Below are positions 1-64,000 of a DNA stretch of 64,000 nucleotides, one piece after another. The notes below the pieces were generated by a model. It had not been told where the DNA came from and did not search any database. It saw only the letters and a program-made list of their open reading frames with translations. The DNA lies in assembly GCA_028279515.1 (NCBI GenBank), contig JANQNQ010000009.1, forward strand, positions 194,429 to 258,428. The letters run 5' to 3'. Source of the stretch: Flavobacteriaceae bacterium. Lineage in GTDB: Bacteria; Bacteroidota; Bacteroidia; Flavobacteriales; Flavobacteriaceae. Numbering within the stretch: position 1 is the first letter of the stretch; the number at the start of each line of letters is the position of its first letter. A program made the translations under genes and the position numbers.

Positions 1-610
1 TTCTAATGGAATTAGCGGTTTTTGCAAAAATTTCAATCAATTCTTGCTTAAGAAGATAGTTCCAAATTTGCCTGACAGTATCTGGACTTTCGTTTAAATT
101 TAGGATGTCGGAACTTGTTTTGCCTAAGTCGTTTTTGTTGTCGGATTCTTTAGACTGAATATTATCAACAACATCCTGTAGTGCCTTCCTTTTCTTAGAC
201 TCTTCATTAAACAGCTGCCTTAGACTTTCGAATTTCTCTTCCATCTTGTTGTACTCTTCAATTGTCACAACCGATTTTGGGTCTGTCAATTTGTAAACCA
301 ACGGTGTAAGCAAGTTCTTGTATAACCTAGTGATAAGCATACCAATGTTAATACATAGATATGTTACTAATAGTAGCACAATCGTCCAACCTGCATTTAC
401 AAGTATATCGACCCAAATATCATAACCTTGCAAGTATCCTGAAAAGGTCCGTATTTTACTATTCAGGTCCATGCCCACGTCAAAATGGAAGAGTGAAAAA
501 ATGGCCTCCCATTTGCGAATTACATAAACCAAGACATAAGTTCCTAGAAATGGGTTCTTGGTCTTTTCAAGGAGGCTGTCTTTAAGAGAATTTAGTGTGT
601 CAGGTAACAT
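1..610 (-). CDS. Hypothetical membrane protein. Partial: the start codon is at 610 and the ORF runs off the window at position 1.
   Basis: Manual reverse translation gives an open frame of >=203 codons with no stop, starting MLPDTLNSLKDS... Two hydrophobic segments are present. It is not in the ORF track because it is incomplete. Confidence 0.4.
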   Translation of the reverse strand, partial: MLPDTLNSLKDSLLEKTKNPFLGTYVLVYVIRKWEAIFSLFHFDVGMDLNSKIRTFSGYLQGYDIWVDILVNAGWTIVLLLVTYLCINIGMLITRLYKNLLTPLVYKLTDPKSVVTIEEYNKMEEKFESLRQLFNEESKKRKALQDVVDNIQSKESDNKNDLGKTSSDILNLNESPDTVRQIWNYLLKQELIEIFAKTANSIR

Positions 611-659
611 TCTACAATTTTACGTTTAATTGATTCGCTAAAAATGGGGAAATCCTCAA

Positions 660-1472
660 TCATTGATTAAAAAGATCATTCAACTCGGGATAATCAAATG
701 GCTCGATCGCCTCCGGGACATCGGTCGGGATCCTGGCATTGTTCACAGACTTCATTACTGGATGTGCTTGCAGACCTTGCGAGTATTCTGTCATCAGAGC
801 TTCCCTCACCATTTGGTCGGTGCTGCCATGATCTAAATAATCATAGAAGTATTCTGGATCCAAAATGCAAGGCTCACGACGATCATCTGGATCAGCCTTG
901 TTGTGGATTTCGGCCATGAAGTCACTCGCCGGTCTGGTCAATATCTTGAATGTATAGGTTTCGTCCCCATTTATGTTATAAATTCCAGCAAAATAGAACA
1001 GCTCATCCCTTTTTGGATATATGAGGTGCGGGTATTTATTGCCGTTGACCTCTTTTGACTCAAAGAAGCCCGATACCGGTATGATACATCGTCTATATCT
1101 TATGGCCTCTGCTGTCTTGTAGTAGTCAAATACATTCTCGGCCTGCGAATTCAGAGCATATCCACCAACCCTTCTCCAATAGTTCGGGACATCGACCACT
1201 TCCTGCAGACGGTGGTCCTCATATAGGTGGTATTCTGCAGGTCTCTCCACAAAGCCCCAAAGCATAGGTAACATGATGTGGTCATTGCCCTGTGGGATGC
1301 ATTGGTGGATGGGATGGTCAAAGCCAAAATTATGATAGCCTATCTTATAGGTAGCAGGTTCTTGCATTGTGGCACCAGAAAGCCGTTCCATTTCCTTCTG
1401 GGTCCTGGCAGTTGAAGTACTGTAACACATAGTATTTAATCGATCTGACCACAATTTAAGAATTATTATCAT
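660..1472 (-). CDS. SOS-response-associated peptidase (SRAP/DUF159-like). The likely true start is the Met-Cys at 1430.
   Basis: An internal MCYSTS... start places the catalytic Cys at position 2, as SRAP requires. The ATG is at 1428-1430 on the minus strand. Size and C-terminal conservation fit an abasic-site crosslinking protein. Confidence 0.5.
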   Translation of the reverse strand: MIIILKLWSDRLNTMCYSTSTARTQKEMERLSGATMQEPATYKIGYHNFGFDHPIHQCIPQGNDHIMLPMLWGFVERPAEYHLYEDHRLQEVVDVPNYWRRVGGYALNSQAENVFDYYKTAEAIRYRRCIIPVSGFFESKEVNGNKYPHLIYPKRDELFYFAGIYNINGDETYTFKILTRPASDFMAEIHNKADPDDRREPCILDPEYFYDYLDHGSTDQMVREALMTEYSQGLQAHPVMKSVNNARIPTDVPEAIEPFDYPELNDLFNQ

Positions 1473-1954
1473 GCCAAGGAAGCTCTCACCATGTCCATGA
1501 CGAGATTGTGAGGATCCTTCCTTTTGGTCAGGTCCTTCAGTTCATTGTCAAATTCGATGATATCGTTGTGCAAACGATATGGGAAGTCGGTGTTCTTTAT
1601 CCGTTCTCTAGCTAACCTAAGTCCCTTCAAAATGGCCTCGACAGCCATTATCCTGTTCATTCTCAAATGTTGCTCAGATGAGATCATTGGTACGCTTCCC
1701 TCCGCTATCAACTTATTGAAATAGTTAGTATGTCGTAGATCCCACTTGTTCTTTGGATCCCATTGATTGTTTGCCATGATTTTTTCCCGCAAATTTACCA
1801 TTGACATCAAAATCATGGCAAGTTTTTGATCGAGCCATTCCCGTAGTTGCAGTAAATCGTGCGCACGATTTTGATGCGGAGCATCATGAAAAATGGTCAA
1901 AACTTGGATCCTTGAGATCCGAGTTTTTCCTTCCCTGAACCTTTCGATCTTCAT
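1469..1954 (-). CDS. Hypothetical prophage protein
   Basis: 161-aa ORF whose start/stop overlaps the downstream SRAP gene. No recognisable motif. Confidence 0.4.
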   Translation of the reverse strand: MKIERFREGKTRISRIQVLTIFHDAPHQNRAHDLLQLREWLDQKLAMILMSMVNLREKIMANNQWDPKNKWDLRHTNYFNKLIAEGSVPMISSEQHLRMNRIMAVEAILKGLRLARERIKNTDFPYRLHNDIIEFDNELKDLTKRKDPHNLVMDMVRASLA

Positions 1955-2075
1955 CCTTTCCCCTTGTAACCCCTTTATATATTGAGGTTTTAAGATAGTG
2001 CTTTCATGCGGAAGCCTATATAACTATATATATTCTTTCATTTTTTTATAACACTTGTGTAAAATAGGGTTTGAA

Positions 2076-2280
2076 ACCGTGCTTTTGTGCGCATCGGCTC
2101 TCAGACCCCATGAATACTGGAAAAATGGCCGCACGATTTTAGCACGATTGCGCACGATTGCCACAAAGTGCTTAAAAATGTTAAATCGTGCTAAACTGTG
2201 CGCAAATCGTGCGCTTGTATAGCGCTGTAAATCAGTTAAATAGGTGTGATTTTTTGACCTTTCGCACGATAGCACGGTTC
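2076..2280. promoter_or_regulatory. Iteron/operator-like array of GCACGAT(T) motifs in a divergent intergenic region
   Basis: GCACGATT occurs at 2131, 2142 and 2152 (10-11 bp phasing). AATCGTGC occurs at 2184 and 2205. GCACGAT/GCACGGT occur at 2264/2272 and ACCGTGC at 2076. There is one more copy at 1863 inside the upstream ORF. Confidence 0.55.
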
Positions 2281-2380
2281 AAAAGACGATTTTAGCCGAG
2301 CCCTGTTGTCATTTCTTTTTTTCAATTCCTGAAATCGAAAAAAACCGGACCTGCGGTGCAGCTTTTTTGTCCTTTTTAGG

Positions 2381-2863
2381 ATGTACATGCAAATCTATCA
2401 TTGTAGCATGCAGTTCAACAAGAATTCAGACCTGGTGATAGACGTGTGCAAGGTACTTGCGAGATCGGTCGATGGTTCCGAGCTGGTCAACATGACCGAG
2501 ATCTATGCGACGCCCAGCAAGATGCAGCTCACTTGCAACCAGACGATGACTCCCGCAGGAAAGCTGTTCAGGACAACGGTCACCATGACCTACCCAGGGA
2601 TATCCGATGACGCTTTCGACAGATTATCATCACTTGGTAATGACCAATATCAGGTATTGGTCAAGGTCAGCAACGGTAAATACTTTGAGGTAGGCAGCAA
2701 CAAGTTTCCCATGGACATCTCATCCAACTACAATGACGCAACCGGCTTCCAGTTACGATTCACGAATCAGAGCCCTTTGGCCATCAATAGCATCCCTACC
2801 TACACGGATGCAGATATAACTGACGAGAACTTCGATTACAACTTTGACCTAAACCTTTCATGA
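2381..2863 (+). CDS. Hypothetical prophage protein
   Basis: 160-aa ORF, first gene of the plus-strand block after the divergent control region. Confidence 0.4.
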   Translation: MYMQIYHCSMQFNKNSDLVIDVCKVLARSVDGSELVNMTEIYATPSKMQLTCNQTMTPAGKLFRTTVTMTYPGISDDAFDRLSSLGNDQYQVLVKVSNGKYFEVGSNKFPMDISSNYNDATGFQLRFTNQSPLAINSIPTYTDADITDENFDYNFDLNLS

Positions 2864-2864
2864 T

Positions 2865-4490
2865 ATGTCCATAGATAACTCATTCAAGATCACCTACCCT
2901 CAAAAGACCAACGACCCGACGGATGCAGCATCGATAAGCAAGTTCTTTGCACTTGAGGCCAACGAGATCAAGGAAAAGTTCAATCGATTGGTGACCGAGC
3001 TTATCGGTCTGTTCGGGAACACGAATGCGACTCCGATGGTCGGCGTGTATACTTCGCTTTCTCAATTGAGTGCAGCGTTCCCAACAGGTGCCGGTGGTGC
3101 CTATGCCATCATCGACCCGGGTACGGGATCAGACCCGCAGATCGCGATATACGATACAAACGATAACCAATGGGTCATTGCAGGTGCAAGCGAGCTCATA
3201 ATCTATAGCGCGAACCAAGCCGCATTACCGCCAACTGGAACAGAAAAGAGACTCTATCTCACACTTGACAACTATAGCATCTTCGTATGGCACGATAGCG
3301 ATTGGCATCAGGTAGGAGGAGGGTCAGTGAACCTCTATTCGCAAGAATCAGGGAACACTATCCAATTGAATGGAGCACAATCGAAGGGCTATGGACAGGA
3401 CACACCACTCACAGGTCCATTGGTGATATCAGCAGCGGCTGCAACACCAGGACACGAGGCCTATGTCAACCATAAAGCACCCAATCTAGGCCCTATCGAC
3501 AGTCAGGGGCTCAAGTTATTGACCTATAGCGGTGAGTACGTCCCGAATGTTCTCAATCAGATCTGGTTCAGGTGCCTGAACGATGCCAAGGACATCGGGG
3601 TCAAGTATACACAACCTGATGATGGAGAGCTTTCGGAGTTCTACCTGGACGATGTGAACACCCTGTTCTACATGGGTATCAAGAAGTTGACCTCTGGCGG
3701 TCTGAGCACTGCCTTCAAGCTACATGGTAATTCCGACGAGATACAGTGGAATTCCAATAACGAAATAGCAGCGGACAGCGTCGTGGGAGGAACCACCGTC
3801 GGTGCGCTCACCGGGAACCAACTTGTCGAACGAGGGTATAACACCGCTGGGAACCTTAACACGGACTACCTGCAATCTGGCACATCGGCAATCGCTCCAT
3901 TGATCGTTAGTGGTGGCACCCTGGTCACCAAGAACGGAAAGGTGGCCTTGGACTTCAGCGGAGGGTTCAAGTATATGGAAAAAAGTTTGATATCAGGTAT
4001 GAACGAGTCAGAAGACTACACTTTTTCTGTCGTTTTAGCACCGACAATCGCAGATGGGTCGGATTGGGGACCTATCATGTGTTCAAGGCAGAACAGTGTT
4101 AGTGGAACATCACGTATAGAAATGCGTAGTGACATGCGTGATGCAGCCAACTTAGTGATATTGCAGAACGACTCCAATACTGTGTTTGTGGCCAGTCAAC
4201 CAACGGCACCTAGCAATCCGAACCTCTTCAACACGCTAGATACACGTGTGATCACCTATGTTAAGGCCGGTAAGAAAATAGATGCTTATCTCAATGGGGT
4301 ATTCCAAAGCACCTTTACCTATACAGGAACGTTCCCGAACGAAACATTTGTGATTGGAAGAAGACAGGACTCGAGGGAACTCAATGCCCTCGTACACATG
4401 GTCAAGGTCGTCGGCGAGGCCATTACGGCGGATACCGTCCTCAAATGGGCACAAAGAGATGCAATCGACTGTAACTTCACACTCAATTAG
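2865..4490 (+). CDS. Putative phage receptor-binding/tail fiber-like protein with a C-terminal LamG/concanavalin-like jelly-roll
   Basis: 541 aa. Composition is Gly/Thr/Ser-rich. The C-terminus (TFSVVLAPT...NGKKIDAYLNGV...FVIGRRQD) has the LamG-like pattern. ATGA overlap with the preceding ORF. Confidence 0.4.
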   Translation: MSIDNSFKITYPQKTNDPTDAASISKFFALEANEIKEKFNRLVTELIGLFGNTNATPMVGVYTSLSQLSAAFPTGAGGAYAIIDPGTGSDPQIAIYDTNDNQWVIAGASELIIYSANQAALPPTGTEKRLYLTLDNYSIFVWHDSDWHQVGGGSVNLYSQESGNTIQLNGAQSKGYGQDTPLTGPLVISAAAATPGHEAYVNHKAPNLGPIDSQGLKLLTYSGEYVPNVLNQIWFRCLNDAKDIGVKYTQPDDGELSEFYLDDVNTLFYMGIKKLTSGGLSTAFKLHGNSDEIQWNSNNEIAADSVVGGTTVGALTGNQLVERGYNTAGNLNTDYLQSGTSAIAPLIVSGGTLVTKNGKVALDFSGGFKYMEKSLISGMNESEDYTFSVVLAPTIADGSDWGPIMCSRQNSVSGTSRIEMRSDMRDAANLVILQNDSNTVFVASQPTAPSNPNLFNTLDTRVITYVKAGKKIDAYLNGVFQSTFTYTGTFPNETFVIGRRQDSRELNALVHMVKVVGEAITADTVLKWAQRDAIDCNFTLN

Positions 4491-4492
4491 AT

Positions 4493-5782
4493 ATGTCATT
4501 CTTCGATATCATAGACGCTGGAGCAACGGTACAGGACCCGACCGATGTTAACGTTTGGCATACAGGGTCGATTGAGATCCCTGACCTTTTACAGATCGGA
4601 TGGCAGGGCGGGCTCATAGATCCGAATGGACTCTACTTCAACGGAAAGACCTATGCAACAGGGGTCCAGACCAACAACATCGCAGGCCAGAGGAACAGGG
4701 TGGTGATCGTTCAATACGACGGAGCCACCCCCACGGTCCCGCCAATATATGCCTTTGTCGGGAGTGGTACGGACGGCCAGGACACGTTGAACCATCCTCG
4801 GCCTGCGATGTTGATCGACCCATCAGGCTACATTTGGATCTATCAGACCACCATCCACCAAACCCCCATTAGGGTCTGGAAAAGCGACAACCCTGAGGAC
4901 ATCAGCTCCTTCACATTGGTACATACGATCCCAGAGATCAATGGACTCAACTACGGATATCCGAAACCCATCCTGCAGCCTGATGGCAGGGTGTTCATTC
5001 TGGTGAGAAGCAACGACGGTGTGGGGCCAGCAGACCTTTACAACACCTTGATATTGAAGTCCACTGACGCGACACAGACCTCTTGGACGGCTCAGCCGAT
5101 CGCCGATGCAGAGCATGAGACCACGGGTAACAGGCACTACCACAATGTCTTCAGGAAATACGGCACCAACACGGTACAGATGTTCGGTACCAGTTTTCGT
5201 GCATCAGGGACCAACACATATTGGAAGCATGCCATCACCAAGACCACACTCGGTAACTATACGACCTACAGCAATGCTGCAGGGACATTCTCTAAGGACG
5301 TCGACCTTAACGGTATGATCAATGACAGCGAGATGAACGGTAATTTCGTTGTCAATTCTGCAAGCCAAAGCACCATCGAACTCGCTAGGATGGCAGGTAT
5401 CCAAGTGGACGATACCGCTTACACGTATGTCCTGAAAGAGGGCGCGTTCGGGGAGTTCATGAAGGTATCCAATACAGGTGTCGTCACCAAGGCCGATGTC
5501 CAGATCCCAAATGTGCTTACCGAGAACCAAGCGAACCTCTGTCAGCTTTGGTACAATGGCAATGACATCATCGGGGCGATCAGAAGGACGATCGGGCCGA
5601 AGACCTTCGATACCATATTCCGACTTGACAAGACCACCTTGGCCCAGACCACGATCGAGGACGTCCCACCTCGAATTGAGATGCCTCAGAACTACGACCA
5701 GATCCCGGTTGGGGGATGGTATATGCAACATCTCACCTTGAACGGTGTATTTCATTGGAAGGCAACTCAGAAGATTTATTAA
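4493..5782 (+). CDS. Putative phage structural protein (BNR/sialidase-like beta-propeller suspected)
   Basis: 429 aa. BNR-like S-x-D-x-x-x-T-S-W segment (STDATQTSW). Translationally coupled to the upstream fiber-like gene. Confidence 0.35.
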   Translation: MSFFDIIDAGATVQDPTDVNVWHTGSIEIPDLLQIGWQGGLIDPNGLYFNGKTYATGVQTNNIAGQRNRVVIVQYDGATPTVPPIYAFVGSGTDGQDTLNHPRPAMLIDPSGYIWIYQTTIHQTPIRVWKSDNPEDISSFTLVHTIPEINGLNYGYPKPILQPDGRVFILVRSNDGVGPADLYNTLILKSTDATQTSWTAQPIADAEHETTGNRHYHNVFRKYGTNTVQMFGTSFRASGTNTYWKHAITKTTLGNYTTYSNAAGTFSKDVDLNGMINDSEMNGNFVVNSASQSTIELARMAGIQVDDTAYTYVLKEGAFGEFMKVSNTGVVTKADVQIPNVLTENQANLCQLWYNGNDIIGAIRRTIGPKTFDTIFRLDKTTLAQTTIEDVPPRIEMPQNYDQIPVGGWYMQHLTLNGVFHWKATQKIY

Positions 5783-5794
5783 AAAAATACCTAT

Positions 5795-6133
5795 ATGGAA
5801 GAACTACTCACCAATTTAGGAATCAAGATCGTCTATGTTATAGGCAGTATCTGCGGTTCGGTCGTTTCGTTAATATTTGCCAAGAAGGTAAGTTATACTA
5901 AGGCCGTCATTCACTTCCTTGGAGGCTTTATGAGCGCCCTGTTCCTAACCGACCTTATCATAAAATTGATGCCCTTTTTGGAGACCACACCAGGAGCTGC
6001 AGGATTCCTTACCGGATTCTGCTCAATGGGTGTACTCGAGGGAATATTCTGGGTGACCCAAAGGTTCTCAAAGAATCCTATCGAGACAATAAAACAAATT
6101 AAAAACTTAAAAGAAGATTCAGATGACAGTTAA
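5795..6133 (+). CDS. Putative holin (small multi-TM protein)
   Basis: 112 aa with 2-3 hydrophobic helices and a charged C-terminus. It is the first gene of the lysis cassette upstream of the amidase. Confidence 0.5.
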   Translation: MEELLTNLGIKIVYVIGSICGSVVSLIFAKKVSYTKAVIHFLGGFMSALFLTDLIIKLMPFLETTPGAAGFLTGFCSMGVLEGIFWVTQRFSKNPIETIKQIKNLKEDSDDS

Positions 6134-6470
6134 CATTTTGATTTGGATCCTGCTCATGGGAAAGGCATTGTTCGTGCTTTTCTTCTTGTCAGGAGTTAAC
6201 AAGCTACCCAATGACATGTTCGGAAAGGTCGTACTTCGAACGCTCCTATGGGTCTACATTGGTGCAACCGTTGCACTATCATTGAAACAAGGGGAACCTC
6301 TGGTCCTGTTGGTGTATTCGATGGCCACCTTCTCCGTGTTGGCATATGCCATCATATTCCATCTGGTGGTCATCTTCCCGGATAACGGGATCCAAGTACC
6401 TAAAAACAAGGTGGTGACCTGGGCCGCTAGGATATTCGGCATCAAACCCAAACAACCCTCCAACGGATGA
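6123..6470 (+). CDS. Small membrane protein (holin/antiholin-like)
   Basis: 115 aa with 3-4 TM segments. Overlaps the neighbouring genes inside the lysis cassette. Confidence 0.4.
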   Translation: MTVNILIWILLMGKALFVLFFLSGVNKLPNDMFGKVVLRTLLWVYIGATVALSLKQGEPLVLLVYSMATFSVLAYAIIFHLVVIFPDNGIQVPKNKVVTWAARIFGIKPKQPSNG

Positions 6471-6718
6471 TACGTGCATTTGTCATACTATTGATGTCGT
6501 TTTTACTGGTCAACTGCTCGATTAACTTGCCTCGTAAGGATGTGGCCTTTGTCTATGATACGCAGATGAACCTGTTGGCCACTTCCGAACATGACAAACT
6601 TCAAAGAACGTTGAACAGATTGGGACTTCCCATGTACAGGGTGCAACGCTGGCGCGATGGCCGATGGGAGGAATGCATGATCGTAATGGTAGACAAGAAT
6701 GAGAACAGTAGTAATTGA
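6467..6718 (+). CDS. Small putative lipoprotein/signal-anchored protein of the lysis cassette
   Basis: 83 aa. N-terminal hydrophobic segment ending LLVNC. Overlaps the amidase start. Confidence 0.35.
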   Translation: MIRAFVILLMSFLLVNCSINLPRKDVAFVYDTQMNLLATSEHDKLQRTLNRLGLPMYRVQRWRDGRWEECMIVMVDKNENSSN

Positions 6719-7307
6719 TCCAGGACACGGAGGTATTGACAGAAATGGCCTCTACACGACAGCACCGAACAAGATGTTCCGATTCCCAGACGGAACGACG
6801 CTATATGAGGGAGTGATAAACAGACAGGTTGCTGGTCTGCTTTATCACTTATTGGATACCTATCCGAACATCAGGCCCGTATTCACGGTAAATCCTCATG
6901 ACCCACGTGACATCAGCCTCCGCCAAAGAGTGAAGGTCGCGAATTCATATCATGACAGCATCCTAATATCCATCCATCACAATGCCGGTGGCGGTAGCGG
7001 GGCAGAGATCTTCACGAATCCTGGTCAGACCAGTAGTGATAGATTGGCCACCATGATCTTTGACCAACTTAGCCCTATATATTCAAAGTATTCATTGCCT
7101 ATGAGGCCGGACCATTCCGATGGTGACCCAGACAAGGAATCGGCGTTCTATGTGCTTCGAAAGACCAAAGGGGTTGCCGTGCTTTTGGAGTACGGATTCT
7201 TCGATAGTGAACGGGACCGAAAGCTGATCACCGATGCCAACTTCCAAAAGAAGGTGGCATATGCGACCTTTCAGGCAATAAAGAAATTCGTTGAACTTCA
7301 ACGCTAG
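6699..7307 (+). CDS. N-acetylmuramoyl-L-alanine amidase (Amidase_3 family), the phage endolysin
   Basis: VVIDPGHGG and SIHHNAGGG motifs are typical of zinc amidase_3. 202 aa. Confidence 0.85.
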   Translation: MRTVVIDPGHGGIDRNGLYTTAPNKMFRFPDGTTLYEGVINRQVAGLLYHLLDTYPNIRPVFTVNPHDPRDISLRQRVKVANSYHDSILISIHHNAGGGSGAEIFTNPGQTSSDRLATMIFDQLSPIYSKYSLPMRPDHSDGDPDKESAFYVLRKTKGVAVLLEYGFFDSERDRKLITDANFQKKVAYATFQAIKKFVELQR

Positions 7308-7315
7308 ATCGTACC

Positions 7316-7501
7316 ATGGACAACAATTTTGATCAGACCATCCAAGAGATCATCAACGAACTTCCAATATCATTCGTACAATCTGTAATGGAGGAAACTG
7401 ATGTTGGCAAACTCAGGCAGAAGCTGCAAAGTCATAGATGCTACAACCGTAGGAGGCTGGTCAAGGCAAGGATAGAAAAACTAAATTATCTCGTAACATG
7501 A
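7316..7501 (+). CDS. Hypothetical small protein
   Basis: 61-aa ORF between the amidase and the spanin-like gene. Overlaps the next start. Confidence 0.3.
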   Translation: MDNNFDQTIQEIINELPISFVQSVMEETDVGKLRQKLQSHRCYNRRRLVKARIEKLNYLVT

Positions 7502-8031
7502 AAAGACTCGTATCACTATTACTGGCAGGAATGATACTTTCTGCTTGCGGACTTAAAAAGGAAGTCAAGAAGAGCACTAGAGACACTGAGGTCCAGAATG
7601 ACAAGCAGTCCATTGCAACGACCGTTACCGAAGAGAAGCGTGACGGTGGCAGTATTCGTACAGGCATATTACCAGTAGATATGAGGCCAAGGGATGAGTT
7701 CGGTGCCTTGGAAGAGTTGGTGCAGGAGATCAAGGACGGTGGCCTTACCAAGACCATCTACTACAAACCAGATGGCACCGTAGATGTCGATTGCACCGCC
7801 GATGAGATATGGACGCGTATCGAGAAGCGGCTCGAAGAACGTGACAATTCCAAGACCATTACCGAAGAATCATCCAAGAAAAAGGATGAGGACATGGAGT
7901 TCAATCCGCAGTATCTACTCTATGGACTGGCCTTGGTCATATTTTTAGCCCTGGTAGGTCTCGGTGTTTTGTTTTGGATGTCCTCTAAGCAGAGGAAGTT
8001 ATTCGAAAGTGTGTTACATAAGCTTCATTAG
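7498..8031 (+). CDS. Unimolecular spanin (u-spanin)-like lipoprotein
   Basis: Lipobox LSAC|G at the N-terminus, a charged middle region, and a C-terminal TM helix (YLLYGLALVIFLALVGLGVLFWM). Sits next to the endolysin. Confidence 0.5.
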   Translation: MKRLVSLLLAGMILSACGLKKEVKKSTRDTEVQNDKQSIATTVTEEKRDGGSIRTGILPVDMRPRDEFGALEELVQEIKDGGLTKTIYYKPDGTVDVDCTADEIWTRIEKRLEERDNSKTITEESSKKKDEDMEFNPQYLLYGLALVIFLALVGLGVLFWMSSKQRKLFESVLHKLH

Positions 8032-8094
8032 ATACGGATACCCGTAACAGTAACAGATCAGGATCTCTTATCTTACATTCTAAACTACAACACC

Positions 8095-8460
8095 ATGAGA
8101 TTATTTTCTACGATCCTTCTATTGTTATTATCGATAAAATGCCTTTCCCAGGACTTCATTTCTAAGGTGGCTTCAATGAATGGCCAAGAAGTAAAATTGC
8201 ATAGTGATATCGCCATTACGGACTCTATTATAACAATACAGACCTCTGGTCAGACCTCTGCTATGAAAGTTGCCAAATTGGCCAATGGATTCTATGAGTC
8301 CACCGAGACCAAGCCAATTACGATCAAGTTCATGTTGAACAAGGCACCTGAGAAGCATAACAAGACCAAGGGATTCAGATACTCACATACGCTAGCGATG
8401 ATCAGTGACGACAAGCAACTGATGCCGGACGTTACCTACTACTTGGTATTGAAGGAGTAA
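8095..8460 (+). CDS. Secreted hypothetical protein (prophage moron candidate)
   Basis: 121 aa with a signal peptide (MRLFSTILLLLLSIKCLSQ). Confidence 0.4.
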   Translation: MRLFSTILLLLLSIKCLSQDFISKVASMNGQEVKLHSDIAITDSIITIQTSGQTSAMKVAKLANGFYESTETKPITIKFMLNKAPEKHNKTKGFRYSHTLAMISDDKQLMPDVTYYLVLKE

Positions 8461-8510
8461 ATTCTGTTAGAAAATATCCGATAAATACGGAATATTTTCT
8501 ATATTTAGGT

Positions 8511-9059
8511 ATGTCGGCAGGTCATCAGTACATACCCTTCAAGCTTCCCAACTATCTGGGATGCTATCTGGCATCCCACATCGGTGACAAGCTGGAGACT
8601 TTCGAGAACGAACCTAACATCAAGGTTATTCCCATCACTGGCAGAAAGTTTCTCGGTAAGCTGATTCTAAAGAGCCTCATTCGTGCAAACCAACCGCGAC
8701 ACAAGACCAAGACCTCCAACTTCTACCTTAAGATCAAGAACACGGCCACAAGCAACTACAATGGGGTTCCCGATCTACGGTCGTGTTTCGCAACGATCGA
8801 TGACAAGAACATGAACCTACTCCGTGAACACATCTCAGAACTGTTCAAAAAGGAGCTCGTGTCATTCGTTAGGGGATGTCAATATGCACAATTTCAGAAT
8901 AAGGGTATCACTAAGGGTATCCAACATGATGCTATCAAGCAATTCATGATCATTTACCACATAGATTTCGACGATACGACGTTTTCAACCCTATTGAAGC
9001 TATATCAGCGAAACAAAAACCTCGCGCATCCCTTGAAGACACTGGTCTCAAAAAATTGA
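8511..9059 (+). CDS. Hypothetical protein with its own promoter
   Basis: 182 aa. An AT-rich upstream region contains a TATATTTA (-7-like) box. Confidence 0.4.
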   Translation: MSAGHQYIPFKLPNYLGCYLASHIGDKLETFENEPNIKVIPITGRKFLGKLILKSLIRANQPRHKTKTSNFYLKIKNTATSNYNGVPDLRSCFATIDDKNMNLLREHISELFKKELVSFVRGCQYAQFQNKGITKGIQHDAIKQFMIIYHIDFDDTTFSTLLKLYQRNKNLAHPLKTLVSKN

Positions 9060-9212
9060 ACACGGTTTTAGGGTAGTTAAAGCTTACCTTTTCCTACAAA
9101 ATTCATCGATTTTCAATGGTATCCAATGCCATTTTCCACTCTCAAAAAAAAATGAATTTCCATCGAAGAGATTCGACAGTCCTTTTAATAGTATCGTCAC
9201 GAAGGTATACTT

Positions 9213-10121
9213 GTGAAAACCTTTAAAGGATATGCGATGAGTTTTTCAAAGACGGCCTCTGAGATAAGAAGGGGCATTTGGGCCATAGAACACCAGACTG
9301 CGGTCGGGTATCTTCCACTTGTGGCCAATATCCTATCAGGAAAGAAGATCCAGGACACAGATTTCAAGAAGCAGGAGGCGACCAGATATGTGGTTGATGA
9401 AGATGGTAATCGAGTTGGCAAGGACTCACTTTCGGGTGGATACCCAGAGGGTTCTGTAGGTGTGGTCGAGATAGTTGGCCCCATGATCAAGTATGGGAAC
9501 TACTACTGTTGGGGAGCTGACGAGCTCGTACATATGGCCAAGACATTCGATGAGGATCCTAATATCATTGGCCAGATATGGAAGATCGATACTGGTGGTG
9601 GAGCAGTTTCTGCGGTGGCCCCATACTTGGACTTTCTCGAAAACAAGAAGAAACCGGTTGTCGGATTGGCTGACCTCTGCGCTAGCGCAGGTATCTGGGT
9701 TGCCTCTGCGACAGACGTTCTGATAGCCGAAAATGAGATCAACGCAGCATTTGGAAGCATCGGAGTGATGTCTACCTTCTATACCTATGAGAAGTATATG
9801 AAGGATCTCGGCATCAAGGAACATGTCGTCTATGCTGATCAAAGCAGTGAGAAGAATAAGGATTACGAGGAAGCTAGAAAAGGCAATTATAAACTACTTA
9901 AGGAACGCACATTGAATCCTTTGGCCGAGAAATTTCAGAATGATATAAAGAGCTACCGTGAAGGTAAAATAAAAGAGAATGTACATGGGATCCTAAATGG
10001 TAGGATGTTCTACGCTCGTGAGGCTTTGAATCATGGACTCATCGATAGCATAGGCAACATGCAGGATGCCATTAAAACGATAAGGCTGCAGGCTGCAGCC
10101 CGTGAATACAATTTTCAATAA
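9213..10121 (+). CDS. S49-family (SppA/ClpP-like) serine peptidase, the putative prohead maturation protease
   Basis: GxSxG-like active-site context (LCASAGIW). Directly upstream of the capsid gene. 302 aa. Confidence 0.6.
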   Translation: MKTFKGYAMSFSKTASEIRRGIWAIEHQTAVGYLPLVANILSGKKIQDTDFKKQEATRYVVDEDGNRVGKDSLSGGYPEGSVGVVEIVGPMIKYGNYYCWGADELVHMAKTFDEDPNIIGQIWKIDTGGGAVSAVAPYLDFLENKKKPVVGLADLCASAGIWVASATDVLIAENEINAAFGSIGVMSTFYTYEKYMKDLGIKEHVVYADQSSEKNKDYEEARKGNYKLLKERTLNPLAEKFQNDIKSYREGKIKENVHGILNGRMFYAREALNHGLIDSIGNMQDAIKTIRLQAAAREYNFQ

Positions 10122-10143
10122 TTATTAATCAAAACCAGATCAA

Positions 10144-12273
10144 ATGAAATTTAAAAAGATCGTAGCGTCGGTATTCGAATTCATGGGAATTGCGGCCGAC
10201 CACAAGGAAAAGCTGGCCTTCACAGAGGATGAGAAAGACAAGCTTGACAAACACACTGGCAAGGAGGGCTTCGCTGATAAGTTCGAGGCGCAGTTCAATC
10301 ATGAGCTCGAGGCTCAGGACAACGCCGAGGCCAAGAAACTCTACGAAGAGTTCATGGAGCAGGAGGCTGAATCATCCGGAGATACCGTGGAAGGTGTCAA
10401 GGAAAAGATCGAGGTGGACGAGAAGACCGCCACCCAACAGATGAAGGCGATCATTGATGACTTCAAAGTGATCAAGGCTGAGAATCAACAAATGAAAGGT
10501 CAAATTGCCGAATTGGAAAAAAAACCAGAAGATGATGTGCCAGAAGCGGTCATCAAGATGGGCGAAAACAAAGAACAAGTGAAACACAGTAAGACACATC
10601 TATTCAGTTCTAACAAAAGTTGGGACCAATTGGACAGGCCTTGGAACAAGAGTGCCGCTGATGGTAATGTTAAGGGCTCCACCACATGGAATGACCTTAA
10701 CATCGATAAGTTAAACAGTGACCTTCAGGACTACAGTCGCAGGAACAGTAGTGAGATCATGTCGATGATCTTTGATGGTTTTGATATCCCAGAACATTGG
10801 CGTGTTTATACCAATATTCAGGATGAGTTCGTTTTCTCAGCACTTGCGACCGGTGAGATCACACAAGGATATAAAGAAGGATGGCTACCTAAGAACAAGC
10901 AGCGCTTCGTACCTCAAAAGAACAAGATCTACGACAAGCAGATCGATGGTTTCTTCACAGGAAAACAACTTAAATCCATTGAGAAATCATGGCTTAACAT
11001 GTTCTTCAATGAAGGTTCTACTCCTTATAAGGAAAGCTTTGTAAGATATCTTATCAACGAAATTCTCAAGCAAGCAAGAAAGGAGGACAAAATATCTTTG
11101 TTTAAAGGCGTTTACAAAGAGACTCCTGCTGACGCCAGCGAACCAGGACACTTCATTAACTCAATGAATGGATTTCTCAAGATCCTCGATCAGAAAAGGG
11201 GAACAGAATATGTACCATTTACATTGGGTAAGATAACAGAGGCTAACGTTTATGATAAGGTTAACGAAATGGTAGAGCAGCTGCCACATTCAGTTAGAAA
11301 CCTACCCGGACTAAAGTTTGGGATGTCAAAATACTGGCACCGACGTTATCATGACGCTCGAGAGCTCCGTAAAGGGACCAATATGGACTATGCTGCTCAA
11401 GATGAATATGTGGAAAAGTTCCCAAACATTGAGTTTACACACCATGCCCAATTGGATGGGTCTGACTTCTTCTATATAACGCCAGATGATAACATTGGTG
11501 TCATGGTTGACCGACCAGGTGAGGAGAGCATTATCACCTTAGAGAAGGATAAGAGGAATATTAACTTCTTCAATGACTACAAATTAGGGGTTTGCTTCAA
11601 GGCGTTCGGTGCGAAGGTCGATGCGTCAGACGAGCTTACCTATGAAAACCAGATCTTCTTCTCAAACGAGGCAGAAGTACTTTGGGATGTCTATTATCCT
11701 GCAGATGCAGACGATGCCACACCATCCGTTGCAGATCACTATGCACTTTCAATAGGTAGTCTAAACACAACGGCAACAAATATTACAAGCATCGATGATG
11801 CAGAGACAGGCGATACTATCTTCCTGTATGGTAATAGTGATACAAACCCATCAACAGTGGTATCCAGCGCCAACATGATCTTGGATGGGGGCAACTTTAT
11901 TCTCACCAAGGGAAACACCTTGACACTCAAGGCACTTTCAGCTACCAAGTTCATCGAATTGGACAGACGCACTCCCGCATCTGCCGCTGCAGAGGAAGAG
12001 CAGGAAATTGCAGCAGATGCAACTACTATAGATGCGTCTTCAGGCCTTCTGATCTTCGTAACATCTTCCAATACGCAGGCTACGGCATTGACCAACATCG
12101 AAAATGCCGTGCTCGGAGAGACGTATACAGTGAAGGGTGGAAGCAGTACGAATCCTACCACTATCGCCACAGGAACGAACTTCCTTTTGGACAGTGCATT
12201 CACCGCGAACGATGGTAGCTATATCAAGTTGTATTACAACGGTACAAAGTTCATCGAGATCGAACGCGGATAA
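10144..12273 (+). CDS. Putative major capsid protein with an N-terminal coiled-coil delta/scaffold-like domain and two C-terminal ~65-aa repeat modules
   Basis: 709 aa. The first ~150 aa are E/K-rich coiled coil. It sits immediately after the protease. Two C-terminal repeats share the pattern ..NAVLGETYT..GGSSTNPTTIA..NFLL. Confidence 0.5.
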   Translation: MKFKKIVASVFEFMGIAADHKEKLAFTEDEKDKLDKHTGKEGFADKFEAQFNHELEAQDNAEAKKLYEEFMEQEAESSGDTVEGVKEKIEVDEKTATQQMKAIIDDFKVIKAENQQMKGQIAELEKKPEDDVPEAVIKMGENKEQVKHSKTHLFSSNKSWDQLDRPWNKSAADGNVKGSTTWNDLNIDKLNSDLQDYSRRNSSEIMSMIFDGFDIPEHWRVYTNIQDEFVFSALATGEITQGYKEGWLPKNKQRFVPQKNKIYDKQIDGFFTGKQLKSIEKSWLNMFFNEGSTPYKESFVRYLINEILKQARKEDKISLFKGVYKETPADASEPGHFINSMNGFLKILDQKRGTEYVPFTLGKITEANVYDKVNEMVEQLPHSVRNLPGLKFGMSKYWHRRYHDARELRKGTNMDYAAQDEYVEKFPNIEFTHHAQLDGSDFFYITPDDNIGVMVDRPGEESIITLEKDKRNINFFNDYKLGVCFKAFGAKVDASDELTYENQIFFSNEAEVLWDVYYPADADDATPSVADHYALSIGSLNTTATNITSIDDAETGDTIFLYGNSDTNPSTVVSSANMILDGGNFILTKGNTLTLKALSATKFIELDRRTPASAAAEEEQEIAADATTIDASSGLLIFVTSSNTQATALTNIENAVLGETYTVKGGSSTNPTTIATGTNFLLDSAFTANDGSYIKLYYNGTKFIEIERG

Positions 12274-12327
12274 AATTTAACGGCCCTGCCAAGCGGGGCC
12301 TTTGTATAATCATTAAAAATTAAGAAT

Positions 12328-13155
12328 ATGTCAGGATATGTAAAACCCGCGAGTATTCAAAAAGCAAGTGCGGCACCAGAATCCAAGAGCTTGCGAATCC
12401 GAGTTATCGAGACAGCCGATATCGTATACACGCCGCCAAAGGACGCCAATGGTGTCATGATGGTTGGGAACTTCCAATTGGCTCCAGGTAAATACTGGAC
12501 CGAGTTTGATGTGACCCCAAGCAAGACCAACCTTCCATTTAGTAGTGAAGGCGAGGAGGACAACGTTTCGCTGAGCTCCTTACCAGAATTCTATGCTCCT
12601 GGAAGTACACTGGAGCAGGAGGAATTTGTTCAAAATTGGACCAACACGAGCATCGTTATCGCCGTAGAGGTTGGGGCGTGCAATAGCCCTAATCCGTTCT
12701 GGAGAATCTACGGGAGCAAATGCGCGCCCTTGACATTGTTGGCAGAAGGACAGAACGACAATGAGGCCACGGCCATCATGTTGAAATTCCAACAGTTCAC
12801 CAAGACGCAGAATATGGCCGGACGATATACAGGTACATTCACACTCAGCACAGCGAACGCGGTTCCAGCAGATACTACCAATGTTGATGTTGCTGCAGGA
12901 ACAGGTGAGTACCAATTGGTTGACAATACAATAGCAACCGCCATTGCGGACCTTATCAATGCTGTACTTGGAGGCACCTATACGCTCATCGGTAGTGGTG
13001 GCACGAATCCAGCGACCATCGCATCAAGCAGCGCCAACTTCTTCTTAGTTGGGGCGGTGGATTGGACGGCAGCAACAGGAGCTACCATCACATTCAAGGC
13101 GTTCGACGCTGGAGGAGGCGACTTCTTCTTCGTGGAACAATCGAGAACATCATAG
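12328..13155 (+). CDS. Putative capsid decoration/structural protein sharing the C-terminal module with the capsid protein
   Basis: 275 aa. Its C-terminus (LINAVLGGTYTLIGSGGTNPATIASSSANFFLVG) is homologous to the repeats at the end of the 709-aa protein. Confidence 0.4.
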   Translation: MSGYVKPASIQKASAAPESKSLRIRVIETADIVYTPPKDANGVMMVGNFQLAPGKYWTEFDVTPSKTNLPFSSEGEEDNVSLSSLPEFYAPGSTLEQEEFVQNWTNTSIVIAVEVGACNSPNPFWRIYGSKCAPLTLLAEGQNDNEATAIMLKFQQFTKTQNMAGRYTGTFTLSTANAVPADTTNVDVAAGTGEYQLVDNTIATAIADLINAVLGGTYTLIGSGGTNPATIASSSANFFLVGAVDWTAATGATITFKAFDAGGGDFFFVEQSRTS

Positions 13156-13188
13156 TTCATGGTTAGTTTTTTAAGTTAGTTAGTTTGA

Positions 13189-13212
13189 CCCCGCAGCGAT
13201 GCGGGGTTTTTT
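13189..13212 (+). terminator. Rho-independent terminator after the capsid module
   Basis: CCCCGC-AGCGAT-GCGGGG followed by TTTTTT. Confidence 0.7.
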
Positions 13213-13277
13213 AGTCCTTTTTACGGATGCAATTGCATACTACTTTGCCGTAAATGCAACAGTAACAACACACAGTT

Positions 13278-14321
13278 ATGACAGATAGAGAAAAAGTTAT
13301 CGACTTCATCAAGTATGACAGAACCATATTGACCGGTCGTACATTGTATGCAAACTTACCAGGAAGCAGCCGAGCAATGGCCAATAGTTTGAACCGCCTC
13401 CCAGAGAGCCCTCAACATGTAGAGCGCATGTGCTACGAGATGTGCAAGTTGGTCGGCATTAAGGAGCTGATGATGCGATCGCTTCTCTCGAAAAAGGTAC
13501 AGACCAGACCAGTAGAGCCAGAGGAAACTAACGATCAAGAACTGGACTGGGATCCGAATGACCTTCTTCTTTCGTTGGACTTCGACACGATCGATGAAAA
13601 GGAGCTTGAGAATGCGGCGATTCATCTTTCAGAGATCTCCGGTTACGATGCTGCGGTCGAGATCCCAGATTTTGGAGGTGGTATCCAAGGGAATAAGGCC
13701 AGAAGGGATTTTGTGAAGGAACATCAGATCGAATCTGAATCGAATAAGACAAACGACCTTGATCGGGCAATCGAGCAATGGTCGACCTCACAACGTGGCC
13801 CGAAGCTCGAGGCAGCGTGTGAAAAGCTGAAGGTAGCCAAGTACGAATTGGCTGCAGAACAGATGAGAGCGCTCCCTAAGGCCGTCAAGGAATCTATCAA
13901 GCTACGGGACCAGTTCCCATTCTTGGGAGAATCGGATTGTCCTGATTGGGCAAAGATCCTAGTTTCCGATCTAATTACCGCATACCACAACTACAGAAAG
14001 AATCAGCCCCTGTTACATCACGCGACCACGGATGAGCAGCGAGCGGAGATCCTGAAGGATGTAAAGACAGCATTCATTAAGAACAAGAAGATTTGGGCCG
14101 AACTAGAATCCTTCCGAGACAAGGGCGCTCCCTTAGGTGAGCATGAGGTCTTCAAGATGATCGAACACAAGGAGGCCATCAAAAGCCTTGATGCCGAGGC
14201 ATTGAGCAAAAAGATAAATGCTTTGAGCAGCCAGAAGAGCAGAAGCAAGGGAGATAAGAAGAAGCATGGATTCGTTACCGAGCTTCTTGAATTTGCCCAA
14301 GCCGAACTTAAGAGACGATGA
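13278..14321 (+). CDS. Hypothetical prophage protein
   Basis: 347-aa acidic protein at the start of a new transcription unit. Confidence 0.4.
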   Translation: MTDREKVIDFIKYDRTILTGRTLYANLPGSSRAMANSLNRLPESPQHVERMCYEMCKLVGIKELMMRSLLSKKVQTRPVEPEETNDQELDWDPNDLLLSLDFDTIDEKELENAAIHLSEISGYDAAVEIPDFGGGIQGNKARRDFVKEHQIESESNKTNDLDRAIEQWSTSQRGPKLEAACEKLKVAKYELAAEQMRALPKAVKESIKLRDQFPFLGESDCPDWAKILVSDLITAYHNYRKNQPLLHHATTDEQRAEILKDVKTAFIKNKKIWAELESFRDKGAPLGEHEVFKMIEHKEAIKSLDAEALSKKINALSSQKSRSKGDKKKHGFVTELLEFAQAELKRR

Positions 14322-14644
14322 GCCAATCCGTACAGGAAATACTTGACCAATTGACAGCAAGCGACTATGAGGAGATTGAGTCGCTTGCCGCTTCTGGGCA
14401 CATCTCGACCGAGATCGCCAGAATATTGAATGTCGATGTTCAGAGGTTTCGATTGCTTTGGAACGATCCCAATTCAGAAGTACGGAAAAGATATGACCTT
14501 GGCATTCTGGAGATCGAGGCCAACAAGATGAAAAAACTTGCAGATAAGGCCGAAAATGGCAATATCACCGCGATCCAACAGCATGACAAGAAACTACAGT
14601 CACAGCACTTCAGAGAAGTTAGATCCAAAGTATTTGGGGCATGA
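14318..14644 (+). CDS. Putative terminase small subunit/DNA-binding protein
   Basis: 108 aa with an HTH-like segment (ISTEIARILNVD). Located just upstream of the large terminase. Confidence 0.35.
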   Translation: MSQSVQEILDQLTASDYEEIESLAASGHISTEIARILNVDVQRFRLLWNDPNSEVRKRYDLGILEIEANKMKKLADKAENGNITAIQQHDKKLQSQHFREVRSKVFGA

Positions 14645-15279
14645 GTGAGTTGAAGGAAGAACAGTTTTTGGAAGGGGTACATCTGGCAGTCCTGCAGGAT
14701 TGGATCCAAAAGGGCAAGGCTGGAAACATGCCTGAACCAATGATACTCTATCTTGAGCAATTGGACTTTGCACGAGCCCAATGGAATCAAGCGAGTTCTC
14801 CACAGAAAATAATCAAAGCCTTGCAGACCCATTACGAGGACCTTGATAAACTCACCGCAAAGTCACGATTCGAAGATGCTTTGACCTTCTTCTATCTCGA
14901 CAAGAATGTAAAACAACAGATCTGGAGGAATGCGCTTTTCGAGAAACAGATGCAGTTGGCCGAAGCAACCATACTATCTGCGACCAAACCAGAAGACTAC
15001 GATACGGCAAGCAAGATATTGGAACGTGCATATAGAATGAAAGGCTTAGATAAGGACGAAGAAGAATCGGTACCAGATTCTGTATTCCAACTTCCAACGA
15101 CAGTATTGTCATTAAGACCCGAGGATATCGGCATGCAATCTGCCAACAGGAATGCACTGGCGAAGATGATTGATAATATGAACATTGAAGAGTCAGAAAA
15201 GATTCGCATCAAGCAAGATGCTGGAATCGAACCTCGAAAAGTATTTGAGAGATATGAGCAAAAGGCAGATACGACGTGA
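14641..15279 (+). CDS. Hypothetical prophage protein
   Basis: 212 aa. Overlaps the terminase ORF. Confidence 0.4.
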   Translation: MSELKEEQFLEGVHLAVLQDWIQKGKAGNMPEPMILYLEQLDFARAQWNQASSPQKIIKALQTHYEDLDKLTAKSRFEDALTFFYLDKNVKQQIWRNALFEKQMQLAEATILSATKPEDYDTASKILERAYRMKGLDKDEEESVPDSVFQLPTTVLSLRPEDIGMQSANRNALAKMIDNMNIEESEKIRIKQDAGIEPRKVFERYEQKADTT

Positions 15280-16942
15280 TCGAGAAGGGGTCAAGTTCGG
15301 GTATTCGAACTGGCTTGCACAATTCATTCAACTTTTATCACCAAATTCACTTGATATTGTTGCAGGAAGAGGAACTTCGAAAACAGAAGATATTCTAGCT
15401 AGAAGAGCAATAGAGGTCAGCGCAGAAATGCCAGGATGTTTTGTGGCGATTACATCTGACACGTTCATGAATGCCAAGAAGAACGTATGGCCGTCGATCA
15501 TCAATGGATGGAACCGGATAGGTTGGAAGGAGGGTATACACTACCTAGTCGATAAAAGACCGCCTAAACACTTCAAGCTGCCATACAAACCTATTTTTGA
15601 ATTCAAGAATACCGTCACTACCGTCCACGGGACGCACTTCAAGACGATCTCACAAGACAGGCCATCAATTGGTGCAGGCGATTCGTTTCAACATGTGATC
15701 GGTGATGAGGCCAAATATTTGAATGAAGATAAGCTTAACAAACTTACCCCTGCAGTGCGTGGGGAGTACATCAGATTTGGCAACAGCCATCTATATGGAG
15801 GACGAACCTTCACAACAGATATGCCCAACCCGAACCAGGGAGAGTATGATTGGATACTGAAGAGAGCTGATAAGATGGATGTTCAGTTAATTAAATGCAT
15901 TGCCCAAGCTGCTTTCGTTATCAACGAAATAAAAAGAGAGATAGTCAATTATGAGAATGACGGTGACAAGAGAAATGCAGATATGCGCAGGAAGTTATTG
16001 AAGAGATGGGAAGATAGGATCCGTCCTCTTCGTAAGCGCGCCACCTTCTTCTATGTGGCTAGCACCTTCGTAAATGCTGATGTATTAACAGAAGATTATT
16101 TTAAGACCGTTTTCAGTAATATGGACTTCAGTGAGGCGATGGTTTCCATATTGTCCATGATTCCTAAACTTGAGAAGGGGCTAATGTTCTATCCAGCTTT
16201 GGGCATTGAGCACTTCTTCAATAATGGGATCGATAACGCCAGGTTCGAGTCGGTAGGTCTGTTGGAACAGATGGAATTAATTTCTACCGACCTAATATAC
16301 GTCGACCACCGTGCACCGATCGAGGCAGGGCTTGATGGAGGTAACATGTGCAGTCTGCACACTGGACAGTTGCAGGGGAATGTATTACGATCGTTGAAGG
16401 ACTTTCATACCTTACCACCTGACTTCCTTCCTGAGTTGGCGAAACAGTTCTGTGATTTCTACAAATATCATGGATACAAGGAACTGATATTGTACTACGA
16501 CAGAGCTCTAAACAATTACAAACAGGTAGGTGATGACATGATATCCAAGTTCAAGAAGGCGATGGAAGAATTCGGTCCTGAATGGGCGGTCACAATGAAG
16601 AGTGAACACCAAGAGACCATCACTCAACAACAAGAGTATGAGTTGGCCTTGGCCATGATGACAGGAACCAATACCAGACTTCCGAAGATTCAGATTGATA
16701 GCATTAATTGCCGTGTAACGAAGAGCTCCATGGAAAAGGCGCAGAAGATCATCCGGGTAAAGCCTAACGGCGACAAGTCGACCCATAAGGACAAATCTTC
16801 CGAACGACTACCTAGCCACCGATTGCCAATGGAGTCTACCAATATGAGTGACGGTTATAAATATTTCATATGTCGAGAGGAATTCTTGGCAGAGATCAGG
16901 GGTGGAAGGTCACTTTTCTCAGGTACTCCAGGAGCACTTTAA
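15185..16942 (+). CDS. Terminase large subunit (the start may be the internal ATG at 15254)
   Basis: Deviant Walker A (VAGRGTSKTED) and Walker B-like (HVIGDEAKYL) motifs. Size is ~560-585 aa. The acidic C-terminal half is consistent with a nuclease domain. Confidence 0.6.
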   Translation: MKSQKRFASSKMLESNLEKYLRDMSKRQIRRDREGVKFGYSNWLAQFIQLLSPNSLDIVAGRGTSKTEDILARRAIEVSAEMPGCFVAITSDTFMNAKKNVWPSIINGWNRIGWKEGIHYLVDKRPPKHFKLPYKPIFEFKNTVTTVHGTHFKTISQDRPSIGAGDSFQHVIGDEAKYLNEDKLNKLTPAVRGEYIRFGNSHLYGGRTFTTDMPNPNQGEYDWILKRADKMDVQLIKCIAQAAFVINEIKREIVNYENDGDKRNADMRRKLLKRWEDRIRPLRKRATFFYVASTFVNADVLTEDYFKTVFSNMDFSEAMVSILSMIPKLEKGLMFYPALGIEHFFNNGIDNARFESVGLLEQMELISTDLIYVDHRAPIEAGLDGGNMCSLHTGQLQGNVLRSLKDFHTLPPDFLPELAKQFCDFYKYHGYKELILYYDRALNNYKQVGDDMISKFKKAMEEFGPEWAVTMKSEHQETITQQQEYELALAMMTGTNTRLPKIQIDSINCRVTKSSMEKAQKIIRVKPNGDKSTHKDKSSERLPSHRLPMESTNMSDGYKYFICREEFLAEIRGGRSLFSGTPGAL

Positions 16943-17202
16943 AGGGAATTTGCTCTAAAATCTAGGGTTTGTGGACTTTTTAATTGTTAACGGGTCAATT
17001 AATCTTTTGAATGTCAGGGTATAAACCTCTGTAATTCAGTCGTTCACATTTTTTTTCACGCGAAAAATTACGCCACGCTCAACATCGTTTCTGCAATTGC
17101 ACGTTTTTACACATTTTAGATATATGACGATACGACGAATTCTGGTGCATCAGCGGCTTCATGTCCTTTTGATCCATCAGGGCGAGGACTATCATTGTAT
17201 AC

Positions 17203-17493
17203 ATGGATAGCGATACATATAACTCATACGACATCCCGATAGAGAACATGCGACGGCTGACCAAGGCCAAAGTACCATTCTCCTTCTCATATGTCAAGGA
17301 GGACGGGTCCATCAAGGTCGTGAAGAACGCCTTGTTGAGAAAGATGGCCAAGACGGAGCGTGATTCGATGGGACCGTACAAGCTTCAATACCAATGCATT
17401 GACACTGGTCAAAAGCGCAGCTGCTATATCTGCGCACTCCTGAGTTTCAACGGAACTAAAATACTTTTGCAAGATGAGCGTACACAGGCTTAA
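17203..17493 (+). CDS. Hypothetical small protein
   Basis: 96-aa ORF after a 260-bp AT-rich gap. Confidence 0.3.
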   Translation: MDSDTYNSYDIPIENMRRLTKAKVPFSFSYVKEDGSIKVVKNALLRKMAKTERDSMGPYKLQYQCIDTGQKRSCYICALLSFNGTKILLQDERTQA

Positions 17494-18847
17494 CCATAGG
17501 GACCATATCGGTATAGCTGATAATACCTTGTTCTATTACGAGGTCACTGGTGAGGACAGGCGAACCCAAGTAACTGACTATACTGAATCCTATTCCGATT
17601 GGAGGGATTTCACATTGGACGTGGGCAATTTCAAGGTGATACCCTACGGTCGGGACAATGATATCCCAGAACAGATACAGCAAGCGGTATTCCCTAACAG
17701 TTTGGGACCGAGATTGCAGAACAGAAAGGTGGAACTGTTAAACGGGCAGGGACCGTATCTCTACAAAGAGGTGTCAAATGGAAAACAGTTCGAACGTGAA
17801 CCCGTCCAAGACGAGAAGATCATGGCATGGTTGAACGGATTTCAATATCAGGACCATTTATACCGAAATGGTGTAGACTATTACTATCAGAATATGGTGG
17901 TCACCAAGGTCTATTTGGACCGAGCTTCACGTATTGAAGGCATTTCGAGTGTGGCCAAGGTGGAACATATACACGCATATAAGTGCCGAAAGGCATATAG
18001 GAAGAATGCAAGCACTGAGACTCCTACACATGTGATCATTGGCGATTGGGAGAATACCAATTCCAATGAGTTCGATGTATATCCGATATTTGACCCTAAT
18101 GACCCGAAGCGCCACAGGGTTTCCATCCACATCTCAAGTGTTTACTCCTATGGGGTGGAGGACTATGCAGTACCCGAAATCTTGGGAGCTCTCGAGTGGA
18201 TCCGCAGAAGCACCTCCATACCGAAGATCCTTCAGGCTTATACTGACAACTCCCTCAACATCAAATGGCACATCCAATCACCTGCAAAGTATTGGGACGC
18301 CAAAAGGCATATATTGAAGGAAAATTGCAAGGCAGAAAATAAGGTCTATAAAGAAAAGATGCTGGAAGACCTGAAATTGCAGATATTGACCAAACTACAG
18401 GAACTTCTTTCCGGTGTTGACAATGTTGGCAAGTTCTGGCACAACGAGCAGGTCATCGAGATCGTTGGTGGAACCGTGATTGAGCATGGATGGAAGATCA
18501 TACCGATCGACCAAAAGGTCAAGGATTATATTGATGCACAATTGAAGATCGCAGAGAAGTCCGACTTTGCCACGGTAGCCGCATTTGGACTCCACACAGC
18601 TTTGGGGAACGTTGGCGCCGATGGTAAGAGCGATTCAGGAAGCGAATTGTTGAACGCATATCAGATCCACCAACTCACATCCACGAACTTACCCGAATAC
18701 CATGTCACCAAGGCATTGAACGATTGCATTAAGCTTAAGTTCAATACAGATATCAAGGTTGGATTCTATCAAGTTGCCGCAGTAAGGCAGCAGGATGTAA
18801 GCGAAGGTCTAAGGTCGAACCGTCAAACCATAAATCCACGATCATGA
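17474..18847 (+). CDS. Hypothetical protein (possibly the portal, by position and size only)
   Basis: 457 aa, immediately downstream of the terminase. No motif confirmation. Confidence 0.35.
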   Translation: MSVHRLNHRDHIGIADNTLFYYEVTGEDRRTQVTDYTESYSDWRDFTLDVGNFKVIPYGRDNDIPEQIQQAVFPNSLGPRLQNRKVELLNGQGPYLYKEVSNGKQFEREPVQDEKIMAWLNGFQYQDHLYRNGVDYYYQNMVVTKVYLDRASRIEGISSVAKVEHIHAYKCRKAYRKNASTETPTHVIIGDWENTNSNEFDVYPIFDPNDPKRHRVSIHISSVYSYGVEDYAVPEILGALEWIRRSTSIPKILQAYTDNSLNIKWHIQSPAKYWDAKRHILKENCKAENKVYKEKMLEDLKLQILTKLQELLSGVDNVGKFWHNEQVIEIVGGTVIEHGWKIIPIDQKVKDYIDAQLKIAEKSDFATVAAFGLHTALGNVGADGKSDSGSELLNAYQIHQLTSTNLPEYHVTKALNDCIKLKFNTDIKVGFYQVAAVRQQDVSEGLRSNRQTINPRS

Positions 18848-19782
18848 AGATATTATTTGACCCTGCAGACGATGCGCAGTCAGTATTGAATTCCATACTT
18901 ACGTATTTGGATGTGGACATCGATTTCGAAAGCCTTCAGCCCGACATAGAGCTGGTCACTCCCTATCTTATCGATTTCGTTGGACAGGCGATGTACGACA
19001 AAGCTTATGCTCATTTCGAAAATCCACCTGGTCAGACAGATGAAGAATTGGATGATGTCCTTAAGCTGTTCAGGACCTATGTGCTATGCGAGGCATATTT
19101 GAACTATTCACCGAACAATGACCTGACACACAGTACTTCGGGAAGGGCATTCAGGGCCGATGAGAATGAACGGATCGCATGGGAATGGCAAGTAAATGCA
19201 GATGACGCGGCGACGATGAAAAGAGGTTATAAGGCACTGGACCTTGCCATTAGAAAATTGGACGATAATGAATATAGTGAGTGGGTCAACTCTGACGAAT
19301 ACAAACGCTCAAAGCGCACATTGATCCACAATACGAAACAGTTCGACGAGATTTATCCCATCGGTAGGTCTGGTCAGCTCTATTATCGGATGGTGCCATT
19401 CATGGAGAACTTCGAACTGCAGAAGATACTGCCGATACTTGGACAATCGAAGTATGACCAACTGAAGACTGCAGCATTGGCCACGGATCAAACTGACGAG
19501 CAGAAACGACTTTTGACCATTGCCCGCAGCGCATTGGCATACTTGACTTTGGGAAAGGCATACAAGGTCTTCCCGATCGAGATGTTTCCGGATAAGGTGA
19601 GCTATTCGGAGAACACTACACAAAAGTCAAAGGCAAGGGCAGAGGTGATGATGTTCATCAATTCGGAAGCGGAGAAATACCTTAAACAATTAGAGGACCA
19701 GAATGCATTAGACGAGGCGACCTTTGAGGCCAAAGAAACGATGCCTGGTCTTAATGACGACCAAAAATTTGTATCACTATGA
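18844..19782 (+). CDS. Hypothetical prophage structural protein
   Basis: 312 aa, translationally coupled to its neighbours. Confidence 0.35.
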   Translation: MKILFDPADDAQSVLNSILTYLDVDIDFESLQPDIELVTPYLIDFVGQAMYDKAYAHFENPPGQTDEELDDVLKLFRTYVLCEAYLNYSPNNDLTHSTSGRAFRADENERIAWEWQVNADDAATMKRGYKALDLAIRKLDDNEYSEWVNSDEYKRSKRTLIHNTKQFDEIYPIGRSGQLYYRMVPFMENFELQKILPILGQSKYDQLKTAALATDQTDEQKRLLTIARSALAYLTLGKAYKVFPIEMFPDKVSYSENTTQKSKARAEVMMFINSEAEKYLKQLEDQNALDEATFEAKETMPGLNDDQKFVSL

Positions 19783-20123
19783 TAAGAATAGAAATTATTT
19801 CCATGATCAGGGCCATTCGAAGATGGTTCATATCCAATCTCACCATCAAAGGAAGAAGGGAGAAATACTATAAGAAGGCATTCAACCATTTGGATGAACT
19901 TGACACCAATAGAAAACTGAATGCCAAGCTTAAGGTTGTGCATAGTTCAGGCAGAATATTGAAGGTGCGTAAGATACTTGGATTCTGCAAGGGCAAGGGA
20001 AGCATTAGCAAGGTGTCAACCAACAAAGGTGAATTGAGAACAAAATTGAGTGGGATGCACAAGAGGGAACTAAGATCTAGTGGACTGACCATCAGTAAAG
20101 ACCTAAAGTTCAAAGATGCATAA
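19779..20123 (+). CDS. Hypothetical highly basic small protein
   Basis: 114 aa, Lys/Arg-rich. Confidence 0.3.
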   Translation: MIRIEIISMIRAIRRWFISNLTIKGRREKYYKKAFNHLDELDTNRKLNAKLKVVHSSGRILKVRKILGFCKGKGSISKVSTNKGELRTKLSGMHKRELRSSGLTISKDLKFKDA

Positions 20124-21018
20124 GATCGAGATAACAGGCACAAACACCGTTCTCAGCTATCCAGAGGACGGTACCGAGTTCACCCGGCAACAATTCATCG
20201 ACTTTGCCGGGCTCTCGTGCCTGTATATGTCGAACCATCTCACTTGGGAACAATTCAAGATCAAGCTCACCTATGCATTGCTTGGACTGAGAAGGGACCT
20301 TGATGTAAAAAAGGTGACCATTGCCAACATGGACTTCTTCGACAACCTGACCCGAATATCGAAATTCGCTGAGGGTTTCTTTACGGAAAAGAAGCTGAAG
20401 GGAGAGAAACCGGTGAAGGTGGTCAAGCCCGATTTCATGAAGCAGAAGATTCCAAGTTTCTCGATCGGTTATAGAGCGTTCCATGGCCCGAATGATGGGC
20501 TGTTCAATACAAAGTTCGGTGAGTACATACAGGCTCATGCATATTTCAACGATTTCAGTGAAAGTGGCCTCGAGCATGACCTTGACATGATGATCGCAAC
20601 TTTATACAGACCGAAGAAACGATTCTTGAGATGGAAACGTAGATCGGTCAATTACGACGGTGATGTTCGCCAGAAGTTCAACCCAAACCTGACCGAAGCA
20701 TATGCCCTTAAGATATGCAAACTATCATTTGACATCAAATATGCCATATACCTATATATGGCCAGCTGTCAATACTTGATCGCCAATACGCCCAATTTGG
20801 AACTCAAGGGAGGACTGACAATGGACCTATCGTCATTGTTCAGCTCGAAGGGGCAAGGTAAGGTAAAGAAGGGGTTGGGGCTTGTAGGCACATTGTTCGA
20901 TATATCACAAACAAACGTTTTCGGTAATATCGATGAAACGTCCGAACAGAACACCTTTGATGTGTTTGCCTATCTATGTCAGAATCAAGAGAAACTTAGA
21001 AAAGTGAAGAAAAAATGA
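20116..21018 (+). CDS. Putative major tail protein (by position only)
   Basis: 300 aa. It precedes two small ORFs and the tape measure gene, the canonical siphovirus order. Confidence 0.35.
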   Translation: MHKIEITGTNTVLSYPEDGTEFTRQQFIDFAGLSCLYMSNHLTWEQFKIKLTYALLGLRRDLDVKKVTIANMDFFDNLTRISKFAEGFFTEKKLKGEKPVKVVKPDFMKQKIPSFSIGYRAFHGPNDGLFNTKFGEYIQAHAYFNDFSESGLEHDLDMMIATLYRPKKRFLRWKRRSVNYDGDVRQKFNPNLTEAYALKICKLSFDIKYAIYLYMASCQYLIANTPNLELKGGLTMDLSSLFSSKGQGKVKKGLGLVGTLFDISQTNVFGNIDETSEQNTFDVFAYLCQNQEKLRKVKKK

Positions 21019-21470
21019 TATTGTTATCAGAATTGGAGGGATTTGCCCAAGAATGTGTCGATACGATCGGCAGGCTGGTGGACTTTAAATTGGTGTCTAC
21101 GGATGACGAGGCCAACAAGTTCATGAAGGACGTACATGGCCGTAATGACCAATGTGTTCTCATAGTCGTTGTTCCATCACATGATCCTGACATCGAAAAT
21201 GAGGACAACATAAAGTTTGACAACAATATGATCTTTATGGTCCAACACAAGACCGACAGCAAGGGCGGTGCTGATGCAAGAAATCATTCTTTCAGAATAA
21301 CGCAGCCCGTTGTGAAGACAGTATTCGATAAGGTACTAAGCCTATATCTGAACATGGGTGATAATTGCGTATTTCGCGGGCTCAAACTTCAGAGCTTTCA
21401 GATCGACCCTCACCCGGACTACTTTCAATCGAACGGGTATATTTTACAATTCGTAAACCAGACCTATTAG
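21015..21470 (+). CDS. Putative tail assembly chaperone (by position only)
   Basis: 151-aa acidic protein upstream of the tape measure gene. Confidence 0.3.
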   Translation: MILLSELEGFAQECVDTIGRLVDFKLVSTDDEANKFMKDVHGRNDQCVLIVVVPSHDPDIENEDNIKFDNNMIFMVQHKTDSKGGADARNHSFRITQPVVKTVFDKVLSLYLNMGDNCVFRGLKLQSFQIDPHPDYFQSNGYILQFVNQTY

Positions 21471-21516
21471 GGTCAATGTCCTTTTAGAGATAGGTGCCTT
21501 CCCTTAAAATTGCTAT

Positions 21517-21906
21517 ATGGCTAGCAATTCAACTATCAATGAACGCCTTTCAGGTTCAAACACCTTGGAAAAGATATTTATCACTCGCGTATTGAAGGAT
21601 ACGGCCAAGGACATAATTTCCTCTCAAGACAAGGCATTCTCACGACTTCGAAATGTCGAGAACATAGCACAGATCCGATCAGCGAGGAAGATCAAAGTTT
21701 CGGGTGTCAAACTACAATTTACCCATAGTATTCGCCAACGATTTATTGATATGAAACGTATTAGGGGCCAGCATCAGAAGAGCGGGCTGGTCCATAACAA
21801 GGTTTTATTCCCAAGTCTAATGGGTAGCATGGTGGCCGAGCTGGCCTTCGGATTCACGGAACAGGTGAAGAAAGAACTCTCAATCGAACATAATATCCAA
21901 TTGTAA
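21517..21906 (+). CDS. Putative tail assembly chaperone/hypothetical protein
   Basis: 129 aa. Its stop overlaps the tape measure start. Confidence 0.3.
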   Translation: MASNSTINERLSGSNTLEKIFITRVLKDTAKDIISSQDKAFSRLRNVENIAQIRSARKIKVSGVKLQFTHSIRQRFIDMKRIRGQHQKSGLVHNKVLFPSLMGSMVAELAFGFTEQVKKELSIEHNIQL

Positions 21907-24900
21907 TGCCAAGAAAGATATCAGACGAAACACTGAAGTTCAATGTCGTTATCAATGGCAACGAGGGGCAGCGTGAGTACAATAAACTTACGCGGGCCAA
22001 CAAGAAACTTTTGGAAGCAAATGAAGACTTAGAGAAACAGGCAAAAAAGCTAAGACGCTCTAACAAGGCAAATGCTGATGAGTTGGCAGCACTTGAAAAA
22101 CAGATCCAAGAGAACAATGCTACGATAAAGGAGAATTCTGATCGAATGAGCGACCTCACAAAGGAGATCGGGCTGAGTAACCTCACCATGAAGCAGCTCA
22201 AAAAGGAAGCAAGAGACCTGCAGCGAACCTTGGATAATTTAGATCCAAATGACAACAATTTTAAAGAATTATCGCAGCAACTTGTCCAGGTCAAGAATAG
22301 AATGACCGAACTGAAAGCTGAAACGAATGCTACCATCGATTCGTTGGAAGACAATTTGGGAACTTTAGAGAATTTTGGAGCCGGAATCGGCAACCTGTTC
22401 GTTGGTTTCAAAAGGGGTGATGCAAAACAGGTCCAAGACGGGCTGAGAGGAATTGCATCGGGATTCCATGGGGCTCGCAAGGCGGCTTTGGCATTCATAT
22501 CAACCCCTGTTGGTGCGTTTCTGGCCATTGTGGCTGGAATTGGAGCAATAGCCAGGGAATTTGTAATCTACAATGAGTCTATCCGTGAATCCGCATTGTT
22601 GACAGAGCAGTTGACCGGATCGACAGGTCAGGCGGCCGACGATATACGTGTAAGGGCACAAGCGCTCACCGATACATTTGGAGGGGATTTCAATGAGAAT
22701 TTGAAAGATGCAAAGGTGTTGGTAAATGAATTTGGTGTCAGTTATGAAAAGGCATTCGATATCATTGAAGAAGGTCTTATCAGAGGTGGAAAGGCTAATG
22801 ATGAGTTCCTTGAATCCATCGAGGAGTACAGTACCTTTTTCTCCAATGCCGGATTCAGCGCCAATGAGTTCAGAAAGATACTCAACACAGGTGTCGATCT
22901 CAGTATCTATAAGGACAAGCTACCCGATGCCATCAAGGAATTTGACCTATCGATCCGGGAACAGACCGACAGCACTAAGGAAGCATTGATCAATGCCTAT
23001 GGTAAGACATTCACCGATGCATTGCTGAAACGTGTCAGAGAAGGAAAGATCACTACAAAGGAAGCATTGGCCGAGATCGCTAAAGAGTCCCAAAGAACCG
23101 GGACGACCATACAGCAGAATGCCCAATTGACGGCTGACCTGTTTAGGGGAGCGGGCGAGGACGCGGGTGGAGCTCTTAAGATATTCGAAGCGGTCAACAT
23201 TGCCTTGGGCGATCAGGAAAGGGCATTGACGCCATTGCAGGAGCAATTGCAACGGGTAGCGGACGCGAACGAAGAATTGGCAAAGGCACAAGATGACGCG
23301 TTGAAATCTGATGACTATATAGAGTTCAGCAACAATGTCTCACTTTTCTGGACGAAGGTAAAGACGCTTTTCTTCAACGGTGTCTCGTTCATTTTGACCA
23401 AATTCAATGAGGTTCAGAACTTCACTTTGAAGTTCTTCTTCCAGACCATTGCGACCATCAAAGTGTTGCCAACCGTTGTAAGAGAAGCCTTCTCATCAAT
23501 GGTCACCGAGGCAGGTGAGGCCATAAAAAGTCTTTTCAGTTTCGGGCAGATATTCGAAAGACTGTTGAATTTGGACTTTGAAGGTGCCAAGGAAGCGTTC
23601 AAGGATTACACTGCCAACGTCAAAAGTGAATTTGGTGATGTTGGAAATGTTGTCGGTGAGGCGATCGATAAGATCCAAGCTGTGAGAAAGGCGGTTGGTG
23701 ATGCCGTAGATGCAGATCTCGCTAGGCAACGCGAAGGAGCAGTGCTAGCTTCGGGTATAGAAGATCAGGAAACAAACAATGGCAGTGGAAATGAGAATGA
23801 CAAGGAAGATGAACTCTCAGCCGAGGACAAGCGCAGGCTAGAGTCAAGAAAACGTCTTTATGAGATGTTGGATGCCTTGGAGGCGGAACGCGAGCTGATA
23901 GAGAAGCAAAAGCAAGTCGATGATATAACAGCGAAGCAGCTAGAAGAAGAGGCCGCATTGCAAGAGAAGTTTGCAAAGTTGGAGGCAGATGCCAATGGTG
24001 AGACCGAATTATTGGCAGGGTTTGAAGAAGAAAAGCAGTTTAGACTCCAGGAGATCCGGGACAAGTATGATAAACTGAGAAGTGAGCGCGATGCGACCAG
24101 AAAGAAAGAATTTCTCGAAAAAGAACAGAAATTCAAAGGAAAGCTGGCCGAGGCAGAGGAAAACCTACAGAAAGCTCGTGCAGCTGCTTTGAACAGTGGC
24201 CTAAATGCATTGAGAAGCTTCTTTGGAGAGTCCAGCAAGATCGGTAAGGCCATTTTTCTACTGCAGCAAGGCATGGCCGTCAATGAGGTGCTTATTACTA
24301 CCGCTAAATCAATTGCCCAAGCCAAGGCGGCAGACGCTGCAATCCCAGCCGTTATTCCTCCTGGATTTATAAACCCTTTCAAAGTAATCTCAACATCAAC
24401 AATGTTAAAGAATGTGGCTGCTGCCAAATTCACGGCTGCATCCCAGATCGCATCCATACTATCTGCAACGGTAGAAGGCTTCGAAGATGGCCTTTATCCT
24501 GTAACAAGAACCGATGGGAGAAGATTCAAGGCAAGTATAGGTGGTGACCCAAGAACTCAGATCGTTGATAGACCTACCCTTTTCAACGGACCGTTTTTGG
24601 CAGGGGAGGCCGGAAGGTCACAACCGGAGATGATCATAGACGGTAACACGTTCAATCGATTGGATCCAAGAGTGATCGACTATATACTTCAAACGGCAGG
24701 AAAGGTCAGAGGCTTCCAATCTGGGTTTACTTCTGAAAGGGCTCAGTCGGTCGCTGATGTAACGACCCCAGAGCCAGACAACGAAACTAGCATGACAGAT
24801 ATCATGATCGCGACATTCGACCTTTTGGTGGATCTCAAAGAGAATGGGATTGATGCTCGCTCGATTATCGGGGATGACAAGATCCAAGAATTGGATGAAA

Positions 24901-24944
24901 GGAAAGAACAACTCGAAACCACCAGAGACAAAGCAAAACGATAA
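21906..24944 (+). CDS. Tail tape measure protein
   Basis: 1012 aa, the longest gene in the cluster. It has extensive coiled-coil segments, hydrophobic central patches and a Gly/Ala-rich region. Confidence 0.7.
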   Translation: MPRKISDETLKFNVVINGNEGQREYNKLTRANKKLLEANEDLEKQAKKLRRSNKANADELAALEKQIQENNATIKENSDRMSDLTKEIGLSNLTMKQLKKEARDLQRTLDNLDPNDNNFKELSQQLVQVKNRMTELKAETNATIDSLEDNLGTLENFGAGIGNLFVGFKRGDAKQVQDGLRGIASGFHGARKAALAFISTPVGAFLAIVAGIGAIAREFVIYNESIRESALLTEQLTGSTGQAADDIRVRAQALTDTFGGDFNENLKDAKVLVNEFGVSYEKAFDIIEEGLIRGGKANDEFLESIEEYSTFFSNAGFSANEFRKILNTGVDLSIYKDKLPDAIKEFDLSIREQTDSTKEALINAYGKTFTDALLKRVREGKITTKEALAEIAKESQRTGTTIQQNAQLTADLFRGAGEDAGGALKIFEAVNIALGDQERALTPLQEQLQRVADANEELAKAQDDALKSDDYIEFSNNVSLFWTKVKTLFFNGVSFILTKFNEVQNFTLKFFFQTIATIKVLPTVVREAFSSMVTEAGEAIKSLFSFGQIFERLLNLDFEGAKEAFKDYTANVKSEFGDVGNVVGEAIDKIQAVRKAVGDAVDADLARQREGAVLASGIEDQETNNGSGNENDKEDELSAEDKRRLESRKRLYEMLDALEAERELIEKQKQVDDITAKQLEEEAALQEKFAKLEADANGETELLAGFEEEKQFRLQEIRDKYDKLRSERDATRKKEFLEKEQKFKGKLAEAEENLQKARAAALNSGLNALRSFFGESSKIGKAIFLLQQGMAVNEVLITTAKSIAQAKAADAAIPAVIPPGFINPFKVISTSTMLKNVAAAKFTAASQIASILSATVEGFEDGLYPVTRTDGRRFKASIGGDPRTQIVDRPTLFNGPFLAGEAGRSQPEMIIDGNTFNRLDPRVIDYILQTAGKVRGFQSGFTSERAQSVADVTTPEPDNETSMTDIMIATFDLLVDLKENGIDARSIIGDDKIQELDERKEQLETTRDKAKR

Positions 24945-24946
24945 TT

Positions 24947-26866
24947 ATGGCCACACCAAGCGTATTCAACTTCACGTATACAAAGTACACCTCTGAACCC
25001 CAATTGCAGTCGGTGGTGATCGACACAAGGGAATACACTCTTTATTTTGAAGACAACTTCCCAAATTGGGTTCGATTTCTGAATGCAGTTCCAAGACCCA
25101 ATGTGAACAATTCCATTTGGGACGCTAGCATCGGCCTCAACGGGTCTGTGTTGGACAATATGCCGCCAGGAACACATACAGCGAACATATCACTCACCGC
25201 ATATGTGTCCGACAACCAAGGTGGCGGAGGATTCGGAAGTGGTGATCTCATTGATGGTGTTGACACATTTACGGTGAACGTCACGATTGTTGATAATATC
25301 CTTCTCGACCTTGATCCGACCAATTTGTTCTTTACATATGAGATAGGGGGCTCACTTCCTTCAGACCAATCCATACAGGTATCTGCCAGTACGAATTGGT
25401 CCTTGGCCGCTTCCGAATCTTGGGTCAACGTAGGCAGTTCTACGGGAAGTACGTCTGAGCTTGTGACAATAGGGGTCAGCCCCTCAAGTTTGACACCTGG
25501 AGTCTATAATGCAACACTTACTCTTACTGATGGGGTGTCTGTCAAAACTGCCAATGTAGAGCTCATTGTGACAAATCCAACTATGGGTGAGTTCCTTTTG
25601 GTGACGCCCGAGGTTGTTGAGTTGGTTGAACAATTGGGAGAATTACCATTACAGTCCAAAGACCTTCAGATCAATAGTTCACAAAGTTGGGACGCGACAT
25701 TGACCGAGACATGGATGCAGTTATCAGCCAGTAGCGGGACTGCAGGTATTACAACGATTCAGGTGTCTGCAGACAGCCAATCTTTGGGATTGGGGGTCTA
25801 CAACGGGCAGATACGTTTCGACGCTAATGGTATCATCAAGGTCGTTAATGTGGTACTTATAATTCTGGAACTCGGGTTGGATGGCATTGAGAGCGATACG
25901 ACCTATTTCATAGATGATCGTAACTATCTAAGTTCGGGAAGCGCGTTGCCCAACACATTCCTAAATGCACGGATAATTGACAACTATTTGGGAAATGCGT
26001 ATCAGTTGCAGAAATCGGCACCATTTTTTAACGGCAATGCCAAGATCCTAATGGGGCAGGAAGGTAATCACATCATAAAGTCGATTCCGGTGACCGATAA
26101 CCTTATCACTTCCGCATTCATTCCTGTCACTCCAATGATCCAATCTTTGGAGGCCTATGAGAAGAGTCGATTCGACACGACCGAAACGTTGATCGGCAAT
26201 TTGAGCGGTGTAAGATTCTTTAAAGGGAAGACCCCAATAGTTGCCAACAGGGCCACGTACATGCCACAATTGGTCTATATGACCGCTGAATCCAAGATCG
26301 CATTGGCCGGATTCTCGGATTTGGTACCGTCGACGATCTCAATTGCTGGCAGCGTTACAGATACCATCGCCGTTTCCTTTTCGGGTACCAACTATGTGTA
26401 TCAATGCATAGTTGATCTTAGTAACTATCAGTTATCACCAGGGGACCAACTTAGCATAGGGTTTGCCGGTCAATCAGTGGATGTGATCATCATCGATAGG
26501 ACACCACAGCTAACTCAGCTTGCTTTTGAGAACGAATGGAACATATATGAGCTTTTCGATCTCAGAGGCTTCCTATCGATCGACAGTATACCGAAGGAAG
26601 TTACCACTGAACGCTTCATTGAGGGAGAGGAGATCACAAGGATACTCGAGTCGAAGGAGATCGATGAATTTACTTTGAACACTGGTCATATCTTTTCTAA
26701 CGAAGAATCTGAGTGGATATCGAGATTGAACAGTTCGAAGAGGATCTATTTACACATAAAAGGAAATTGGGTAGAGGTGGTCAGGCGTACACGAAAGATC
26801 GAGAAGTTCAAGACTCGAAAACACTTCAGAAGCTATAACCTAAAATTTAGAAAGGCAGTTGTATGA
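24947..26866 (+). CDS. Putative distal tail/tail fiber protein with Ig-like (BACON-like) domains
   Basis: 639 aa. Repeated Ser/Thr-rich beta-sandwich-like segments (GVYNATLTLTDG, GVYNGQIRFD). Confidence 0.4.
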   Translation: MATPSVFNFTYTKYTSEPQLQSVVIDTREYTLYFEDNFPNWVRFLNAVPRPNVNNSIWDASIGLNGSVLDNMPPGTHTANISLTAYVSDNQGGGGFGSGDLIDGVDTFTVNVTIVDNILLDLDPTNLFFTYEIGGSLPSDQSIQVSASTNWSLAASESWVNVGSSTGSTSELVTIGVSPSSLTPGVYNATLTLTDGVSVKTANVELIVTNPTMGEFLLVTPEVVELVEQLGELPLQSKDLQINSSQSWDATLTETWMQLSASSGTAGITTIQVSADSQSLGLGVYNGQIRFDANGIIKVVNVVLIILELGLDGIESDTTYFIDDRNYLSSGSALPNTFLNARIIDNYLGNAYQLQKSAPFFNGNAKILMGQEGNHIIKSIPVTDNLITSAFIPVTPMIQSLEAYEKSRFDTTETLIGNLSGVRFFKGKTPIVANRATYMPQLVYMTAESKIALAGFSDLVPSTISIAGSVTDTIAVSFSGTNYVYQCIVDLSNYQLSPGDQLSIGFAGQSVDVIIIDRTPQLTQLAFENEWNIYELFDLRGFLSIDSIPKEVTTERFIEGEEITRILESKEIDEFTLNTGHIFSNEESEWISRLNSSKRIYLHIKGNWVEVVRRTRKIEKFKTRKHFRSYNLKFRKAVV

Positions 26867-28632
26867 TAGCGTTTCAGAACTCGGATAAATTTATAGACCT
26901 GACCAGGTTTCGGCTAACCTTCAATGAGGAGAATTCTGCATTTATCGATGGAATCATAAAGAATTACAGCTTTCCCTTCTCGCTAAGACTTTACGAGGAA
27001 CTTGCGATCGGACTAGGATTCTCAAACGTGGAGGATGTGACTGGTGAACCAAGACAGATAGATGGACTGTTGATAATCGATGACGATTTTCACGATGCCT
27101 ATATAGAGATCAACCGGCGGGTAGGTGACCGTTTGGAAATGACACTATACTACGGGAAAGAATTGCTCGAGGTCTATGATCTAAATTTGAGACAACTACC
27201 ATGGCCAAGCATCATAAGCCTAAATTTCAACGACCACGCAAAGGATCTCATCAACAAGACATGGCCAGAGACGACACACATCTTCCCGATGATATTCAGG
27301 GAACAGTTGAAACAGGAAGTTAACTACGACGCATTTCAATATTTCGTTAATCATTTCGATGGCACCAACTACCTTCAAAATGATATAGACACCTCAGTGA
27401 CCCCGAATGTGATCAACAACAGAAATGTAATGGCTCCAGCTCCATTCGTTATGGCCATCTTCAAGCAGATCTATGCCTATGAGGGAAAGGAGGTAATCGG
27501 TGATTTCATCGATCATCCCATTTTGAGAAAGATGGTGCTGCAACCTAAAGCGTTCATGGAAAATTTCGATAGTACCACATTCCAGCAATGGAGCTTTGAT
27601 TACCCAACAGAACAGAACAACTTCGGGAATGTTTACGAGAGATCTATAACTGTGACCTTGAAGGGGACCTATAGATTGAAGGCGAAGATAAACATGAACT
27701 CTTCAATTGCGAATACGTTCTCATTCGATGTTGCACTGATAAGACCTGGTGGACAGATAGACACGGTTTACTCTGCAAGTGGATTCAACCAGAATATAAA
27801 CATCGATGAAGAGATCGAGATCAACATAAACGAGGACAATCAATACCAAGATCTCCGGGTGAGGATATCGATGACGCAGATCGCAATATCTATTGAGCCA
27901 TTCAATTCGTTCACGTTCCAATTCTGGGAGGGTGGACTGAATGTGTTCCCGCCAAGCTATACTTTGGCTGATTTTGTGCCGGATATGAAGGTGCGTGAAT
28001 TCGTGAACCAATTCAAGAATCTATTCAACTTGGACATCGACATCAACGAGAGCTTTGTCTCAATTGGGTTCATGGAAGAAACACTCCGGTCAATGACATA
28101 TGATGATCTCACCGAGTTCCAGGAAAAGAACCCCAAGATCAGGTATGACAGGAACAATATATATCAACTCAAGTTGGCAGACGGAACTAAGATATCAGTT
28201 GACAGCCAAGGGCTCAATTACTCTCTGGACTTCGATAGGCGAGCCGATGTTGAAGATATTGAGGTTGAAGGGGCGTTCTCAGAGATCGAGGAGAACGAAT
28301 CCATTTTGACGGCAAAACACCTGGCTGAACCATTTGAAATTTCAATCGCAATATACGATGGTCCTTTAGATGATATCCCTTTATTGACAGACCAGGTTGA
28401 TGGGACAAAATTAAACCTGTCCTACATTTACGATTACTTCTATCGATGGTGGCTAGACTTTAGAACGAGAAGCATCAATTATGTGACCAAATTCAAGACA
28501 CACATCACAAGAGATATCGATTTAAAGAAGGGGACATTCATATACAACAGAAAGCATCTGGTCCGTAAGGTTAGAAAGAGAAGGGTGGAGCAGGAGTTCT
28601 GGGAGTATGAGGTTGAGAGTGAGACTTTATAG
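26863..28632 (+). CDS. Putative tail tip/baseplate protein
   Basis: 589 aa, the last structural gene, overlapping the previous gene. Confidence 0.35.
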   Translation: MIAFQNSDKFIDLTRFRLTFNEENSAFIDGIIKNYSFPFSLRLYEELAIGLGFSNVEDVTGEPRQIDGLLIIDDDFHDAYIEINRRVGDRLEMTLYYGKELLEVYDLNLRQLPWPSIISLNFNDHAKDLINKTWPETTHIFPMIFREQLKQEVNYDAFQYFVNHFDGTNYLQNDIDTSVTPNVINNRNVMAPAPFVMAIFKQIYAYEGKEVIGDFIDHPILRKMVLQPKAFMENFDSTTFQQWSFDYPTEQNNFGNVYERSITVTLKGTYRLKAKINMNSSIANTFSFDVALIRPGGQIDTVYSASGFNQNINIDEEIEININEDNQYQDLRVRISMTQIAISIEPFNSFTFQFWEGGLNVFPPSYTLADFVPDMKVREFVNQFKNLFNLDIDINESFVSIGFMEETLRSMTYDDLTEFQEKNPKIRYDRNNIYQLKLADGTKISVDSQGLNYSLDFDRRADVEDIEVEGAFSEIEENESILTAKHLAEPFEISIAIYDGPLDDIPLLTDQVDGTKLNLSYIYDYFYRWWLDFRTRSINYVTKFKTHITRDIDLKKGTFIYNRKHLVRKVRKRRVEQEFWEYEVESETL

Positions 28633-28760
28633 GTGAATTATCCCCTTTTGGAATAATTATTGAAGCAGTATGTTTGAATACTGAATTCAATGGACTTAAT
28701 AGATGTTTAACAAGGACCAATAGGTATTTTACCTATATTTGACCCTACTAAACCAACAGA

Positions 28761-29141
28761 ATGGGCTTACATCTTAATGCAAATTTAGACCTTGGGGGGA
28801 AGAAATTCCACATCGAACTGGCATTGGTTCAGTTCAAAGAAGGCGATGTGTTTATTATTTATTCACCAGCCTTAGACCTATCAGGTTCCGGGTATTCTGA
28901 AAAAGAGGCAAGAGATTCATTTTCAATTGCTCTTGAAGAATTTGTTAGATATACTAATAATAAGAAAACCCTGAATAAAGTCTTGAAAGACCTTGGTTGG
29001 CAAGTACTTGGTTCTAATAAGAAGCCAAAGTTTACCCCACCGAAAGATTCTGATTTGATTGCATCCAACCCCTTGTACAGTGATATTATTAATAGTAAGA
29101 ATTACAGCGTATCAAGGGAAGATATAGCTATTCCGGTTTAA
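28761..29141 (+). CDS. HicB-like antitoxin-fold protein
   Basis: The segment FIIYSPALDLSGSGYSEKEARDSFSIALEEFVRY matches the HicB/UPF0150 core. It has its own TATATTTG box at 28734-28741. Confidence 0.45.
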   Translation: MGLHLNANLDLGGKKFHIELALVQFKEGDVFIIYSPALDLSGSGYSEKEARDSFSIALEEFVRYTNNKKTLNKVLKDLGWQVLGSNKKPKFTPPKDSDLIASNPLYSDIINSKNYSVSREDIAIPV

Positions 29142-29146
29142 TTTAA

Positions 29147-29377
29147 ATGTCTACCAAGCATCTACGAAACATACCGCTAAAACTTTATAGGGATTTTCTC
29201 GATGATAAAGGATGTAAATGCACAAGGACCAAAGGAGGTCATGAGCACTGGACAAGAAGTGACCTAGATAGGCCGATAACCGTGCAAACTCATGTCGACC
29301 CTGTCCCAGAGTTTATTATTAGGCAAGGTCTTCGGCAGTTAGGTGTTTCGAAAAAGGAATTTCTTGACTGGATTTAA
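29147..29377 (+). CDS. HicA-like mRNA-interferase toxin
   Basis: 76 aa. The KGGHEHWTR...ITVQTH...IIRQGLRQLGV pattern matches the HicA/YcfA family. Confidence 0.55.
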   Translation: MSTKHLRNIPLKLYRDFLDDKGCKCTRTKGGHEHWTRSDLDRPITVQTHVDPVPEFIIRQGLRQLGVSKKEFLDWI

Positions 29378-30564
29378 ATGTCATCAAGATTGTTGATGTC
29401 TTGCTCCATAAGACCGTCAACGATATGAACGTACACCATTGTCTGTTTTATCTCACTGTGACCAAGCAAGCGTTGTAATTTCACCACATTGCCACCTTTA
29501 AGTAAATAGTTGGTAGCAAAAGTATGTCTGCTTACATGAAAGGTCAGTTTCTGCTTAATTCCGCAGACCTTAGCAATCTCTTTTAACATCCTATTTATAT
29601 GAACGCCAGTAAATTCTCCATTGAATAAAGGGTCCTGCTTGTTCAGGAACGATCTGGCCTTGCTAGTCAACGGTATGCGCTGTAATTTATAGGTCTTCTT
29701 GGAGGTCAAAACTAAATGGTCGCCGATAATGTTGTCCTCATTGATTCTCAGCGAGTCACTTATTCTTATACCTGTCCAACAACTAAAGAGGAACCTTTTT
29801 AGTACCGCTAGGTGAGTAGGATTAACAAAATCACTTTCGGAATATTTGACCAACCGGGAAACTTCTTCTGGCATTAGGAAGATCGGCCGTGGTTTGAAGG
29901 CCTCTACCTTGATCTTGTCGTATGTGATACCTGACATTATTCCTTGATCATTGGCTATGTGCAGGAATTTTTTGAAGGTCTTCATCATGCTTGTAATTGT
30001 ATTTGGTGCGTTCTTGAGCTCGTGCTTCATATAGGCTCGAAGATCTCGTATAAAATCATGGTCGATCTCGTGGAAGGGGATGCTTTCCCTGTAATTACGC
30101 AATTTGGTAAATACTGACCTCTGCTGTCTATAGGTCTTTGGGTCAAGGCGGTCTCTTTCCTTGGAAAGTGCATTCTCGAAGAACTTGATAAAATCGAGAT
30201 GGGCTGTTGGATTCTCAAGCTCAAAGATCAGTTGCTTCAGTGAAAGCATGCGCTTTGATAGCCTGTATGTTACTTCCACCCGATTGATGTCGGCCAACTT
30301 TTGCTCAATTATCAAGTTATGGTCCACATAATTTTCGGCTCCCTTCCTTACCCGGCCCTCTACATCATCAAAGTCTTTTGGGCGCACGTAGATGTCCAAG
30401 TTCAATCTCATTAGTTTCTTCTGGTAGAGCTGTATGTAGACCATACACTTTCCGTCCTTTCTGATGTGGTCCTTTCTTAGTCGGACTTTGAGTCTAATTT
30501 TACCGATCATGATTTCTGGTAAATTCTCTGGTAAAAAAACTGCTGTTTCACGCGTATACCCCAT
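29374..30564 (-). CDS. Tyrosine-type site-specific integrase (the likely start is the ATG at 30510: MIGKIRLKV...)
   Basis: The C-terminal catalytic region HVSRHTFATNYLL...LLGHSEIKQTMVYVHI carries the R..H..R..Y signature. The N-terminal arm domain is typical of Bacteroidetes integrases. Confidence 0.9.
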   Translation of the reverse strand: MGYTRETAVFLPENLPEIMIGKIRLKVRLRKDHIRKDGKCMVYIQLYQKKLMRLNLDIYVRPKDFDDVEGRVRKGAENYVDHNLIIEQKLADINRVEVTYRLSKRMLSLKQLIFELENPTAHLDFIKFFENALSKERDRLDPKTYRQQRSVFTKLRNYRESIPFHEIDHDFIRDLRAYMKHELKNAPNTITSMMKTFKKFLHIANDQGIMSGITYDKIKVEAFKPRPIFLMPEEVSRLVKYSESDFVNPTHLAVLKRFLFSCWTGIRISDSLRINEDNIIGDHLVLTSKKTYKLQRIPLTSKARSFLNKQDPLFNGEFTGVHINRMLKEIAKVCGIKQKLTFHVSRHTFATNYLLKGGNVVKLQRLLGHSEIKQTMVYVHIVDGLMEQDINNLDDI

Positions 30565-30602
30565 GGCTTGTCGTTTTTTTGAATGCCCCCTAAATGCAGG
30601 CA

Positions 30603-30639
30603 GGCCGCGACTTTTAGAAATTTTCTAAAAATCGCGGCC
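30603..30639. repeat. Near-perfect 18-bp inverted repeat between the integrase and the tRNA-like gene (att/Int-binding candidate)
   Basis: GGCCGCGACTTTTAGAAA t TTTCTAAAAATCGCGGCC, with one mismatch. Confidence 0.5.
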
Positions 30640-30658
30640 GTTATTAAACCTAGTTTTG

Positions 30659-30732
30659 TGACCTCGGCAGGATTCAAACCTGCAACCTCTTGAGCCGTAA
30701 TCAAGTGCACTATTCAGTTATGCTACGAGGCC
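30659..30732 (-). tRNA. tRNA-Arg(ACG)-like gene. It is atypical, lacking G18/G19 and C56.
   Basis: Manual cloverleaf: acceptor GGCCTCG/CGAGGTC (one G-U); D-stem GCAT/GTGC; anticodon stem CTTGA/TCAAG; loop TTACGGC; T-stem GCAGG/CCTGC; T-loop TTTGAAT. CCA is not encoded. Confidence 0.5.
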
Positions 30733-30982
30733 AATATGTAAATGGATTTTATGACGAATCCTAACGTTTTCTATTTCAATGACCTGTTGCAATCTCTTGT
30801 GCCGTAATCAAGGCACCTCTCCGTGTGAAACCGGATATTCAGTTATGCTACGAGGCCAATATGTAAATGGATTTTATAACGAATCCTAACGTTTTCTTTT
30901 TCAATGACCTGTCGCAATCTCTTGTGCCGTAATCAAGGCACCTCTCCGTGTGGAACCGGATATTCAGTTATGCTACGAGGCC
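30733..30982. repeat. Two tandem 125-bp units, each ending in a degenerate copy of the tRNA 5' half (pseudo-tRNA fragment array)
   Basis: Units 30733-30857 and 30858-30982 are ~97% identical. CAGTTATGCTACGAGGCC recurs at 30711-30732, 30836-30857 and 30961-30982. Confidence 0.7.
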
Positions 30983-31325
30983 AGTATATCATTTGGCAGC
31001 TTGCCTACCAACACAATCGCAAACTATCTCGCGAAAGCGGATGCAAATATAATTCATTCTTCAACAATCGACAAAGCAAAAAAACAAAAAAATTAAAGCG
31101 TTTTGTTAATCAATTGCTTTTGTGGTTACAAAGTAACGCCATCCAATGACCGCTAACTGCAGTTTGGACGCTTTTGCGAGGTCCAAACGCTTTTTGGTAT
31201 ACGATGGAAGCAACACTTTGTTTAGCTTCGCTAGCGCCTTAAAAAACTGTTTTTTCATGGTATAAGCTTCTACTACAAAGATAGTGCAAAAAAATACTCG
31301 TCGTACGACGAGTATTTAACAAGGG

Positions 31326-32675
31326 CTAGTTGTTGTTTTTAGTAAGCATGTTTTTGGCCATTTCGGCTCCGATTAGGGATTGCAATAGGTTGCCTTCCTT
31401 GGCACCATTCTTTGCGCCATCCTGAATGTAGATCTCTGGGAGTTGAAGATCTTTAAGCTCTCTGGCTACATGAACTGAAGTTTTGTATTCCCACTCAGCG
31501 CGTTCCTGGGGAGTAAGTCCGGCGCTTACGAGCTTGGCGTTTTGGTAGGCTTCAGCATCAGCAGAGACCTTTTTGCTTTTCGCCTTAAACAGTTCAACTT
31601 CGTACTGTTTCTTCTCTTTGATCAGATTGAATTCGGCCACCTTGGCCTCAGTTTCAGCGGCAATGGTCTTTTGAATTTGCTCTTTCTCTAAACGAGCGCG
31701 CTCAGCAGCCTTTTCGGCTTCACCTTTGGCTTTCTCCTTTTGGGCACGATAAAACTCACGTTCTGCTTGTTGCTTCTCTAACTGGGTCTGTGCTACTTCT
31801 TCCTTTTGCAATTGCAAACGGTTGTCAAAAGTAGGCTCCCAGTCGATCTCAGTGACCACGGCCTGGACCACAGTGAGTCCATAGGTGTTTAGCGAATTAC
31901 CACGCTCACGAACCGGTTGTCCGTCTTTCATCTTTATGCGAAAGCGTTTTTGTCTAGACTCTTTGTTTCTAACGGTACGTACTGTGGTACTGTCACCAAT
32001 GATTTCTGGCGTCTCGTACTCAAAATACTCTTCAAGCACATACATTCCGTTTTCAAGTTGATCCTGAAAGTAGCGATCAAAGTCCGAAGCCTGCCCCGAG
32101 ATATAATCTTGGGCGTCCATCAACTTACAAGTGTTTTTGATCGATTGATCGATGTTCGGAATGATCCTAGAACGAATCAGGTTCTTTTCGGTTTTGTTAC
32201 GATCGGCAACCGACAAAAATTGAGATTCGTCGTTTGTGTTGATGGCAACTACGACAGACGTCGCAATTCTAGCCTTCACAGCGTCGCTAAACGCCCAATA
32301 CTTTGCTTGGTCTACGTTCGCGTATTCGCTTTGTTTTCCAAGATCTAATTTACCATCACTATCTTCCTTAGGAATCACGTATTTGATAGGCATTTCGAAC
32401 TGAATCGGAATCAAGCGACCCCACATTTTGGTGTTGATACCTTGGTGAAAGACAGCTTTCTGTCCTCCCCAAGGATATTGCACTGCATAAGCAGTACCCG
32501 GTTCTGCGTAAAAGAACATTCCGGTGGCAATGTTGAGCAATACGCCAGCGCCGATAAGCTGTAAGCTACGCTTGGTGGTAAACCATTCGAGCCAGCGTTG
32601 CCCTTTAAGAAAAGGTTTTATGATTAACGCTGCAATACCAGCGATAATAAGTATGAATCCTATAAATATTAGCAT
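31326..32675 (-). CDS. SPFH/band-7 (flotillin-like) membrane protein
   Basis: N-terminal TM, an SPFH-like core, and a long E/K/A/Q-rich coiled-coil C-terminus. 449 aa. Confidence 0.65.
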   Translation of the reverse strand: MLIFIGFILIIAGIAALIIKPFLKGQRWLEWFTTKRSLQLIGAGVLLNIATGMFFYAEPGTAYAVQYPWGGQKAVFHQGINTKMWGRLIPIQFEMPIKYVIPKEDSDGKLDLGKQSEYANVDQAKYWAFSDAVKARIATSVVVAINTNDESQFLSVADRNKTEKNLIRSRIIPNIDQSIKNTCKLMDAQDYISGQASDFDRYFQDQLENGMYVLEEYFEYETPEIIGDSTTVRTVRNKESRQKRFRIKMKDGQPVRERGNSLNTYGLTVVQAVVTEIDWEPTFDNRLQLQKEEVAQTQLEKQQAEREFYRAQKEKAKGEAEKAAERARLEKEQIQKTIAAETEAKVAEFNLIKEKKQYEVELFKAKSKKVSADAEAYQNAKLVSAGLTPQERAEWEYKTSVHVARELKDLQLPEIYIQDGAKNGAKEGNLLQSLIGAEMAKNMLTKNNN

Positions 32676-33009
32676 GTTATGGGTTGGGTTAAAAAGTTAT
32701 ACAAGAATTGTTGAAATGATATCGACTAAATACTTCACAAGGGTGATCATTTTTACAAGGTTTTAAAAGGTTAACATAAAATTTTGCCATGTTGACCCAA
32801 TTGTAAGAATGTTCTATAGACAGCTGTTTTATTCTCGAGAAATATAGCCTACAATTGATGCATGTTTTTTTAAGCTACAACATTTATGGATTACTTCCAA
32901 ATGCCCAGTATTCATGCGATTTTCGGGAACAAAAAAAACACCGGGATCGAAATCACGGTGTTTTTAAGGACTACTTTTTTGTAAGTTTTTGTAACTTTTA
33001 GATCATCGT

Positions 33010-35700
33010 TTACTTGTCCTTTTTTGTTGTAATAACTAAGACGCCATTTTCACCTTTTTTGCCGTACAGTTTTTTGGCCGAAGCACCTTTTAGTACGTTG
33101 ATAGATTCGATCTTGTTTGTGTCTAGCTTTTTTAGCTTCTTATATGGAACCTCTTTTCCGTCGATAATGATCAATGGTTTTTCTCCACCAGTTTCAATTT
33201 GAAGTCCTTCGTCATCGTCACTAGAGTGAATATAGATTCTGCCTTGTTGATAGTCGTCATCATCCACGCTAATTTTAAAAGTTGAAGATTGCCCTTCCGC
33301 CTTTATATGATGCCCGTCTTTGGTCTCTTTGATTCGAATCACGTTTTGGCCGTTTTCATCCTGAGTCTCCACAACGTGTACATCCATCTTCTTTAATTCG
33401 TCACGGGTCACCACTTTTCCGTTTACCATGATCTTTTCCTCACCATCGGCTTTAATGATCTCGATCGAATGAACGTCACCATCGTCATGACCAGATTGGG
33501 CATGAACCTTGCCTTTCACCTTATAATAGGAGTTGCTACCCTGGCCACTTGCACTACCGCTGTAGTTGTAGTGAGAATGTGGTTGCCCTCCCGAGTTGAT
33601 ACTTAAAAAATTGGCCTCTTCGTCAAAACGAATGTAAATCGTCTCGATAGGTTGTCCGTCGCCATCGATTGTCGATTTGTTGGTGGTGGTATTTCCATCA
33701 CGTTTTACTTTGACCTCGATCGAGATTCTGATGATTTCGTCATTGTCATTGTAAGCAAGCTTTGAGTAGCTAAACGAAACATCCTTCTTCTTTAGCTCAC
33801 GCTGTATGTCTTTTAATTTTTCTTCGGAAGTGTTCTTGTCGATGATCACTTCGATATTACCAGCGACCACTCCGTTGTCAAAAGACGTCTTGGTCACTTT
33901 AAGGGTATTAGCTTGAAGATATTTCATTGGATCCAACGGCTCATCATCCTTGCGGATCTCGAAGTGAAGATGCGGTCCGTTGGCCAATCCGGTATTTCCA
34001 ACATGGCCAATCAGATCGCGTGATGTTACCATATCACCTTCTTTAACAACATAATCCTTTAAATGATTGTAATGGGTCGAATATCCATTCTTGTGAAGGA
34101 TCTGGACCGAATTTCCATATTTACCATTCATTTCGGCCTGAACAACCTTGCCCGAAGCCGAAGCCATAACGGCAGTGCCTTTCGGAGCAACAAAATCAAC
34201 GCCATTGTGAAACTTCTCTCCGCTTCCTTTAGGGTCTTTGAGCCTACCGAAGGTTGAGCTTACTTTTTTTAGCTTTGACGGACTGATTGGACTCTTGAAC
34301 GTCGGAACTTGCTCAGCCTCGCTTTTTGTTTCGGGCGTTTCTGGTGCTTCTGGTGCTTCAGTTGTTTCAAGCGTCTCATGCGTTTCGTGCGATTCATGAG
34401 TTTCAGGCGTATCCGGAACTTCTGGAGTGATGTCCTGAATCGGAGCCTCTTCCTTTACATCAACATACACCATGGCATTATCTACCCGAAAACTGTCGCC
34501 ACCATCCAGATCATCAGCATAAAACTGCATGGTGTCCTCATTGAACCAAAGGTTCATGGCAGGTATTACTTTTGTTTGATTGCCTTTAAAGGTGAAGTTT
34601 TTGTCAAACAATTCGTGACCTGCGAACTTGGTAGCTACAGAAAGGTCTGTGAGCTTACCTTCGGTATTTCGCTTTCGGTCTGTGAGTTTTAATTCAAAAC
34701 CGTCGATGCGCTCGTTGAAGTATTGTTCGATATCATTGAGTTCAACGTTTGTGGTAGTACCATCTATGGTGAATGACTTGATCTCATTTACTTTATACAC
34801 TTCGTTTACGTTGAAACTAAATAGGAAGAGTGCCAGTGCCGGAAGCACAATCCCAAATTTCCATAAGTGCCTTCTTTTGGAGGCTTTTTGATTTAACATA
34901 ACTATTCGTTTTTTGATTAATGAATTGAAAAAATTATTTGTGATTGATGTGCAGTATGGCTGCAATGAAACCTTTAATAAGGTGTGTTGATATTGTTTTG
35001 ACGAATCGATGCCTTGTACGGCCTGATTATCGGCGATAAACTCTAGGTTTTGCTGAATTGATTTTTTGTAAAACCAAGCTACCGGGTTGATCCATTGAAA
35101 GATGAAGGCCAATTCGGCAATAATGATATCGATCGAGTGCCATTGCTTGCAATGTACTTTCTCATGCTCTAAGATTGTCTTAAGTTCTTCTTCGGTATAT
35201 AATGATGGGTTGTATATGATATAGTTGAAAAACGAAAACGGGGAGAGCTCTTGTTTTGTGATCACATGTTTGTATTGTGAGTCTCGCTTTGAGGTGTGAG
35301 CGTTAAAAAGTTTTATAAGAGAAACACACTGAAGCAAGAATCGAATGCTCAAAATGACCACCCCAGCCAAGTATATGAACAACCCCACTTGCCACCAATC
35401 TATGGTAAATGAAGGGTCTGAAATGATCGGTTGACTTGTGAATGTTTCCGCAATTTGTGTGGGCTGACTCAGACCAGACACGGTTTCCTGTGCATACGGA
35501 ACCACTTTAATGAGTGGGTCAACATAGATGTATTTGGTGAAGATCACGAAAGGCAGCAACAGTGCGGCCAATATTCCGCCTAACAAAAAGTGACGATTAC
35601 CAGAGAAAAAGGTCTCTCTTTTAAGGAATAATTGATAACCAAAAAAGAAGATCGCTAGTACCGCGGCAGATTTTAAAAGGTATATGATAAAGGCTTCCAT
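33010..35700 (-). CDS. BlaR1-family M56 peptidase sensor fused to an M23 (LytM) peptidase domain and a TonB-like C-terminus
   Basis: N-terminal 4-TM region with an HEKVH zinc motif. Acidic PETxET linker repeats. M23 signature HNGVDF...GHVGNTGLANGPHLHFEI. 896 aa. TAATG coupling with the upstream repressor gene. Confidence 0.75.
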   Translation of the reverse strand: MEAFIIYLLKSAAVLAIFFFGYQLFLKRETFFSGNRHFLLGGILAALLLPFVIFTKYIYVDPLIKVVPYAQETVSGLSQPTQIAETFTSQPIISDPSFTIDWWQVGLFIYLAGVVILSIRFLLQCVSLIKLFNAHTSKRDSQYKHVITKQELSPFSFFNYIIYNPSLYTEEELKTILEHEKVHCKQWHSIDIIIAELAFIFQWINPVAWFYKKSIQQNLEFIADNQAVQGIDSSKQYQHTLLKVSLQPYCTSITNNFFNSLIKKRIVMLNQKASKRRHLWKFGIVLPALALFLFSFNVNEVYKVNEIKSFTIDGTTTNVELNDIEQYFNERIDGFELKLTDRKRNTEGKLTDLSVATKFAGHELFDKNFTFKGNQTKVIPAMNLWFNEDTMQFYADDLDGGDSFRVDNAMVYVDVKEEAPIQDITPEVPDTPETHESHETHETLETTEAPEAPETPETKSEAEQVPTFKSPISPSKLKKVSSTFGRLKDPKGSGEKFHNGVDFVAPKGTAVMASASGKVVQAEMNGKYGNSVQILHKNGYSTHYNHLKDYVVKEGDMVTSRDLIGHVGNTGLANGPHLHFEIRKDDEPLDPMKYLQANTLKVTKTSFDNGVVAGNIEVIIDKNTSEEKLKDIQRELKKKDVSFSYSKLAYNDNDEIIRISIEVKVKRDGNTTTNKSTIDGDGQPIETIYIRFDEEANFLSINSGGQPHSHYNYSGSASGQGSNSYYKVKGKVHAQSGHDDGDVHSIEIIKADGEEKIMVNGKVVTRDELKKMDVHVVETQDENGQNVIRIKETKDGHHIKAEGQSSTFKISVDDDDYQQGRIYIHSSDDDEGLQIETGGEKPLIIIDGKEVPYKKLKKLDTNKIESINVLKGASAKKLYGKKGENGVLVITTKKDK

Positions 35701-36059
35701 TATTTCTTGTTTTCGATAAGTTTGATAATTTCTTTGAGCTCGTCTACGCTGATCTTTTCTTCCTTGGCAAAGAAAGATACGACGTTCTTGTAGCTACTGT
35801 TGAAGTAAGTATCAATAGCACGATTCATAAATCGCTTGCGGTAGACCTCTTTGGTTACGATAGGGTAGTAGCGATGCGTTTTTCCAAAGGCTTCATGTGC
35901 CACATATCCCTTTTCTTCCAAATTACGAATGATGGTCGAAAGCGTGTTATAATGCGGCTTTCCGTTTTCGAATTCATTGAGAACTTCCTTTACGAAAGCG
36001 CGCTCTAGCTTCCATAGGATGTTCATGATCTCTTCTTCTTTATTGGTCAATTTTTGCAT
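35700..36059 (-). CDS. BlaI/MecI/CopY-family transcriptional repressor
   Basis: Winged-helix N-terminus (EEEIMNILWKLERAFVKEV...NTLSTIIRNLEEKGYV). The start is taken at MQKLTNK (ATG at 36057-36059). It sits upstream of, and coupled to, the BlaR1-like gene. Confidence 0.75.
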   Translation of the reverse strand: MQKLTNKEEEIMNILWKLERAFVKEVLNEFENGKPHYNTLSTIIRNLEEKGYVAHEAFGKTHRYYPIVTKEVYRKRFMNRAIDTYFNSSYKNVVSFFAKEEKISVDELKEIIKLIENKK

Positions 36060-36225
36060 AGGTATTGTGCTTTTATCGTCAATCTGAAACAAACATACAA
36101 CGAAAAATTTAGTTATACAACTATAAAAATAGTTATACAACGAAAATTATAGTTTAATTAACAGTTGAGTGGGCGTTCGGTTTGTTGGTAGGATATGTTA
36201 TCTTCGCGGAAACTTTTTTGAAGAC

Positions 36226-37161
36226 ATGAACATATTGTTGATCGTTGTTGGGCTGGTGCTGTTGATATTGGGAGGGAACTGGTTACTGAAATCTGCTGTT
36301 GGACTTTCTCTACAATTAAATATTCCGAAGATCGTCATCGGGATGACCGTAGTGTCATTGGCAACCTCTGCGCCCGAATTGATCGTCAGTATAAAATCGG
36401 CACTCGATGGTTTTCCAGACTTGGCCCTAGGGAATGTTGTAGGGTCTAATATTGCCAACCTTGCCTTTGTGCTGGCCATTACAATCATATTGTCTCCGAT
36501 CCAGGTAGAGCGCAGCTTCTATAAAACTGATTGGCCAATGATGATGCTGGCGTCTGGCTTGCTTTATGTCTTCATCGCCTTTGACGGACAACTTGTACGC
36601 TATGAGGGAATCATTTTATTCGGGTTGCTCGTGGCCTTTTTGATTTATTTGTTGCGTTTTCAAAAGCCAGCGGTTGTCGACGAGATGCCAGAAGATGATG
36701 AACTCATACCATTATACAAGATCGTATTGTTTTTGGTAATTGGTGGTGTTGGTCTTTGGGGCGGCTCTGAACTTTTGATCAAAGGAGCTGTCGGTATGGC
36801 GGAAAGCTTTGGCGTCAGTGAGCGTGTGATAGGTATCACCGTAGTTTCGATAGGAACCAGTATTCCTGAGTTGGCAGCATCTATCATTGCAGTAATGAAG
36901 AAAGAGAAGGCAATCTCATTAGGGAATTTGATCGGGTCTAACATCTTCAACATATTGGCCGTTTTGGGGATCACATCAATGATTACCAATGTTACAGTAC
37001 AGGATCAAGGATTGCTTACCAGCGACATCTTCTGGATGTTGGCGATTTCGTTCGCTGTCTTTCCACTGGTGTTCATTCCAAAAGGACTTCGTTTGGGATG
37101 GCGCGATGGCATCGCACTTTTAGCGGCCTATGCATTCTTTATCTATATAACGGTCACCTAG
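36226..37161 (+). CDS. Ca2+/Na+ antiporter (CaCA/YrbG family)
   Basis: Two alpha-repeat motifs (GNSAPELIVS..., GTSIPELAASI...). ~10 TM segments. The start is taken at MNILLIVVGL. Confidence 0.8.
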   Translation: MNILLIVVGLVLLILGGNWLLKSAVGLSLQLNIPKIVIGMTVVSLATSAPELIVSIKSALDGFPDLALGNVVGSNIANLAFVLAITIILSPIQVERSFYKTDWPMMMLASGLLYVFIAFDGQLVRYEGIILFGLLVAFLIYLLRFQKPAVVDEMPEDDELIPLYKIVLFLVIGGVGLWGGSELLIKGAVGMAESFGVSERVIGITVVSIGTSIPELAASIIAVMKKEKAISLGNLIGSNIFNILAVLGITSMITNVTVQDQGLLTSDIFWMLAISFAVFPLVFIPKGLRLGWRDGIALLAAYAFFIYITVT

Positions 37162-37249
37162 GTTCGTTTACGAAATACTTGATAAAATAGAAAGGCGTCT
37201 AATCCCTCCGGATCAGACGCCTTTCACGTCAACATTAATAATTATATAA

Positions 37250-38272
37250 CTATGCTTCTACAGCAACTTCAACAGACTTAACGGTCTTGATGATACGTGC
37301 TGCGATTTTGTATGGATCACCGTTAGAAGCAGGTCTTCTATCTTCTAACCAACCTTTCCAACCTTTTTCTACAGTTAGAATAGGAATACGGATTGAAGCA
37401 CCACGGTCAGAAACGCCGTAGCTAAAGTCGTTGATCGAAGCAGTTTCGTGAAGCCCAGTAAGACGTTGGTCGTTGAACTCTCCGTATACTGCGATATGCT
37501 CTTTGGCAACAGGTCTAAACGCTTCACAGATTTTCTCATATACTTCTTTAGAGCCACAAGTTCTCAAAGTAGTGTTAGAGAAGTTAGCGTGCATACCTGA
37601 ACCGTTCCAATCACCTTTTACAGGTTTTGGGTGATATTCAATATAGTATCCGTAATCTTCGGTAAGTCTATCTAGCAAGTATCTGGCAACCCAGATCTCA
37701 TCACCGGCCTTCTTGGCACCTTTAGCAAACAATTGGAACTCCCATTGTCCGCAAGCAACCTCTTGATTGATACCTTCGAAGTTCAATCCAGCTTCGATAC
37801 AAAGATCGGCGTGACGCTCAACAAGCTCACGTCCGTGTGTGTTTCTTCCACCAACTGAACAATAGTACAATCCTTGAGGTCCAGGATATCCACCTACAGG
37901 GAATCCTAAAGGTAGTTGAGTGTGCGCATCCATAATAAAGTATTCTTGCTCGAAGCCAAACCAGAAATCGTTGTCAGCGTCATCGATGGTAGCACGTGAA
38001 TTTGATTCATGCGCTGTTCCGTCTGCGTTTAACACTTCACACATTACTAAATACCCGTTTTGTCTCGCTGGATCTGGGTAGATAGCAACTGGCTTTAACA
38101 AGCAGTCAGAAGAATTACCTTCAGCCTGTCTTGTTGAGCTTCCGTCAAATGACCACGTTGGACAATCTTCTAGTTTTCCGCTAAAATCGTCTTCGACCTT
38201 TGTTTTGCTTCTCAAGTTGGCTGTGGGCTTGTAGCCGTCTAACCAAATGTACTCTAGCTTAGCCTTACTCAT
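37250..38272 (-). CDS. glnII: Glutamine synthetase type II
   Basis: Shares motifs with eukaryotic-type GS: WSFDGSST, FGFEQEYF, GPQGLYYC, WVARYLL, DWNGSGMHANFS, RLTGLHETASINDFSYGVSDRGASIRIP, EDRRPASNGDPY. Confidence 0.9.
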   Translation of the reverse strand: MSKAKLEYIWLDGYKPTANLRSKTKVEDDFSGKLEDCPTWSFDGSSTRQAEGNSSDCLLKPVAIYPDPARQNGYLVMCEVLNADGTAHESNSRATIDDADNDFWFGFEQEYFIMDAHTQLPLGFPVGGYPGPQGLYYCSVGGRNTHGRELVERHADLCIEAGLNFEGINQEVACGQWEFQLFAKGAKKAGDEIWVARYLLDRLTEDYGYYIEYHPKPVKGDWNGSGMHANFSNTTLRTCGSKEVYEKICEAFRPVAKEHIAVYGEFNDQRLTGLHETASINDFSYGVSDRGASIRIPILTVEKGWKGWLEDRRPASNGDPYKIAARIIKTVKSVEVAVEA

Positions 38273-38472
38273 AATCTGATGTATTTAAAGTTTTTATAAA
38301 TCCCGGACAAATATAGATCTATTTCAATACAACACCACAAAAATAGGGGGTGATGTTCTTTGAAGTTATTAATTTTTATCAACACCCTAATTTTTTTAGG
38401 GGGTCATCACCAAATTTTCATTTTTTAGCCCTAAATAGTCCTATATTTGCAATAGTCTTAAAAAATAGGAGT

Positions 38473-40659
38473 ATGTCAACATTACGATTTCAAGCATTAC
38501 AAGAGACATTTAATAGAAAACCAATAGCCGTTGAAGAAAACGGAAGGCGGTCTGCCATCTATGGTGAAAATGTATTTGACGAGAATACGATGCGTCAAAG
38601 CCTCACCAAAGATGCATACAACAGTGTGATGGACGCCATCGAAAAGGGAACCAAGATCGATCGACGCGTAGCGGATCAGATTGCCGCGGCCATGAAAGAT
38701 TGGGCCTTGTCGAAAAATGTGACGCACTACACGCACTGGTTTCAGCCTTTGACAGGAGCTACTGCAGAAAAGCACGATGCTTTTTTCGAAACAATAGGTA
38801 ACGGGCAAGCTATCGAGAAGTTTGGTGGCGGACAGTTGGTACAACAAGAGCCGGATGCCTCTAGTTTTCCTAACGGAGGAATTCGTAATACCTTTGAAGC
38901 ACGTGGTTACACAGCATGGGATCCTTCTTCTCCTGCTTTTATATATGGTACAACGCTTTGTATTCCAACAGTATTTGTTGCCTACACGGGCGAAGCCTTG
39001 GATTATAAGACACCTTTATTGAGAGCGCTTCAGGCAGTTGATACGGCTGCGACCGGAGTGGCAAAATATTTTGATAAGAACGTGAGCAAGGTGAACGCGA
39101 CACTAGGGTGGGAACAAGAATATTTCTTGATCGATTCGGCCTTGGCAATGTCTCGTCCGGATCTTGTGTTGGCAGGGCGCACCCTTTTAGGGCATTCTCC
39201 GGCAAAGGGACAACAGTTAGACGATCATTACTTTGGATCTATTCCTGCACGTGTACTTTCCTATATGAGAAGTCTAGAGAAAGAATGCATGCTGCTTGGC
39301 ATTCCTGTAAAAACGAGACATAACGAAGTAGCGCCCAACCAGTTTGAGTTGGCACCTATTTTTGAAGAAGCGAACTTGGCAGTCGACCATAACTCATTGT
39401 TGATGGATGTTATGGAAAAAGTAGCGGCGAGACACAACTTTAAAGTGTTGTTCCACGAAAAGCCGTTTGCAGGAATCAATGGTTCGGGTAAGCATAACAA
39501 CTGGTCGTTGAGTACCAATACCGGAGTGAATCTATTGAGCCCTGGAAAGACTCCAATGAGCAACCTTCAATTCTTGACCTTCTTCATTAATACTATAAAA
39601 GCCGTAAATGACTATGAAGAATTAGTACGTGCTTCGTTTGCCAGTGCCAGCAATGATCATCGCTTAGGTGCTAACGAGGCGCCTCCGGCGATCATTTCAG
39701 TTTTTATCGGAGAGCAACTTACCAATGTATTACATGAATTAGAAGGCGTTTCTACAGGAAAGTTATCACCGCAAGAAAAAACAGACTTAAAGTTAAATGT
39801 AGTAGGAAAGATTCCGGAGATATTATTGGACAACACAGATCGAAACCGTACTTCTCCTTTTGCGTTTACAGGAAACAAGTTCGAAATGCGAGCAGTGGGG
39901 TCGAAGGCCAATTGTGCCAATCCAATGACTGTGCTCAATACAATCATAGCCAAGCAGCTGACGGAGTTCAAGAAAGAAGTAGATGAGCTTATTGATAAGA
40001 AGAAGCTCAAAAAGGATGAAGCCATATTTAACGTGCTTCGCGAGTACATCAAAGCGTCAAAGAGCATCTTGTTTGAAGGAGATGGGTATAGCGAAGCTTG
40101 GGAAAAGGAAGCGAAGAAAAGAAAGCTAAGCAACAATAAGACAACGCCCGAAGCACTAAAGGTACGTGTGGCCAAAAAGACCCTACAACTTTTTGAAGAG
40201 ATGGGCGTCATGAACAAGGTAGAGGCCGAAGCACGCCATGAGATCGAGGTCGAAGAGTATTCCCTCCGTGTACAGATCGAAGGTCGTGTGCTTGGAGACA
40301 TTGCTCGAAATCATGTAATACCCACTGCAATTAAGTATCAAAACATCCTCATTGAGAACGTAAGAGGCCTCAAGGATATTTACGGAACGCAGTTTAAAAA
40401 GGTAGCTTCTGAACAGATGGAGATCATTGAGCAGATCTCTGATCATATCGCCAATATCAACAAAGGAGTCACCGAAATGACCGATGAACGCCGAAAGGCC
40501 AATAGACTAGAAAAAGCTGGAGACAAGGCACAGGCATATTGCAACAAAGTAAAGCCGTTCTTTGAAGAGATCCGATACCACTGCGATAAACTTGAGTTAT
40601 TGGTAGATGATGAGATCTGGCCGTTAACCAAATACCGTGAACTTCTGTTCGTTAAGTAA
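38473..40659 (+). CDS. glnN: Glutamine synthetase type III
   Basis: ~728 aa, divergent from glnII. GS catalytic-domain segments are present (NGSGKHNNWS...). The start is taken at MSTLRFQ (ATG at 38473). Confidence 0.8.
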   Translation: MSTLRFQALQETFNRKPIAVEENGRRSAIYGENVFDENTMRQSLTKDAYNSVMDAIEKGTKIDRRVADQIAAAMKDWALSKNVTHYTHWFQPLTGATAEKHDAFFETIGNGQAIEKFGGGQLVQQEPDASSFPNGGIRNTFEARGYTAWDPSSPAFIYGTTLCIPTVFVAYTGEALDYKTPLLRALQAVDTAATGVAKYFDKNVSKVNATLGWEQEYFLIDSALAMSRPDLVLAGRTLLGHSPAKGQQLDDHYFGSIPARVLSYMRSLEKECMLLGIPVKTRHNEVAPNQFELAPIFEEANLAVDHNSLLMDVMEKVAARHNFKVLFHEKPFAGINGSGKHNNWSLSTNTGVNLLSPGKTPMSNLQFLTFFINTIKAVNDYEELVRASFASASNDHRLGANEAPPAIISVFIGEQLTNVLHELEGVSTGKLSPQEKTDLKLNVVGKIPEILLDNTDRNRTSPFAFTGNKFEMRAVGSKANCANPMTVLNTIIAKQLTEFKKEVDELIDKKKLKKDEAIFNVLREYIKASKSILFEGDGYSEAWEKEAKKRKLSNNKTTPEALKVRVAKKTLQLFEEMGVMNKVEAEARHEIEVEEYSLRVQIEGRVLGDIARNHVIPTAIKYQNILIENVRGLKDIYGTQFKKVASEQMEIIEQISDHIANINKGVTEMTDERRKANRLEKAGDKAQAYCNKVKPFFEEIRYHCDKLELLVDDEIWPLTKYRELLFVK

Positions 40660-40679
40660 CACAACCACATAAAAGTAGG

Positions 40680-40706
40680 AATCCCGCCATTGAGCGGGAT
40701 TTTTGT
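40680..40706 (+). terminator. Rho-independent terminator after glnN
   Basis: AATCCCGC-CATTGA-GCGGGATT followed by TTTGTT. Confidence 0.7.
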
Positions 40707-40919
40707 TAAAAAAATGTTAAAATTATATAAAAAACGACTATTAAAACCTCACCAAATAAGGTGGTTTTTTGCATAAAAATGTAACTACATCTGTTTTTTT
40801 TGTCTTTTAATCGATTTTGATGCAAATTTCTTACAAGAGTTATAAGTATTTCGTAGGTAGCGGTTTAAGCTGATTTTTTCATACTTTTGAATTGCTATTA
40901 ATCAATTAAATACTTAATT

Positions 40920-42152
40920 ATGAGAAATTATGTTCTAAGCATTGCGCTTGCTCTATGCGCTACTTTTGCTTTTGCTCAAAGCAACGACAGTGATGTCGAT
41001 CAATCCGGAACTTTAAACATGGCGAACGTTAACCAAGTGGGGTCTGATAACAGCTCTGAGGTTGACCAATATGGTGCTAATACCATCTTCAGCGGTATTA
41101 ACAACCAAGCTTATGTAGACCAATTTGGGGCTGACAACACGTCTAAAGTGAAGCAAGCAGGAGATTACAACCTAGGAGTTGTAGACCAAAGTGGAACATG
41201 GAACTACGCCAATATCGATCAAGGAGTTGGATTCGCTGAGTACAACGAAGCGTATGCGACCCAGATCGGTGATGAGAACTCTTCGTACCAAAAACAACGT
41301 TTTGACAACAACGAAGCGAGAATCACTCAAATCGGAGCTCGTAACACTTCTGTTCAAGACCAAAGCAGCGGACCTGATGGATCGCCTGGAAACTACGCTT
41401 ATGGTGAGCAGTGGGGAACTGACAACTACTTGAACCAAAAGCAAGTTGGACACTTGAACAACGCTACTTCTCTACAGGGAAGCGGATCTTTTGATTCAAG
41501 AGGTGGAATCGTTGGACAAACGCAAACTGGTGACGGAAACTCTGCTTTCGCAAACCACGAAGAGGATGACAACGAAATTTACCAAACACAAACTGGTTAC
41601 GGAAACCAAGCCGAAGCAAGACAAAACCTTGGATACTTCGGAGGTGACAATGACACTTACCAAGATCAAACTGGTACTGGAAACATTGCAAGATCTAAGC
41701 AAGAGCGTGTTGGTAACGTTGTAGACCAAGATCAAGTAGGAAACTACAACCTAGCTGAAGCTGATCAAAGAGGTTTCTACAACAACGCTATCCAAGAGCA
41801 AAACGGAGATGATAACGGAGCCTTCTCTTACCAAAGAGGAGATGACAACACATCTTACCAGTCTCAAGATGGAACCTTCAACACTGCATACTCTGCACAA
41901 TATGGAGCTGGTAACGAAGTTTGCCAAATCCAAGATGGTTCTATGAACGTTGCAGATTCTTACCAAGATGGGTATGACAACTCTAGCAGCATCAAGCAAA
42001 CAGGAATGGCTAACATCGCTATTGACACTCAATTAGGAGTTGACAACACTACGATGATCACGCAAAACGGAATGAACCACTTTAGCAATGTGCTACAAGT
42101 AGGATTCGGTAATGCAGCCACTGTAACTCAGCAAGATTTACCACAACCATAA
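40920..42152 (+). CDS. Curlin-repeat major amyloid subunit (CsgA-like)
   Basis: Signal peptide, then >12 imperfect repeats of the curlin type (S-x5-Q-x-G-x-x-N-x-A-x3-Q; e.g. VDQSGTLNMANVNQVGSDNSSEVDQYGAN...). 410 aa. Confidence 0.7.
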   Translation: MRNYVLSIALALCATFAFAQSNDSDVDQSGTLNMANVNQVGSDNSSEVDQYGANTIFSGINNQAYVDQFGADNTSKVKQAGDYNLGVVDQSGTWNYANIDQGVGFAEYNEAYATQIGDENSSYQKQRFDNNEARITQIGARNTSVQDQSSGPDGSPGNYAYGEQWGTDNYLNQKQVGHLNNATSLQGSGSFDSRGGIVGQTQTGDGNSAFANHEEDDNEIYQTQTGYGNQAEARQNLGYFGGDNDTYQDQTGTGNIARSKQERVGNVVDQDQVGNYNLAEADQRGFYNNAIQEQNGDDNGAFSYQRGDDNTSYQSQDGTFNTAYSAQYGAGNEVCQIQDGSMNVADSYQDGYDNSSSIKQTGMANIAIDTQLGVDNTTMITQNGMNHFSNVLQVGFGNAATVTQQDLPQP

Positions 42153-42189
42153 TCGTTAATTGGTTAAAAATCACTAACTTGAAGAAGGA

Positions 42190-42215
42190 GGGGGAGAAAC
42201 TTTCTCCCCTTTTTT
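42190..42215 (+). terminator. Stem-loop/terminator between the csgA-like and csgB-like genes
   Basis: GGGGAGAAA-c-TTTCTCCCC followed by TTTTTT. Confidence 0.6.
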
Positions 42216-42235
42216 CAACTTTAAACAAAGACACA

Positions 42236-42766
42236 ATGAACAGCAGATCGTACATAGCATTCATAGCGTTATTATGTTTTTGTATCCAAGGAATGGCTCA
42301 AAATGTAACTGGACAAGTAAGCGCAGATGACGTACAGGTTTCTGACCTGTTGCAGAGTAATACAGCGCTTCAGGCACAAGTTTTTGGTAGCCAGTCAGTT
42401 CAACAACAGTCGACCTCCTTACTAAACAACAATGTGTTTATTCAGCAGATTGGTGATGATAATGTCATCAATACAAGAATAGACACCAACCTCAATACCT
42501 CCTCACTTAGACTTACCCAAGCAGGCAATAGCAACATCATCGTGATTGACGAAAAGGCTCCAGAAGTTGTAAAGAACATTGTTCAGAATGGCGATAACAA
42601 CAAGGTCATTGACTTCTCATTAAACAGCCTTAATGCCACGAGCCTCGATTTGATTCAGAATGGAAGCAATTTGACGTTCGAAAAATTTGGCACCAATTCG
42701 TTGACCGAAAATTTGAAGTTTACAATGCAGGGAACCTCAAGAACCCTGATCATTCGAAGCTTCTAG
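42236..42766 (+). CDS. Curlin-repeat minor subunit/nucleator (CsgB-like)
   Basis: Signal peptide MNSRSYIAFIALLCFCIQGMAQ. Repeats IQQIGDDNVIN / LTQAGNSNII / IVQNGDNNKV / LIQNGSNL. The start is taken at the ATG at 42236. Confidence 0.6.
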   Translation: MNSRSYIAFIALLCFCIQGMAQNVTGQVSADDVQVSDLLQSNTALQAQVFGSQSVQQQSTSLLNNNVFIQQIGDDNVINTRIDTNLNTSSLRLTQAGNSNIIVIDEKAPEVVKNIVQNGDNNKVIDFSLNSLNATSLDLIQNGSNLTFEKFGTNSLTENLKFTMQGTSRTLIIRSF

Positions 42767-42781
42767 ATCGCCCACCAAAGT

Positions 42782-43543
42782 GTGATGAAATTTTTTAAGC
42801 ATATACAGAAAGGAGTGCTGCCTATCATATGCATTCTTTTCGCTCAATTGGGGATAGCCCAGTTCACGAACAAAGAAGTCGTTGCCAAGCTCGAGATCGA
42901 GCAGTTGGATGACATTTTGAACGTTGAAGCCAAGGCCTCTAATACAACAGATGTCTATAAAAGCTTATCGTACTCACTGGCGGTGATTCGCACAAACAAG
43001 CAAACTCAGAATCTATCGCGCAACGCGCAAGAAGGAAGATTCACACTAGAACCCAATGAAACCAAGAAAGTAGCCACAACGGCGATCAATTCTCAAGAAG
43101 AAGATAAAATCGTAGTACTGCTTTTGGTGTATGATGAAGATAGGAACATTATTGGCAAAGATCGTTTCGCCATTAATGAAGAAAAGAAAGAAGATGCGCA
43201 GACAGATGCGCAAAAAGAGAACATACCAAACGACGGCATCGAGATCAAAGGAATCGTCATCGATGAGACCAAAACGAAACCAGGCCGTGATTTCTATGAG
43301 TCGTTTTACAGTAAGTACACCCTGAATAAGATCAATGGAGAGAAGGTGGTGACAATTATAGAAAAGTTTAGCCTGGCACGAAGTACGATCATGGAGGTCA
43401 AGATCGATGATAACCTCATAGCGCAGTTTATCACAAGACCCGACTATGAGTATATCGAACAGATGTCAACACAATCGATTCGATTGGTATATAAGTACTT
43501 CCAAGATCTGAAAAAACAACGATCATATATAACGCAGTACTGA
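42782..43543 (+). CDS. CsgE-like curli secretion specificity factor with an N-terminal extension
   Basis: The C-terminal region GRDFYESFYSKYT...EKVVTIIEKFSLARSTIMEVKIDDNLIAQF parallels E. coli CsgE (GHDFYRAFSDKWE...). Signal peptide present. 253 aa. Confidence 0.5.
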   Translation: MMKFFKHIQKGVLPIICILFAQLGIAQFTNKEVVAKLEIEQLDDILNVEAKASNTTDVYKSLSYSLAVIRTNKQTQNLSRNAQEGRFTLEPNETKKVATTAINSQEEDKIVVLLLVYDEDRNIIGKDRFAINEEKKEDAQTDAQKENIPNDGIEIKGIVIDETKTKPGRDFYESFYSKYTLNKINGEKVVTIIEKFSLARSTIMEVKIDDNLIAQFITRPDYEYIEQMSTQSIRLVYKYFQDLKKQRSYITQY

Positions 43544-43581
43544 GAGCAGCGCTGCAACCATTAAATTCAACTACCACAATT

Positions 43582-43989
43582 ATGAAGTATTTACTAACAT
43601 TCCTTGTTTTTTGCTTCGTCGCATCGGCGTTGCAAGCGCAGGATCTGGTCTATCGACCCAAAAATCCTGCCTTTGGTGGAGACACCTTTAACTATCAATG
43701 GCTACTGAGTTCTGCCGAATCGCAGAATACCTTCACAGATCCCAACGCTCGGAATCAGGATGACCAATCAGACATCGAGCGCTTCACAGAGAATCTAAAC
43801 AGTCAGCTGTTAAATCAGATCTCCAGAACACTTTTCAATGAGCAATTTGGAACCGAAGGCCTCACCGAAGGTACCTTCAGTTTTGGTTCACTCTTCATCG
43901 AGATTTTCCCCTCCAATGAAGGGCTTGTCATCAACATTTTAGATACCAATACAGGCGATCAGACCCAAGTGATCGTCCCAAATGCTTAA
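43582..43989 (+). CDS. csgF: CsgF-like curli assembly protein
   Basis: VYRPKNPAFGGDTFNYQWLLSSAESQN matches the CsgF N-terminal RNPNFGGNP...LLNSAQAQN signature. Signal peptide present. 135 aa. Confidence 0.75.
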   Translation: MKYLLTFLVFCFVASALQAQDLVYRPKNPAFGGDTFNYQWLLSSAESQNTFTDPNARNQDDQSDIERFTENLNSQLLNQISRTLFNEQFGTEGLTEGTFSFGSLFIEIFPSNEGLVINILDTNTGDQTQVIVPNA

Positions 43990-44005
43990 TTTCAAATAAG
44001 GACAT

Positions 44006-45505
44006 ATGAAAGCGATAAGAAATATACTTATAGGGGCGATCTATGCGCTGGTTTTATCCAGTTGTGGCTCCTATTTTAATCAACCATATCAAGTAGAGAA
44101 AGCAAGGATCGGGGAGGCCACCGAGGTGGGCAAGAGGCTTAGGGAACTGCCCGAACCTGTGGAGCCCGTGGTAGTTGGGGTATACAAGTTTAGGGACCAG
44201 ACCGGGCAATACAAACCCAGCGAAAACGGTAGTACGTTCAGTACAGCTGTTACTCAGGGGGCCACCACCATCCTTGTAAAAGCACTTGAAGATTCTCAAT
44301 GGTTCGTCCCTATCGAACGAGAGAATCTTAGCAACCTGTTGAATGAGCGAAACATCATTCGATCAACACGTCAAGAGTATCGAAAAACAAGCAATCCAAA
44401 CGAACCACAATTACCTCCGTTACTGTACGCTGGTATTTTGTTAGAAGGCGGAATTGTTTCGTACGACTCCAATATCATCACAGGAGGTGTTGGAGCTCGG
44501 TACTTTGGTGTAGGCGGGTCAACGCAGTACAGACAAGACAGGATCACCATCTATCTAAGAGCCGTTTCTACCTCAAGCGGAAAAATCCTGAAGACGGTGT
44601 ATGTATCCAAAACCATTTTATCTCAAGCCATCGATGCCAACTTTTTCAGATATGTGAAATTCAAGCGTCTGTTAGAGGCCGAAACCGGATTCACAAAGAA
44701 TGAACCCGTGCAATTGGCCGTGACCGAAGCGATTGAAAAGGCCGTAGAATCCCTTATCATCGAAGGTCTTGAAGATAAGTTATGGACCGCAAAGACCGAA
44801 CCACAAGAAGTACAGGCCATCATCGAGAACTATAATCTCGAAGAACAAGAGGCCGATGCCACCCAGTTGTACAATCGATACCTGATTGAAAGACGTGGTA
44901 AAGACGTAATCGAACTTGCTGCAGGAGGAGCCATCATTGATGGAGATTATCCTAGCCCGCAAATAGAACATAATTTCAGGGCTGGTTATAAGCATTACAT
45001 CAATCCCTTCTTTAATATCGGAGCCTCCTTCAACAAGTTTGTGCTTGCCAACAAAGATGTACTCAACGAAGGCTTTCTATCCTTTGATGTCAACGCCGAA
45101 TACAATGTGTTACCGTATGACAAACTTACACCATTCGCATTTGCAGGTGGAGGCGTCAACTTCGCCAACGGACTCGAAGATGCTACGCCCAAGTTGCAAT
45201 ACGGAGCAGGGATGGAATACTTGGTCAGTGATGGCATTGGTATAAAACTATTTGGTGAATACAACATGACCTTTAGCGACGAATTAGACGGAGTTGCCAA
45301 CGGAAAACGAGATGATTTCTACTGGCGTGTTGGTGCTGGGGTAAATATCTATCTGACCAAACCATACTCGGCCGAAAATGAAGAACGAAAGCTAGAACGT
45401 CAACAACAGCGAGAGCTTAAGCGCGAAGCCAAAGAGCAACGTAAAGAAGAGCGCAGGCAGCGCAAAGCACAAAAAAGACAAGATAAAAACGAAACAACCA
45501 ATTAA
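44006..45505 (+). CDS. csgG: CsgG-like curli secretion channel lipoprotein with a C-terminal beta-barrel extension
   Basis: Lipobox LSSCG. VGVYKFRDQTGQ is equivalent to the CsgG VAVLPFRDLTG motif. 499 aa, against 277 aa in E. coli. The C-terminus resembles an OmpA-like barrel and has a K/R/E-rich tail. Confidence 0.7.
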   Translation: MKAIRNILIGAIYALVLSSCGSYFNQPYQVEKARIGEATEVGKRLRELPEPVEPVVVGVYKFRDQTGQYKPSENGSTFSTAVTQGATTILVKALEDSQWFVPIERENLSNLLNERNIIRSTRQEYRKTSNPNEPQLPPLLYAGILLEGGIVSYDSNIITGGVGARYFGVGGSTQYRQDRITIYLRAVSTSSGKILKTVYVSKTILSQAIDANFFRYVKFKRLLEAETGFTKNEPVQLAVTEAIEKAVESLIIEGLEDKLWTAKTEPQEVQAIIENYNLEEQEADATQLYNRYLIERRGKDVIELAAGGAIIDGDYPSPQIEHNFRAGYKHYINPFFNIGASFNKFVLANKDVLNEGFLSFDVNAEYNVLPYDKLTPFAFAGGGVNFANGLEDATPKLQYGAGMEYLVSDGIGIKLFGEYNMTFSDELDGVANGKRDDFYWRVGAGVNIYLTKPYSAENEERKLERQQQRELKREAKEQRKEERRQRKAQKRQDKNETTN

Positions 45506-45520
45506 GTAAAGTATAATACG

Positions 45521-47008
45521 ATGAGCAAATTAGTTAAAACCGCATTCTTGGCCATTTTAGTCATCACTTTAAATGGTTGTAGCGAAGATACCTTAGAGCA
45601 ATTCCCTACCGGAAAGATTACCGGTAAAGTGGTAACACTGGGAGATAACGAACCCATCGAAAATGTGAAAGTGTCGACGAACCCAAGTTCGAGCACCGTG
45701 TTTTCAGATGAAAACGGAGACTTCACTATCAATGATGTACGTGAAGGAGATTATTCGGTACAAGCCGAAAAAGAAGGGCTGTTGGATAATTTTGAAGGAA
45801 TCACAGTGACCGTAAATGGTACGGTGAATGTCATTTTTGAAATGCAACCCGAAACAGCAAATAACCGTCCACCAGATGCGCCTGTACTGATCACACCAGT
45901 CAACAACGCAACAGATTTAGGTGTTGAGGTGCTTTTAGAGTGGTCTGGTTCTGATCCTGATGATGATACGCTTACATACGAAGTTGAAATATTGAATGAC
46001 CAAAACTCAGACGTACTGGCCTTTGAAAATTTGACCGATACGACTTTAACGGTTTCTGGCCTTTCGTTTGGGTACAAATACTTTTGGCAGGTCTCAGCTT
46101 CCGACGGAATTAATAGTCCGTCGCAAAGTGAAGTGTTCACTTTTGAAACCTTAGACTTTCCGAACAATCGTTTTCTATATGTGAAGAAAGTGGGAGGAAA
46201 CAATGTGATCTATTCGTCCGATGAAGACGGCAATGAAATTCAACTCACCTCTTCTTCTAACAATAGCTGGAGACCTAGAAAGAGCGTAGTAGCTGATAAG
46301 ATCGCATTTCTGCGTACGGATGGCGCCGAAACACATTTGTATACGATGAATCCTGATGGTTCTGACGTATTCAAGGTGACCAACACAGTTTCGGTGAACG
46401 GTTTTGACCTCGATGAGGTAAAATTCTCGTGGTCAGGCAACGGCAGCCAACTACTGTACGCAAATTTTGACAGATTGTACACCATAAATGCTGACGGCAG
46501 CGGACTCCAAATGATCTATGAAACTGCCGACGGAAGCTTCATCACCGAATGTGATTGGAGCAACGATGGCACCCTGATCGCCTTGAAGACCAATAATGCC
46601 AACGGATATAATATTTCCATCTACACGATCAATATGGCCGGAACCATTCAAACAACGGTTTTATCTGGTGTTACAGGAGCCGCAGGCAACGTAAACCTTT
46701 CGGTAAACAATCAAAGGTTACTGTATACCTATGACGTTTCAGGATTTGAGAGCCCAGATTACCGCCAGTTAGATACCAAGATGTTTGTGTACGATTTCGG
46801 AACATCAACAGCTTCAGATGCCTCCCTCGGAAAACTTCCAGGGACGAATGATCTCGAAGCACGTTTTTCACCAAACGAAGCCCAAGTGATTTTTGTGAAC
46901 ACCTCAAATGATGGCCTTTCAGAACATAAGATCTTTATAGCAACCATTGGAGACCAAAACTCCAGAGCAGAAACATTTCCGGCGGCAACCATGCCAGACT
47001 GGGAATAG
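45521..47008 (+). CDS. Lipoprotein with a CarboxypepD_reg-like domain, an FN3-like domain and a TolB-like (PD40) beta-propeller
   Basis: Lipobox TLNGCS. N-terminal GKITGKVV...NVKVSTNP fold. DG-rich propeller repeats. 15 bp downstream of csgG, followed by tandem terminators. Confidence 0.55.
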   Translation: MSKLVKTAFLAILVITLNGCSEDTLEQFPTGKITGKVVTLGDNEPIENVKVSTNPSSSTVFSDENGDFTINDVREGDYSVQAEKEGLLDNFEGITVTVNGTVNVIFEMQPETANNRPPDAPVLITPVNNATDLGVEVLLEWSGSDPDDDTLTYEVEILNDQNSDVLAFENLTDTTLTVSGLSFGYKYFWQVSASDGINSPSQSEVFTFETLDFPNNRFLYVKKVGGNNVIYSSDEDGNEIQLTSSSNNSWRPRKSVVADKIAFLRTDGAETHLYTMNPDGSDVFKVTNTVSVNGFDLDEVKFSWSGNGSQLLYANFDRLYTINADGSGLQMIYETADGSFITECDWSNDGTLIALKTNNANGYNISIYTINMAGTIQTTVLSGVTGAAGNVNLSVNNQRLLYTYDVSGFESPDYRQLDTKMFVYDFGTSTASDASLGKLPGTNDLEARFSPNEAQVIFVNTSNDGLSEHKIFIATIGDQNSRAETFPAATMPDWE

Positions 47009-47020
47009 TTCCAACCAAAA

Positions 47021-47080
47021 TTTCTCTATAAGAGCATTCCGTTTTCGGGATGCTCTTTTTTTTATTCCTGCGAAGGCAGG
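47021..47080 (+). terminator. Tandem rho-independent terminators ending the curli operon
   Basis: AGAGCATTCCG-TTTT-CGGGATGCTCT followed by T8, then ATTCCTGC-GAAG-GCAGGAAT followed by CTTTTTG. Confidence 0.75.
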
Positions 47081-47443
47081 AATCTTTTTGCGTCCTGCAA
47101 TAGTTTCTATAAAAGTATTTGGGCGTTCCGTGAAGTGTGCTTCGCGCTACTTCACGGCGCGTTTTCCGCTTGTAGTTTTGCAAACCACAAATTAAAGTTT
47201 GCAAAAGCTATCACTGCAACCGCTAACGCTATTTTGGTCATTAGTCGTTGGTCGTTGGTAAGTCCTTGGTTTCTAGAATTAAGCTCCTCCCTTCAGTTGA
47301 AGGGAGGTGGCAGCACATAGTGCTGTCGGAGGGTTTGTCTTCAAATTTGCATAAAATGTTAGTGAATTCATGGCAAAACAAGATTTCTACCTTCGCAGGA
47401 ATTCACAACAAAAAAACTTACTTTTGCACCTCAACACAACACT

Positions 47444-48622
47444 ATGAGTTCAGAAGTTAGCAAACGATATAGCCAACGTGGCGTTTCGGCAAGCAAAGAA
47501 GACGTTCACAACGCGATAAAGAACATCGATAAAGGACTTTTTCCGAAGGCATTCTGCAAGATCGTTCCCGATTATTTGACCAACGATAAAGACCACTGTT
47601 TGATCATGCATGCTGACGGTGCAGGCACCAAATCTTCGCTGGCCTATATGTATTGGAAAGAAACGGGCGATGTTTCCGTTTGGAAGGGAATCGCACAAGA
47701 CGCCCTCATCATGAATATTGACGATCTTTTATGTGTTGGAGCCACTGACAATATCATGCTTTCTTCCACCATCGGAAGAAATAAAAACCTAATTCCTGGC
47801 GAGGTGATCTCTGCCATTATCAATGGTACCGAAGAACTGATCCAAGAGCTTAAAGAATTTGGAGTGACCATCCATTCAACAGGAGGGGAGACCGCCGATG
47901 TGGGTGATTTGGTTCGAACCATCATAGTTGACAGTACGGTGACCGCTCGTATGAAGCGTAGCGATGTAGTCGACAATGCCAATATCAAAGCAGGCGATGT
48001 AATCGTTGGATTGGCTTCTTTTGGACAAGCCTCTTACGAAAAGGAATACAATGGCGGTATGGGAAGCAACGGACTAACCTCTGCGCGTCATGATGTCTTT
48101 CACAACTATCTGGCAGCCAAATACCCTGAGAGCTTTGACCATGACGTACCTTCAGACCTTGTGTATTCTGGAAACACGAAGCTCACAGATTCAGTAGAAA
48201 ACGCACCTTTAGATGCAGGAAAACTGGTGTTATCACCAACGCGTACCTACGCACCGATCATTAAAGCGATATTGGCCAAATATACTTCAGAGACCATCCA
48301 CGGAATGGTACACTGTAGCGGTGGCGCACAAACGAAGATCCTTCATTTTGTGGATGACGTTCATGTCATTAAAGATAATATGTTCGAAGTGCCACCACTC
48401 TTCAAACTAATTCAAGAACAATCGAATACCGATTGGAAAGAAATGTATCAGGTATTCAACATGGGCCACCGAATGGAGCTATATGTTTCCGAAGAAATAG
48501 CCGAAGACTTGATTGCGATTTCGAAATCCTTCAATGTTGATGCCCAGATCGTAGGAAGGGTGGAAGCTTCCGATGGCAAAAAACTAACGATCAAAAGCGA
48601 ATACGGAACGTTTGTTTATTGA
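47444..48622 (+). CDS. purM: Phosphoribosylformylglycinamidine cyclo-ligase (AIR synthetase)
   Basis: PurM-family motifs DGAGTK and GGETAD. ~392 aa, the Bacteroidetes-type long form. Confidence 0.75.
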   Translation: MSSEVSKRYSQRGVSASKEDVHNAIKNIDKGLFPKAFCKIVPDYLTNDKDHCLIMHADGAGTKSSLAYMYWKETGDVSVWKGIAQDALIMNIDDLLCVGATDNIMLSSTIGRNKNLIPGEVISAIINGTEELIQELKEFGVTIHSTGGETADVGDLVRTIIVDSTVTARMKRSDVVDNANIKAGDVIVGLASFGQASYEKEYNGGMGSNGLTSARHDVFHNYLAAKYPESFDHDVPSDLVYSGNTKLTDSVENAPLDAGKLVLSPTRTYAPIIKAILAKYTSETIHGMVHCSGGAQTKILHFVDDVHVIKDNMFEVPPLFKLIQEQSNTDWKEMYQVFNMGHRMELYVSEEIAEDLIAISKSFNVDAQIVGRVEASDGKKLTIKSEYGTFVY

Positions 48623-48803
48623 GTTTAGATGTTGATTTGTGTAATCGTTGATTCGCTCAAGGGAAATTTGGGCCAAAGCTAAACGAATGAACGCCTCAAC
48701 AGATAAACAAAAAAAGTATTGGTGAATTAGTGGCTACATAATCCTGAAACTAGAAACAAATTCTTTCTTTCACAACAATTTACTAAAGACTAACGACCAA
48801 AGA

Positions 48804-50276
48804 CTATTTTAAGGCTTCAGGAAACACATTCGGAATGAAGTCCCATATAACCGGCAAAGCGAAGTACGTGATCAGCACAATGATCAAGATTGAAATGATA
48901 TTCATCCAAATCCCAGCACGCACCATATCAGGAATCTTCAAGTAACCAGCACCAAAAACAATTGCGTTAGGTGGCGTTGCTACGGGAAGCATAAAGGCAC
49001 AAGAAGCAGCAAGGGTAGCTCCGACCATCAGTAAAAAAGGATGAACGTCCATCACCAGCGCCACAGGAACCAACACAGGGAGCAACATAGCAGTTGTCGC
49101 TAAGTTGGAAGTGATTTCGGTCAAGAAGTTCACAGCGGCGACCAATATCAGCAATAAAACGATCAGTGACACACCTTCGATCAATGTGATCTGTTGCCCG
49201 ATCCATTCAGCGAGACCCGACGTTCTGAAACCTTCAGCTAGGGCCAGTCCGCCACCAAAAAGCAGCAAGATCCCCCATGGTAGTTTTACGGCAGCCTTCC
49301 AGGTCATCAAGCGTTTGTTTTTCTGCTTGGTCGGAAGTAAAAACAGGACAAAAGCAGCAATCAGAGCGATGATGGTATCATCGATATTTGGCATTAGTTT
49401 TTGTAACAGGAAAGATCGTGAGATCCAAGCAAATGCGGTGAATGCAAAAACGCCCAACACCCATTTTTCTTCGTACGAGATCTTTCCGAGGGCAGACAAT
49501 TGTTTTTTGATTTCAGCTCTTCCGCCCGGAAATTCCTTTTGCTTAAAGGTAAAGGCAACCGTCACCAAATAACGCCAGCAGATAAAAAGGAGTAAGAGAG
49601 ATATAGGAAGACCAAATATGATCCATTTCGAAAAAGTAAGCTCAACGCCGTAGGATTCCTCAACGATTCCCGCTAAAATGATATTTGGAGGCGTCCCGAT
49701 CAAAGTGGCCATCCCGCCGATAGAAGCGCTGTAAGCAATAGCTAGCATAAGTGCTTTTCCAAAGATTTTATTTTCATCTTCAATCGTAGCCGGGTTATCT
49801 TTCAATTGAGAGATGATTGCCATACCGATTGGAAGCATCATAACCGCTGTGGCCGTGTTAGAGATCCACATACTTAAAAAGGCCGTAGCGACCATAAAAC
49901 CCAAAATGATTCGGCTTACGCTTGTGCCTATCAAATTGATAATGGATAACGCAATACGTTTATGAAGATTCCATCGTTCGATGGCGATAGCAAGAATAAA
50001 TCCGCCGATATAGAGAAATACATATTTATGTCCGAAAGAAGCTGTGGTAGCGCTGAGTTTCATAGCACCCGACAACGGAAATAGAATAATAGGCAACAAT
50101 GAGGTCATCGCTATCGGCAACACTTCCAAGATCCACCAAATGGCAACCCAAAGGGTAGTGGCCAACACAGCATTGGCCTCTTTGCTGAGTCCTTCTGGAT
50201 GAAAAAAGAATAGCACCAAAAAAAAGGCCGTTGGGCCTAAGAACAATCCGATTTTCTTTAGTTGGGTGTTTTGCAT
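48804..50276 (-). CDS. DASS/SLC13-family Na+-coupled anion symporter
   Basis: 490 aa with ~12 TM segments and duplicated SNTA-type hairpin motifs (WISNTATAVMMLPI; VATPPNAIVFG). Confidence 0.7.
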   Translation of the reverse strand: MQNTQLKKIGLFLGPTAFFLVLFFFHPEGLSKEANAVLATTLWVAIWWILEVLPIAMTSLLPIILFPLSGAMKLSATTASFGHKYVFLYIGGFILAIAIERWNLHKRIALSIINLIGTSVSRIILGFMVATAFLSMWISNTATAVMMLPIGMAIISQLKDNPATIEDENKIFGKALMLAIAYSASIGGMATLIGTPPNIILAGIVEESYGVELTFSKWIIFGLPISLLLLFICWRYLVTVAFTFKQKEFPGGRAEIKKQLSALGKISYEEKWVLGVFAFTAFAWISRSFLLQKLMPNIDDTIIALIAAFVLFLLPTKQKNKRLMTWKAAVKLPWGILLLFGGGLALAEGFRTSGLAEWIGQQITLIEGVSLIVLLLILVAAVNFLTEITSNLATTAMLLPVLVPVALVMDVHPFLLMVGATLAASCAFMLPVATPPNAIVFGAGYLKIPDMVRAGIWMNIISILIIVLITYFALPVIWDFIPNVFPEALK

Positions 50277-50325
50277 GTTACCAAAATACGATAAAAATTT
50301 TGGCGAACGAATATTCAGTTGAAGA

Positions 50326-51039
50326 TCAATTTTTAGAAAGACTACCTTCTCTTAAATATTGATAGTCCTCTAATTCACTTATGTTTTCAATTAGTTTGGT
50401 ACAGCCGTTCTTCAAAAGGTAGAGCGAGTCAGAACATGATAGGATATGTTCGTACATATGATCAGTAATGAGAATGGCTTTGTCCTTTTTCTCTTGGACA
50501 ATGACTTCCTTAAAAAGATTCACATAAATAGGAGCGATTTGAGAAAAGGGCTCGTCGAGCAGTACCAGTTTTGCTTTCGATTTTAAGATCAAGTAGGTTT
50601 CGATCACTCGTTGTTCTCCTCCAGACAGGTTACCAAATTTTATATTTGACTGCTTTTCAAACATTGCGAATGACGCTATAAATGAAGACCAAGAAACTCG
50701 AAAAAGCTCAAAGATCTTTATAACCGTAAGGTGGTGCGGAAGCCATGTTTCTTGAGGCAGCAGCTTGGCAATATCTTTCTTATAAAGAGGACTAGATTGT
50801 CTAATACCATCGATTTTGATCAATTTGTACTTTGGACTAAGCGAGCCGAAAATGATCTGAAGTAAACTACTTTTTCCACAACCGTTACGTCCTAAAATAC
50901 CCGTGACCGTTCCTGTTTCCAACTTTAGGTAGATGCCATTTAGTATTCTTGTTTCAGAATAGTTCAACTCTATGTTATCAATTTCGAATATCAAAACGCA
51001 AAAGATATAATGATGGTTAGACTTACAATCAAGAGGCAA
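50326..51039 (-). CDS. ABC transporter ATP-binding protein
   Basis: Walker A GRNGCGKSS, signature LSGGEQRV, Walker B LLDEPF. Confidence 0.75.
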   Translation of the reverse strand: MPLDCKSNHHYIFCVLIFEIDNIELNYSETRILNGIYLKLETGTVTGILGRNGCGKSSLLQIIFGSLSPKYKLIKIDGIRQSSPLYKKDIAKLLPQETWLPHHLTVIKIFELFRVSWSSFIASFAMFEKQSNIKFGNLSGGEQRVIETYLILKSKAKLVLLDEPFSQIAPIYVNLFKEVIVQEKKDKAILITDHMYEHILSCSDSLYLLKNGCTKLIENISELEDYQYLREGSLSKN

Positions 51040-51311
51040 TCGAGTAATATCATTCTCGAAAAAAGTGAGAATTCGCTGATTCCAAGATTTTTATAGAATA
51101 AAAAGGCTGCTGATCTCGGGGATAGTTTTTGGTATAATAAATAGAAACCATAAAACCCCAGTTTTAACCATAGAAAGGCCTTTCCAAGCGTATAGATTGA
51201 TTCGTTTATATCACTAATGGATGCTGCAAATGAAAGTAACAGAACAGCAAACAGGCCAGTCGGAAGAAAGAGCTGTTTGTACAAAACGAAAATACGCTTC
51301 CAAGTCATCAT
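50991..51311 (-). CDS. Small membrane protein upstream of the ABC ATPase
   Basis: 106 aa with 3 TM segments. Overlaps the ATPase gene. Confidence 0.35.
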   Translation of the reverse strand: MMTWKRIFVLYKQLFLPTGLFAVLLLSFAASISDINESIYTLGKAFLWLKLGFYGFYLLYQKLSPRSAAFLFYKNLGISEFSLFSRMILLDCLLIVSLTIIISFAF

Positions 51312-51339
51312 AAGATGAAAGTAGTATTTTTTTACAATA

Positions 51340-51867
51340 TCATAAGGAGTTTAACCTTTTGTTGGGATTTATTTTTTCGATGTTCGCCTTGTCCCCAAAC
51401 TTCTCCAACAACAACTTTAATTTCGGTGCGATATAGGTCTCGCAAAAAGGTTTGTTCGGGTTGTTGTAATAATAATTGGTGATTTGTTCTCTAGAGGGTT
51501 TGAACCTGTCAAAAGGCAGTATTTCTGTGACCAATTTCTTTTCGAATTCTAATTGTAAAGTATCTAAATACTTTGCAATTTGTAGCTTCTGAGCTTCATC
51601 AAAATAATATACCGCCGAACGATATTTAGAACGCATGCTGTGGTCGCTGGTACTCTTGTGGGTATAAAGATGAATTTGAATAAGCTCGAACAAGTTGATG
51701 CTATTGGTGTCAAAATGAACGATGACGGCTTCAGAAAAAGTGTCATTTTCATCTGTTGATGCTACCCAGCCTTGCTCTACTTTTGCAACGCCCATGAGCG
51801 ATTGAAACACGGCTTCTGTACACCAATGGCACCCACCGCCCAATGCGATTTTTGAGATTTTATTCAC
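51340..51867 (-). CDS. msrA: Peptide methionine sulfoxide reductase MsrA
   Basis: The GGGCHWCTEAVF active-site motif corresponds to GCFWC. 175 aa. Confidence 0.85.
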   Translation of the reverse strand: MNKISKIALGGGCHWCTEAVFQSLMGVAKVEQGWVASTDENDTFSEAVIVHFDTNSINLFELIQIHLYTHKSTSDHSMRSKYRSAVYYFDEAQKLQIAKYLDTLQLEFEKKLVTEILPFDRFKPSREQITNYYYNNPNKPFCETYIAPKLKLLLEKFGDKANIEKINPNKRLNSL

Positions 51868-51989
51868 AGCGTAAAGATACTAAGACTTCCATATAACTAT
51901 TGAAATTAGTAAACGCTGAAACCACAACCTTACAGTATTTAAATCTCAAATTAAAATCGTAAATTTGGCCTTCGGAAAATTGAGCGTAG

Positions 51990-53066
51990 ATGTTAGATAA
52001 ATTAAATATAGTTAAGCAGCGTTTTGATGAGGTTTCGGACCTTATCATACAACCTGACATTATTGCCGATCAAAAGCGATATGTGCAGCTTAACAGAGAA
52101 TATAAAGACCTAAAAGAACTTGTTGACAAGCGTGAAGTATACAAAACGCTCGTCGATAATATTGCCGAAGCCGAAGAGATCATCGCCGACGGTAGCGATG
52201 CTGAAATGGTTGAGATGGCCAAGATGCAGTTAGAAGAGGCCAAAGAAGAATTGCCGCCATTGGAGGAAGAGATCAAATTCATGTTGATTCCGAAAGATCC
52301 TGAAGATGCGAAGAATGTTGTGATGGAAATCCGCGCAGGAACGGGAGGTGATGAAGCCAGTATCTTTGCTGGAGATTTGCAACGTATGTACACCAAATAC
52401 TGTGAAGGCAAAGGGTGGAAAGTAAACGTCGTTGACTTTAATGAAGGAACTGCAGGCGGATTTAAAGAGATCATTTTCGAAGTCAATGGAGAAGATGTCT
52501 ACGGAACCTTGAAGTTTGAAGCAGGTGTACACCGTGTGCAACGCGTACCACAGACAGAAACACAAGGTCGCGTACATACATCGGCGGCTACCGTAATCGT
52601 ACTTCCGGAAGCTGAGGAGTTTGATGTTGAGCTAAACATGTCTGATGTGCGTATCGAGCGTACCACATCAACAGGGCCTGGAGGACAGTCGGTAAACACG
52701 ACCTATTCGGCGATTAAGCTACACCACGAACCTACCGGTTTGATCGTAAGCTGTCAGGATGAAAAGTCGCAGCACAAGAACTTAGAAAAAGCGATTAAGG
52801 TATTGCGTTCGCGATTGTATGAAAGAGAGCTCGCTAAGAAGCAGGCAGCCGATTCTGAAAAGCGTAAGAGTATGGTGAGCTCAGGAGACCGAAGCGCGAA
52901 GATTCGTACCTATAATTATCCGCAAGGACGTGTGACCGATCACCGCATCGGACTCACCTTATACGATCTGCAGAACATCATAAACGGAGATATTCAAAAA
53001 ATCATCGACGAACTGATGTTGGCAGAAAACACAGAGAAACTAAAAGAAGCTAGTGAGCTGATTTAA
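51990..53066 (+). CDS. prfA: Peptide chain release factor 1
   Basis: GGQ motif ([12 protein letters not shown]). RF1-type PxT tripeptide ([14 protein letters not shown]). 358 aa, with no frameshift site. Confidence 0.75.
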
Positions 53067-53071
53067 TACCA

Positions 53072-53098
53072 ATTCCCGCAAAAGCGGGAATCTTTTTA
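53072..53098 (+). terminator. Rho-independent terminator after prfA
   Basis: ATTCCCGC-AAAA-GCGGGAAT followed by CTTTTTAT. Confidence 0.7.
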
Positions 53099-53139
53099 TA
53101 AGGAAATTAGGTTTGCCAAGAACTAACAACTAACAACTA

Positions 53140-53952
53140 ATGACTACAGAAAAGCTCGTTGAGCAAATCCGAAAAAAGAAATCTTTTCTATGCATCGGCC
53201 TTGATGTTGACCTTAATAAGATTCCGCAACATTTGCTGGAAACCGAAGACCCTATCTTCGAATTCAATAAGGCCATCATTGATACGACGCATCATTTGGC
53301 AGTGGCTTACAAGCCAAACACTGCCTTTTATGAAGCTTACGGACTCAAAGGCTGGAGGTCGCTAGCCCGAACCATCGAATACATAAACGAGAAGCATCCA
53401 GAGATTTTTACCATAGCCGACGCAAAGCGTGGAGATATTGGTAATACCTCTACCATGTATGCCAAAGCATTCTTCGAAGATCTAAACTTTGATTCTGTGA
53501 CTGTGGCGCCTTATATGGGAAAGGATTCTGTAGAGCCATTCTTGGAATTTGAAAACAGACACGCCATTTTATTGGCACTGACCTCAAATCAAGGAGCGTT
53601 TGATTTTCAGACGAAGAAAGTAGAAGAGATTGCTTTATACAAACAAGTGTTAAGAACGTCTACTACTTGGAAGAACAGCCAAAACCTCATGTACGTTGTA
53701 GGAGCCACCAAAGCCGAATTTCTAGGCGAGATTCGTGAGATCATCCCAGAGAGTTTTCTATTAGTACCTGGTGTTGGCGCTCAAGGCGGAAGCTTGGAAG
53801 AGGTGTGCAAATACGGAATGACCGACAACATCGGACTCCTTATCAATTCTTCCAGAGGAATTATCTATGCTTCCAAAGATGCTGATTTTGCGCAAGCAGC
53901 AGCTCGTAAAGCTGAAGCGCTACAGCAGCAAATGGAAGCGGTGATGTCATAG
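53140..53952 (+). CDS. pyrF: Orotidine 5'-phosphate decarboxylase (type 2)
   Basis: [14 protein letters not shown] and [12 protein letters not shown] motifs. 270 aa. Confidence 0.8.
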
Positions 53953-53961
53953 TTCTCTACC

Positions 53962-54780
53962 ATGGATTTCGTGATTACTTTACAGGATCAACTTCTCAGA
54001 ACGCTTCGGCTTAGCGAATCGCCCAAGCGAATTGTTTCGCTTGTACCGAGTCAGACCGAATTGCTTTATGATCTTGGCTTAGCCGAAAAGATCGTTGGAA
54101 TCACGAAATTCTGCGTGCATCCCTTCCACCTAAAACCTACAAAAACAATTGTTGGCGGAACCAAGAAGGTAAAGTACGATAAGATCGAAGCGCTACAACC
54201 GGATATTATTCTTTGTAATAAGGAAGAGAACACCAAAGAGATCGTGGAGACCCTAGAAAAGATTGCTCCGGTGCATGTTTCTGATGTGAAGACCGTTGAA
54301 GATTCAGTCGAGATGATCGAGCAGTACGGGGTGTTGTTCAATTACCGAACTGAGGCGTTAAAGATCATTCAGAAGATACGATTTGGTCATGATGATTTCA
54401 AAAGCTTCATGCAAGGACGACCACCACGAAAGTGTGCCTATTTCATTTGGCGAGACCCTTGGATGGTAGCCGGTGACGACACTTTTATCGATTACTTACT
54501 GCAACTAAATCATTTTGAAAATATCTACGCTGAAAAAGGGCGTTACCCTGAAATTGAATTAAAAAAGATTCGTTTGGAAGGGGACCCAGAATTGGTGCTT
54601 TTCTCTTCAGAACCCTATCCTTTTAAGGATGAGCATGCCTTTGAAGTAGGACGATTTACGCACCATGGAAAGGTAGTTTTTGTTGATGGGGAAATGTTCT
54701 CATGGTATGGGTCGCGATTGACCAAAGCGTTCGACTATTTTAAACAGCTTCAGCTTCGGTTAGCCGAACAAGATCAATAA
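53962..54780 (+). CDS. Periplasmic substrate-binding protein (TroA/BtuF-like cluster A) of an ABC transporter
   Basis: IVSLVPSQTELLYDLGL...IVG and DIILCN segments are typical of metal/cobalamin binding proteins. Confidence 0.5.
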   Translation: MDFVITLQDQLLRTLRLSESPKRIVSLVPSQTELLYDLGLAEKIVGITKFCVHPFHLKPTKTIVGGTKKVKYDKIEALQPDIILCNKEENTKEIVETLEKIAPVHVSDVKTVEDSVEMIEQYGVLFNYRTEALKIIQKIRFGHDDFKSFMQGRPPRKCAYFIWRDPWMVAGDDTFIDYLLQLNHFENIYAEKGRYPEIELKKIRLEGDPELVLFSSEPYPFKDEHAFEVGRFTHHGKVVFVDGEMFSWYGSRLTKAFDYFKQLQLRLAEQDQ

Positions 54781-54785
54781 AATTG

Positions 54786-54818
54786 AAAAGGCCAGAAGTA
54801 ATTGCTTTCTGGCCTTTT
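54786..54818. terminator. Bidirectional terminator between convergent genes
   Basis: AAAA GGCCAGAA-GTAATTGCT-TTCTGGCC TTTT. Confidence 0.7.
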
Positions 54819-54893
54819 CCTTCCTATAAAAAGGAAGCGTCAATTGGTTTGAAAAGAATTGGCCACCCTTGATCGAACAACCAATATTGTCTC

Positions 54894-56303
54894 CTAGAAA
54901 TTTCCTGGATTTTGAGTGATGTTCGGATTGTTGGTCGTCTCATCATCCGGAATCGGAAATATCACTTTATTAGCACCTGGAGCAGAATCTGCTCCACCAC
55001 CCGGGCGTAAATTTTCGTTGTTTCTCAACAGGTCAATTCTGCGATGTCCTTCAAAACAGAGCTCTTTTCTTCGCTCCAGAAGAATGGCATCGAGGTCAAC
55101 ACTTACCAGATTAGAAAGTCCGGCACGTGTACGCAGTGCATTGATATCATTTACTGGTGTATCTCCTGTTGAAGTGCCTCCGCGTAAATTGGCTTCAGCA
55201 CGAATCAAGTACATTTCGGTGACACGTAGCACCATTCCGTCAGAAGCATTGTTTACAACATCTGGGTACTTGGTGGTAAAGAACGTATTGTTTCCAGCGG
55301 CATCTGTAGCTGCCACCGAAAGATCGTCAAAACGACCGTCACCAGCTTCTGCAGCGAAAGTGTCTATTAGATCCTGACTAAACGGAGCATCACCACGTCC
55401 GCCTGGAGCGGCATTGTAGAAGTTCACATACACTTCATCTGAGCCAGCAGGTTCTTGCGGACCATCAGTAGGGGTATTTACAATTACGAATACATGCTCG
55501 CTAGACGTTGGGTTATCGTCGTAAAAATCATAATTAGTAGCCAACGAGTATTCAGGAGATGCGATCACCTGGTTGGCAAAATCAGCCGCTGCGCTCCACT
55601 CTTCACGGTACAAATACAATCTTGCTAGCAAGGCTCTGGCTGCGCCGACTTCGGCTCTAGCACCATTGCTAACTGGAAGATCCGGAATCGCTTCGAGTAG
55701 ATCTTGCTCGACTTGGTTATGCACCTCGTTTACCGTAGATCTTTCTAGCTGAAACTCGGCAATGCTTCCACCTTCAAAAGGTTCTAGAACCAAGGGCACA
55801 CCGAGATTGGTTCCCGAAGAGAATTGATACGGTTGTGCGAATAAGTTCACCAAGTGGAAATGTGTCCAAGCTCTTACAAATTTAGCTTCGGCAATAAATT
55901 GCGCCTTTTCGGCATCACTCAATTCTGGAATGTTCACATCTGGAAGTCTTTTGATCAAAAGATTGGCAGCTCCAATGGCTTCGTAACCGTCTAACCAAAT
56001 GTTGTCAACAGAGGTGTTTGTAGCCAATGTCTGAAACTGATCAACTTCTTGCAAAGACGGAAAGCTTCCTACAAAGTTTACATTGTCTGACATGAAATCA
56101 GACATGAGTTGTGACATTCCGTTAAGGTCTCCACTTTGCAGTTTACTGTACAGACCCACCACGGCTCCTTCAATCGTAGGCTTGCTGTTAAAGATCGTGT
56201 TAGAGGCCACATTGTCCTCTGGCGAAACGTCCAACTTGTCTTCGCAAGCTGTGAATACCACGAATAACAGACTTAATATAATAGGTAACTTAAATGTTTT
56301 CAT
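54894..56303 (-). CDS. susD: SusD/RagB-family nutrient-binding outer-membrane lipoprotein
   Basis: Lipoprotein signal (FTACEDK). TPR-like helical content. Immediately downstream of the SusC-like gene. 469 aa. Confidence 0.8.
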   Translation of the reverse strand: MKTFKLPIILSLLFVVFTACEDKLDVSPEDNVASNTIFNSKPTIEGAVVGLYSKLQSGDLNGMSQLMSDFMSDNVNFVGSFPSLQEVDQFQTLATNTSVDNIWLDGYEAIGAANLLIKRLPDVNIPELSDAEKAQFIAEAKFVRAWTHFHLVNLFAQPYQFSSGTNLGVPLVLEPFEGGSIAEFQLERSTVNEVHNQVEQDLLEAIPDLPVSNGARAEVGAARALLARLYLYREEWSAAADFANQVIASPEYSLATNYDFYDDNPTSSEHVFVIVNTPTDGPQEPAGSDEVYVNFYNAAPGGRGDAPFSQDLIDTFAAEAGDGRFDDLSVAATDAAGNNTFFTTKYPDVVNNASDGMVLRVTEMYLIRAEANLRGGTSTGDTPVNDINALRTRAGLSNLVSVDLDAILLERRKELCFEGHRRIDLLRNNENLRPGGGADSAPGANKVIFPIPDDETTNNPNITQNPGNF

Positions 56304-56319
56304 CGTTATAGTTTTTAAA

Positions 56320-59300
56320 TTATAGTGATACTCTTAGTCCAAAAAGGAATGACTTTGACTGCGGTGCTGTAAAGAACGTTTCTCCTTGAAATAATGGGTC
56401 TATATCATCGGTTACCTCAGGATCGATTCCTCTTAGGTCATCTGCTTTGATCGTAAATAGATTCGTTGCTGTGGCATAGATGCGAACTCCAGAAATGAAG
56501 CGTAATTTTTCAAGCGTCTCTTGCGGTAAGGTATACCCTATAGTGACGTTTTTCATTCTCAAATATGAGGCGTCAAACATTTGTGCGGTAGAACGCTGAT
56601 TGTACAAATTGAATGTTGAACTTGTTGGGCTTGGTAAAAAGGCATTGTCGCCTGGTGCTCTCCAAAAGTTCAGGTTTTGACGTCTGATGTTCACAATACC
56701 TCCAATGGCGTCATTACCATCAGCAAAACGAAGTCCGTCAACAACGATATCGTTTCCGTAGCTATAATTCATTAAGAATGAAAGATCAAAATTCTTATAT
56801 CTGATGGTGTTGGTCATACCTCCTGAAAAATCAGGTAGCGGACTACCAACAACGACTCTATCACCACTACCGGGATTGTTCGTAATGTTTCCGTTGGCAT
56901 CTAGCCATTCAGCATCTCCCGTTTGTGAGTTTACACCAACATATCGAATCAAGTAAAAGTTGTTAAGTGATTCGCCTTCAATGGCACGCTGAATGGCTCC
57001 ATCAATAATACGCCTTCCTTGCGGGTCCGTAGCGGCATCTTCATTCAGTTTGTTGACACGGTTGTCAATAAACGAGATGTTGAAGCTGGTATCCCACTGA
57101 AAATCCTCAGTACGGATGTTTTTGGTGTTCAAGTCAAATTCCCATCCGGTATTTTGCATTTCTCCGATGTTTCGGCTGATCGAGGCAAAACCTGTTTGTG
57201 GAGGCAATACCTGATTCAGTAATAGGTCGCTGGTCACTTTCTTAAAGTAGTTAGCGTTGAAAGAAATACGTCCATCCAAGAAGGTAGAACGAATACCGAT
57301 ATCAAACGTTCTACTCTCTTCCCACTTGAGGTCTGGATTTGACGGCTGATTAGGAATCACACCTGATTGTCCGTTATAATCACCGATGGCACCGGCAGCA
57401 AACAGTCCGAGTGAAGGGAAGGTCCCGATACGGTCGTTACCCACCGTACCCAAACTAGCACGAATAGATAAGTAATTGAAGAAATCAAGGTCTTTGACGA
57501 ATCCTTCTTCAGAAAGTACCCAACCAGCCGCTACCGACCAGAAGTTACCAAATCGATTGTTGACACCGAAACGTGATGATCCATCACGTCTAAAGGATCC
57601 TTCAAGAATATACTTGCCATCATAGTCGTACGAAACTCTAGAAAAGAGCCCGTATAAACGCGTTGGAAATCTATCCCCGTTAAGAATGGTAGGGGTAGAA
57701 CCCGAACCAAGATTACGAAGGTCGTCGGTCAAGAATCCTGTAGCAGACACGTTAGAACGTGTTCTAAGGGTTTCTTCGTAGTTAAGACCCGCGGTGATGC
57801 CCAAGGTATGCTTATCGGCAATAACAGTGTTGTATTTCAATATCTGATTGGTCAACCATCGGTCTTCATGTATAATAACCTGTTGTGCGACTCCTCCTGG
57901 AGCATTGAATTCTGCGTTTCTCAGGAATTCTTCCAGTTGAAGTTTATCTACACCAAATTCAGATCTAAAGACCAGTCCTTTGAATATTTCAGCCTCTAAA
58001 AAGGTGTTCCCAATAAGCCTGAAGGTTTTCAGCTCATCAGTGTCCAGAGCAACGCGAGCAAAGATATTTGGGATGAAAGACCCTGATTGGGCAAAATTAC
58101 CATCTGCATCGAATGCTGGAACTATTGGGCTTTGTAAGAAAGCCGTTGTAAAAGGAGCATTGATACTATTCTCAACAGCAACTCTGTTTAGGCGCGTGTT
58201 GGTGGCGCTCAAGTTCATTCCAAGTTTGAGCCAATCTTTAGCCTGCGACTCAATGTTAACACGAGCCGATGCCTTTTCGAGATCGTTGCCAATAATAAAC
58301 CCTTGAGCATTTTGATAATCTGCTCCGAAGAAATATGATGTTTTTTCACCGCCACCTCGAACACCGAGATTGTAATTGGTGGTAATACCTGTGCGTTGTA
58401 CACCATTTAACCAATCAGTTCCTGGATCTCCAATAGAACCAAGACCAAGTGATTCTGGTGTTACTGTCGACCCTTGTTGTATAGAGGCGACTTCAGCTTT
58501 AAATTGTCTAAACTGATCTGCCGTAAGAATCTCAGGTACGTCGGTCGATTCACTGAACTGCGTGTTCACGTCAAAGGTGACCGTGGCTGTTTGATTTTTG
58601 CGCCCTTTTTTAGTCGTTATCAAGATAACCCCATTAGCACCTCGTGATCCATAGATCGAGGTAGCACCAGCATCCTTCAATACCGTGAAGGATTCGATGT
58701 CGTTTGCATTTACATACGACAGTGGGTTAATACCTGTGTTACCACCTCGAAGTAAGGTGTTGTCAGTATCAGTTAGCGGAACACCGTCAATCACAATTAA
58801 CGGTTGGCTACCTGCATTGATGGAGTTAACACCACGAACACGAATCACTGCTGCCGAGCCCAAGACGCCCGAAGCATTTACTACTTGCGTTCCTGAAGAC
58901 TGTCCTTGCAATAATTGGTCTGGCGAGGTGGCCACTAAATTTTCGAGCGCCTCTTCTTTTACAACGGCTACATTCTGAATGATCTTTCGCTGTACTTGAT
59001 TACCATATCCAACTACGACAACCTCTTCCAAAGCTTCGGTATCTTCTTGCATTTGGATGTTCACAATGGTGTCGGCTGCTGCAATGACACGTTCTACTGT
59101 AGAAAAACCAAGGTAACTAAAAACCAAGGTTTGACCGTCGGAGACGTTTAGGGAGTAGTTTCCGTCAAAATCGGTTTGGGTTCCAGTAGTGGTCCCTTTG
59201 ATAATGACGTTAACTCCAGGTAGCGGCAGGCCGGCTTGGTCTGTCACAACTCCGGAGACATTTTTCTGTTGTGCGAAAGCGAAGCTTACACTGCCTATGA

Positions 59301-59334
59301 GCAGTAAAAGCAACATAAGACTTTTTAATTTCAT
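56320..59334 (-). CDS. susC: SusC/RagA-family TonB-dependent outer-membrane transporter
   Basis: Signal peptide MKLKSLMLLLLLIGSVSFAFAQ (ATG at 59334). CarboxypepD_reg-like N-domain, plug, and C-terminal barrel ending ...FLFGLRVSL. Confidence 0.85.
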   Translation of the reverse strand: MKLKSLMLLLLLIGSVSFAFAQQKNVSGVVTDQAGLPLPGVNVIIKGTTTGTQTDFDGNYSLNVSDGQTLVFSYLGFSTVERVIAAADTIVNIQMQEDTEALEEVVVVGYGNQVQRKIIQNVAVVKEEALENLVATSPDQLLQGQSSGTQVVNASGVLGSAAVIRVRGVNSINAGSQPLIVIDGVPLTDTDNTLLRGGNTGINPLSYVNANDIESFTVLKDAGATSIYGSRGANGVILITTKKGRKNQTATVTFDVNTQFSESTDVPEILTADQFRQFKAEVASIQQGSTVTPESLGLGSIGDPGTDWLNGVQRTGITTNYNLGVRGGGEKTSYFFGADYQNAQGFIIGNDLEKASARVNIESQAKDWLKLGMNLSATNTRLNRVAVENSINAPFTTAFLQSPIVPAFDADGNFAQSGSFIPNIFARVALDTDELKTFRLIGNTFLEAEIFKGLVFRSEFGVDKLQLEEFLRNAEFNAPGGVAQQVIIHEDRWLTNQILKYNTVIADKHTLGITAGLNYEETLRTRSNVSATGFLTDDLRNLGSGSTPTILNGDRFPTRLYGLFSRVSYDYDGKYILEGSFRRDGSSRFGVNNRFGNFWSVAAGWVLSEEGFVKDLDFFNYLSIRASLGTVGNDRIGTFPSLGLFAAGAIGDYNGQSGVIPNQPSNPDLKWEESRTFDIGIRSTFLDGRISFNANYFKKVTSDLLLNQVLPPQTGFASISRNIGEMQNTGWEFDLNTKNIRTEDFQWDTSFNISFIDNRVNKLNEDAATDPQGRRIIDGAIQRAIEGESLNNFYLIRYVGVNSQTGDAEWLDANGNITNNPGSGDRVVVGSPLPDFSGGMTNTIRYKNFDLSFLMNYSYGNDIVVDGLRFADGNDAIGGIVNIRRQNLNFWRAPGDNAFLPSPTSSTFNLYNQRSTAQMFDASYLRMKNVTIGYTLPQETLEKLRFISGVRIYATATNLFTIKADDLRGIDPEVTDDIDPLFQGETFFTAPQSKSFLFGLRVSL

Positions 59335-59794
59335 AAACGAATAATTTGAATTTGTTGTGTCTATCTTAAAGGAGATAGTGAACCTATTGCCACAATTGGA
59401 AAGAAGGCAGGATGTAAAGTTTTTGATAGCTAATTCAAACAAATACTTCTTAAAAAATTGAGATCAAAGTTTAATGGTTTTTTAAGGAAGTAAAGACGTA
59501 TTTACCCCCTGCCTTGGTTGCAATTGCAGGAAAAAAGTAAGTCCAATCGCAGTGAATTCGGGTAATGCCTACAATAGTTTACTTTGCCGAAAAAGGTTTA
59601 CTTCTAATTTCCTTTAACAAATTTTACCCCAACAGTATTGAAGCTGTTAAAATGCTGTGAAAGGCTTGTTAAATTGAAACGAGGGTTAGGCTTTGCACTT
59701 ATTAGTTGTTACAAGCCACCAAGTATTGAGCATAAAAAATGGAGCATAACCATATGAGGTCATACTCCATCTAAGGTATAGCTTGGGGGCCTAC

Positions 59795-60301
59795 TTAGTT
59801 TGTTTCGTCGGGGGACGATTTTTCGACGGATATTTCTATGGACTTATAAATGTTCGTTTCGTTGATTGTTTCGATCTTAGAAAGTTTTGATAGGAGATTT
59901 TCGGCTTCCGCTATACTTTGATCGAACATGTGCAAGGAATTCTTGTCAAAACCCTTGGTGTTTTCAGCTTCTATACGAACTATCTGCATTTGGTTGAGCA
60001 GATTCCGCAGGATGTGATTGCTTGCATAGGACATTGAGTTGTACAGGCGCTCCTTTTCAATTCGCTTTTGATTACGAAAGCCGTAAAAAGCATTTAAGAA
60101 GAAGAAGGTAAGCATAATGGGACCCCAAAAGAAGAAGAATTCATCGAGTTTGTGCGAATCACTTATACGTTCTGTATAGGTCCTTATGCGGTCAATGATG
60201 GGCCAATCAAACAGTTTTGAGGCGATAAAACCCAGCGCTGCAATAAAAACACCTACAAAAGAGAGCAAATATTTTCTCAGTCGCTTAGCGAATGCGATCA
60301 T
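59795..60301 (-). CDS. Hypothetical membrane protein
   Basis: 168 aa with two N-terminal TM helices. Confidence 0.4.
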   Translation of the reverse strand: MIAFAKRLRKYLLSFVGVFIAALGFIASKLFDWPIIDRIRTYTERISDSHKLDEFFFFWGPIMLTFFFLNAFYGFRNQKRIEKERLYNSMSYASNHILRNLLNQMQIVRIEAENTKGFDKNSLHMFDQSIAEAENLLSKLSKIETINETNIYKSIEISVEKSSPDETN

Positions 60302-60474
60302 TTATGGTCATTTAGTTAGATTGCTGTGTAAACTCAATATTTACAAGCGTCATAAAAGTATATGAAAAGCTATCGCAAAGTCGTTTAATTACGGTAACAA
60401 AAAGTAACATTTGGGTTTTACCTATCCAAAACTTAATGTAAATTGCAGCCGTACTCCCTTATAGTAATGACATT

Positions 60475-62304
60475 ATGCCAACCCGAACCCACACGAAACT
60501 CAAGGCTGTTTTTGTAGCAATCATGAGTCTTTTTTTTGTTTTATCATACAGTCATGAAGATGGCTGTCACACACATCAAATGGTATGGGAGACTGAGTCT
60601 TCTGATTTTAAGGAAAAGTTTGAGCACGCGTATAAATTGCTTATTGTCAATCCGAAAGAGGCCTATGAAATGCTGAGCCTTATGATGCAAGACCTCAGTA
60701 AGGAACAATCTCAAACATTGATGATCGCTTATTGGTTAAGAGGGGCCGCTTCCTTTAATCTTAATAACATCCCAGCGGGTTATGCCGATGCCCGAAGAGC
60801 TTTCGAAATGCTCACTCCAGAAAGCAAATACACTTTTTTGGGAGGAAATGTTGTGAATCAGTATGGCCTTTTCGCGGCCGTTTGTGGGGATGATGACCAT
60901 GGGCTCAAGTTTTTAAAAGAAGCGGTAGATGTTTTCAATGTGATCTGTACCGAGGGTAGTGTGATGCAATTCACCAATTACAATGAGATTGCCAAGATCT
61001 ACATAAAACAAAAAAAGTATGACTTGGCCAAAGAAGCCTATGATGAAGCCTATGCAGAAGCATCGCTTCTTGAAGACCGTATTTGGTTGTCATCGGTGAT
61101 CAACAATATAGGACTGCTTCAACATGAACTTAAAAACTATGATGAGGCCATGCGTTCTTTCAAGAAAGCAAAGTCAGTCTTAGAGGTAAAAGGACCAGAA
61201 CATTTACTGTTCTTAGTTAATATCGAAGAAAATATTGCTGCTATAAACATCGATATCGGAGACCCAGAAATGGCCTACGGTCTATTGGCCAACGTGGCCG
61301 AGGTAAGGGAGTCAAATGGGCAACCAACAGGTGCCATTCAAGCAAAGATTAAGATGGTCTTGGCGGCCGATAAGATGAATGATAAAGGTAAGATGCTTCC
61401 CTTAATGAAAGAGATCGATTTAATGTATGCTAAACACAAGGAGAGGCTAGAACGATATATTTCAGAAGGTTTAGACAGTTATTTTAAATTCAAACTTTCC
61501 TATTATTTGACCACTAATGACCCGGCAAATTACACGAAACAGGCGGATACCTATATTACGTTCATCAATGACAAGAACAAACGGCAAAAGGACTTGGTTC
61601 AGGTGGCCTATGATAGTTATGTTCAATTGGTAAAAAGCAAATACGAGCGACAATTAGAGCTAGAGAAACAATTACTTGTCACGGAAGAAGAATCTCATGC
61701 AAAGGGTAATAAATTGCTAATTTCACTAGCCGCAATACTAGGATTGGGTGTTGTGATGCTATTGCTTTTGGTTAACATAAGGCGTGCCCAGCGCAAGGAA
61801 GTAGAGCAGGAAAACAAGATCACAAAACTTGTACTCGAGAATACTCGGCTAGAGAAAGAAAGAGTTGATGAAATGCTCGAATCGAAGCAAAGAGACCTGA
61901 TCAATGTGATCGCATTTGGCTCGATGCGAACCAAATTTCAGGAAGGACTATTAAAGAAGATACAAAAGGCTTTCGAAGAAAATGAAGATCCAAAGACAAC
62001 CATTCGATCTCTTTCTTTAGACATTAAGGCACAGATAAATGTAGAAGAACGACTCTCAAAACTCAAAAGCGACCTGGCCAACCTAAATGCGCTCTTCGAA
62101 AAGCAATTGCTATCAAAATTCCCGCACTTATCTCGAACCGAACGAGAAATTTGCGCCTTTATACGACTCAACCTTTCTATAAAGGAAATTGCTCAAGTAC
62201 GTGGTGCCAGTACAGACTCGGTAAAGATGGCTAGGCTGCGAATTCGTAAGAAGTTAGGCTTGGATTCTAAAGAAGGGTTAGATCAATTTGTACAGGCGAT
62301 ATAA
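60475..62304 (+). CDS. TPR-repeat transmembrane regulator with a C-terminal LuxR-type HTH
   Basis: N-terminal signal/TM, TPR-like repeats, an internal TM (LLISLAAILGLGVVMLLLLV), a coiled coil, and a C-terminal EREICAFIRLNLSIKEIAQVRGASTDSVKMARLRIRKKLGL segment. Confidence 0.7.
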   Translation: MPTRTHTKLKAVFVAIMSLFFVLSYSHEDGCHTHQMVWETESSDFKEKFEHAYKLLIVNPKEAYEMLSLMMQDLSKEQSQTLMIAYWLRGAASFNLNNIPAGYADARRAFEMLTPESKYTFLGGNVVNQYGLFAAVCGDDDHGLKFLKEAVDVFNVICTEGSVMQFTNYNEIAKIYIKQKKYDLAKEAYDEAYAEASLLEDRIWLSSVINNIGLLQHELKNYDEAMRSFKKAKSVLEVKGPEHLLFLVNIEENIAAINIDIGDPEMAYGLLANVAEVRESNGQPTGAIQAKIKMVLAADKMNDKGKMLPLMKEIDLMYAKHKERLERYISEGLDSYFKFKLSYYLTTNDPANYTKQADTYITFINDKNKRQKDLVQVAYDSYVQLVKSKYERQLELEKQLLVTEEESHAKGNKLLISLAAILGLGVVMLLLLVNIRRAQRKEVEQENKITKLVLENTRLEKERVDEMLESKQRDLINVIAFGSMRTKFQEGLLKKIQKAFEENEDPKTTIRSLSLDIKAQINVEERLSKLKSDLANLNALFEKQLLSKFPHLSRTEREICAFIRLNLSIKEIAQVRGASTDSVKMARLRIRKKLGLDSKEGLDQFVQAI

Positions 62305-62421
62305 GAGATTGATGTTACCTTTTGTTACCGAAGTTTTTAGCTGTAATACCACGATTGCTAGTATATTTGAGAGCATTAGACATGGTTAAAACTGTCTACT
62401 TAAGTTAATGATAGTTTAAGG

Positions 62422-62465
62422 TCCCATTCTTTACCTATGGGTTTGGTAAAGGATGGGCTTTTTTA
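62422..62465. terminator. Terminator between the convergent LuxR-TPR gene and a small ORF
   Basis: CCCATTCTTTACC-TATGGGTTT-GGTAAAGGATGGG followed by CTTTTTTAT. Confidence 0.65.
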
Positions 62466-62645
62466 TGAATTGTATTCAGGGCTATTCATTTTTCGAAAAA
62501 GCTTGTAGGCCTCAAAATAGAAGAAATCACTTAGGCTTTCATCCGTCTGCTTAAAGTTGTACGCCTTTTCGATAAGAATTTTGTATTTCTTTTCTAATAC
62601 CCGCCGATTTAGATTGCGTTTTACCGCTTTTGCCATCTTTTTCAT
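62463..62645 (-). CDS. Small hypothetical protein
   Basis: 60-aa basic ORF with an AT-rich upstream region. Confidence 0.25.
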   Translation of the reverse strand: MKKMAKAVKRNLNRRVLEKKYKILIEKAYNFKQTDESLSDFFYFEAYKLFRKMNSPEYNS

Positions 62646-62880
62646 TGCAATGATAATTAAGGTTGAATTCTACTATTAATATACGTAAATTACTGGTAAT
62701 TAGATGGTTATTTTCAATATAAATTAAAGAAAATTGAAAAATCAGAGGTTTTTAATCATTTTTTTGAAGGTGTTACCTTACCTATAACTGTGTCTAACAC
62801 AATAATTTCCGTATCTATAAATAATTAATTCGAAAAAGTTCCTATTTTTGCCCGCCCCAAAAATTAAAGATACCTATTCA

Positions 62881-63660
62881 ATGCTTAGCTATAGTAAACA
62901 TAAGCATGCTTCGACCCAGGAGTGGGTGACCTTTGTTCATGGAGCCGCTGGAAGTTCGGCAACATGGAGTCCGCAGGTCGAAGAATTTGCAAAACACTAC
63001 AACGTACTCGTCCTTGACCTACGAGGACACGGTAATTCTTCTGGTTTAGTAGAAGCAGGTCAGAAAGAATACAACTTCGAAACACTTTCTGAAGACATCA
63101 TAGAAATATTGGATCATGAAAAGGTGGCTACTTCTCATTTCGTTGGAAGCTCCTTAGGAGCAATTGTAATAAGACAACTAGGTGAAAAATATCCCGAACG
63201 CATAAAAAGCCTCTTGATGGTCTCTGCAGTATTGAAGTTCAACTTTATCAGCCGTTTCATACTGCGAACTATGTATATTCTGAGAAGTCTGATTCCCTAT
63301 TCATTTTTGCATTGGATCTCGGCATTATTGGTCATGCCCGGAAAAAGTCACAAGCAATCAAGAACGATTGCGTTAGAAGAGGCAAAACGAATGAACAAAA
63401 AGACGTATGCCAAATGGCTTAGACTTATTCTAGACGCTCACCCGTTGCTAGGTTTTTTTAGGGGAGTAGAGCTGCGATTGCCAACCTTGTATATTATGGG
63501 AAAGGAAGACCATCTCTTTTTACCACCGGTAAAACGGGTGGTAAAACGCCACGAGTTTGCGAACCTTGTAGTCGTAGACAATAGCGGACATGCTGTGAAC
63601 ATTGAAAATCCAAAAGTCTTCAACGAAAAGGCACTGCGTTTCATGGCCGGAGTAGAATAG
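62881..63660 (+). CDS. Alpha/beta-fold hydrolase
   Basis: HGAAGSS oxyanion region, LDLRGHG, nucleophile elbow GSSLGA, and a C-terminal catalytic His region (NSGHAVNIE). Confidence 0.65.
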   Translation: MLSYSKHKHASTQEWVTFVHGAAGSSATWSPQVEEFAKHYNVLVLDLRGHGNSSGLVEAGQKEYNFETLSEDIIEILDHEKVATSHFVGSSLGAIVIRQLGEKYPERIKSLLMVSAVLKFNFISRFILRTMYILRSLIPYSFLHWISALLVMPGKSHKQSRTIALEEAKRMNKKTYAKWLRLILDAHPLLGFFRGVELRLPTLYIMGKEDHLFLPPVKRVVKRHEFANLVVVDNSGHAVNIENPKVFNEKALRFMAGVE

Positions 63661-63874
63661 TCGTTTCCCAATTCCTGCGCCTTCGTTCTTCGAAGCCTGG
63701 GCGAAGAAGAAAGGCAGGAATCTATTTCAAGTCTGTTACTTCAGATTTCTTCGCAACGAATTCACGAATACCTCTTCTTATCTTGCAGGCCAAGAATCTA
63801 TTTAGGGTTGGTTTTACCATTGTACATCTCTAAAAAATGCTGTAAGTTGGTACTTACAATCAATATAGCAATCC

Positions 63875-64000
63875 ATGAAAATTTTTGTAGAGACCAATCG
63901 CTTTCTTTTGCGCGAACTGTTAGAAGACGATGTAGAAGGAATGTACGCACTAGATTCTGATCCAGAGGTGCACCAGTTCTTAGGAAACAGCCCTATTCAA
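63875..64000 (+). CDS. GNAT-family N-acetyltransferase, N-terminal fragment (runs off the window)
   Basis: MKIFVETNRFLLRELLEDDVEGMYALDSDPEVHQFLGN matches the RimJ/RimL-type N-terminus. Confidence 0.4.
   Translation, partial: MKIFVETNRFLLRELLEDDVEGMYALDSDPEVHQFLGNSPIQ

Follow-up and report, generated by a model that had tools for sequence, protein, structure and literature searches.

Within the 64-kb stretch of DNA analysed here (the window), positions 1-30732 very probably hold the right-hand part (~30.7 kb) of a Duneviridae-lineage prophage, temperate and of siphovirus type, that is integrated in a marine Flavobacteriaceae chromosome. Judged on the part in the window, the prophage is an ordinary member of this known family of flavobacterial tailed phages; it is probably ~40 kb long in full, is apparently intact as far as that part shows, and is predicted to be complete and inducible. 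A first-pass annotation had placed a siphovirus-type temperate prophage in a Bacteroidota chromosome, and this is borne out by collinearity with a cultured phage and by protein folds; nearly all of its gene assignments were upheld as well.

The phage late, lysis and integration genes form a single dense block at 2381-30564, in which 24 ORFs are collinear with Cellulophaga phage Ingeline_1 (NC_062749; Duneviridae, Ingelinevirus) at 27-57% amino-acid identity. The homologues are the fibre N-terminus, protease, major capsid protein (MCP), a 275-aa partner protein, large terminase subunit (TerL), portal, adaptor, tail, tape measure, BACON, tail-tip and integrase proteins, and by comparison with Ingeline every late ORF is full-length (709 versus 719 aa for the MCP, 1012 versus 1010 for the tape measure, 457 versus 447 for the portal and 396 versus 398 for the integrase). 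There is almost no nucleotide similarity, with only four patches of 87-257 nt at 66-72%, and the two elements have different lysis genes, distal fibre genes and morons: a pectate lyase and a second recombinase are found in Ingeline, SRAP and HicA genes in the prophage. The GC content is 44-50% in the prophage and 32% in Ingeline. Ingeline was isolated as a virion, whereas the prophage is known here in its integrated form.

The window directly shows one long rightward late operon, which runs from receptor-binding proteins through lysis, the S49 protease, the capsid protein and its partner, terminase, portal, adaptor, tail and tape measure to a BACON-domain tail tip. A HicA-type moron and then the leftward integrase close the right end, and an opposite-strand accessory cassette (the ORF at the left edge, SRAP and a 161-aa orphan) followed by a control region precedes the operon. 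The head and packaging genes are as follows.

9213-10121, plus strand: S49 (SppA-type) head maturation protease (Pfam Peptidase_S49, 1.1e-17; phrog_53, 3.2e-37)
10144-12273, plus strand: major capsid protein, 709 aa (HK97 fold by AlphaFold2 model, pLDDT 78, and Foldseek)
12328-13155, plus strand: conserved 275-aa protein, its C-terminal domain paralogous to the last MCP domain
13278-15279, plus strand: three conserved ORFs upstream of TerL (347, 108 and 212 aa), kept in Ingeline, laban6-1 and 2A
15218-16942, plus strand: TerL, 574 aa (fold of AlphaFold2 model, pLDDT 82.8)
17474-18847, plus strand: portal protein, 457 aa (57% identity to Ingeline gp02, annotated 'portal protein (VirFam)')

The S49 protease, which the first-pass annotation had named and its family matches confirm, is 49% identical to Ingeline gp42. 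The capsid and terminase genes, also named there, are upheld by structure. In its model, the 709-aa product has the HK97 fold of capsid proteins: of its 333 Foldseek matches in the PDB at E <= 1e-3, nearly all are phage capsid proteins (including those of phiRSA1 (7oz4, 6.8e-11), P4, HK97 and T5), and a few are encapsulin shells, which share this fold. The N-terminal ~150 aa are helical (scaffold/delta-like) and lead into the HK97-fold core (~150-510) and two C-terminal beta domains (~530-709), the first of which matches PF25692 Phage_depo_C in two homologues (P0155 and P0171); the protein is 52% identical to the Ingeline MCP. Residues 184-256 of the 275-aa protein align with MCP residues 627-696 (42% identity, E 4e-10), and this protein, common to all Duneviridae compared, is a candidate capsid decoration or auxiliary protein. 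Strong terminator-like hairpins lie 3' of both the MCP and the 275-aa protein genes.

TerL, 55% identical to its Ingeline counterpart, had no match in Pfam, PHROGs or PDB sequences; its model matches large terminases over both domains (D6E 5oe8, 8.7e-14; Sf6 4idh; T4 gp17), which identifies it, on predicted structure, as a large terminase. The small terminase is probably among the three ORFs upstream, for which there was no functional family match; the 212-aa product matches phrog_20504 (3.3e-29). Remote homologues connect the portal to PF04860 Phage_portal, which 8 of the 95 match (best E 4.9e-11).

The position of the capsid module ahead of the terminase had been ascribed to circular permutation, a reading we reject because the canonical order (TerL, portal, protease, MCP, tail) cannot be rotated into the one seen. 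Fibres, lysis, protease-MCP, TerL, portal, tail and integrase is instead an arrangement conserved across all three genera that ICTV places in Duneviridae. The Flavobacterium phages vB_FspS_laban6-1 (laban6-1; Labanvirus) and 2A (6H-type, Unahavirus), also in Duneviridae, have 11-13 genes in common with the prophage in the same order at 22-42% identity, which is lower than that of Ingeline. Read from the integrase end, their modules (integrase, tail tip, tape measure, tail, portal, TerL, MCP, protease, lysis, fibres, primase, LuxR and XRE) follow the order of the prophage. They differ in their freshwater or fish-pathogen hosts, in their much longer tape measures (~1420 aa by annotated coordinates) and in an Amidase_2 endolysin where the prophage has Amidase_3.

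In classical temperate siphoviruses the tape measure determines tail length and the tRNA 3' end is rebuilt on integration. Such tRNA-integrating (HK97/lambda-like) phages share with the prophage the HK97 capsid fold, packaging through terminase and portal, a tail whose length is set by the tape measure, a tyrosine integrase that has an arm-binding domain and the rebuilding of the tRNA 3' end, which is predicted here. The prophage departs from them in gene order, with protease and MCP ahead of terminase and portal and with the fibre and lysis genes ahead of the head genes, and in its MCP, to which an N-terminal helical region and the two beta domains at the C-terminus are fused.

Tail genes and a moron follow the portal.

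18844-21906, plus strand: head-tail connector and tail genes (adaptor, then ORFs of 114, 300, 151 and 129 aa)
18844-19782, plus strand: adaptor (DUF6712; 43% identity to Ingeline gp03 'adaptor protein (VirFam)')
21906-24944, plus strand: tail tape measure protein, 1012 aa (PhageMin_Tail, 3e-8; several tape-measure PHROGs)
24947-28632, plus strand: two tail-tip proteins, 639 and 589 aa (30-32% identity to Ingeline gp09 and gp10)
24947-26866, plus strand: the 639-aa BACON-domain tail-tip protein (viral BACON domains; BACON_2, 8.6e-9)
28761-29377, plus strand: two-gene moron
28761-29141, plus strand: HicB-like candidate, 126 aa (by position and homologues in two related phage contigs)
29147-29377, plus strand: HicA-like toxin gene, 76 aa (HicA_toxin, 2.2e-5, 24.9 bits, cut-off 27; phrog_353 'toxin', 5.9e-7)

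All connector and tail ORFs have collinear homologues in every relative compared. The major tail protein and chaperone lie among the 114-, 300-, 151- and 129-aa ORFs as a group; a profile of the 300-aa family gave no match in the PDB. The tape measure, assigned as such from the outset, is 45% identical to that of Ingeline over 1024 aligned columns. Because Ingeline, with a 1010-aa tape measure, has a tail measured at 132.9 +/- 19.3 nm (PMC8776804, Table 3), the comparison suggests a tail of ~130-150 nm for the prophage, and the original estimate of ~150 nm was reasonable. Tail-tip proteins had likewise been proposed, in agreement with the BACON domains; a match to phrog_19879 (1e-25) also falls in this segment. 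The proposed HicAB-like moron holds in part: a HicA-like assignment is tentatively suggested by a match below the cut-off, whereas the HicB candidate had no family, profile or PDB match. Homologues of the moron occur in the related contigs L149 and L108.

Upstream of the head genes lie the fibre and lysis genes.

2381-2863, plus strand: first late gene, homologue of Ingeline gp29 (37% identity to Ingeline, 36% to an Abyssalbus prophage)
2865-4490, plus strand: receptor-binding/fibre candidate (conserved N-terminal anchor of ~150 aa; variable C-terminal ConA-like lectin domain)
4493-5782, plus strand: 429-aa protein, fibre-associated by position only
5795-8031, plus strand: lysis cassette
5795-6133, plus strand: holin (phrog_2359, 7.4e-10)
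6123-6470, plus strand: second multi-TM protein (TM segments)
6467-6718, plus strand: small lipoprotein of the cassette
6699-7307, plus strand: N-acetylmuramoyl-L-alanine amidase (Amidase_3, 3.7e-31)
Between the amidase and the spanin candidate, plus strand: 61-aa ORF of the cassette
7498-8031, plus strand: unimolecular spanin candidate (lipobox LSAC, Cys17; C-terminal TMD 135-165)
8095-9059, plus strand: two small ORFs, of 121 aa (hydrophobic N-terminus) and 182 aa (Ingeline gp41 homologue)

Residues 5-152 of the 2865-4490 product are 36-42% identical to the proteins that follow the gp29 homologues in Ingeline and Abyssalbus, and the product matches Pfam Laminin_G_3 (1.5e-6); it is a probable receptor-binding or fibre protein. 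Family searches returned no homologue or family match for the 429-aa protein. The holin-amidase-spanin cassette of the first-pass annotation is recovered here in full, and Ingeline also has an annotated u-spanin (PMC8776804). The 182-aa ORF is 28% identical to its counterparts in Ingeline and Abyssalbus.

A tyrosine integrase next to a tRNA-Arg gene forms the end of the element, as had been described, although the 'tRNA-like' label undersold what ARAGORN and Rfam show to be a genuine gene.

29374-30564, minus strand: tyrosine integrase, Bacteroidota type (Arm-DNA-bind_5, Phage_int_SAM_5 and Phage_integrase domains)
30565-30654, no strand: phage-side arm between integrase and tRNA, with a 37-nt inverted repeat (30603-30639)
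30655-30675, no strand: predicted att core (tRNA 3' end, T-loop to discriminator base, plus AAA)
30658/30659-30732, minus strand: tRNA-Arg(ACG), the host integration target (58.9 bits; gathering score 29)

The integrase starts 93 bp from the tRNA 3' end. The tRNA is identical in sequence to that at the syntenic locus in Aquimarina and Tenacibaculum; together with the neighbouring host gene (31326-32675) it is syntenic in ~50 Flavobacteriaceae genomes, and the chromosomal genes GlnII, purM and CsgG lie right of the boundary. The integrase is 43% identical to Ingeline gp11 and 50% identical to one beside the same tRNA (locus L159); in both of these relatives a comparable hairpin occupies the same place. 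The latter belongs to IMGVR_UViG_2890587071_000001 (isolate-genome UViG; loci L086 and L159), a different species-level phage integrated at the identical tRNA-Arg(ACG) in the same orientation and gene order (integrase, TerL and portal 50% identical, MCP 48%).

The att core probably spans 30655-30675, because a tRNA-3'-like segment lies upstream of int, at a distance of ~90-120 nt, in both Ingeline (GAATCCCTTCGCGGTCACAAA) and laban6-1 (GAATCCTGGCGCGATCACAAA). By analogy with these relatives, the integrase would have acted on attP of the phage and on the 3' end of the tRNA gene, recombining the two; attP would contain a copy of the ~20 nt that end the tRNA, this copy would now complete the gene, and the displaced host copy should sit at the far prophage end, outside the window. 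Consistent with a left end beyond the window, as had been supposed, there is no second copy of the tRNA 3' end anywhere in the 64 kb. Extra copies of the tRNA 3' 17-mer occur downstream of the same tRNA in nine other genomes, and five further genomes have other integrases or integrase remnants there. The excision mechanism is likewise a prediction; no excisionase was identified in the window part of the prophage.

As the window shows only structural, lysis and packaging genes and no replication genes, the region might be no infectious temperate phage but a particle system of phage origin (GTA- or tailocin-like) that the host has domesticated and retained. We consider this highly improbable: an integrase at a tRNA att site, capsid, terminase and a full lysis cassette are all present, the genes are collinear with those of cultured plaque-forming phages (PMC8776804), and closely similar elements are sporadic, with no conserved host locus, most genomes syntenic at the tRNA being without the element. 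For a temperate prophage, the lysogeny-control and replication genes (XRE and LuxR regulators and primase, ~10 kb in relatives) should sit left of the window, and we place the early module past its left edge.

That edge carries the following features.

2-610, minus strand: partial ORF, phage accessory gene (203 aa visible, running past the left edge; phrog_13369, E 3.8e-5)
660-1430, minus strand: SRAP gene, YedK-like SOS-response-associated peptidase (Pfam PF02586, 2.1e-28; phrog_1599, 6.8e-26)
1469-1954, minus strand: 161-aa orphan ORF, containing the perfect palindrome AATCGTGCGCACGATT at 1855-1870
1955-2380, no strand: control region upstream of the late operon, with arrayed GCACGATT sites

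Homologues of the partial ORF directly follow TerL in three related phage contigs (L149, E 6e-15; L093, 1.6e-11; L154, which is laban6-1, 2e-4), and therefore phage DNA extends to position 1. The SRAP, correctly named at first pass, has the N-terminal Met-Cys, and its exact 256-aa product was found in the protein collection; it is an accessory (moron) gene with no counterpart in the Duneviridae relatives compared. Searches of Pfam, PHROGs, NCBIfam, phage records and metagenome contigs returned nothing for the 161-aa ORF, and the block 660-2380 as a whole is absent from every relative compared. The control region noted earlier is borne out at the sequence level: of the 8 GCACGATT copies in the window (1.8 expected), 7 fall within 1855-2212, including three in direct orientation at 2131-2159 and two inverted ones at 2184-2212, and inverted repeats I1, I2 and I4 were detected. 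An 83-aa ORF listed at 2024-2275 is probably spurious.

In Ingeline and the Abyssalbus prophage, same-strand early genes precede the gp29 homologue; here minus-strand genes without a Duneviridae counterpart do so, GC at 1-2000 is host-like (0.41), and the att repeat is absent from the window. Such features would fit a defective remnant whose early module has been deleted, the minus-strand DNA at 1-2380 being host or unrelated sequence that abuts a stranded late region. This is unlikely given the PHROG match and phage homologues of the left-edge ORF, and opposite-strand moron blocks are usual in Duneviridae (for example, laban6-1 gp07-08 and gp22-27). The SRAP is not an orthologue of the SRAPs near the same tRNA in other genomes, as identity is only 24-28%; the control region is placed as in Ingeline, which has its own repeat array between gp28 and gp29; and all 29 late ORFs are intact, which would be unexpected in an old remnant.

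The first-pass annotation had proposed a poorly sampled lineage, but the protein collection contains 541 TerL homologues, IMG/VR lists at least 536 relatives, and the lineage comprises three ICTV genera and cultured isolates (Ingeline, the 6H-type phages of F. psychrophilum and laban6-1); 6H itself, a 45-kb prophage of that species, is well known (PMC4829187). Most of the prophage proteins match PHROGs without an assigned function: the lineage is poorly annotated, not poorly sampled.

The window contains the late half, apparently intact, and the integration module of a temperate siphovirus of the Duneviridae type, inserted at the tRNA-Arg(ACG) gene of a marine Flavobacteriaceae bacterium. Plus-strand open reading frames (ORFs) densely fill 2381–29377, their junctions being short or overlapping, and a minus-strand integrase ORF follows at 29374–30564. 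The AT skew is positive over 2–29 kb and negative from about 29 kb, and G+C content is 0.44–0.50 in the phage block versus 0.41–0.44 to its right. Profile searches confirmed most of the gene calls of the first-pass annotation, with the following matches.

Features of the phage block with profile matches
660–1430, minus strand: SRAP protein
Lysis region: Amidase_3 domain and a holin PHROG
Within a 541-aa protein: Laminin_G_3 domain
S49 head protease
Tape measure protein, and a protein with a viral BACON domain
29374–30564, minus strand: integrase with Arm-DNA-bind_5, SAM_5 and catalytic domains

The integrase has the catalytic (PF00589, 5.4e-18), SAM-like (PF13102, 1.6e-17) and arm-binding (PF17293, 1.8e-7) domains of a tyrosine recombinase, and its sequence shows HxxR and the context of the C-terminal Tyr. 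In the lysis region, a 177-aa ORF (7498–8031) begins 191 bp downstream of the amidase gene, with a single 61-aa ORF in between, and combines a lipobox, LSAC (Cys17), with a C-terminal transmembrane domain (residues 135–165). Unimolecular spanins have this architecture, and the ORF has a putative function in lysis. A HicA-like gene matches phrog_353 (5.9e-7) and scores 24.9 bits in Pfam, below the cut-off of 27; its neighbour has no HicB match in Pfam, NCBIfam or the Protein Data Bank (PDB), and HicA/HicB sequence or profile queries of the PDB returned nothing significant.

Searching phage records by tblastn with the 709-aa major capsid protein (MCP; 10144–12273) recovered 32 phages. The best was Cellulophaga phage Ingeline (52% identity), followed by Flavobacterium phages, namely laban6-1 and the 6H-type 2A, 1H and 23T, and by several phages of Porphyromonas. 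Ingeline is collinear with 24 window ORFs (2381–30564) at 27–57% identity, and laban6-1 and 2A match 11–13 with the order kept. ICTV places Ingeline, laban6-1 and 2A in the family Duneviridae, as members of Ingelinevirus, Labanvirus and Unahavirus, respectively. Bartlau et al. (2021, PMC8776804) put the Duneviridae core at nine genes, of which they name those for the MCP, the portal, the adaptor and five hypothetical proteins. Members of all three Duneviridae genera contain homologues of the window's protease, MCP, 275-aa protein, 212-aa protein, large terminase (TerL), portal, adaptor, 300-aa protein, tape measure, tail tip protein and integrase. Judged from these sequence matches, the element carries the Duneviridae core, as far as its genes are named.

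To belong to Ingelinevirus, a phage must reach 70% nucleotide intergenomic similarity to Ingeline by the criterion of Bartlau et al. (PMC8776804). The window covers only about three-quarters of the element's genome, and its blastn comparison with Ingeline gave four short patches alone, of 66–72% identity, which by this criterion places the element outside Ingelinevirus. It is probably a separate, new genus within the Duneviridae-type phages. The wider lineage, first described as poorly sampled, is not rare: TerL has 541 homologues at E ≤ 1e-5, many of them in named Flavobacteriaceae genomes, the MCP has 65, and IMG/VR contains at least 536 relatives, among them prophages of 37–64 kb from isolate genomes. 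The tape measure, the lack of sheath genes and electron microscopy of Ingeline (PMC8776804, Table 3) lead us to infer a siphovirus morphology. The tail of about 150 nm originally predicted from the 1012-aa tape measure is plausible but lies at the upper end of the range, given that Ingeline, with a tape measure of 1010 aa, has a measured tail of 132.9 ± 19.3 nm (PMC8776804, Table 3).

All four genomes compared (the window element, Ingeline, laban6-1 and 2A) have a common circular order: integrase, att, regulators (XRE, LuxR), primase, small genes, fibre genes, lysis, protease–MCP, three conserved ORFs, TerL, portal, adaptor, tail, tape measure, tail tip and integrase again. The terminase thus follows the protease–MCP block and the portal gene runs straight into the tail genes. 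Circular permutation had been proposed for this layout, but the family order cannot be reached by rotating the canonical one (TerL, portal, protease, MCP, tail). The module order is instead a conserved rearrangement of the Duneviridae.

The only tRNA gene, tRNA-Arg(ACG) at 30658–30732 on the minus strand (Rfam, 58.9 bits), marks the right end of the phage block. Beyond it, the host gene at 31326–32675 has homologues of 62–80% identity in 70 Flavobacteriaceae loci, including Flagellimonas, Aquimarina, Tenacibaculum and Maribacter; in about 50 of the 70, tRNA-Arg(ACG) comes next after the homologue, and in many its sequence is identical. Because this gene and the tRNA are conserved, and the genes further right are ordinary chromosomal ones, we place the right prophage junction at the tRNA.

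Several observations indicate that the last ~20 nt of the tRNA are likely to be the crossover region. Ingeline and laban6-1 have a tRNA-3′-like segment of about 20 nt (GAATCC...TCACAAA) approximately 90–120 nt upstream of their integrase genes, a position equivalent to that of the tRNA end in the window. An identical tRNA-Arg is occupied, with the orientation unchanged, by a related prophage, IMGVR_UViG_2890587071_000001 (integrase and TerL each 50% identical), and five other genomes have unrelated or more distant integrases or remnants after tRNA-Arg(ACG) (loci L015, L017, L018, L053 and L071). In nine genomes, the tRNA 3′ 17-mer AATCCTGCCGAGGTCAC recurs once or twice downstream of the tRNA, at distances ranging from 30 bp to 5.6 kb (loci L002, L005, L012, L016, L028, L032, L043, L056 and L060). 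The predicted att core is accordingly about 30655–30675, TTTGTGACCTCGGCAGGATTC. The window, Ingeline and a locus of the IMG/VR prophage (L159) each have a hairpin between the tRNA-3′ segment and the integrase gene. No second copy of the tRNA 3′ segment was found within the 64-kb window, beyond which the left end of the prophage lies, and a 14-mer att query of IMG/VR was too unspecific. The evidence points to tRNA-Arg(ACG) as a hot spot at which integration recurs across the Flavobacteriaceae.

On the 5′ side of tRNA-Arg, the window contains a 125-bp tandem repeat (30711–30987; 2.2 copies, 96% match). Each extra unit includes a degenerate tRNA in which the first 22 nt are identical, the D-loop has a 19-nt insertion and the anticodon arm keeps ACG; these copies are without the T arm or 3′ acceptor strand and are called by neither ARAGORN nor Rfam. 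About 590 bp separate the host gene from the tRNA, versus about 190 bp in most relatives. Other Flavobacteriaceae likewise have the first 22 nt of tRNA-Arg repeated upstream of the gene (L041, 12137–12790; L031, 12806 and 15876), among them a Maribacter metagenome-assembled genome with three copies 315 bp apart. Integration at the 3′ end would duplicate 3′ fragments rather than 5′ ones such as these.

Two further features were seen in the host region to the right. A membrane protein of 896 aa (33010–35700) has BlaR1-type M56 and M23 peptidase domains, a low-complexity linker rich in Pro, Glu and Thr, and a C-terminal Plug-like segment. The interval 40920–47008 resembles a locus for curli-type amyloid secretion: its products include a 499-aa CsgG-like protein, a beta-propeller protein and a curli-like repeat protein, the last with CsgA/CsgB profile matches that fall below cut-off.

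At the other end, the Ingeline early region (gp12–gp28, about 10 kb) has no counterpart within the window. Upstream of the first late gene (start, 2381), a non-coding region of about 430 bp contains three direct and two inverted copies of GCACGATT (2131–2212). Seven of the eight copies in the window fall within 358 bp (1855–2212), and a perfect 16-bp palindrome of the motif lies inside the neighbouring 161-aa ORF (1469–1954, minus strand). The corresponding position in Ingeline is occupied by another repeat array. We interpret the non-coding region of the window as regulating the late operon, and the GCACGATT array as a candidate operator array for a regulator. A search with the gp29-like protein encoded by the first late gene matched only itself.

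Three minus-strand ORFs lie to the left of this control region: the 161-aa ORF, the SRAP gene and a left-edge ORF (2..610). Among phage records, neither SRAP, the 161-aa ORF nor the DNA of 1–2400 has a Duneviridae counterpart, and metagenome scans found no relatives of the left-edge and 161-aa ORFs. The left-edge ORF matches a PHROG, and its homologues in three related phage contigs come directly behind TerL; moreover, Duneviridae commonly carry accessory blocks on the opposite strand. On these two grounds we conclude, from sequence, that phage DNA would extend to window position 1, with a predicted early module further left. We also considered whether SRAP could be the native SRAP of the host, and rejected this: its identity to SRAPs near the same tRNA elsewhere is only 24–28%, versus 77–80% across genomes for the host gene neighbouring the tRNA. 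In Tenacibaculum halocynthiae (L071, 11988–15820), an integrase 47% identical to that of the window directly follows the same tRNA-Arg, and an SRAP gene is found about 2 kb beyond it. Duneviridae structural genes were not detected in the ~8 kb of that locus past the integrase, which may belong to a different element with a related integrase that also bears an SRAP.

PDB sequence and profile searches with the MCP found nothing significant. Its AlphaFold2 model (pLDDT 78) gave 333 Foldseek matches in the PDB at E ≤ 1e-3, nearly all to phage capsid proteins and a few to encapsulin shells, which have the same fold, with target-normalised TM-scores of 0.5–0.6. The predicted structure has a core of the HK97 fold, which is characterised by A and P domains and a spine helix; this core is preceded by a helical N terminus of about 150 aa, the position of which suggests a scaffold- or delta-like region, and followed by two C-terminal beta domains. 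The first of these matches PF25692 (depolymerase C-terminal beta sandwich) in two homologues. The last has a paralogue in the C terminus of the 275-aa protein encoded by the next gene (12328–13155; 42% identity, E 4e-10). Strong terminator-like hairpins follow both the MCP gene (12282–12300) and the partner gene (13187–13208). Conceivably, but improbably, the extra MCP domains and the 275-aa partner form a glycan-binding display on the capsid surface, in the manner of Hoc or Ig-like decorations, that could tether virions to algal-polysaccharide particles or to the host capsule. If true, such tethering would be an adaptation peculiar to flavobacterial phages that are particle-associated. GenBank capsid annotations of Duneviridae representatives have been reported to be wrong (Evseev et al., PMC9855967), in agreement with which the Ingeline record bears the note ‘major capsid protein (VirFam)’ on its S49 protease.

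TerL (574 aa, 15218–16942) has no Pfam, PHROG or PDB sequence match. Its AlphaFold2 model, built with 35 homologues (pLDDT 82.8), matches large terminases over both domains and the full length, including D6E (E 8.7e-14), Sf6, T4 gp17 and P74-26. Large terminases are characterised by an N-terminal ASCE ATPase and a C-terminal RNase-H-like nuclease domain, and the motifs GRGTSKT and GDEAK are readable in the window sequence. In the Duneviridae-type lineage, it is the predicted fold alone that reveals TerL; the protein, with 541 homologues, is missed by Pfam and PHROGs and is called ‘hypothetical protein’ in nearly all source records. The portal (17474–18847) is 57% identical to the VirFam-annotated portal of Ingeline. 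In an exhaustive phmmer search, 8 of 95 remote portal homologues matched PF04860 (best, 4.9e-11); the window protein itself has no direct match to PF04860 or another profile, and none in the PDB with profiles. PDB sequence and profile searches with the 300-aa protein likewise found nothing significant, and none of the ORFs was assigned as major tail protein, chaperone or small terminase.

The mildly unusual points of the element (a domain-decorated MCP with a paralogous partner, a non-canonical module order and a profile-invisible terminase) are all family-wide. What the analysis adds is the fold-level naming of the MCP and TerL, which Pfam, PHROGs and, TerL apart, NCBIfam profiles still miss in Duneviridae and the genes of which are mislabelled or unnamed in GenBank. 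Its main value is one of annotation: one more Duneviridae-type prophage, probably new at the genus level, that leaves the current understanding of these phages unchallenged.

Follow-up and report, generated by a model that had tools for sequence, protein, structure and literature searches.

What placed two nearly identical 125-bp units directly in front of a tRNA gene, with a prophage integrase on the other side of that gene? The locus lies in a 64-kb stretch of DNA from a marine flavobacterium, the whole of which is referred to as the window, and comprises a tRNA-Arg(ACG) gene, a 125-bp tandem array, a 37-nt palindrome and the integrase (Table 1). As the tRNA and the units, here termed U2 and U3, are located on the minus strand, upstream corresponds to higher coordinates, and the order is promoter, leader, U3, U2, tRNA. 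The array is found on the host side, in synteny with a Band_7 protein gene and a 50-aa ORF; the nearest database homologue of this Band_7 protein is only 80-83% identical, and hence the databases hold no close strain. Two ORFs overlapping the array (30904-31149, plus strand, and 30507-30710, minus strand) were treated as spurious because they match no Pfam family.

Table 1. Features of the tRNA-Arg(ACG) locus in window coordinates, listed in the direction of the tRNA.
Feature	Position	Strand	Evidence
Presumed -7 promoter box, Bacteroidota type, TATATTTG	31044-31051	-	Sequence, conserved in relatives
Leader, promoter to U3, 61 nt	30983-31043	-	
U3 pseudo-tRNA, 78 nt	30905-30982	-	Tandem Repeats Finder and alignment; Logan contig covers first 60 nt
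Spacer between U3 and U2, 47 nt	30858-30904	-	2 positions differ from the other spacer copy
U2 pseudo-tRNA, 78 nt	30780-30857	-	Tandem Repeats Finder and alignment
Spacer between U2 and tRNA, 47 nt, AT-rich, TTGAAATAGAAAACGTTAGGATTCGTCATAAAATCCATTTACATATT	30733-30779	-	
tRNA-Arg(ACG) gene	30659-30732	-	ARAGORN, Rfam, identity in relatives, cloverleaf as MFE fold
Palindrome, 37 nt, 17-18 bp hairpin, prophage side	30603-30639	-	Fold energy
Prophage tyrosine integrase (context, outside the repeat)	29374-30564	-	Pfam, PHROG

The tRNA gene itself, proposed in an earlier note on this DNA, is real. ARAGORN, the check which that note had asked for, finds only one tRNA throughout the window, a minus-strand tRNA-Arg(acg) at 30658-30732, and Rfam RF00005 is matched with 58.9 bits (gathering score 29, E=4.9e-12); the minimum free energy fold is the cloverleaf. 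The description as atypical, on the other hand, could not be maintained, as the identical 74-nt tRNA is present in more than 75 species-representative genomes of Flavobacteriaceae/Cytophagales and is what this lineage normally has as tRNA-Arg(ACG). Its D loop, AACUGAAUA, and T loop, UUUGAAU, are invariant in 29/29 distinct Arg(ACG) variants (from 130 genes), and the variants display paired changes in the anticodon and T stems, congruent with conservation as an ortholog. Judged from its sequence, the gene appears to be an ordinary, functional member of the flavobacterial lineage. An origin or repair of the tRNA from the prophage would leave no trace in a sequence that is invariant across hosts; related prophage loci are without the array.

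The elbow of this tRNA nevertheless departs from the canonical G18/G19 contact with psi55/C56. The D loop is without GG and the T loop has T at position 56; numbered against the canonical AGCUGGAUA loop, the former reads A14 A15 C16 U17 G18 A19 A20 U20a A21. G18 and A20 are kept, and of G18/G19 only G19 is changed. Thus, the reported loss of G18/G19 applies to G19, which is replaced by A19, and not to G18, while the correlated change of D and T loop was correctly recognised: the departure is confined to 19/56, where a compensatory A19-U56 takes the place of G19-C56, and A15-U48 replaces G15-C48. Other tRNAs in the same related loci maintain the canonical elbow. The A19-U56 pair is therefore best regarded, on comparative grounds, as a lineage variant rather than a defect. 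A nearly universal elbow pair has been swapped across a whole lineage, in one tRNA, and together with the accompanying Levitt pair, A15-U48, this represents a natural experiment in tRNA tertiary structure and possibly also in how the tRNA is recognised by T-loop-reading enzymes or nucleases. No description of an A19-U56 tRNA-Arg was found in the literature, the coverage of which was incomplete, and novelty is unproven.

We then consider the repeat. Tandem Repeats Finder places it at 30711-30987 (period 125, 2.2 copies, 96% matches, score 519) and a repeat search recovered two 125-nt copies at 97% identity, in agreement with the earlier report of two ~97% identical units upstream of the tRNA 5' end, each with a 19-nt insertion. 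U2 and U3 differ at four positions, and a 27-nt block, ATAYTGGCCTCGTAGCATAACTGAATA, occurs in three copies at the locus. U2 begins with 22 nt (30836-30857) that do not differ from the tRNA 5' end, followed by the insert TCCGGTTTCACACGGAGAG (30817-30835) and a tRNA-like remainder (30780-30816) without A26 and T arm; the equivalent parts of U3 are located at 30961-30982, 30942-30960 (insert TCCGGTTCCACACGGAGAG) and 30905-30941. Both units match the tRNA 5' end at 22/22 nt, and in both the T arm is missing. The insert is positioned between A21 and G22, after GAATA. The units had been described as tRNA 5' halves, a description that proved too narrow, as similarity runs past the 5' half to the anticodon arm, the variable region and an AGGTCA matching the tRNA 3' end. 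Each unit thus appears, from the alignment, to be a degenerate copy of nearly the whole tRNA and not of the 5' half alone.

Neither U2 nor U3 is called by ARAGORN or Rfam, arguing against an array of functional tRNA genes, and Rfam families other than tRNA yielded only chance-level matches. The insert can be written as TCCG-N8-CGGA-GAG (19 nt, 58% GC), with a weak hairpin of 4 bp (-2.4 kcal/mol, z=-1.6), and the unit-specific insert pattern gave 0 matches in IMG/VR. An array of this kind in related genomes, which the earlier note would have taken to indicate a simple duplication, was found at none of about 115 unselected related loci, and hence simple decay arrays are uncommon here.

Host promoter and tRNA gene flank the array, which is placed on the side facing away from the prophage. 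The promoter box was assigned from the TAnnTTTG consensus and is presumably the -7 element; it overlaps a sigma-70-like match. In relatives it is conserved upstream of the tRNA as TATATTTGCAyCCGC, and an identical box directly precedes tRNA-Arg(ACG) in 13 related loci. The tRNA starts ~12 nt past the box in most relatives and some have an 85-nt leader; here ~310 nt now separate the box from the tRNA gene.

A comparable architecture was encountered at the same tRNA elsewhere in Bacteroidota, in a class of cassettes that we define from the loci L123-L127 and L138-L144. A gapped metagenome pattern, which the unit of the window itself does not fit for want of A26, found these cassettes instead. 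Their order is promoter, pseudo-tRNA with insert, a gene for a nuclease of 80-86 aa, and intact tRNA. The ORF belongs to the GIY-YIG family (PF01541, E=3.4e-17) and is Slx1/UPF0213-like, the nearest solved relatives being UPF0213 (1zg2, E=1.9e-6) and SLX1 chains, and its stop codon is located inside the tRNA 5' end. Of 120 homologous nucleases, 83 have a C-terminus translated from the tRNA 5' end, with three reading frames in use, and 10 read through the GC palindrome. The cassette pseudo-tRNAs retain exactly the 5' 21-22 nt and end at about nt 26-46. In three cassette lineages the insert is found between A21 and G22, with three different insert sequences; the inserts measure 19-21 nt, form hairpins of 6-8 bp (-5.7 to -8.0 kcal/mol) and are GC-richer than that of the window. 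The L138 insert, TCCG-N7-CGGA-CAGG, shares its length and its TCCG..CGGA termini with the window insert.

The cassettes also occupy equivalent positions. L123-L127 lie at the syntenic locus, L138-L140 adjoin the 50-aa ORF and Pribosyltran as in L128, and the leader of L141-L143 is identical to that of the cassette-free allele L134. The order seen in the window recurs when L141 is compared with L134 and L138 with L128. Tandem cassettes are present in L125 and L144, and in L144 a unit of exactly 125 nt, from which the ORF has been deleted, stands beside full units of 298 nt, demonstrating that ORF-less cassette derivatives exist.

The window shares with these cassettes the location between promoter/leader and intact tRNA, the retained 5' ~21-22 nt and the missing T arm. 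It does not share the ORF with a stop in the tRNA: no GIY-YIG sequence was detected by tblastn in the 64-kb window, nor at 119 related genome loci. With a 47-nt spacer and no GIY-YIG gene, the window can represent at most an ORF-less cassette derivative. The spacer contains stops when translated, and its similarity to cassette ORF ends is not significant (shuffle p ~0.07-0.2); nor did comparison with a deletion derivative, alignment of the 3' tail or alignment of the whole unit reach significance. No nuclease ORF running into an insert of the window type was recovered, the one candidate being unrelated. None of the cassette pseudo-tRNAs, moreover, retains as much of the tRNA as that of the window.

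We tentatively favour that the units are ORF-less relics of a GIY-YIG cassette, a reading to which we attach slightly less than even confidence. A cassette, or its pseudo-tRNA part, would have been acquired at the tRNA locus, the nuclease ORF would have been lost by internal deletion, as seen directly in L144, and unequal recombination at the identical 27-nt blocks would then have given two copies of the remaining mini-unit. The units may be transcribed from the upstream promoter in one RNA with the tRNA and removed by the RNase P cut at the tRNA 5' end, having no function of their own. They are probably inert, non-functional tRNA-derived DNA in the tRNA leader. Among the origins offered in the earlier note, a tRNA-derived repeat element came closest, to which the architecture shared with the GIY-YIG cassette family is now added.

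Plain duplication with decay is a serious rival, although we consider it somewhat doubtful. Here the tRNA and a short flank were duplicated in tandem, the upstream copy decayed, including a D-loop insertion and a T-arm deletion, and the decayed copy was duplicated again by unequal crossing-over, all without a cassette. Congruent with this, L059 has four intact tRNA-Arg(ACG) genes in tandem, 95-141 nt apart and all called, head-to-tail copies of one gene behind one upstream promoter, and the last L059 spacer ends in ACATATT like the window spacer. The extension of the unit similarity to AGGTCA at the 3' end hints in the same direction, as does a MAFFT alignment in which the spacer stretch GTTAGGATTC..GTCATAAAA falls opposite the tRNA T loop and 3' end, GTTTGAATCC..GGTCACAAAA; in this alternative alignment a degenerate T loop and 3' end are located in the spacer. 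Leader and spacer moreover align weakly (33/3000 shuffles reach the score), and neither a nuclease gene nor a detectable remnant of one is present in the window. However, the window units differ from tandem tRNA arrays in not being tRNAs and in sharing two large indels, with an insert at the position that marks the cassettes. Duplication alone reduces the 19-nt insert to coincidence, despite a position, length class and TCCG..CGGA termini in common with cassette pseudo-tRNAs, and it leaves an uneven decay, with 0 changes in the 5' 27 nt as compared to three indels and several substitutions further on.

The earlier note had linked the array to an integration hotspot. The hotspot is genuine: the integrase starts 95 nt downstream of the tRNA, matches Pfam Phage_integrase, Phage_int_SAM_5 and Arm-DNA-bind_5 as well as the PHROG integrase, and homologues with 50% identity adjoin the same tRNA in L040 and L120. 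A connection to the array is, however, not supported, as the array lies between host promoter and gene and is absent at the related prophages of L040 and L120. The array thus has nothing to do with the prophage, whose integration at the tRNA 3' end, on the left, would have been an independent event. The palindrome between the tRNA 3' end and the integrase was confirmed, with 18-nt arms and one mismatch. As tRNA-sense RNA the mismatch becomes a G-U pair and the hairpin reaches -29.1 kcal/mol (z=-7.35), while the opposite strand is weaker (-24.3 kcal/mol). The related prophage in L120 has a 20-bp hairpin of unrelated sequence in the same place.

It is accordingly improbable that the units are scars of site-specific integration, i.e. 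secondary or relic attachment sites of elements possibly carrying tRNA 5' parts. Relic copies of AATCCTGCCGAGGTCAC do occur downstream of the tRNA in L079, L127, L138 and L141, and in L048 and L068 a tRNA 5' fragment runs as far as the anticodon loop and directly precedes a putative integrase-like gene. Nevertheless, all clear relics are 3'-end copies downstream of the tRNA, as are the attL/attR repeats that flank an integrated element, whereas the units copy the exact 5' end and are located upstream at the same locus. Nor does the window hold an att-type direct repeat: a 29-mer over the tRNA 3' part occurs once (chance expectation zero), and no second copy of the tRNA 3' end was detected. The earlier view that the repeats derive from the tRNA and are not the 3'-end duplications left by integrases is hence supported. 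Exact-protein look-up of the ORFs at the left end of the window, seeking the far prophage end, which is located beyond the window, returned no record, and IMG/VR pattern scans for that end or a displaced host flank gave no match.

We judge it similarly improbable that the units encode a functional tRNA-like RNA, either as a T-arm-less decoy for an anticodon nuclease or modification enzyme, or as a regulatory leader that governs tRNA-Arg output. Both units preserve the 5' 22 nt and the anticodon-loop sequence CTTGATTACGGC perfectly, a new 5-bp stem (GUGCC/GGCAC) that presents the former anticodon region arises from the missing A26 combined with a T-to-A change, and the units reside within the predicted transcribed leader. 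Against this, the folds are no better than those of shuffled sequences (z=-1.4 and -1.6, U2 -1.57; not significant), no Rfam family matches, and the unit is found in this genome only, providing no conservation or covariation in favour of a structure. Cassette pseudo-tRNAs, furthermore, accumulate disruptive changes. Finally, a short-read mis-assembly of the repeat or its copy number is hardly credible: the Logan assembly of SRR20820731 breaks at 30923, in U3, and at 30603, in the palindrome, leaving 30604-30922 unassembled, yet such breaks are expected of a de Bruijn graph at repeats and palindromes, its host contig reproduces the leader and the first 60 nt of U3 with the insert and a U3-specific base, and the four differences between U2 and U3 are unlike a collapsed or artificially expanded repeat.

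Returning to the cassette reading, the closest known system is SegB of phages T4/T6, a free-standing GIY-YIG homing endonuclease in tRNA gene clusters that recognises tRNA-gene DNA at a T-psi-C stem-loop motif, and whose double-strand breaks, followed by homologous recombination, result in tandem amplifications of tRNA and truncated nuclease gene (PMC2330249, PMC13096335). SegB and the Bacteroidota cassettes both tie a GIY-YIG nuclease gene to tRNA genes, and the SegB amplifications parallel the tandem cassettes of L125 and L144, the ORF-deleted L144 unit and the window array. SegB is, however, a phage protein with extra DNA-binding parts, while the cassette is chromosomal and encodes a bare catalytic domain, minimal in size and closest to UPF0213/SLX1; it also differs in the pseudo-tRNA with hairpin insert and in the ORF ending inside the tRNA, and the window encodes no nuclease at all. 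Stand-alone Slx1-like/UPF0213 GIY-YIG proteins include YhbQ, BH0048 and EF2693, and the 2006 survey of GIY-YIG proteins lists no association with tRNA genes or pseudo-tRNAs (PMC1564403). The cassette nuclease is of this minimal type.

It is possible, as a further and more guarded proposal, that the units represent an ORF-less 'miniature' version, the first to be recognised, of a selfish element of Bacteroidota that has not been described before. In such an element, the minimal GIY-YIG gene before tRNA-Arg(ACG) would be expressed from the tRNA promoter, with translation ending in the tRNA, and the hairpin insert in the pseudo-tRNA D loop may shield the allele that carries it against cleavage, or keep the duplicated tRNA segments from recombining. 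Nuclease-induced breaks and recombination, as for phage SegB, would drive spread and amplification, leaving tandem arrays and gene-less relics.

For the window as such, the outcome is mostly a correction, with a lineage-normal tRNA and a repeat that is probably inert. Through the repeat, a compact cassette came to light that joins a nuclease gene tightly to tRNA-Arg(ACG) across Bacteroidota, and no description of tRNA-linked GIY-YIG in this phylum was found in the literature searched, the coverage being incomplete and novelty unproven. To our knowledge, no function has been assigned to the stand-alone Slx1-like GIY-YIG proteins since they were catalogued. If mobile, the cassette would stand to the chromosome as SegB does to the phage, and it would offer these proteins a first biological context. 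Annotation pipelines will miss such pseudo-tRNAs and mis-call ORFs through them; four database proteins, P0121, P0164, P0197 and P0220, are ORF read-throughs of pseudo-tRNAs.

ARAGORN calls a tRNA-Arg(ACG) as the sole tRNA gene of the window, with a cloverleaf as its predicted fold, and Rfam agrees. On its 5' side, Tandem Repeats Finder reports a period of 125 with 2.2 copies and 96% matches, while a repeat search recovers two full 125-nt copies at 97% identity, as approximated in an earlier note, and a 27-nt block that includes the tRNA 5' end and occurs three times. The observation made in that note, a tRNA gene behind a 125-bp tandem array, is therefore confirmed; its interpretation stands in part only. 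The units, U2 and U3, are more than the tRNA 5' halves they were taken for. Each opens with tRNA nt 1-22 unchanged and continues, at the A21/G22 junction, with a 19-nt insert, TCCGGTT(T/C)CACACGGAGAG. Next come the 3' strand of the D stem and the anticodon arm, without A26 and with one stem base altered, and then the variable region, after which TTGCAACAGGTCA replaces the T arm and the acceptor 3' strand. The units differ from each other at four positions, and neither is recognised as a tRNA by ARAGORN or by Rfam (E up to 10).

Layout of the tRNA-Arg(ACG) locus in window coordinates
Feature	Position	Strand	Basis or remark
Putative promoter box TATATTTG	31051-31044	minus	sequence
Leader, 61 nt, between promoter box and U3		minus	sequence
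Unit U3	30982-30905	minus	followed by a 47-nt spacer
Unit U2	30857-30780	minus	followed by a second 47-nt spacer, then the tRNA
tRNA-Arg(ACG)	30659-30732	minus	ARAGORN; Rfam at 58.9 bits (threshold 29)
Palindrome, 37 nt	30639-30603		in minus-strand order, 19 nt past the tRNA
Integrase gene start	30564	minus	after the palindrome

Run SRR20820731, assembled independently in Logan, shows no mismatch to the window and recovers the leader together with the insert and the specific base of U3. The assembly is interrupted within U3 (30923) and at the palindrome (30603), and interruptions at repeats are usual for de Bruijn assemblies. We consider the array real and its copy number less secure. Of 129 tRNA-Arg(ACG) genes compared, only those at L059 and at the nuclease cassettes described below have the tRNA 5' end repeated within 800 nt. 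The protein database holds no close relative of the window organism, the next Band_7 homologue being 80-83% identical. The repeat is a rare tRNA-derived array, and probably inert: the units would most likely be co-transcribed with the tRNA from the upstream promoter and removed from the transcript by RNase P. L059 itself (1894-2320, an Ichthyobacteriaceae MAG) carries four intact tandem tRNA-Arg(ACG) genes with spacers of 21-67 nt, the last of which ends in ACATATT, resembling the window spacer.

The tRNA, by contrast with its description as atypical, is ordinary for the lineage. A scan with the 5' 22-mer, at one genome per species, returned at least 119 loci from Flavobacteriaceae, Cytophagales and relatives, and the complete 74 nt are identical in more than 75 of those listed; in the variants among them, the differences are paired and lie in the anticodon stem and T stem. 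Across all fetched loci, ARAGORN found 130 tRNA-Arg(ACG) genes with 29 distinct sequences, every one of which combines a TTTRA T loop with a D loop lacking GG, while the few further tRNAs found there (Cys, Glu, Gly, Val) have the canonical form. Read position by position against the canonical D loop AGCUGGAUA, that of the window tRNA, AACUGAAUA, has A15, G18, A19 and A20, so of the reported loss of G18 and G19 only the change to A19 stands, G18 being retained. The variable loop has U48 and the T loop U56, the latter as noted before. From sequence and standard tRNA numbering, this gives predicted A15-U48 and A19-U56 pairs in place of G15-C48 and G19-C56, and the same pairs are uniformly predicted for the 130 genes. 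The D/T-loop change is thus correlated as proposed, as a replacement (A19-U56) rather than a loss. No description of a tRNA-Arg(ACG) with these pairs was found in the literature searched.

A scan of metagenomes for D-loop insertions in tRNA-Arg 5' portions yielded five contigs (L123-L127), in which the native promoter is followed by a pseudo-tRNA, about 20 nt, an 86-codon ORF and the intact tRNA. Here the pseudo-tRNA comprises 22 nt of the 5' end, the insert, and GTGC through AGAGG; the insert is a palindromic 20-21-nt CCGTGCCTG(A)CGGCAGGCAGG, placed exactly after GAATA. The ORF, 80-86 aa across L123-L127 and L138-L144, encodes a GIY-YIG domain (PF01541, E=3.4e-17), nearest among solved structures to UPF0213 proteins and to the nuclease domain of SLX1; no NCBIfam model matched. 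Its final codons, stop included, are read from the tRNA itself (...NNWPRSITE*, TGG CCT CGT AGC ATA ACT GAA TAG). Searching for homologues gave 294 small (79-86 aa) Bacteroidota proteins; among the best 120 of these, the translated tRNA 5' end forms the C-terminus in 83, and 10 read through a GC palindrome (...YRACGRQGA, ...YLPAGRQGA). Three reading frames, differing between lineages, are used at the nuclease ends (...WPRSITE, ...LAS, ...SWRN, ...WSRSSAG). The database proteins P0121, P0164, P0170, P0183, P0191, P0193, P0197, P0205, P0220 and P0236 are artefactual extensions of ORF calls, translated through pseudo-tRNAs and GC palindromes (YLPAGRQGA, YRACGRQGA, SPTLSGRI).

The cassette, marked by a GC-rich hairpin insert in the pseudo-tRNA D loop, is polymorphic in its presence at syntenic loci. 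In L141-L143 it lies behind the same 85-nt leader as the bare tRNA of L134, and in L138-L140 (Maribacter/Croceivirga-like) it occupies a locus that is bare in L128, with two hairpin inserts, TCCGCCGCAGGCGGACAGG after A15 and CGAGCCCGACCCTGTCGGGG after A21. L125 has two tandem cassettes. L144, whose lineage has the canonical D loop, reads GGATA[CCTGCCTGCCGGCAGGCAGG]GAGC and forms a tandem array in which the first unit, without the ORF interior, measures exactly 125 nt and is followed by full units of 298 nt. In L048 (minus strand) and L068, a tRNA-Arg 5' fragment ending in the anticodon loop (…CTTGATTACGGCT) is directly followed by a putative integrase ORF and lacks the usual promoter upstream; this may be an element with an anticodon-loop crossover, carrying or displacing the fragment. 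Downstream of the gene, L079, L127, L138 and L141 hold relics of the tRNA 3' end (AATCCTGCCGAGGTCAC), between one and three in number and spaced 100-250 nt apart. These probably mark remains of earlier integrations, and so likely the attachment core of integrases using tRNA-Arg(ACG).

The closest described system is SegB, a GIY-YIG homing endonuclease of phage tRNA clusters that recognises a T-psi-C stem-loop DNA motif (PMC2330249) and drives tandem segmental amplification via double-strand breaks and homologous recombination, the amplified units consisting of a tRNA and truncated segB (PMC13096335). The Bacteroidota protein, however, belongs to a different branch, the stand-alone Slx1-like type, for which a superfamily survey of 2006 gives no link to tRNA genes (PMC1564403); moreover, it is chromosomal and accompanied by a hairpin-bearing pseudo-tRNA. 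No description of this nuclease-pseudo-tRNA arrangement was found in the searchable literature, the coverage of which is incomplete, and the value of the window array lies mainly in pointing to it.

Window units and cassettes occur at the same locus, between leader and tRNA, and share the exact 5' 22 nt, the missing T arm and tandem multiplicity. The window insert sits at the same junction as cassette inserts, with the same termini and length as that of L138 (TCCG-GTTTCACA-CGGA-GAG and TCCG-CCGCAGG-CGGA-CAGG), and the unit falls in the size class of the ORF-less unit of L144. We therefore tentatively favor, at somewhat less than even confidence, that the units are a relic cassette, which accounts for their insert, their size and their tandem arrangement, although no sequence-level link to the nuclease was found. 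The 64-kb window contains no nuclease ORF, the insert hairpin is weak, and the pseudo-tRNA is longer than every cassette pseudo-tRNA. All homology tests of the 47-nt spacer against cassette ORF ends were non-significant (p about 0.07-0.2); the four Flavobacteriaceae cassette tails outscored all 14 native-leader controls. A plain duplication of the tRNA followed by decay, which we hold to be less probable, accounts for most features, has a precedent in L059 and fits an alternative MAFFT alignment that places a degenerate T loop and 3' end within the spacer, but makes the agreement of the insert in site, length and termini coincidental and requires very uneven decay. Relic cassette and duplication are not exclusive, because a cassette could arise inside a tandem tRNA pair, and under either the tRNA is predicted to be functional. 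Integration scars, a functional RNA or an assembly artefact are improbable even taken jointly.

A Bacteroidota prophage lies left of 30600 and extends to the window start, encoding the integrase (Arm-DNA-bind_5, SAM_5 and catalytic domains), a tail tape-measure-like protein, a BACON-domain protein and a HicA-like toxin. To the right follow host genes (a 50-aa ORF, SPFH/Band_7, BlaR1-M56/M23, Na/Ca exchanger, glutamine synthetase) in an order kept in synteny in Aquimarina, Muricauda/Flagellimonas and others, in which one tRNA-Arg(ACG) comes next. The array is therefore host-side, upstream of the tRNA and away from the integration site, contrary to its proposed tie to an integration hotspot. In L040 (Kordia) and L120 (IMG/VR), the same tRNA is closely followed by an integrase 50% identical to that of the window, and the native promoter directly precedes a single tRNA; judging from these loci, the array did not arise as a by-product of this prophage family. 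The palindrome between tRNA and integrase, also noted earlier, forms a strong hairpin (z=-7.35), its one mismatch becoming G-U only in tRNA/integrase-sense RNA. A 20-bp hairpin, unrelated in sequence, takes this place in L120; the two hairpins fold best in the tRNA-sense strand, and each precedes a similar TTTAGGGG.ATTC.AAAA motif. The hairpin thus looks like a conserved prophage feature, which may insulate the integrase gene from tRNA read-through or serve in recombination.

Between the tail genes and the integrase (28761-29377), a 76-aa HicA-like ORF, with a Pfam score below the curated cutoff, is preceded by a 126-aa ORF without family match; the two may form a prophage-borne toxin-antitoxin pair. 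Exact-protein look-up returned no record for the three clear prophage ORFs 660-1472, 2865-4490 and 4493-5782, which may reflect an index gap; for the same Logan contig, records exist of the integrase and tail genes. On the host side, the 50-aa ORF (31106-31258, minus strand), located after the Band_7 gene and without Pfam match, has counterparts of 50-51 aa, in the equivalent position, among the ORFs called in Muricauda, Maribacter-like and other relatives (L128, L138, L141). Finally, 33010-35700 (minus strand) encodes an 896-aa protein joining a BlaR1-type peptidase M56 to a peptidase M23, with a weak C-terminal Plug-domain match, an unusual fusion.

Follow-up and report, generated by a model that had tools for sequence, protein, structure and literature searches.

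A Bacteroidota-type curli operon with a barrel-fused CsgG and a terminal lipoprotein gene conserved across related curli loci

In the window analysed here, i.e. the whole stretch of 64,000 nucleotides, six plus-strand genes at positions 40920-47083, the ORF coordinates of which were checked, encode a CsgA-like curlin, a CsgB-like curlin, CsgE, CsgF, CsgG and a lipoprotein. Judged from its sequence, this set of six genes makes up a complete curli (type VIII secretion) operon of the Bacteroidota type in a marine Flavobacteriaceae host. The lipoprotein very likely belongs to the curli machinery as a missing component, since it is present in every evaluable related Bacteroidota curli locus, and we regard it as probable that the operon as a whole combines a barrel-fused CsgG with a dedicated, surface-flipped lipoprotein acting at the channel exit.

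Among bacterial functional amyloids, curli are the best understood, and nearly all mechanistic work on them has been carried out in E. coli. Curli operons are widespread in the Bacteroidota, a group with members that abound in the sea, in soil and in the gut. Should their curli systems indeed require a barrel-fused CsgG together with an additional lipoprotein at the surface, the type VIII parts list would be incomplete for a whole phylum, searches with the known Csg families alone would overlook a defining marker, and heterologous reconstitution of Bacteroidota amyloids might fail without the sixth gene. The locus also represents a concrete test case for the control of amyloid nucleation at the cell surface. 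The lipoprotein gene is currently annotated only as 'carboxypeptidase regulatory-like domain-containing protein' or 'TolB protein'; the combination of csgF, a long CsgG and the lipoprotein offers a simple genomic signature for annotating such loci.

Curli operons in Bacteroidota are already known, and what is new here is the comparative linkage of the lipoprotein to curli loci. As far as the available portions of two surveys go (Dueholm et al., 2012, PMC3521004; a 2025 review, PMC12822426), curli genes are widespread in Bacteroidetes/Bacteroidota, in operons of the same kind as the present one that are devoid of csgC and csgD and carry many-repeat and multiple CsgA/B homologues. In these portions, the surveys searched with models of known Csg families only, and no reference was found to the lipoprotein or to fusions of CsgG with a barrel or of CsgE with CsgH. 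Likewise, no published description of the lipoprotein was found in the literature.

Organization of the locus

The preliminary description of a complete curli-type locus held, in that curlin repeats, CsgE, CsgF and CsgG are all recognised by Pfam and the gene boundaries proved correct (Table 1). The Curlin_rpt match reaches 108 bits (cutoff 20.7), and csgE (47 bits, cutoff 25) and csgF (138 bits, cutoff 25.8) adjoin csgG on the same strand.

Table 1. Features of the curli locus, with positions in the window
Feature	Position	Strand	Evidence and remarks
Candidate operon promoter, Bacteroidetes -7 motif TAnnTTTG match TACTTTTG	40882..40889	+	38 nt 5' of csgA ATG; consensus match only
csgA-like major curlin, 410 aa, Sec signal peptide, ~17 curlin repeats	40920..42152	+	Pfam Curlin_rpt 2e-31
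Intrinsic-terminator-like hairpin, 15-bp stem, 3-nt loop, U tract	42184..42216	+	Between csgA and csgB
Short curlin, CsgB-like, 176 aa, four conserved QxGxxN-type repeats	42236..42766 (from ATG)	+	Family profile
csgE with fused N-terminal CsgC/CsgH-like domain	42782..43543	+	Pfam CsgE 3.2e-12, above cutoff
CsgC/CsgH-like domain of csgE, ~residues 36-123	42887-43150	+	NCBIfam CsgH and family profile
CsgE domain, residues 155-249	43244-43528	+	Pfam CsgE 3.2e-12
csgF, 135 aa	43582..43989	+	Pfam CsgF 2e-40, full length
csgG lipoprotein, 499 aa, lipobox LSSC	44006..45505	+	Pfam CsgG 1.8e-68, 230 bits vs cutoff 20.8
CsgG domain, residues 49-262	44150-44791	+	Pfam CsgG
CsgG 8-stranded OmpA-type beta-barrel, residues 300-449	44903-45352	+	AF2, Foldseek
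CsgG charged helical tail, residues 456-498	45371-45499	+	Many genera without tail
Conserved curli-locus lipoprotein, 495 aa, lipobox LNGC followed by S-E-D	45521..47008	+	Pfam/NCBIfam, AF2, Foldseek
Lipoprotein CarboxypepD_reg domain	45617-45847	+	
Lipoprotein FN3 domain	~45872-46153	+	fn3 match
Lipoprotein six-bladed TolB-type propeller	46169-47005	+	TolB-type matches
Two tandem intrinsic terminators closing the operon	47030-47057 and 47064-47083	+	-32.6 kcal/mol, z -5.7

With csgBAC-csgDEFG of E. coli and Salmonella the locus shares QxGxxN curlins, CsgE, CsgF with the NPxFGG plug motif (its N-terminal NPAFGG is conserved in all relatives), a lipoprotein CsgG channel and Sec signals. In contrast to the E. 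coli system, however, it is organised as one operon that starts with csgA and has no csgD, its CsgA carries ~17 repeats instead of five, a cysteine-free CsgC-like domain is fused to CsgE, CsgG bears an extra 8-stranded barrel, and the sixth gene has no E. coli counterpart.

Fold and sorting motif of the lipoprotein

Both the boundaries of the 495-residue lipoprotein gene, which starts 15 bp after csgG, and the CarboxypepD_reg, FN3 and propeller domains initially assigned to its product were recovered. The AF2 model (pLDDT 87.6) has ~24 strands in residues 218-494, and NCBIfam models of TolB and Dpp5 match the propeller. TolB of the Tol-Pal system, which has the same six-bladed fold, is the best PDB match in Foldseek (1.3e-13; TolB chains 1e-13 to 1e-11; TM ~0.55 on TolB). 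The label 'TolB-like' nevertheless fits the propeller fold only, as identity to TolB is ~16%, the TolB N-terminal domain is missing, the protein is lipidated instead of soluble, the gene is not part of a tol-pal operon, and not all family members have the propeller. An assignment as TolB itself was rejected, given that the protein reaches just 44 bits with the equivalog model TIGR02800 (cutoff 343), over model positions 292-384 only, that the N-terminus consists of CarboxypepD_reg and FN3 behind a lipobox, and that the gene follows csgG.

The lipobox cysteine is invariant across the family and is followed by an acidic stretch (C-S-E-D-T-I-D in the present protein). At least two acidic residues at +2 to +5 are found in 81/81 homologues as compared to 0/80 CsgG proteins, with E/D at +3 and D/E at +4 in all 81, and the motif is retained in homologues at 29-36% identity as well as in short variants. 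The lipoprotein export signal has the consensus SDDFE in F. johnsoniae and SDDDD in B. fragilis, and its minimal rule, a polar or positive residue plus two acidic ones immediately following the +1 cysteine (Lauber et al., 2016, PMC5080379), agrees with C-S-E-D. Since the motif resembles this Bacteroidota signal and CsgG is devoid of it, the lipoprotein is more likely to be surface-exposed than periplasmic. It shares its lipobox cysteine, polar residue and at least two acidic residues with known surface lipoproteins of the phylum; most of the latter, however, bind nutrients, resemble SusD and pair with TonB-dependent barrels (PMC5080379), whereas the predicted exposed lipoprotein here is tied to an amyloid-subunit secretion channel.

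A short form that lacks the propeller occurs in nine of the 51 evaluable loci of a csgF-anchored sample (see below). Because of these nine loci, the conserved core of the family is, in terms of predicted domains, the lipid anchor with CarboxypepD_reg and FN3 and not the TolB-like part.

It is conceivable, but in our estimate unlikely, that the lipoprotein is dedicated to curli but faces the periplasm, where a TolB- or PorE-like outer-membrane lipoprotein could bind curlins in their unfolded state, or CsgG/CsgE from the periplasmic side, and serve as a chaperone, gate or envelope link. Such a protein would agree with the periplasmic TolB as best structural match of the propeller, with the NCBIfam matches to TolB and Dpp5, and with the T9SS lipoprotein PorE, which is periplasmic and likewise combines a propeller with a CarboxypepD_reg-like domain. 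It would, however, not be expected to carry an acidic post-cysteine motif that is invariant in the family and missing from CsgG, which itself faces the periplasm. Moreover, this motif agrees with an experimentally defined export signal (PMC5080379), a natural variant drops the propeller and keeps the motif, and periplasmic chaperoning would already be covered by CsgE with its CsgH-like domain. Of the TolB-like periplasmic lipoprotein initially suggested, the TolB-type propeller fold hence stands, whereas the periplasmic location has become less likely in view of the motif in all 81 homologues, and the propeller itself is missing from the short variant.

Conservation of the lipoprotein beside curli genes

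Relatives of the lipoprotein are encoded in 445 species, from the best 80 of which neighbourhoods were taken. In each of these 80 Flavobacteriaceae-type species loci, the gene lies directly 3' of csgG (80/80; median gap 11 bp), with csgG including its extension, csgF and csgE all directly upstream. In most Flavobacteriaceae loci, synteny extends over the block GSIII - csg - lipoprotein - purM, and as such shared flanks make some of this adjacency plain synteny, the conservation argument rests on the rearranged and the distant loci. The adjacency is kept where the GSIII/purM flanks are rearranged (L044, L059, L062, L069, L076, L079 and L084), and in all of these except L044 it has outlasted the loss of both flanks. 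Distant homologues with 30-36% identity were found in Rufibacter, Salmonirosea, a Bacteroidales MAG and an Ignavibacteriae MAG; all four are the last gene of loci with csgEFG and curlins, in which the flanks are unrelated and the gene order is rearranged, with curlin genes between csgG and the lipoprotein gene in three of the four.

The association was also approached from CsgF alone, in a metagenome sample that comprises the best 80 of 323 matches to one Bacteroidota-type CsgF pattern and is thus not a census. The lipoprotein is present in all 51 evaluable loci of this sample (51/51). Among the 84 lipoprotein-anchored loci examined, no family member was found outside a curli locus, and placement is strictly single-copy across phyla. 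Conservation next to csgG in relatives, which had been put forward as a test of the association, is hence borne out by the 80 species loci, the four distant lineages and the csgF-anchored sample. This conservation of gene neighbourhood argues for a dedicated curli component, and the comparison indicates a phylum-wide feature that travels with the CsgG-barrel fusion and is not peculiar to one genome.

One could also imagine that the lipoprotein is an adhesin or matrix binder of the cell surface, co-regulated with curli, for example to tie fibres to polysaccharide or the substratum, and dispensable for fibre secretion, nucleation and attachment. CarboxypepD_reg, FN3 and propeller are common modules of surface proteins, the gene is always last in the operon regardless of which gene precedes it, and to our knowledge the curli of E. 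coli function without any counterpart of the lipoprotein. We nevertheless give this explanation little credence, as presence in every evaluable csgF-anchored locus and strict single-copy placement across phyla are tighter than an optional matrix factor would predict, and the family never occurs outside the curli locus among the 84 lipoprotein-anchored loci. That an unrelated lipoprotein gene came to lie between csgG and purM by chance, the adjacency being inherited synteny without function, would account for the block common to most Flavobacteriaceae loci but is close to refuted, since the adjacency persists after the loss of both flanks, the gene ends csgEFG-curlin arrangements with entirely different neighbours in Cytophagales, Bacteroidales and an Ignavibacteriae MAG, and not one of the 51 evaluable csgF-anchored loci is without it.

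The barrel-fused CsgG and a possible mechanism

Solved CsgG structures are recovered by Foldseek for the channel protein (4uv2 and 6si7, 26-34% identity; 4uv2 30-34%). The C-terminal beta-barrel/charged extension of ~220 residues reported initially is real and resolves into an 8-stranded barrel and a charged tail after the CsgG domain. OMP_b-brl (Pfam) matches the extension in 27/30 relatives, the eight strands are modelled with a pLDDT of 80-93, and the best structural matches of the barrel are NspA (TM 0.80), OmpA, OprF, Ail, OmpW and PagL. The conserved core ends in ...GxGxNFY[FL], which in several genera is the extreme C-terminus. With eight strands and a C-terminal aromatic beta-signal, the modelled extension has the features of an outer-membrane barrel of the OmpA-TM/OmpX/OmpW/NspA class. 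The barrel fusion and the terminal lipoprotein gene always co-occur, and both set this type of locus apart from that of E. coli.

By homology to E. coli, the many-repeat CsgA and the short CsgB-like curlin would be exported by Sec, kept soluble and delivered by CsgE with its putatively anti-amyloid N-terminus of the CsgC/H type, and released through the CsgG channel plugged by CsgF. Each CsgG protomer would in addition bear an OmpA-like barrel of eight strands at its C-terminus, ending in the beta-signal-like NFYF. The role that we propose for the lipoprotein is drawn entirely from its neighbourhood, domains and sorting motif. Given the acidic post-cysteine residues, the protein would sit in the outer membrane by its lipid anchor, flipped to the outside of the cell, where the CarboxypepD_reg-FN3 stalk, in most lineages together with a peptide-binding propeller, would act at the channel exit and hold or organise the nucleation of curlin and the attachment of fibres to the cell. 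One could speculate that it is docked to the CsgG-fused barrels. As the propeller is dispensable in one lineage, a peptide-binding mechanism of the TolB type cannot be general. A more far-reaching version, which we put forward only tentatively and consider rather doubtful at present, is that Bacteroidota and their relatives possess a distinct curli machine without E. coli counterpart, in which the CsgG nonamer is ringed by nine covalently attached OmpA-like barrels and the docked, surface-flipped lipoprotein is an essential seventh component controlling the place and time of extracellular curlin nucleation.

CsgE, curlins and transcription

The N-terminal extension of CsgE noted in the preliminary description is real, because the Pfam CsgE domain is confined to residues 155-249. 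The extension matches the NCBIfam CsgH model NF041112 (E 1.9e-7) with 31 bits, just under the cutoff of 35, and the sole PDB matches of a family profile of the N-terminal ~100 residues are those of E. coli CsgC (2y2t, 2xsk; E 0.007). In Olleya two tandem copies of the domain are present, with a faint precomputed Tafi-CsgC match, whereas the short CsgE of the Cytophagales, Bacteroidales and Ignavibacteriae loci is devoid of it. The CsgC/CsgH chaperones (PDB 2Y2Y, 2N59) have characteristic disulphide patterns, namely CxC in CsgC and distant cysteines in CsgH, and CsgH sub-families occur in Bacteroidetes (Taylor et al., 2016, PMC4838910). In contrast to these chaperones, the present domain is fused to CsgE, and cysteines were found neither in the window protein (residues 24-135) nor in the relatives aligned with it, so that neither pattern is seen. 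The claim that csgC and csgD are absent was thus only partly right: there is no separate csgC, and no LuxR-type regulator was found adjoining the locus, but the CsgE extension is itself CsgC/CsgH-like, and the absence of csgC is therefore true only as a separate gene.

In the CsgA-like protein, 23 strict QxGxxN strand motifs in residues 28-398 amount to ~17 repeats of ~22 aa, in line with the more than 12 proposed earlier; NCBIfam CsgA/CsgB models match it at 1e-28 to 1e-33, under their equivalog cutoffs. The CsgB-like protein alone has no Pfam match, but its family profile matches solved curlins (8c50, 7.8e-18; E. coli CsgA 8enq, 4.3e-8), and the NCBIfam CsgA model is matched by 19/22 family members. 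Its size and position suggest a nucleator role, with no sequence feature separating nucleator from major subunit in this 176-aa protein; in the available portions of the survey by Dueholm et al. (2012, PMC3521004), CsgA and CsgB are distinguishable in Gammaproteobacteria only.

The gaps from csgB via csgE, csgF and csgG to the lipoprotein gene are 15, 38, 16 and 15 bp, respectively, and the spacing of 15-38 bp initially given for the entire locus hence applies to this part but not to csgA and csgB, which are separated by 83 bp with a hairpin inside. The candidate promoter corresponds to the Bacteroidetes -7 motif, the definition of which reportedly goes back to Bayley et al. in 2000. A second match lies at 40961, just within csgA, and no further one was found on the plus strand from csgA to position 45787. 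Terminator-type hairpins within the operon are confined to two sites, one behind csgA and one behind the lipoprotein gene, where the two tandem terminators described before were found again. Co-transcription of the lipoprotein gene with csgG in a single transcription unit is supported indirectly, by the 15-bp gap, by the terminators that follow the gene and by the lack of a -7 motif between csgA and its start.

The attenuator-like hairpin noted earlier after csgA also withstood closer scrutiny, as its region folds with -23.8 kcal/mol (z -3.4) and 0/200 shuffles fold equally well. It is probably a partial terminator, and partial termination at this site would most likely result in a high ratio of CsgA to the secretion machinery. 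In 45/63 relatives, csgB is likewise preceded by a hairpin with a T tract, the stem sequences varying between genera.

Results

Gene content of the locus

The six open reading frames on the + strand (window positions 40920-47008) match the coordinates of the preliminary description exactly, and its observation of a curli-type locus is confirmed. The CsgA-like protein contains 23 strict QxGxxN strand motifs (residues 28-398), which follow an 11-residue period in the C-terminal half and amount to about 17 repeats of ~22 residues each, where more than 12 had been claimed. A Pfam search with the csgB-like product alone gave no match; it carries four QxGxxN-type repeats that are invariant across its family, and the family profile matches solved curlin structures (8c50, 7.8e-18; E. 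coli CsgA 8enq, 4.3e-8). The proposed gene spacing of 15-38 bp holds from csgB onward (15, 38, 16 and 15 bp) but not between csgA and csgB, where the spacer is 83 nt long. Sequence and comparison establish to which family each of the five Csg components belongs, as well as the domain structure of the lipoprotein.

The locus is flanked by two glutamine synthetase genes upstream and by purM downstream. The former, encoding a 340-aa GlnA-like protein and a type III glutamine synthetase (GSIII), are divergently transcribed and lie directly upstream; most Flavobacteriaceae relatives show them in synteny with the curli locus.

Features of the window and of related curli loci (L numbers, retrieved from genomes and metagenomes)
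Feature	Source	Position	Strand	Details
csgA-like	window	from 40920	+	410 aa; Pfam Curlin_rpt 2e-31
Hairpin, csgA-csgB spacer	window	42184-42216		15 bp and U tract
csgB-like	window	ATG 42236	+	176 aa
csgE	window		+	Pfam 3.2e-12, confined to residues 155-249
csgF	window		+	Pfam 2e-40
csgG	window	44006-45505	+	499 aa; Pfam 1.8e-68 over residues 49-262
Lipoprotein gene	window	45521-47008	+	495 aa; lipobox LNGC, CarboxypepD_reg, fn3, propeller
Tandem terminators	window	47030-47057, 47064-47083		-32.6 kcal/mol, z -5.7
Further hairpins	window	about 47131-47162, 47284-47309		~9 bp each
Glutamine synthetase genes	window	37250-40659		GlnA-like and type III
Tyrosine integrase	window	29374-30564	-	Phage_integrase, SAM-like, Arm-DNA-bind_5
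Short lipoprotein	L095	11830-12477		
Short lipoprotein	L122	11795-12454		
Short lipoprotein	L091, L093, L096, L098, L099, L110, L111			
LuxR/GerE-type protein	L095, 830-kb metagenome contig	12490-13503		337 aa
CsgE, tandem domains	L001, Olleya sp. R77988, CP138988	6858-8045		
Curlin-rich locus	L085, Ignavibacteriae MAG JABFGH010000026.1	2242-7889		

Linkage of the lipoprotein gene to curli loci

The linkage was examined in three ways, namely from the lipoprotein itself, from its distant homologues, and from csgF without reference to the lipoprotein. A protein search returned more than 120 full-length homologues of 52-63% identity, the closest relatives being 60-63% identical, and when each species was represented by a single genome, scanning brought up relatives in 445 species. 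Conservation beside csgG, the comparison set beforehand, was found in all of the best 80 of these 445 species' loci (about 15 Flavobacteriaceae-type genera), in which csgE, csgF and a long csgG lie directly upstream (80/80) and the gap between csgG and the lipoprotein gene has a median of 11 bp. GSIII and purM flanks are common to most of these 80 loci and, taken alone, such shared flanks could mean that the adjacency is inherited synteny; it is, however, also kept where the flanks differ (L044, L059, L062, L069, L076, L079, L084).

Among 1.84 billion cluster representatives, searched exhaustively, full-length members of ~500 aa were recovered down to 29% identity. Four distant members, 30-36% identical to the window lipoprotein, were looked up in an Ignavibacteriae MAG, Rufibacter, Salmonirosea and a Bacteroidales MAG. 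In all four the lipoprotein gene closes a curli locus whose neighbours are unrelated, and in three of them the gene order is csgE-F-G, several curlins, a short CsgB-like curlin and the lipoprotein gene, which indicates that the gene remains part of the locus even where the order differs. The Ignavibacteriae locus has an unusually large subunit gene set for one locus, as csgG and the lipoprotein gene are separated there by four large curlin paralogues (383-465 aa) and a short curlin.

The csgF-anchored sample comprised the best 80 of 323 metagenome matches (CsgF alignment headed by the Rufibacter protein; HMM scans). In 29 of the 80 loci the sequence breaks off no more than about 530 bp from csgG, too early for a judgement. 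Of the 51 evaluable loci, not one lacks the lipoprotein: it is full-length next to csgG in 32, full-length after curlin genes in 4, cut by the contig end in 6 and present in a short form in 9. With 80/80, 4/4 and 51/51 loci, the lipoprotein thus belongs to the curli locus, as had been proposed, and among evaluable loci it is an invariable member. The gene neighbourhoods support the view that the linkage is a phylum-wide phenomenon, and the preliminary reading is corrected in this sense. One Flavobacteriaceae-type curli locus is labelled MAG: Sulfurovum sp. (NVVN01000001.1), with GSIII 79% and purM 82% identical to those of the window; the label looks like a binning error.

Domain structure and location of the lipoprotein

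The AlphaFold model of the lipoprotein (pLDDT 87.6) consists of two beta-sandwich domains and a six-bladed propeller, the latter with weak TolB, Dpp5 and Tricorn matches. The best solved structural match is TolB, confined to the propeller at ~16% identity, and with the TolB equivalog model the score is 44 bits (cutoff 343). The term TolB-like is therefore adequate for the propeller fold and not for the whole protein, and an identity as TolB is rejected. A peptidase is likewise rejected, as the Dpp5 and Tricorn matches cover the propeller only and a catalytic domain is absent. Public annotations read 'carboxypeptidase regulatory-like domain-containing protein', 'PD40 domain-containing protein' or 'TolB protein'.

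The short form (215-258 aa), which directly follows csgG in its nine loci, keeps the lipobox, an acidic motif, CarboxypepD_reg and FN3; the propeller is missing, and no separate propeller gene was found to follow. The conserved core, as judged from the short forms, hence consists of the lipid anchor and the two sandwich domains.

The acidic motif bears on location. Behind the lipobox cysteine the family reads C-S-E-D-T-I-D, with E/D at position +3 and D/E at +4 in 81/81 homologues, and the motif is kept at 29-36% identity and in short forms. In contrast, the CsgG sequences from these loci have C-G-T/A-Y-F-N-Q here, and 0/80 contain two or more acidic residues. To target a periplasm-facing lipoprotein to the surface, it suffices that a polar or basic residue and then two acidic ones stand at this place, and the export consensus of F. 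johnsoniae is SDDFE (Lauber et al., 2016; PMC5080379). From this rule, surface exposure is predicted to be more likely than the periplasmic location assumed beforehand.

The CsgG extension and the CsgE N-terminal domain

The proposed C-terminal beta-barrel and charged extension of CsgG is borne out. Pfam OMP_b-brl matches it in 27/30 relatives (best 7.7e-13), and in an AlphaFold model of full-length CsgG, predicted from homologues, residues 300-449 (pLDDT 80-93) form eight strands, after which comes a long charged helix; the barrel part alone was used, because the N-terminal domain is mostly below pLDDT 50, as expected for the monomer of an oligomeric channel. Since a sequence profile gave only weak OmpW/PagL matches in the PDB (E 0.4-0.7), a fold search was needed to settle the fold, and its top solved matches are the 8-stranded barrels NspA (TM 0.80), OmpA, OprF, Ail, OmpW and PagL. 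Sequence and comparison thus show an 8-stranded outer-membrane-type beta-barrel fold. The best 120 CsgG homologues are all 448-577 aa long, and the extension is homologous in 4/4 distant loci (tblastn 1e-10 to 1e-15). Its conserved core ends ...GxGxNFY[FL], and in several genera this is where the protein itself stops. The charged tail, rich in K/E/R, was rejected as a defining feature, as it is lineage-specific and missing in many genera.

The N-terminal extension of CsgE is also real. Its ~100 residues match NCBIfam CsgH just below the cutoff (1.9e-7; 31 bits, cutoff 35), and a profile of 23 sequences run against 177,635 PDB sequences found only E. coli CsgC (E 0.007). The earlier statement that csgC is absent consequently holds for a separate gene but probably not for a domain, as a CsgC/H-like domain is fused to the CsgE N-terminus. 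In contrast to CsgC and CsgH, the domain is without their defining cysteines. It is absent from the short CsgE proteins (139-175 aa) of more distant loci. Olleya CsgE (395-398 aa) has two such domains in tandem before the CsgE domain. CsgH sub-families in Bacteroidetes have been noted before (Taylor et al., 2016; PMC4838910).

Transcription signals

Both the attenuator-like hairpin after csgA and the tandem terminators after the lipoprotein gene were found where they had been described. The csgA-csgB spacer folds with -23.8 kcal/mol (z -3.4; 0/200 shuffles fold as well), and a hairpin with T tract precedes csgB in 45/63 relatives, with stem sequences varying between genera. The Bacteroidetes -7 promoter motif is reportedly TAnnTTTG (Bayley et al., 2000). 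In front of the locus it occurs once, with 38 nt between the match and the ATG of csgA; no + strand match occurs within 40962-45786, and for purM a separate match precedes the ATG by 25 nt. These signals would fit transcription that starts at a single promoter, terminates in part behind csgA, so that subunit transcripts would outnumber those of the machinery, and stops completely once the lipoprotein gene has been read. Alternatively, the genes from csgB to the lipoprotein may have an independent promoter. A sigma-70 promoter scan (10 sites versus 13.1 in shuffled sequence) was set aside, since that model is unsuited to Bacteroidota.

The lipoprotein-purM spacer (435 bp) holds two more hairpins. 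Rfam found nothing in it (47100-47320), and a sub-threshold sbrA match (47003-47062) is merely the terminator hairpin.

Discussion

Curli loci in Bacteroidetes are already known (Dueholm, 2012, PMC3521004; 2025 review, PMC12822426). Both surveys used models of known Csg families only, and neither is known to mention the lipoprotein gene. The open-access literature yielded no account of the lipoprotein or of a CsgG fused to a barrel; an earlier description elsewhere is possible. Judged by comparative genomics, the locus would represent a secretion-assembly system of known kind whose channel protein is remodelled and which consistently has an additional, so far undescribed component, and hence an extension of the curli system rather than a new one. 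It should be of interest to curli specialists and is directly testable.

By analogy with the E. coli system, subunits would be exported by Sec, guided into CsgG by CsgE and nucleated at the surface, with CsgF as plug. We infer that, once flipped to the surface, the lipoprotein works at the exit of the channel, holding or organising nucleation and fibre attachment. More speculatively, it could dock to the barrels fused to CsgG, and these barrels, which end in a beta-signal, could recruit BAM for channel insertion. CarboxypepD_reg belongs among the transthyretin-like folds, and CsgA polymerisation is inhibited by transthyretin and by the Ig-like CsgC/H; the lipoprotein could therefore alternatively be a surface-tethered modulator of polymerisation instead of an anchor.

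No regulator gene was found adjoining the window locus. At the metagenomic locus L095, the short lipoprotein gene is followed by one for a LuxR/GerE-type HTH protein, which may be a CsgD-like regulator without counterpart in the window locus. A tyrosine integrase gene ~10 kb upstream of the curli locus suggests a mobile element nearby.
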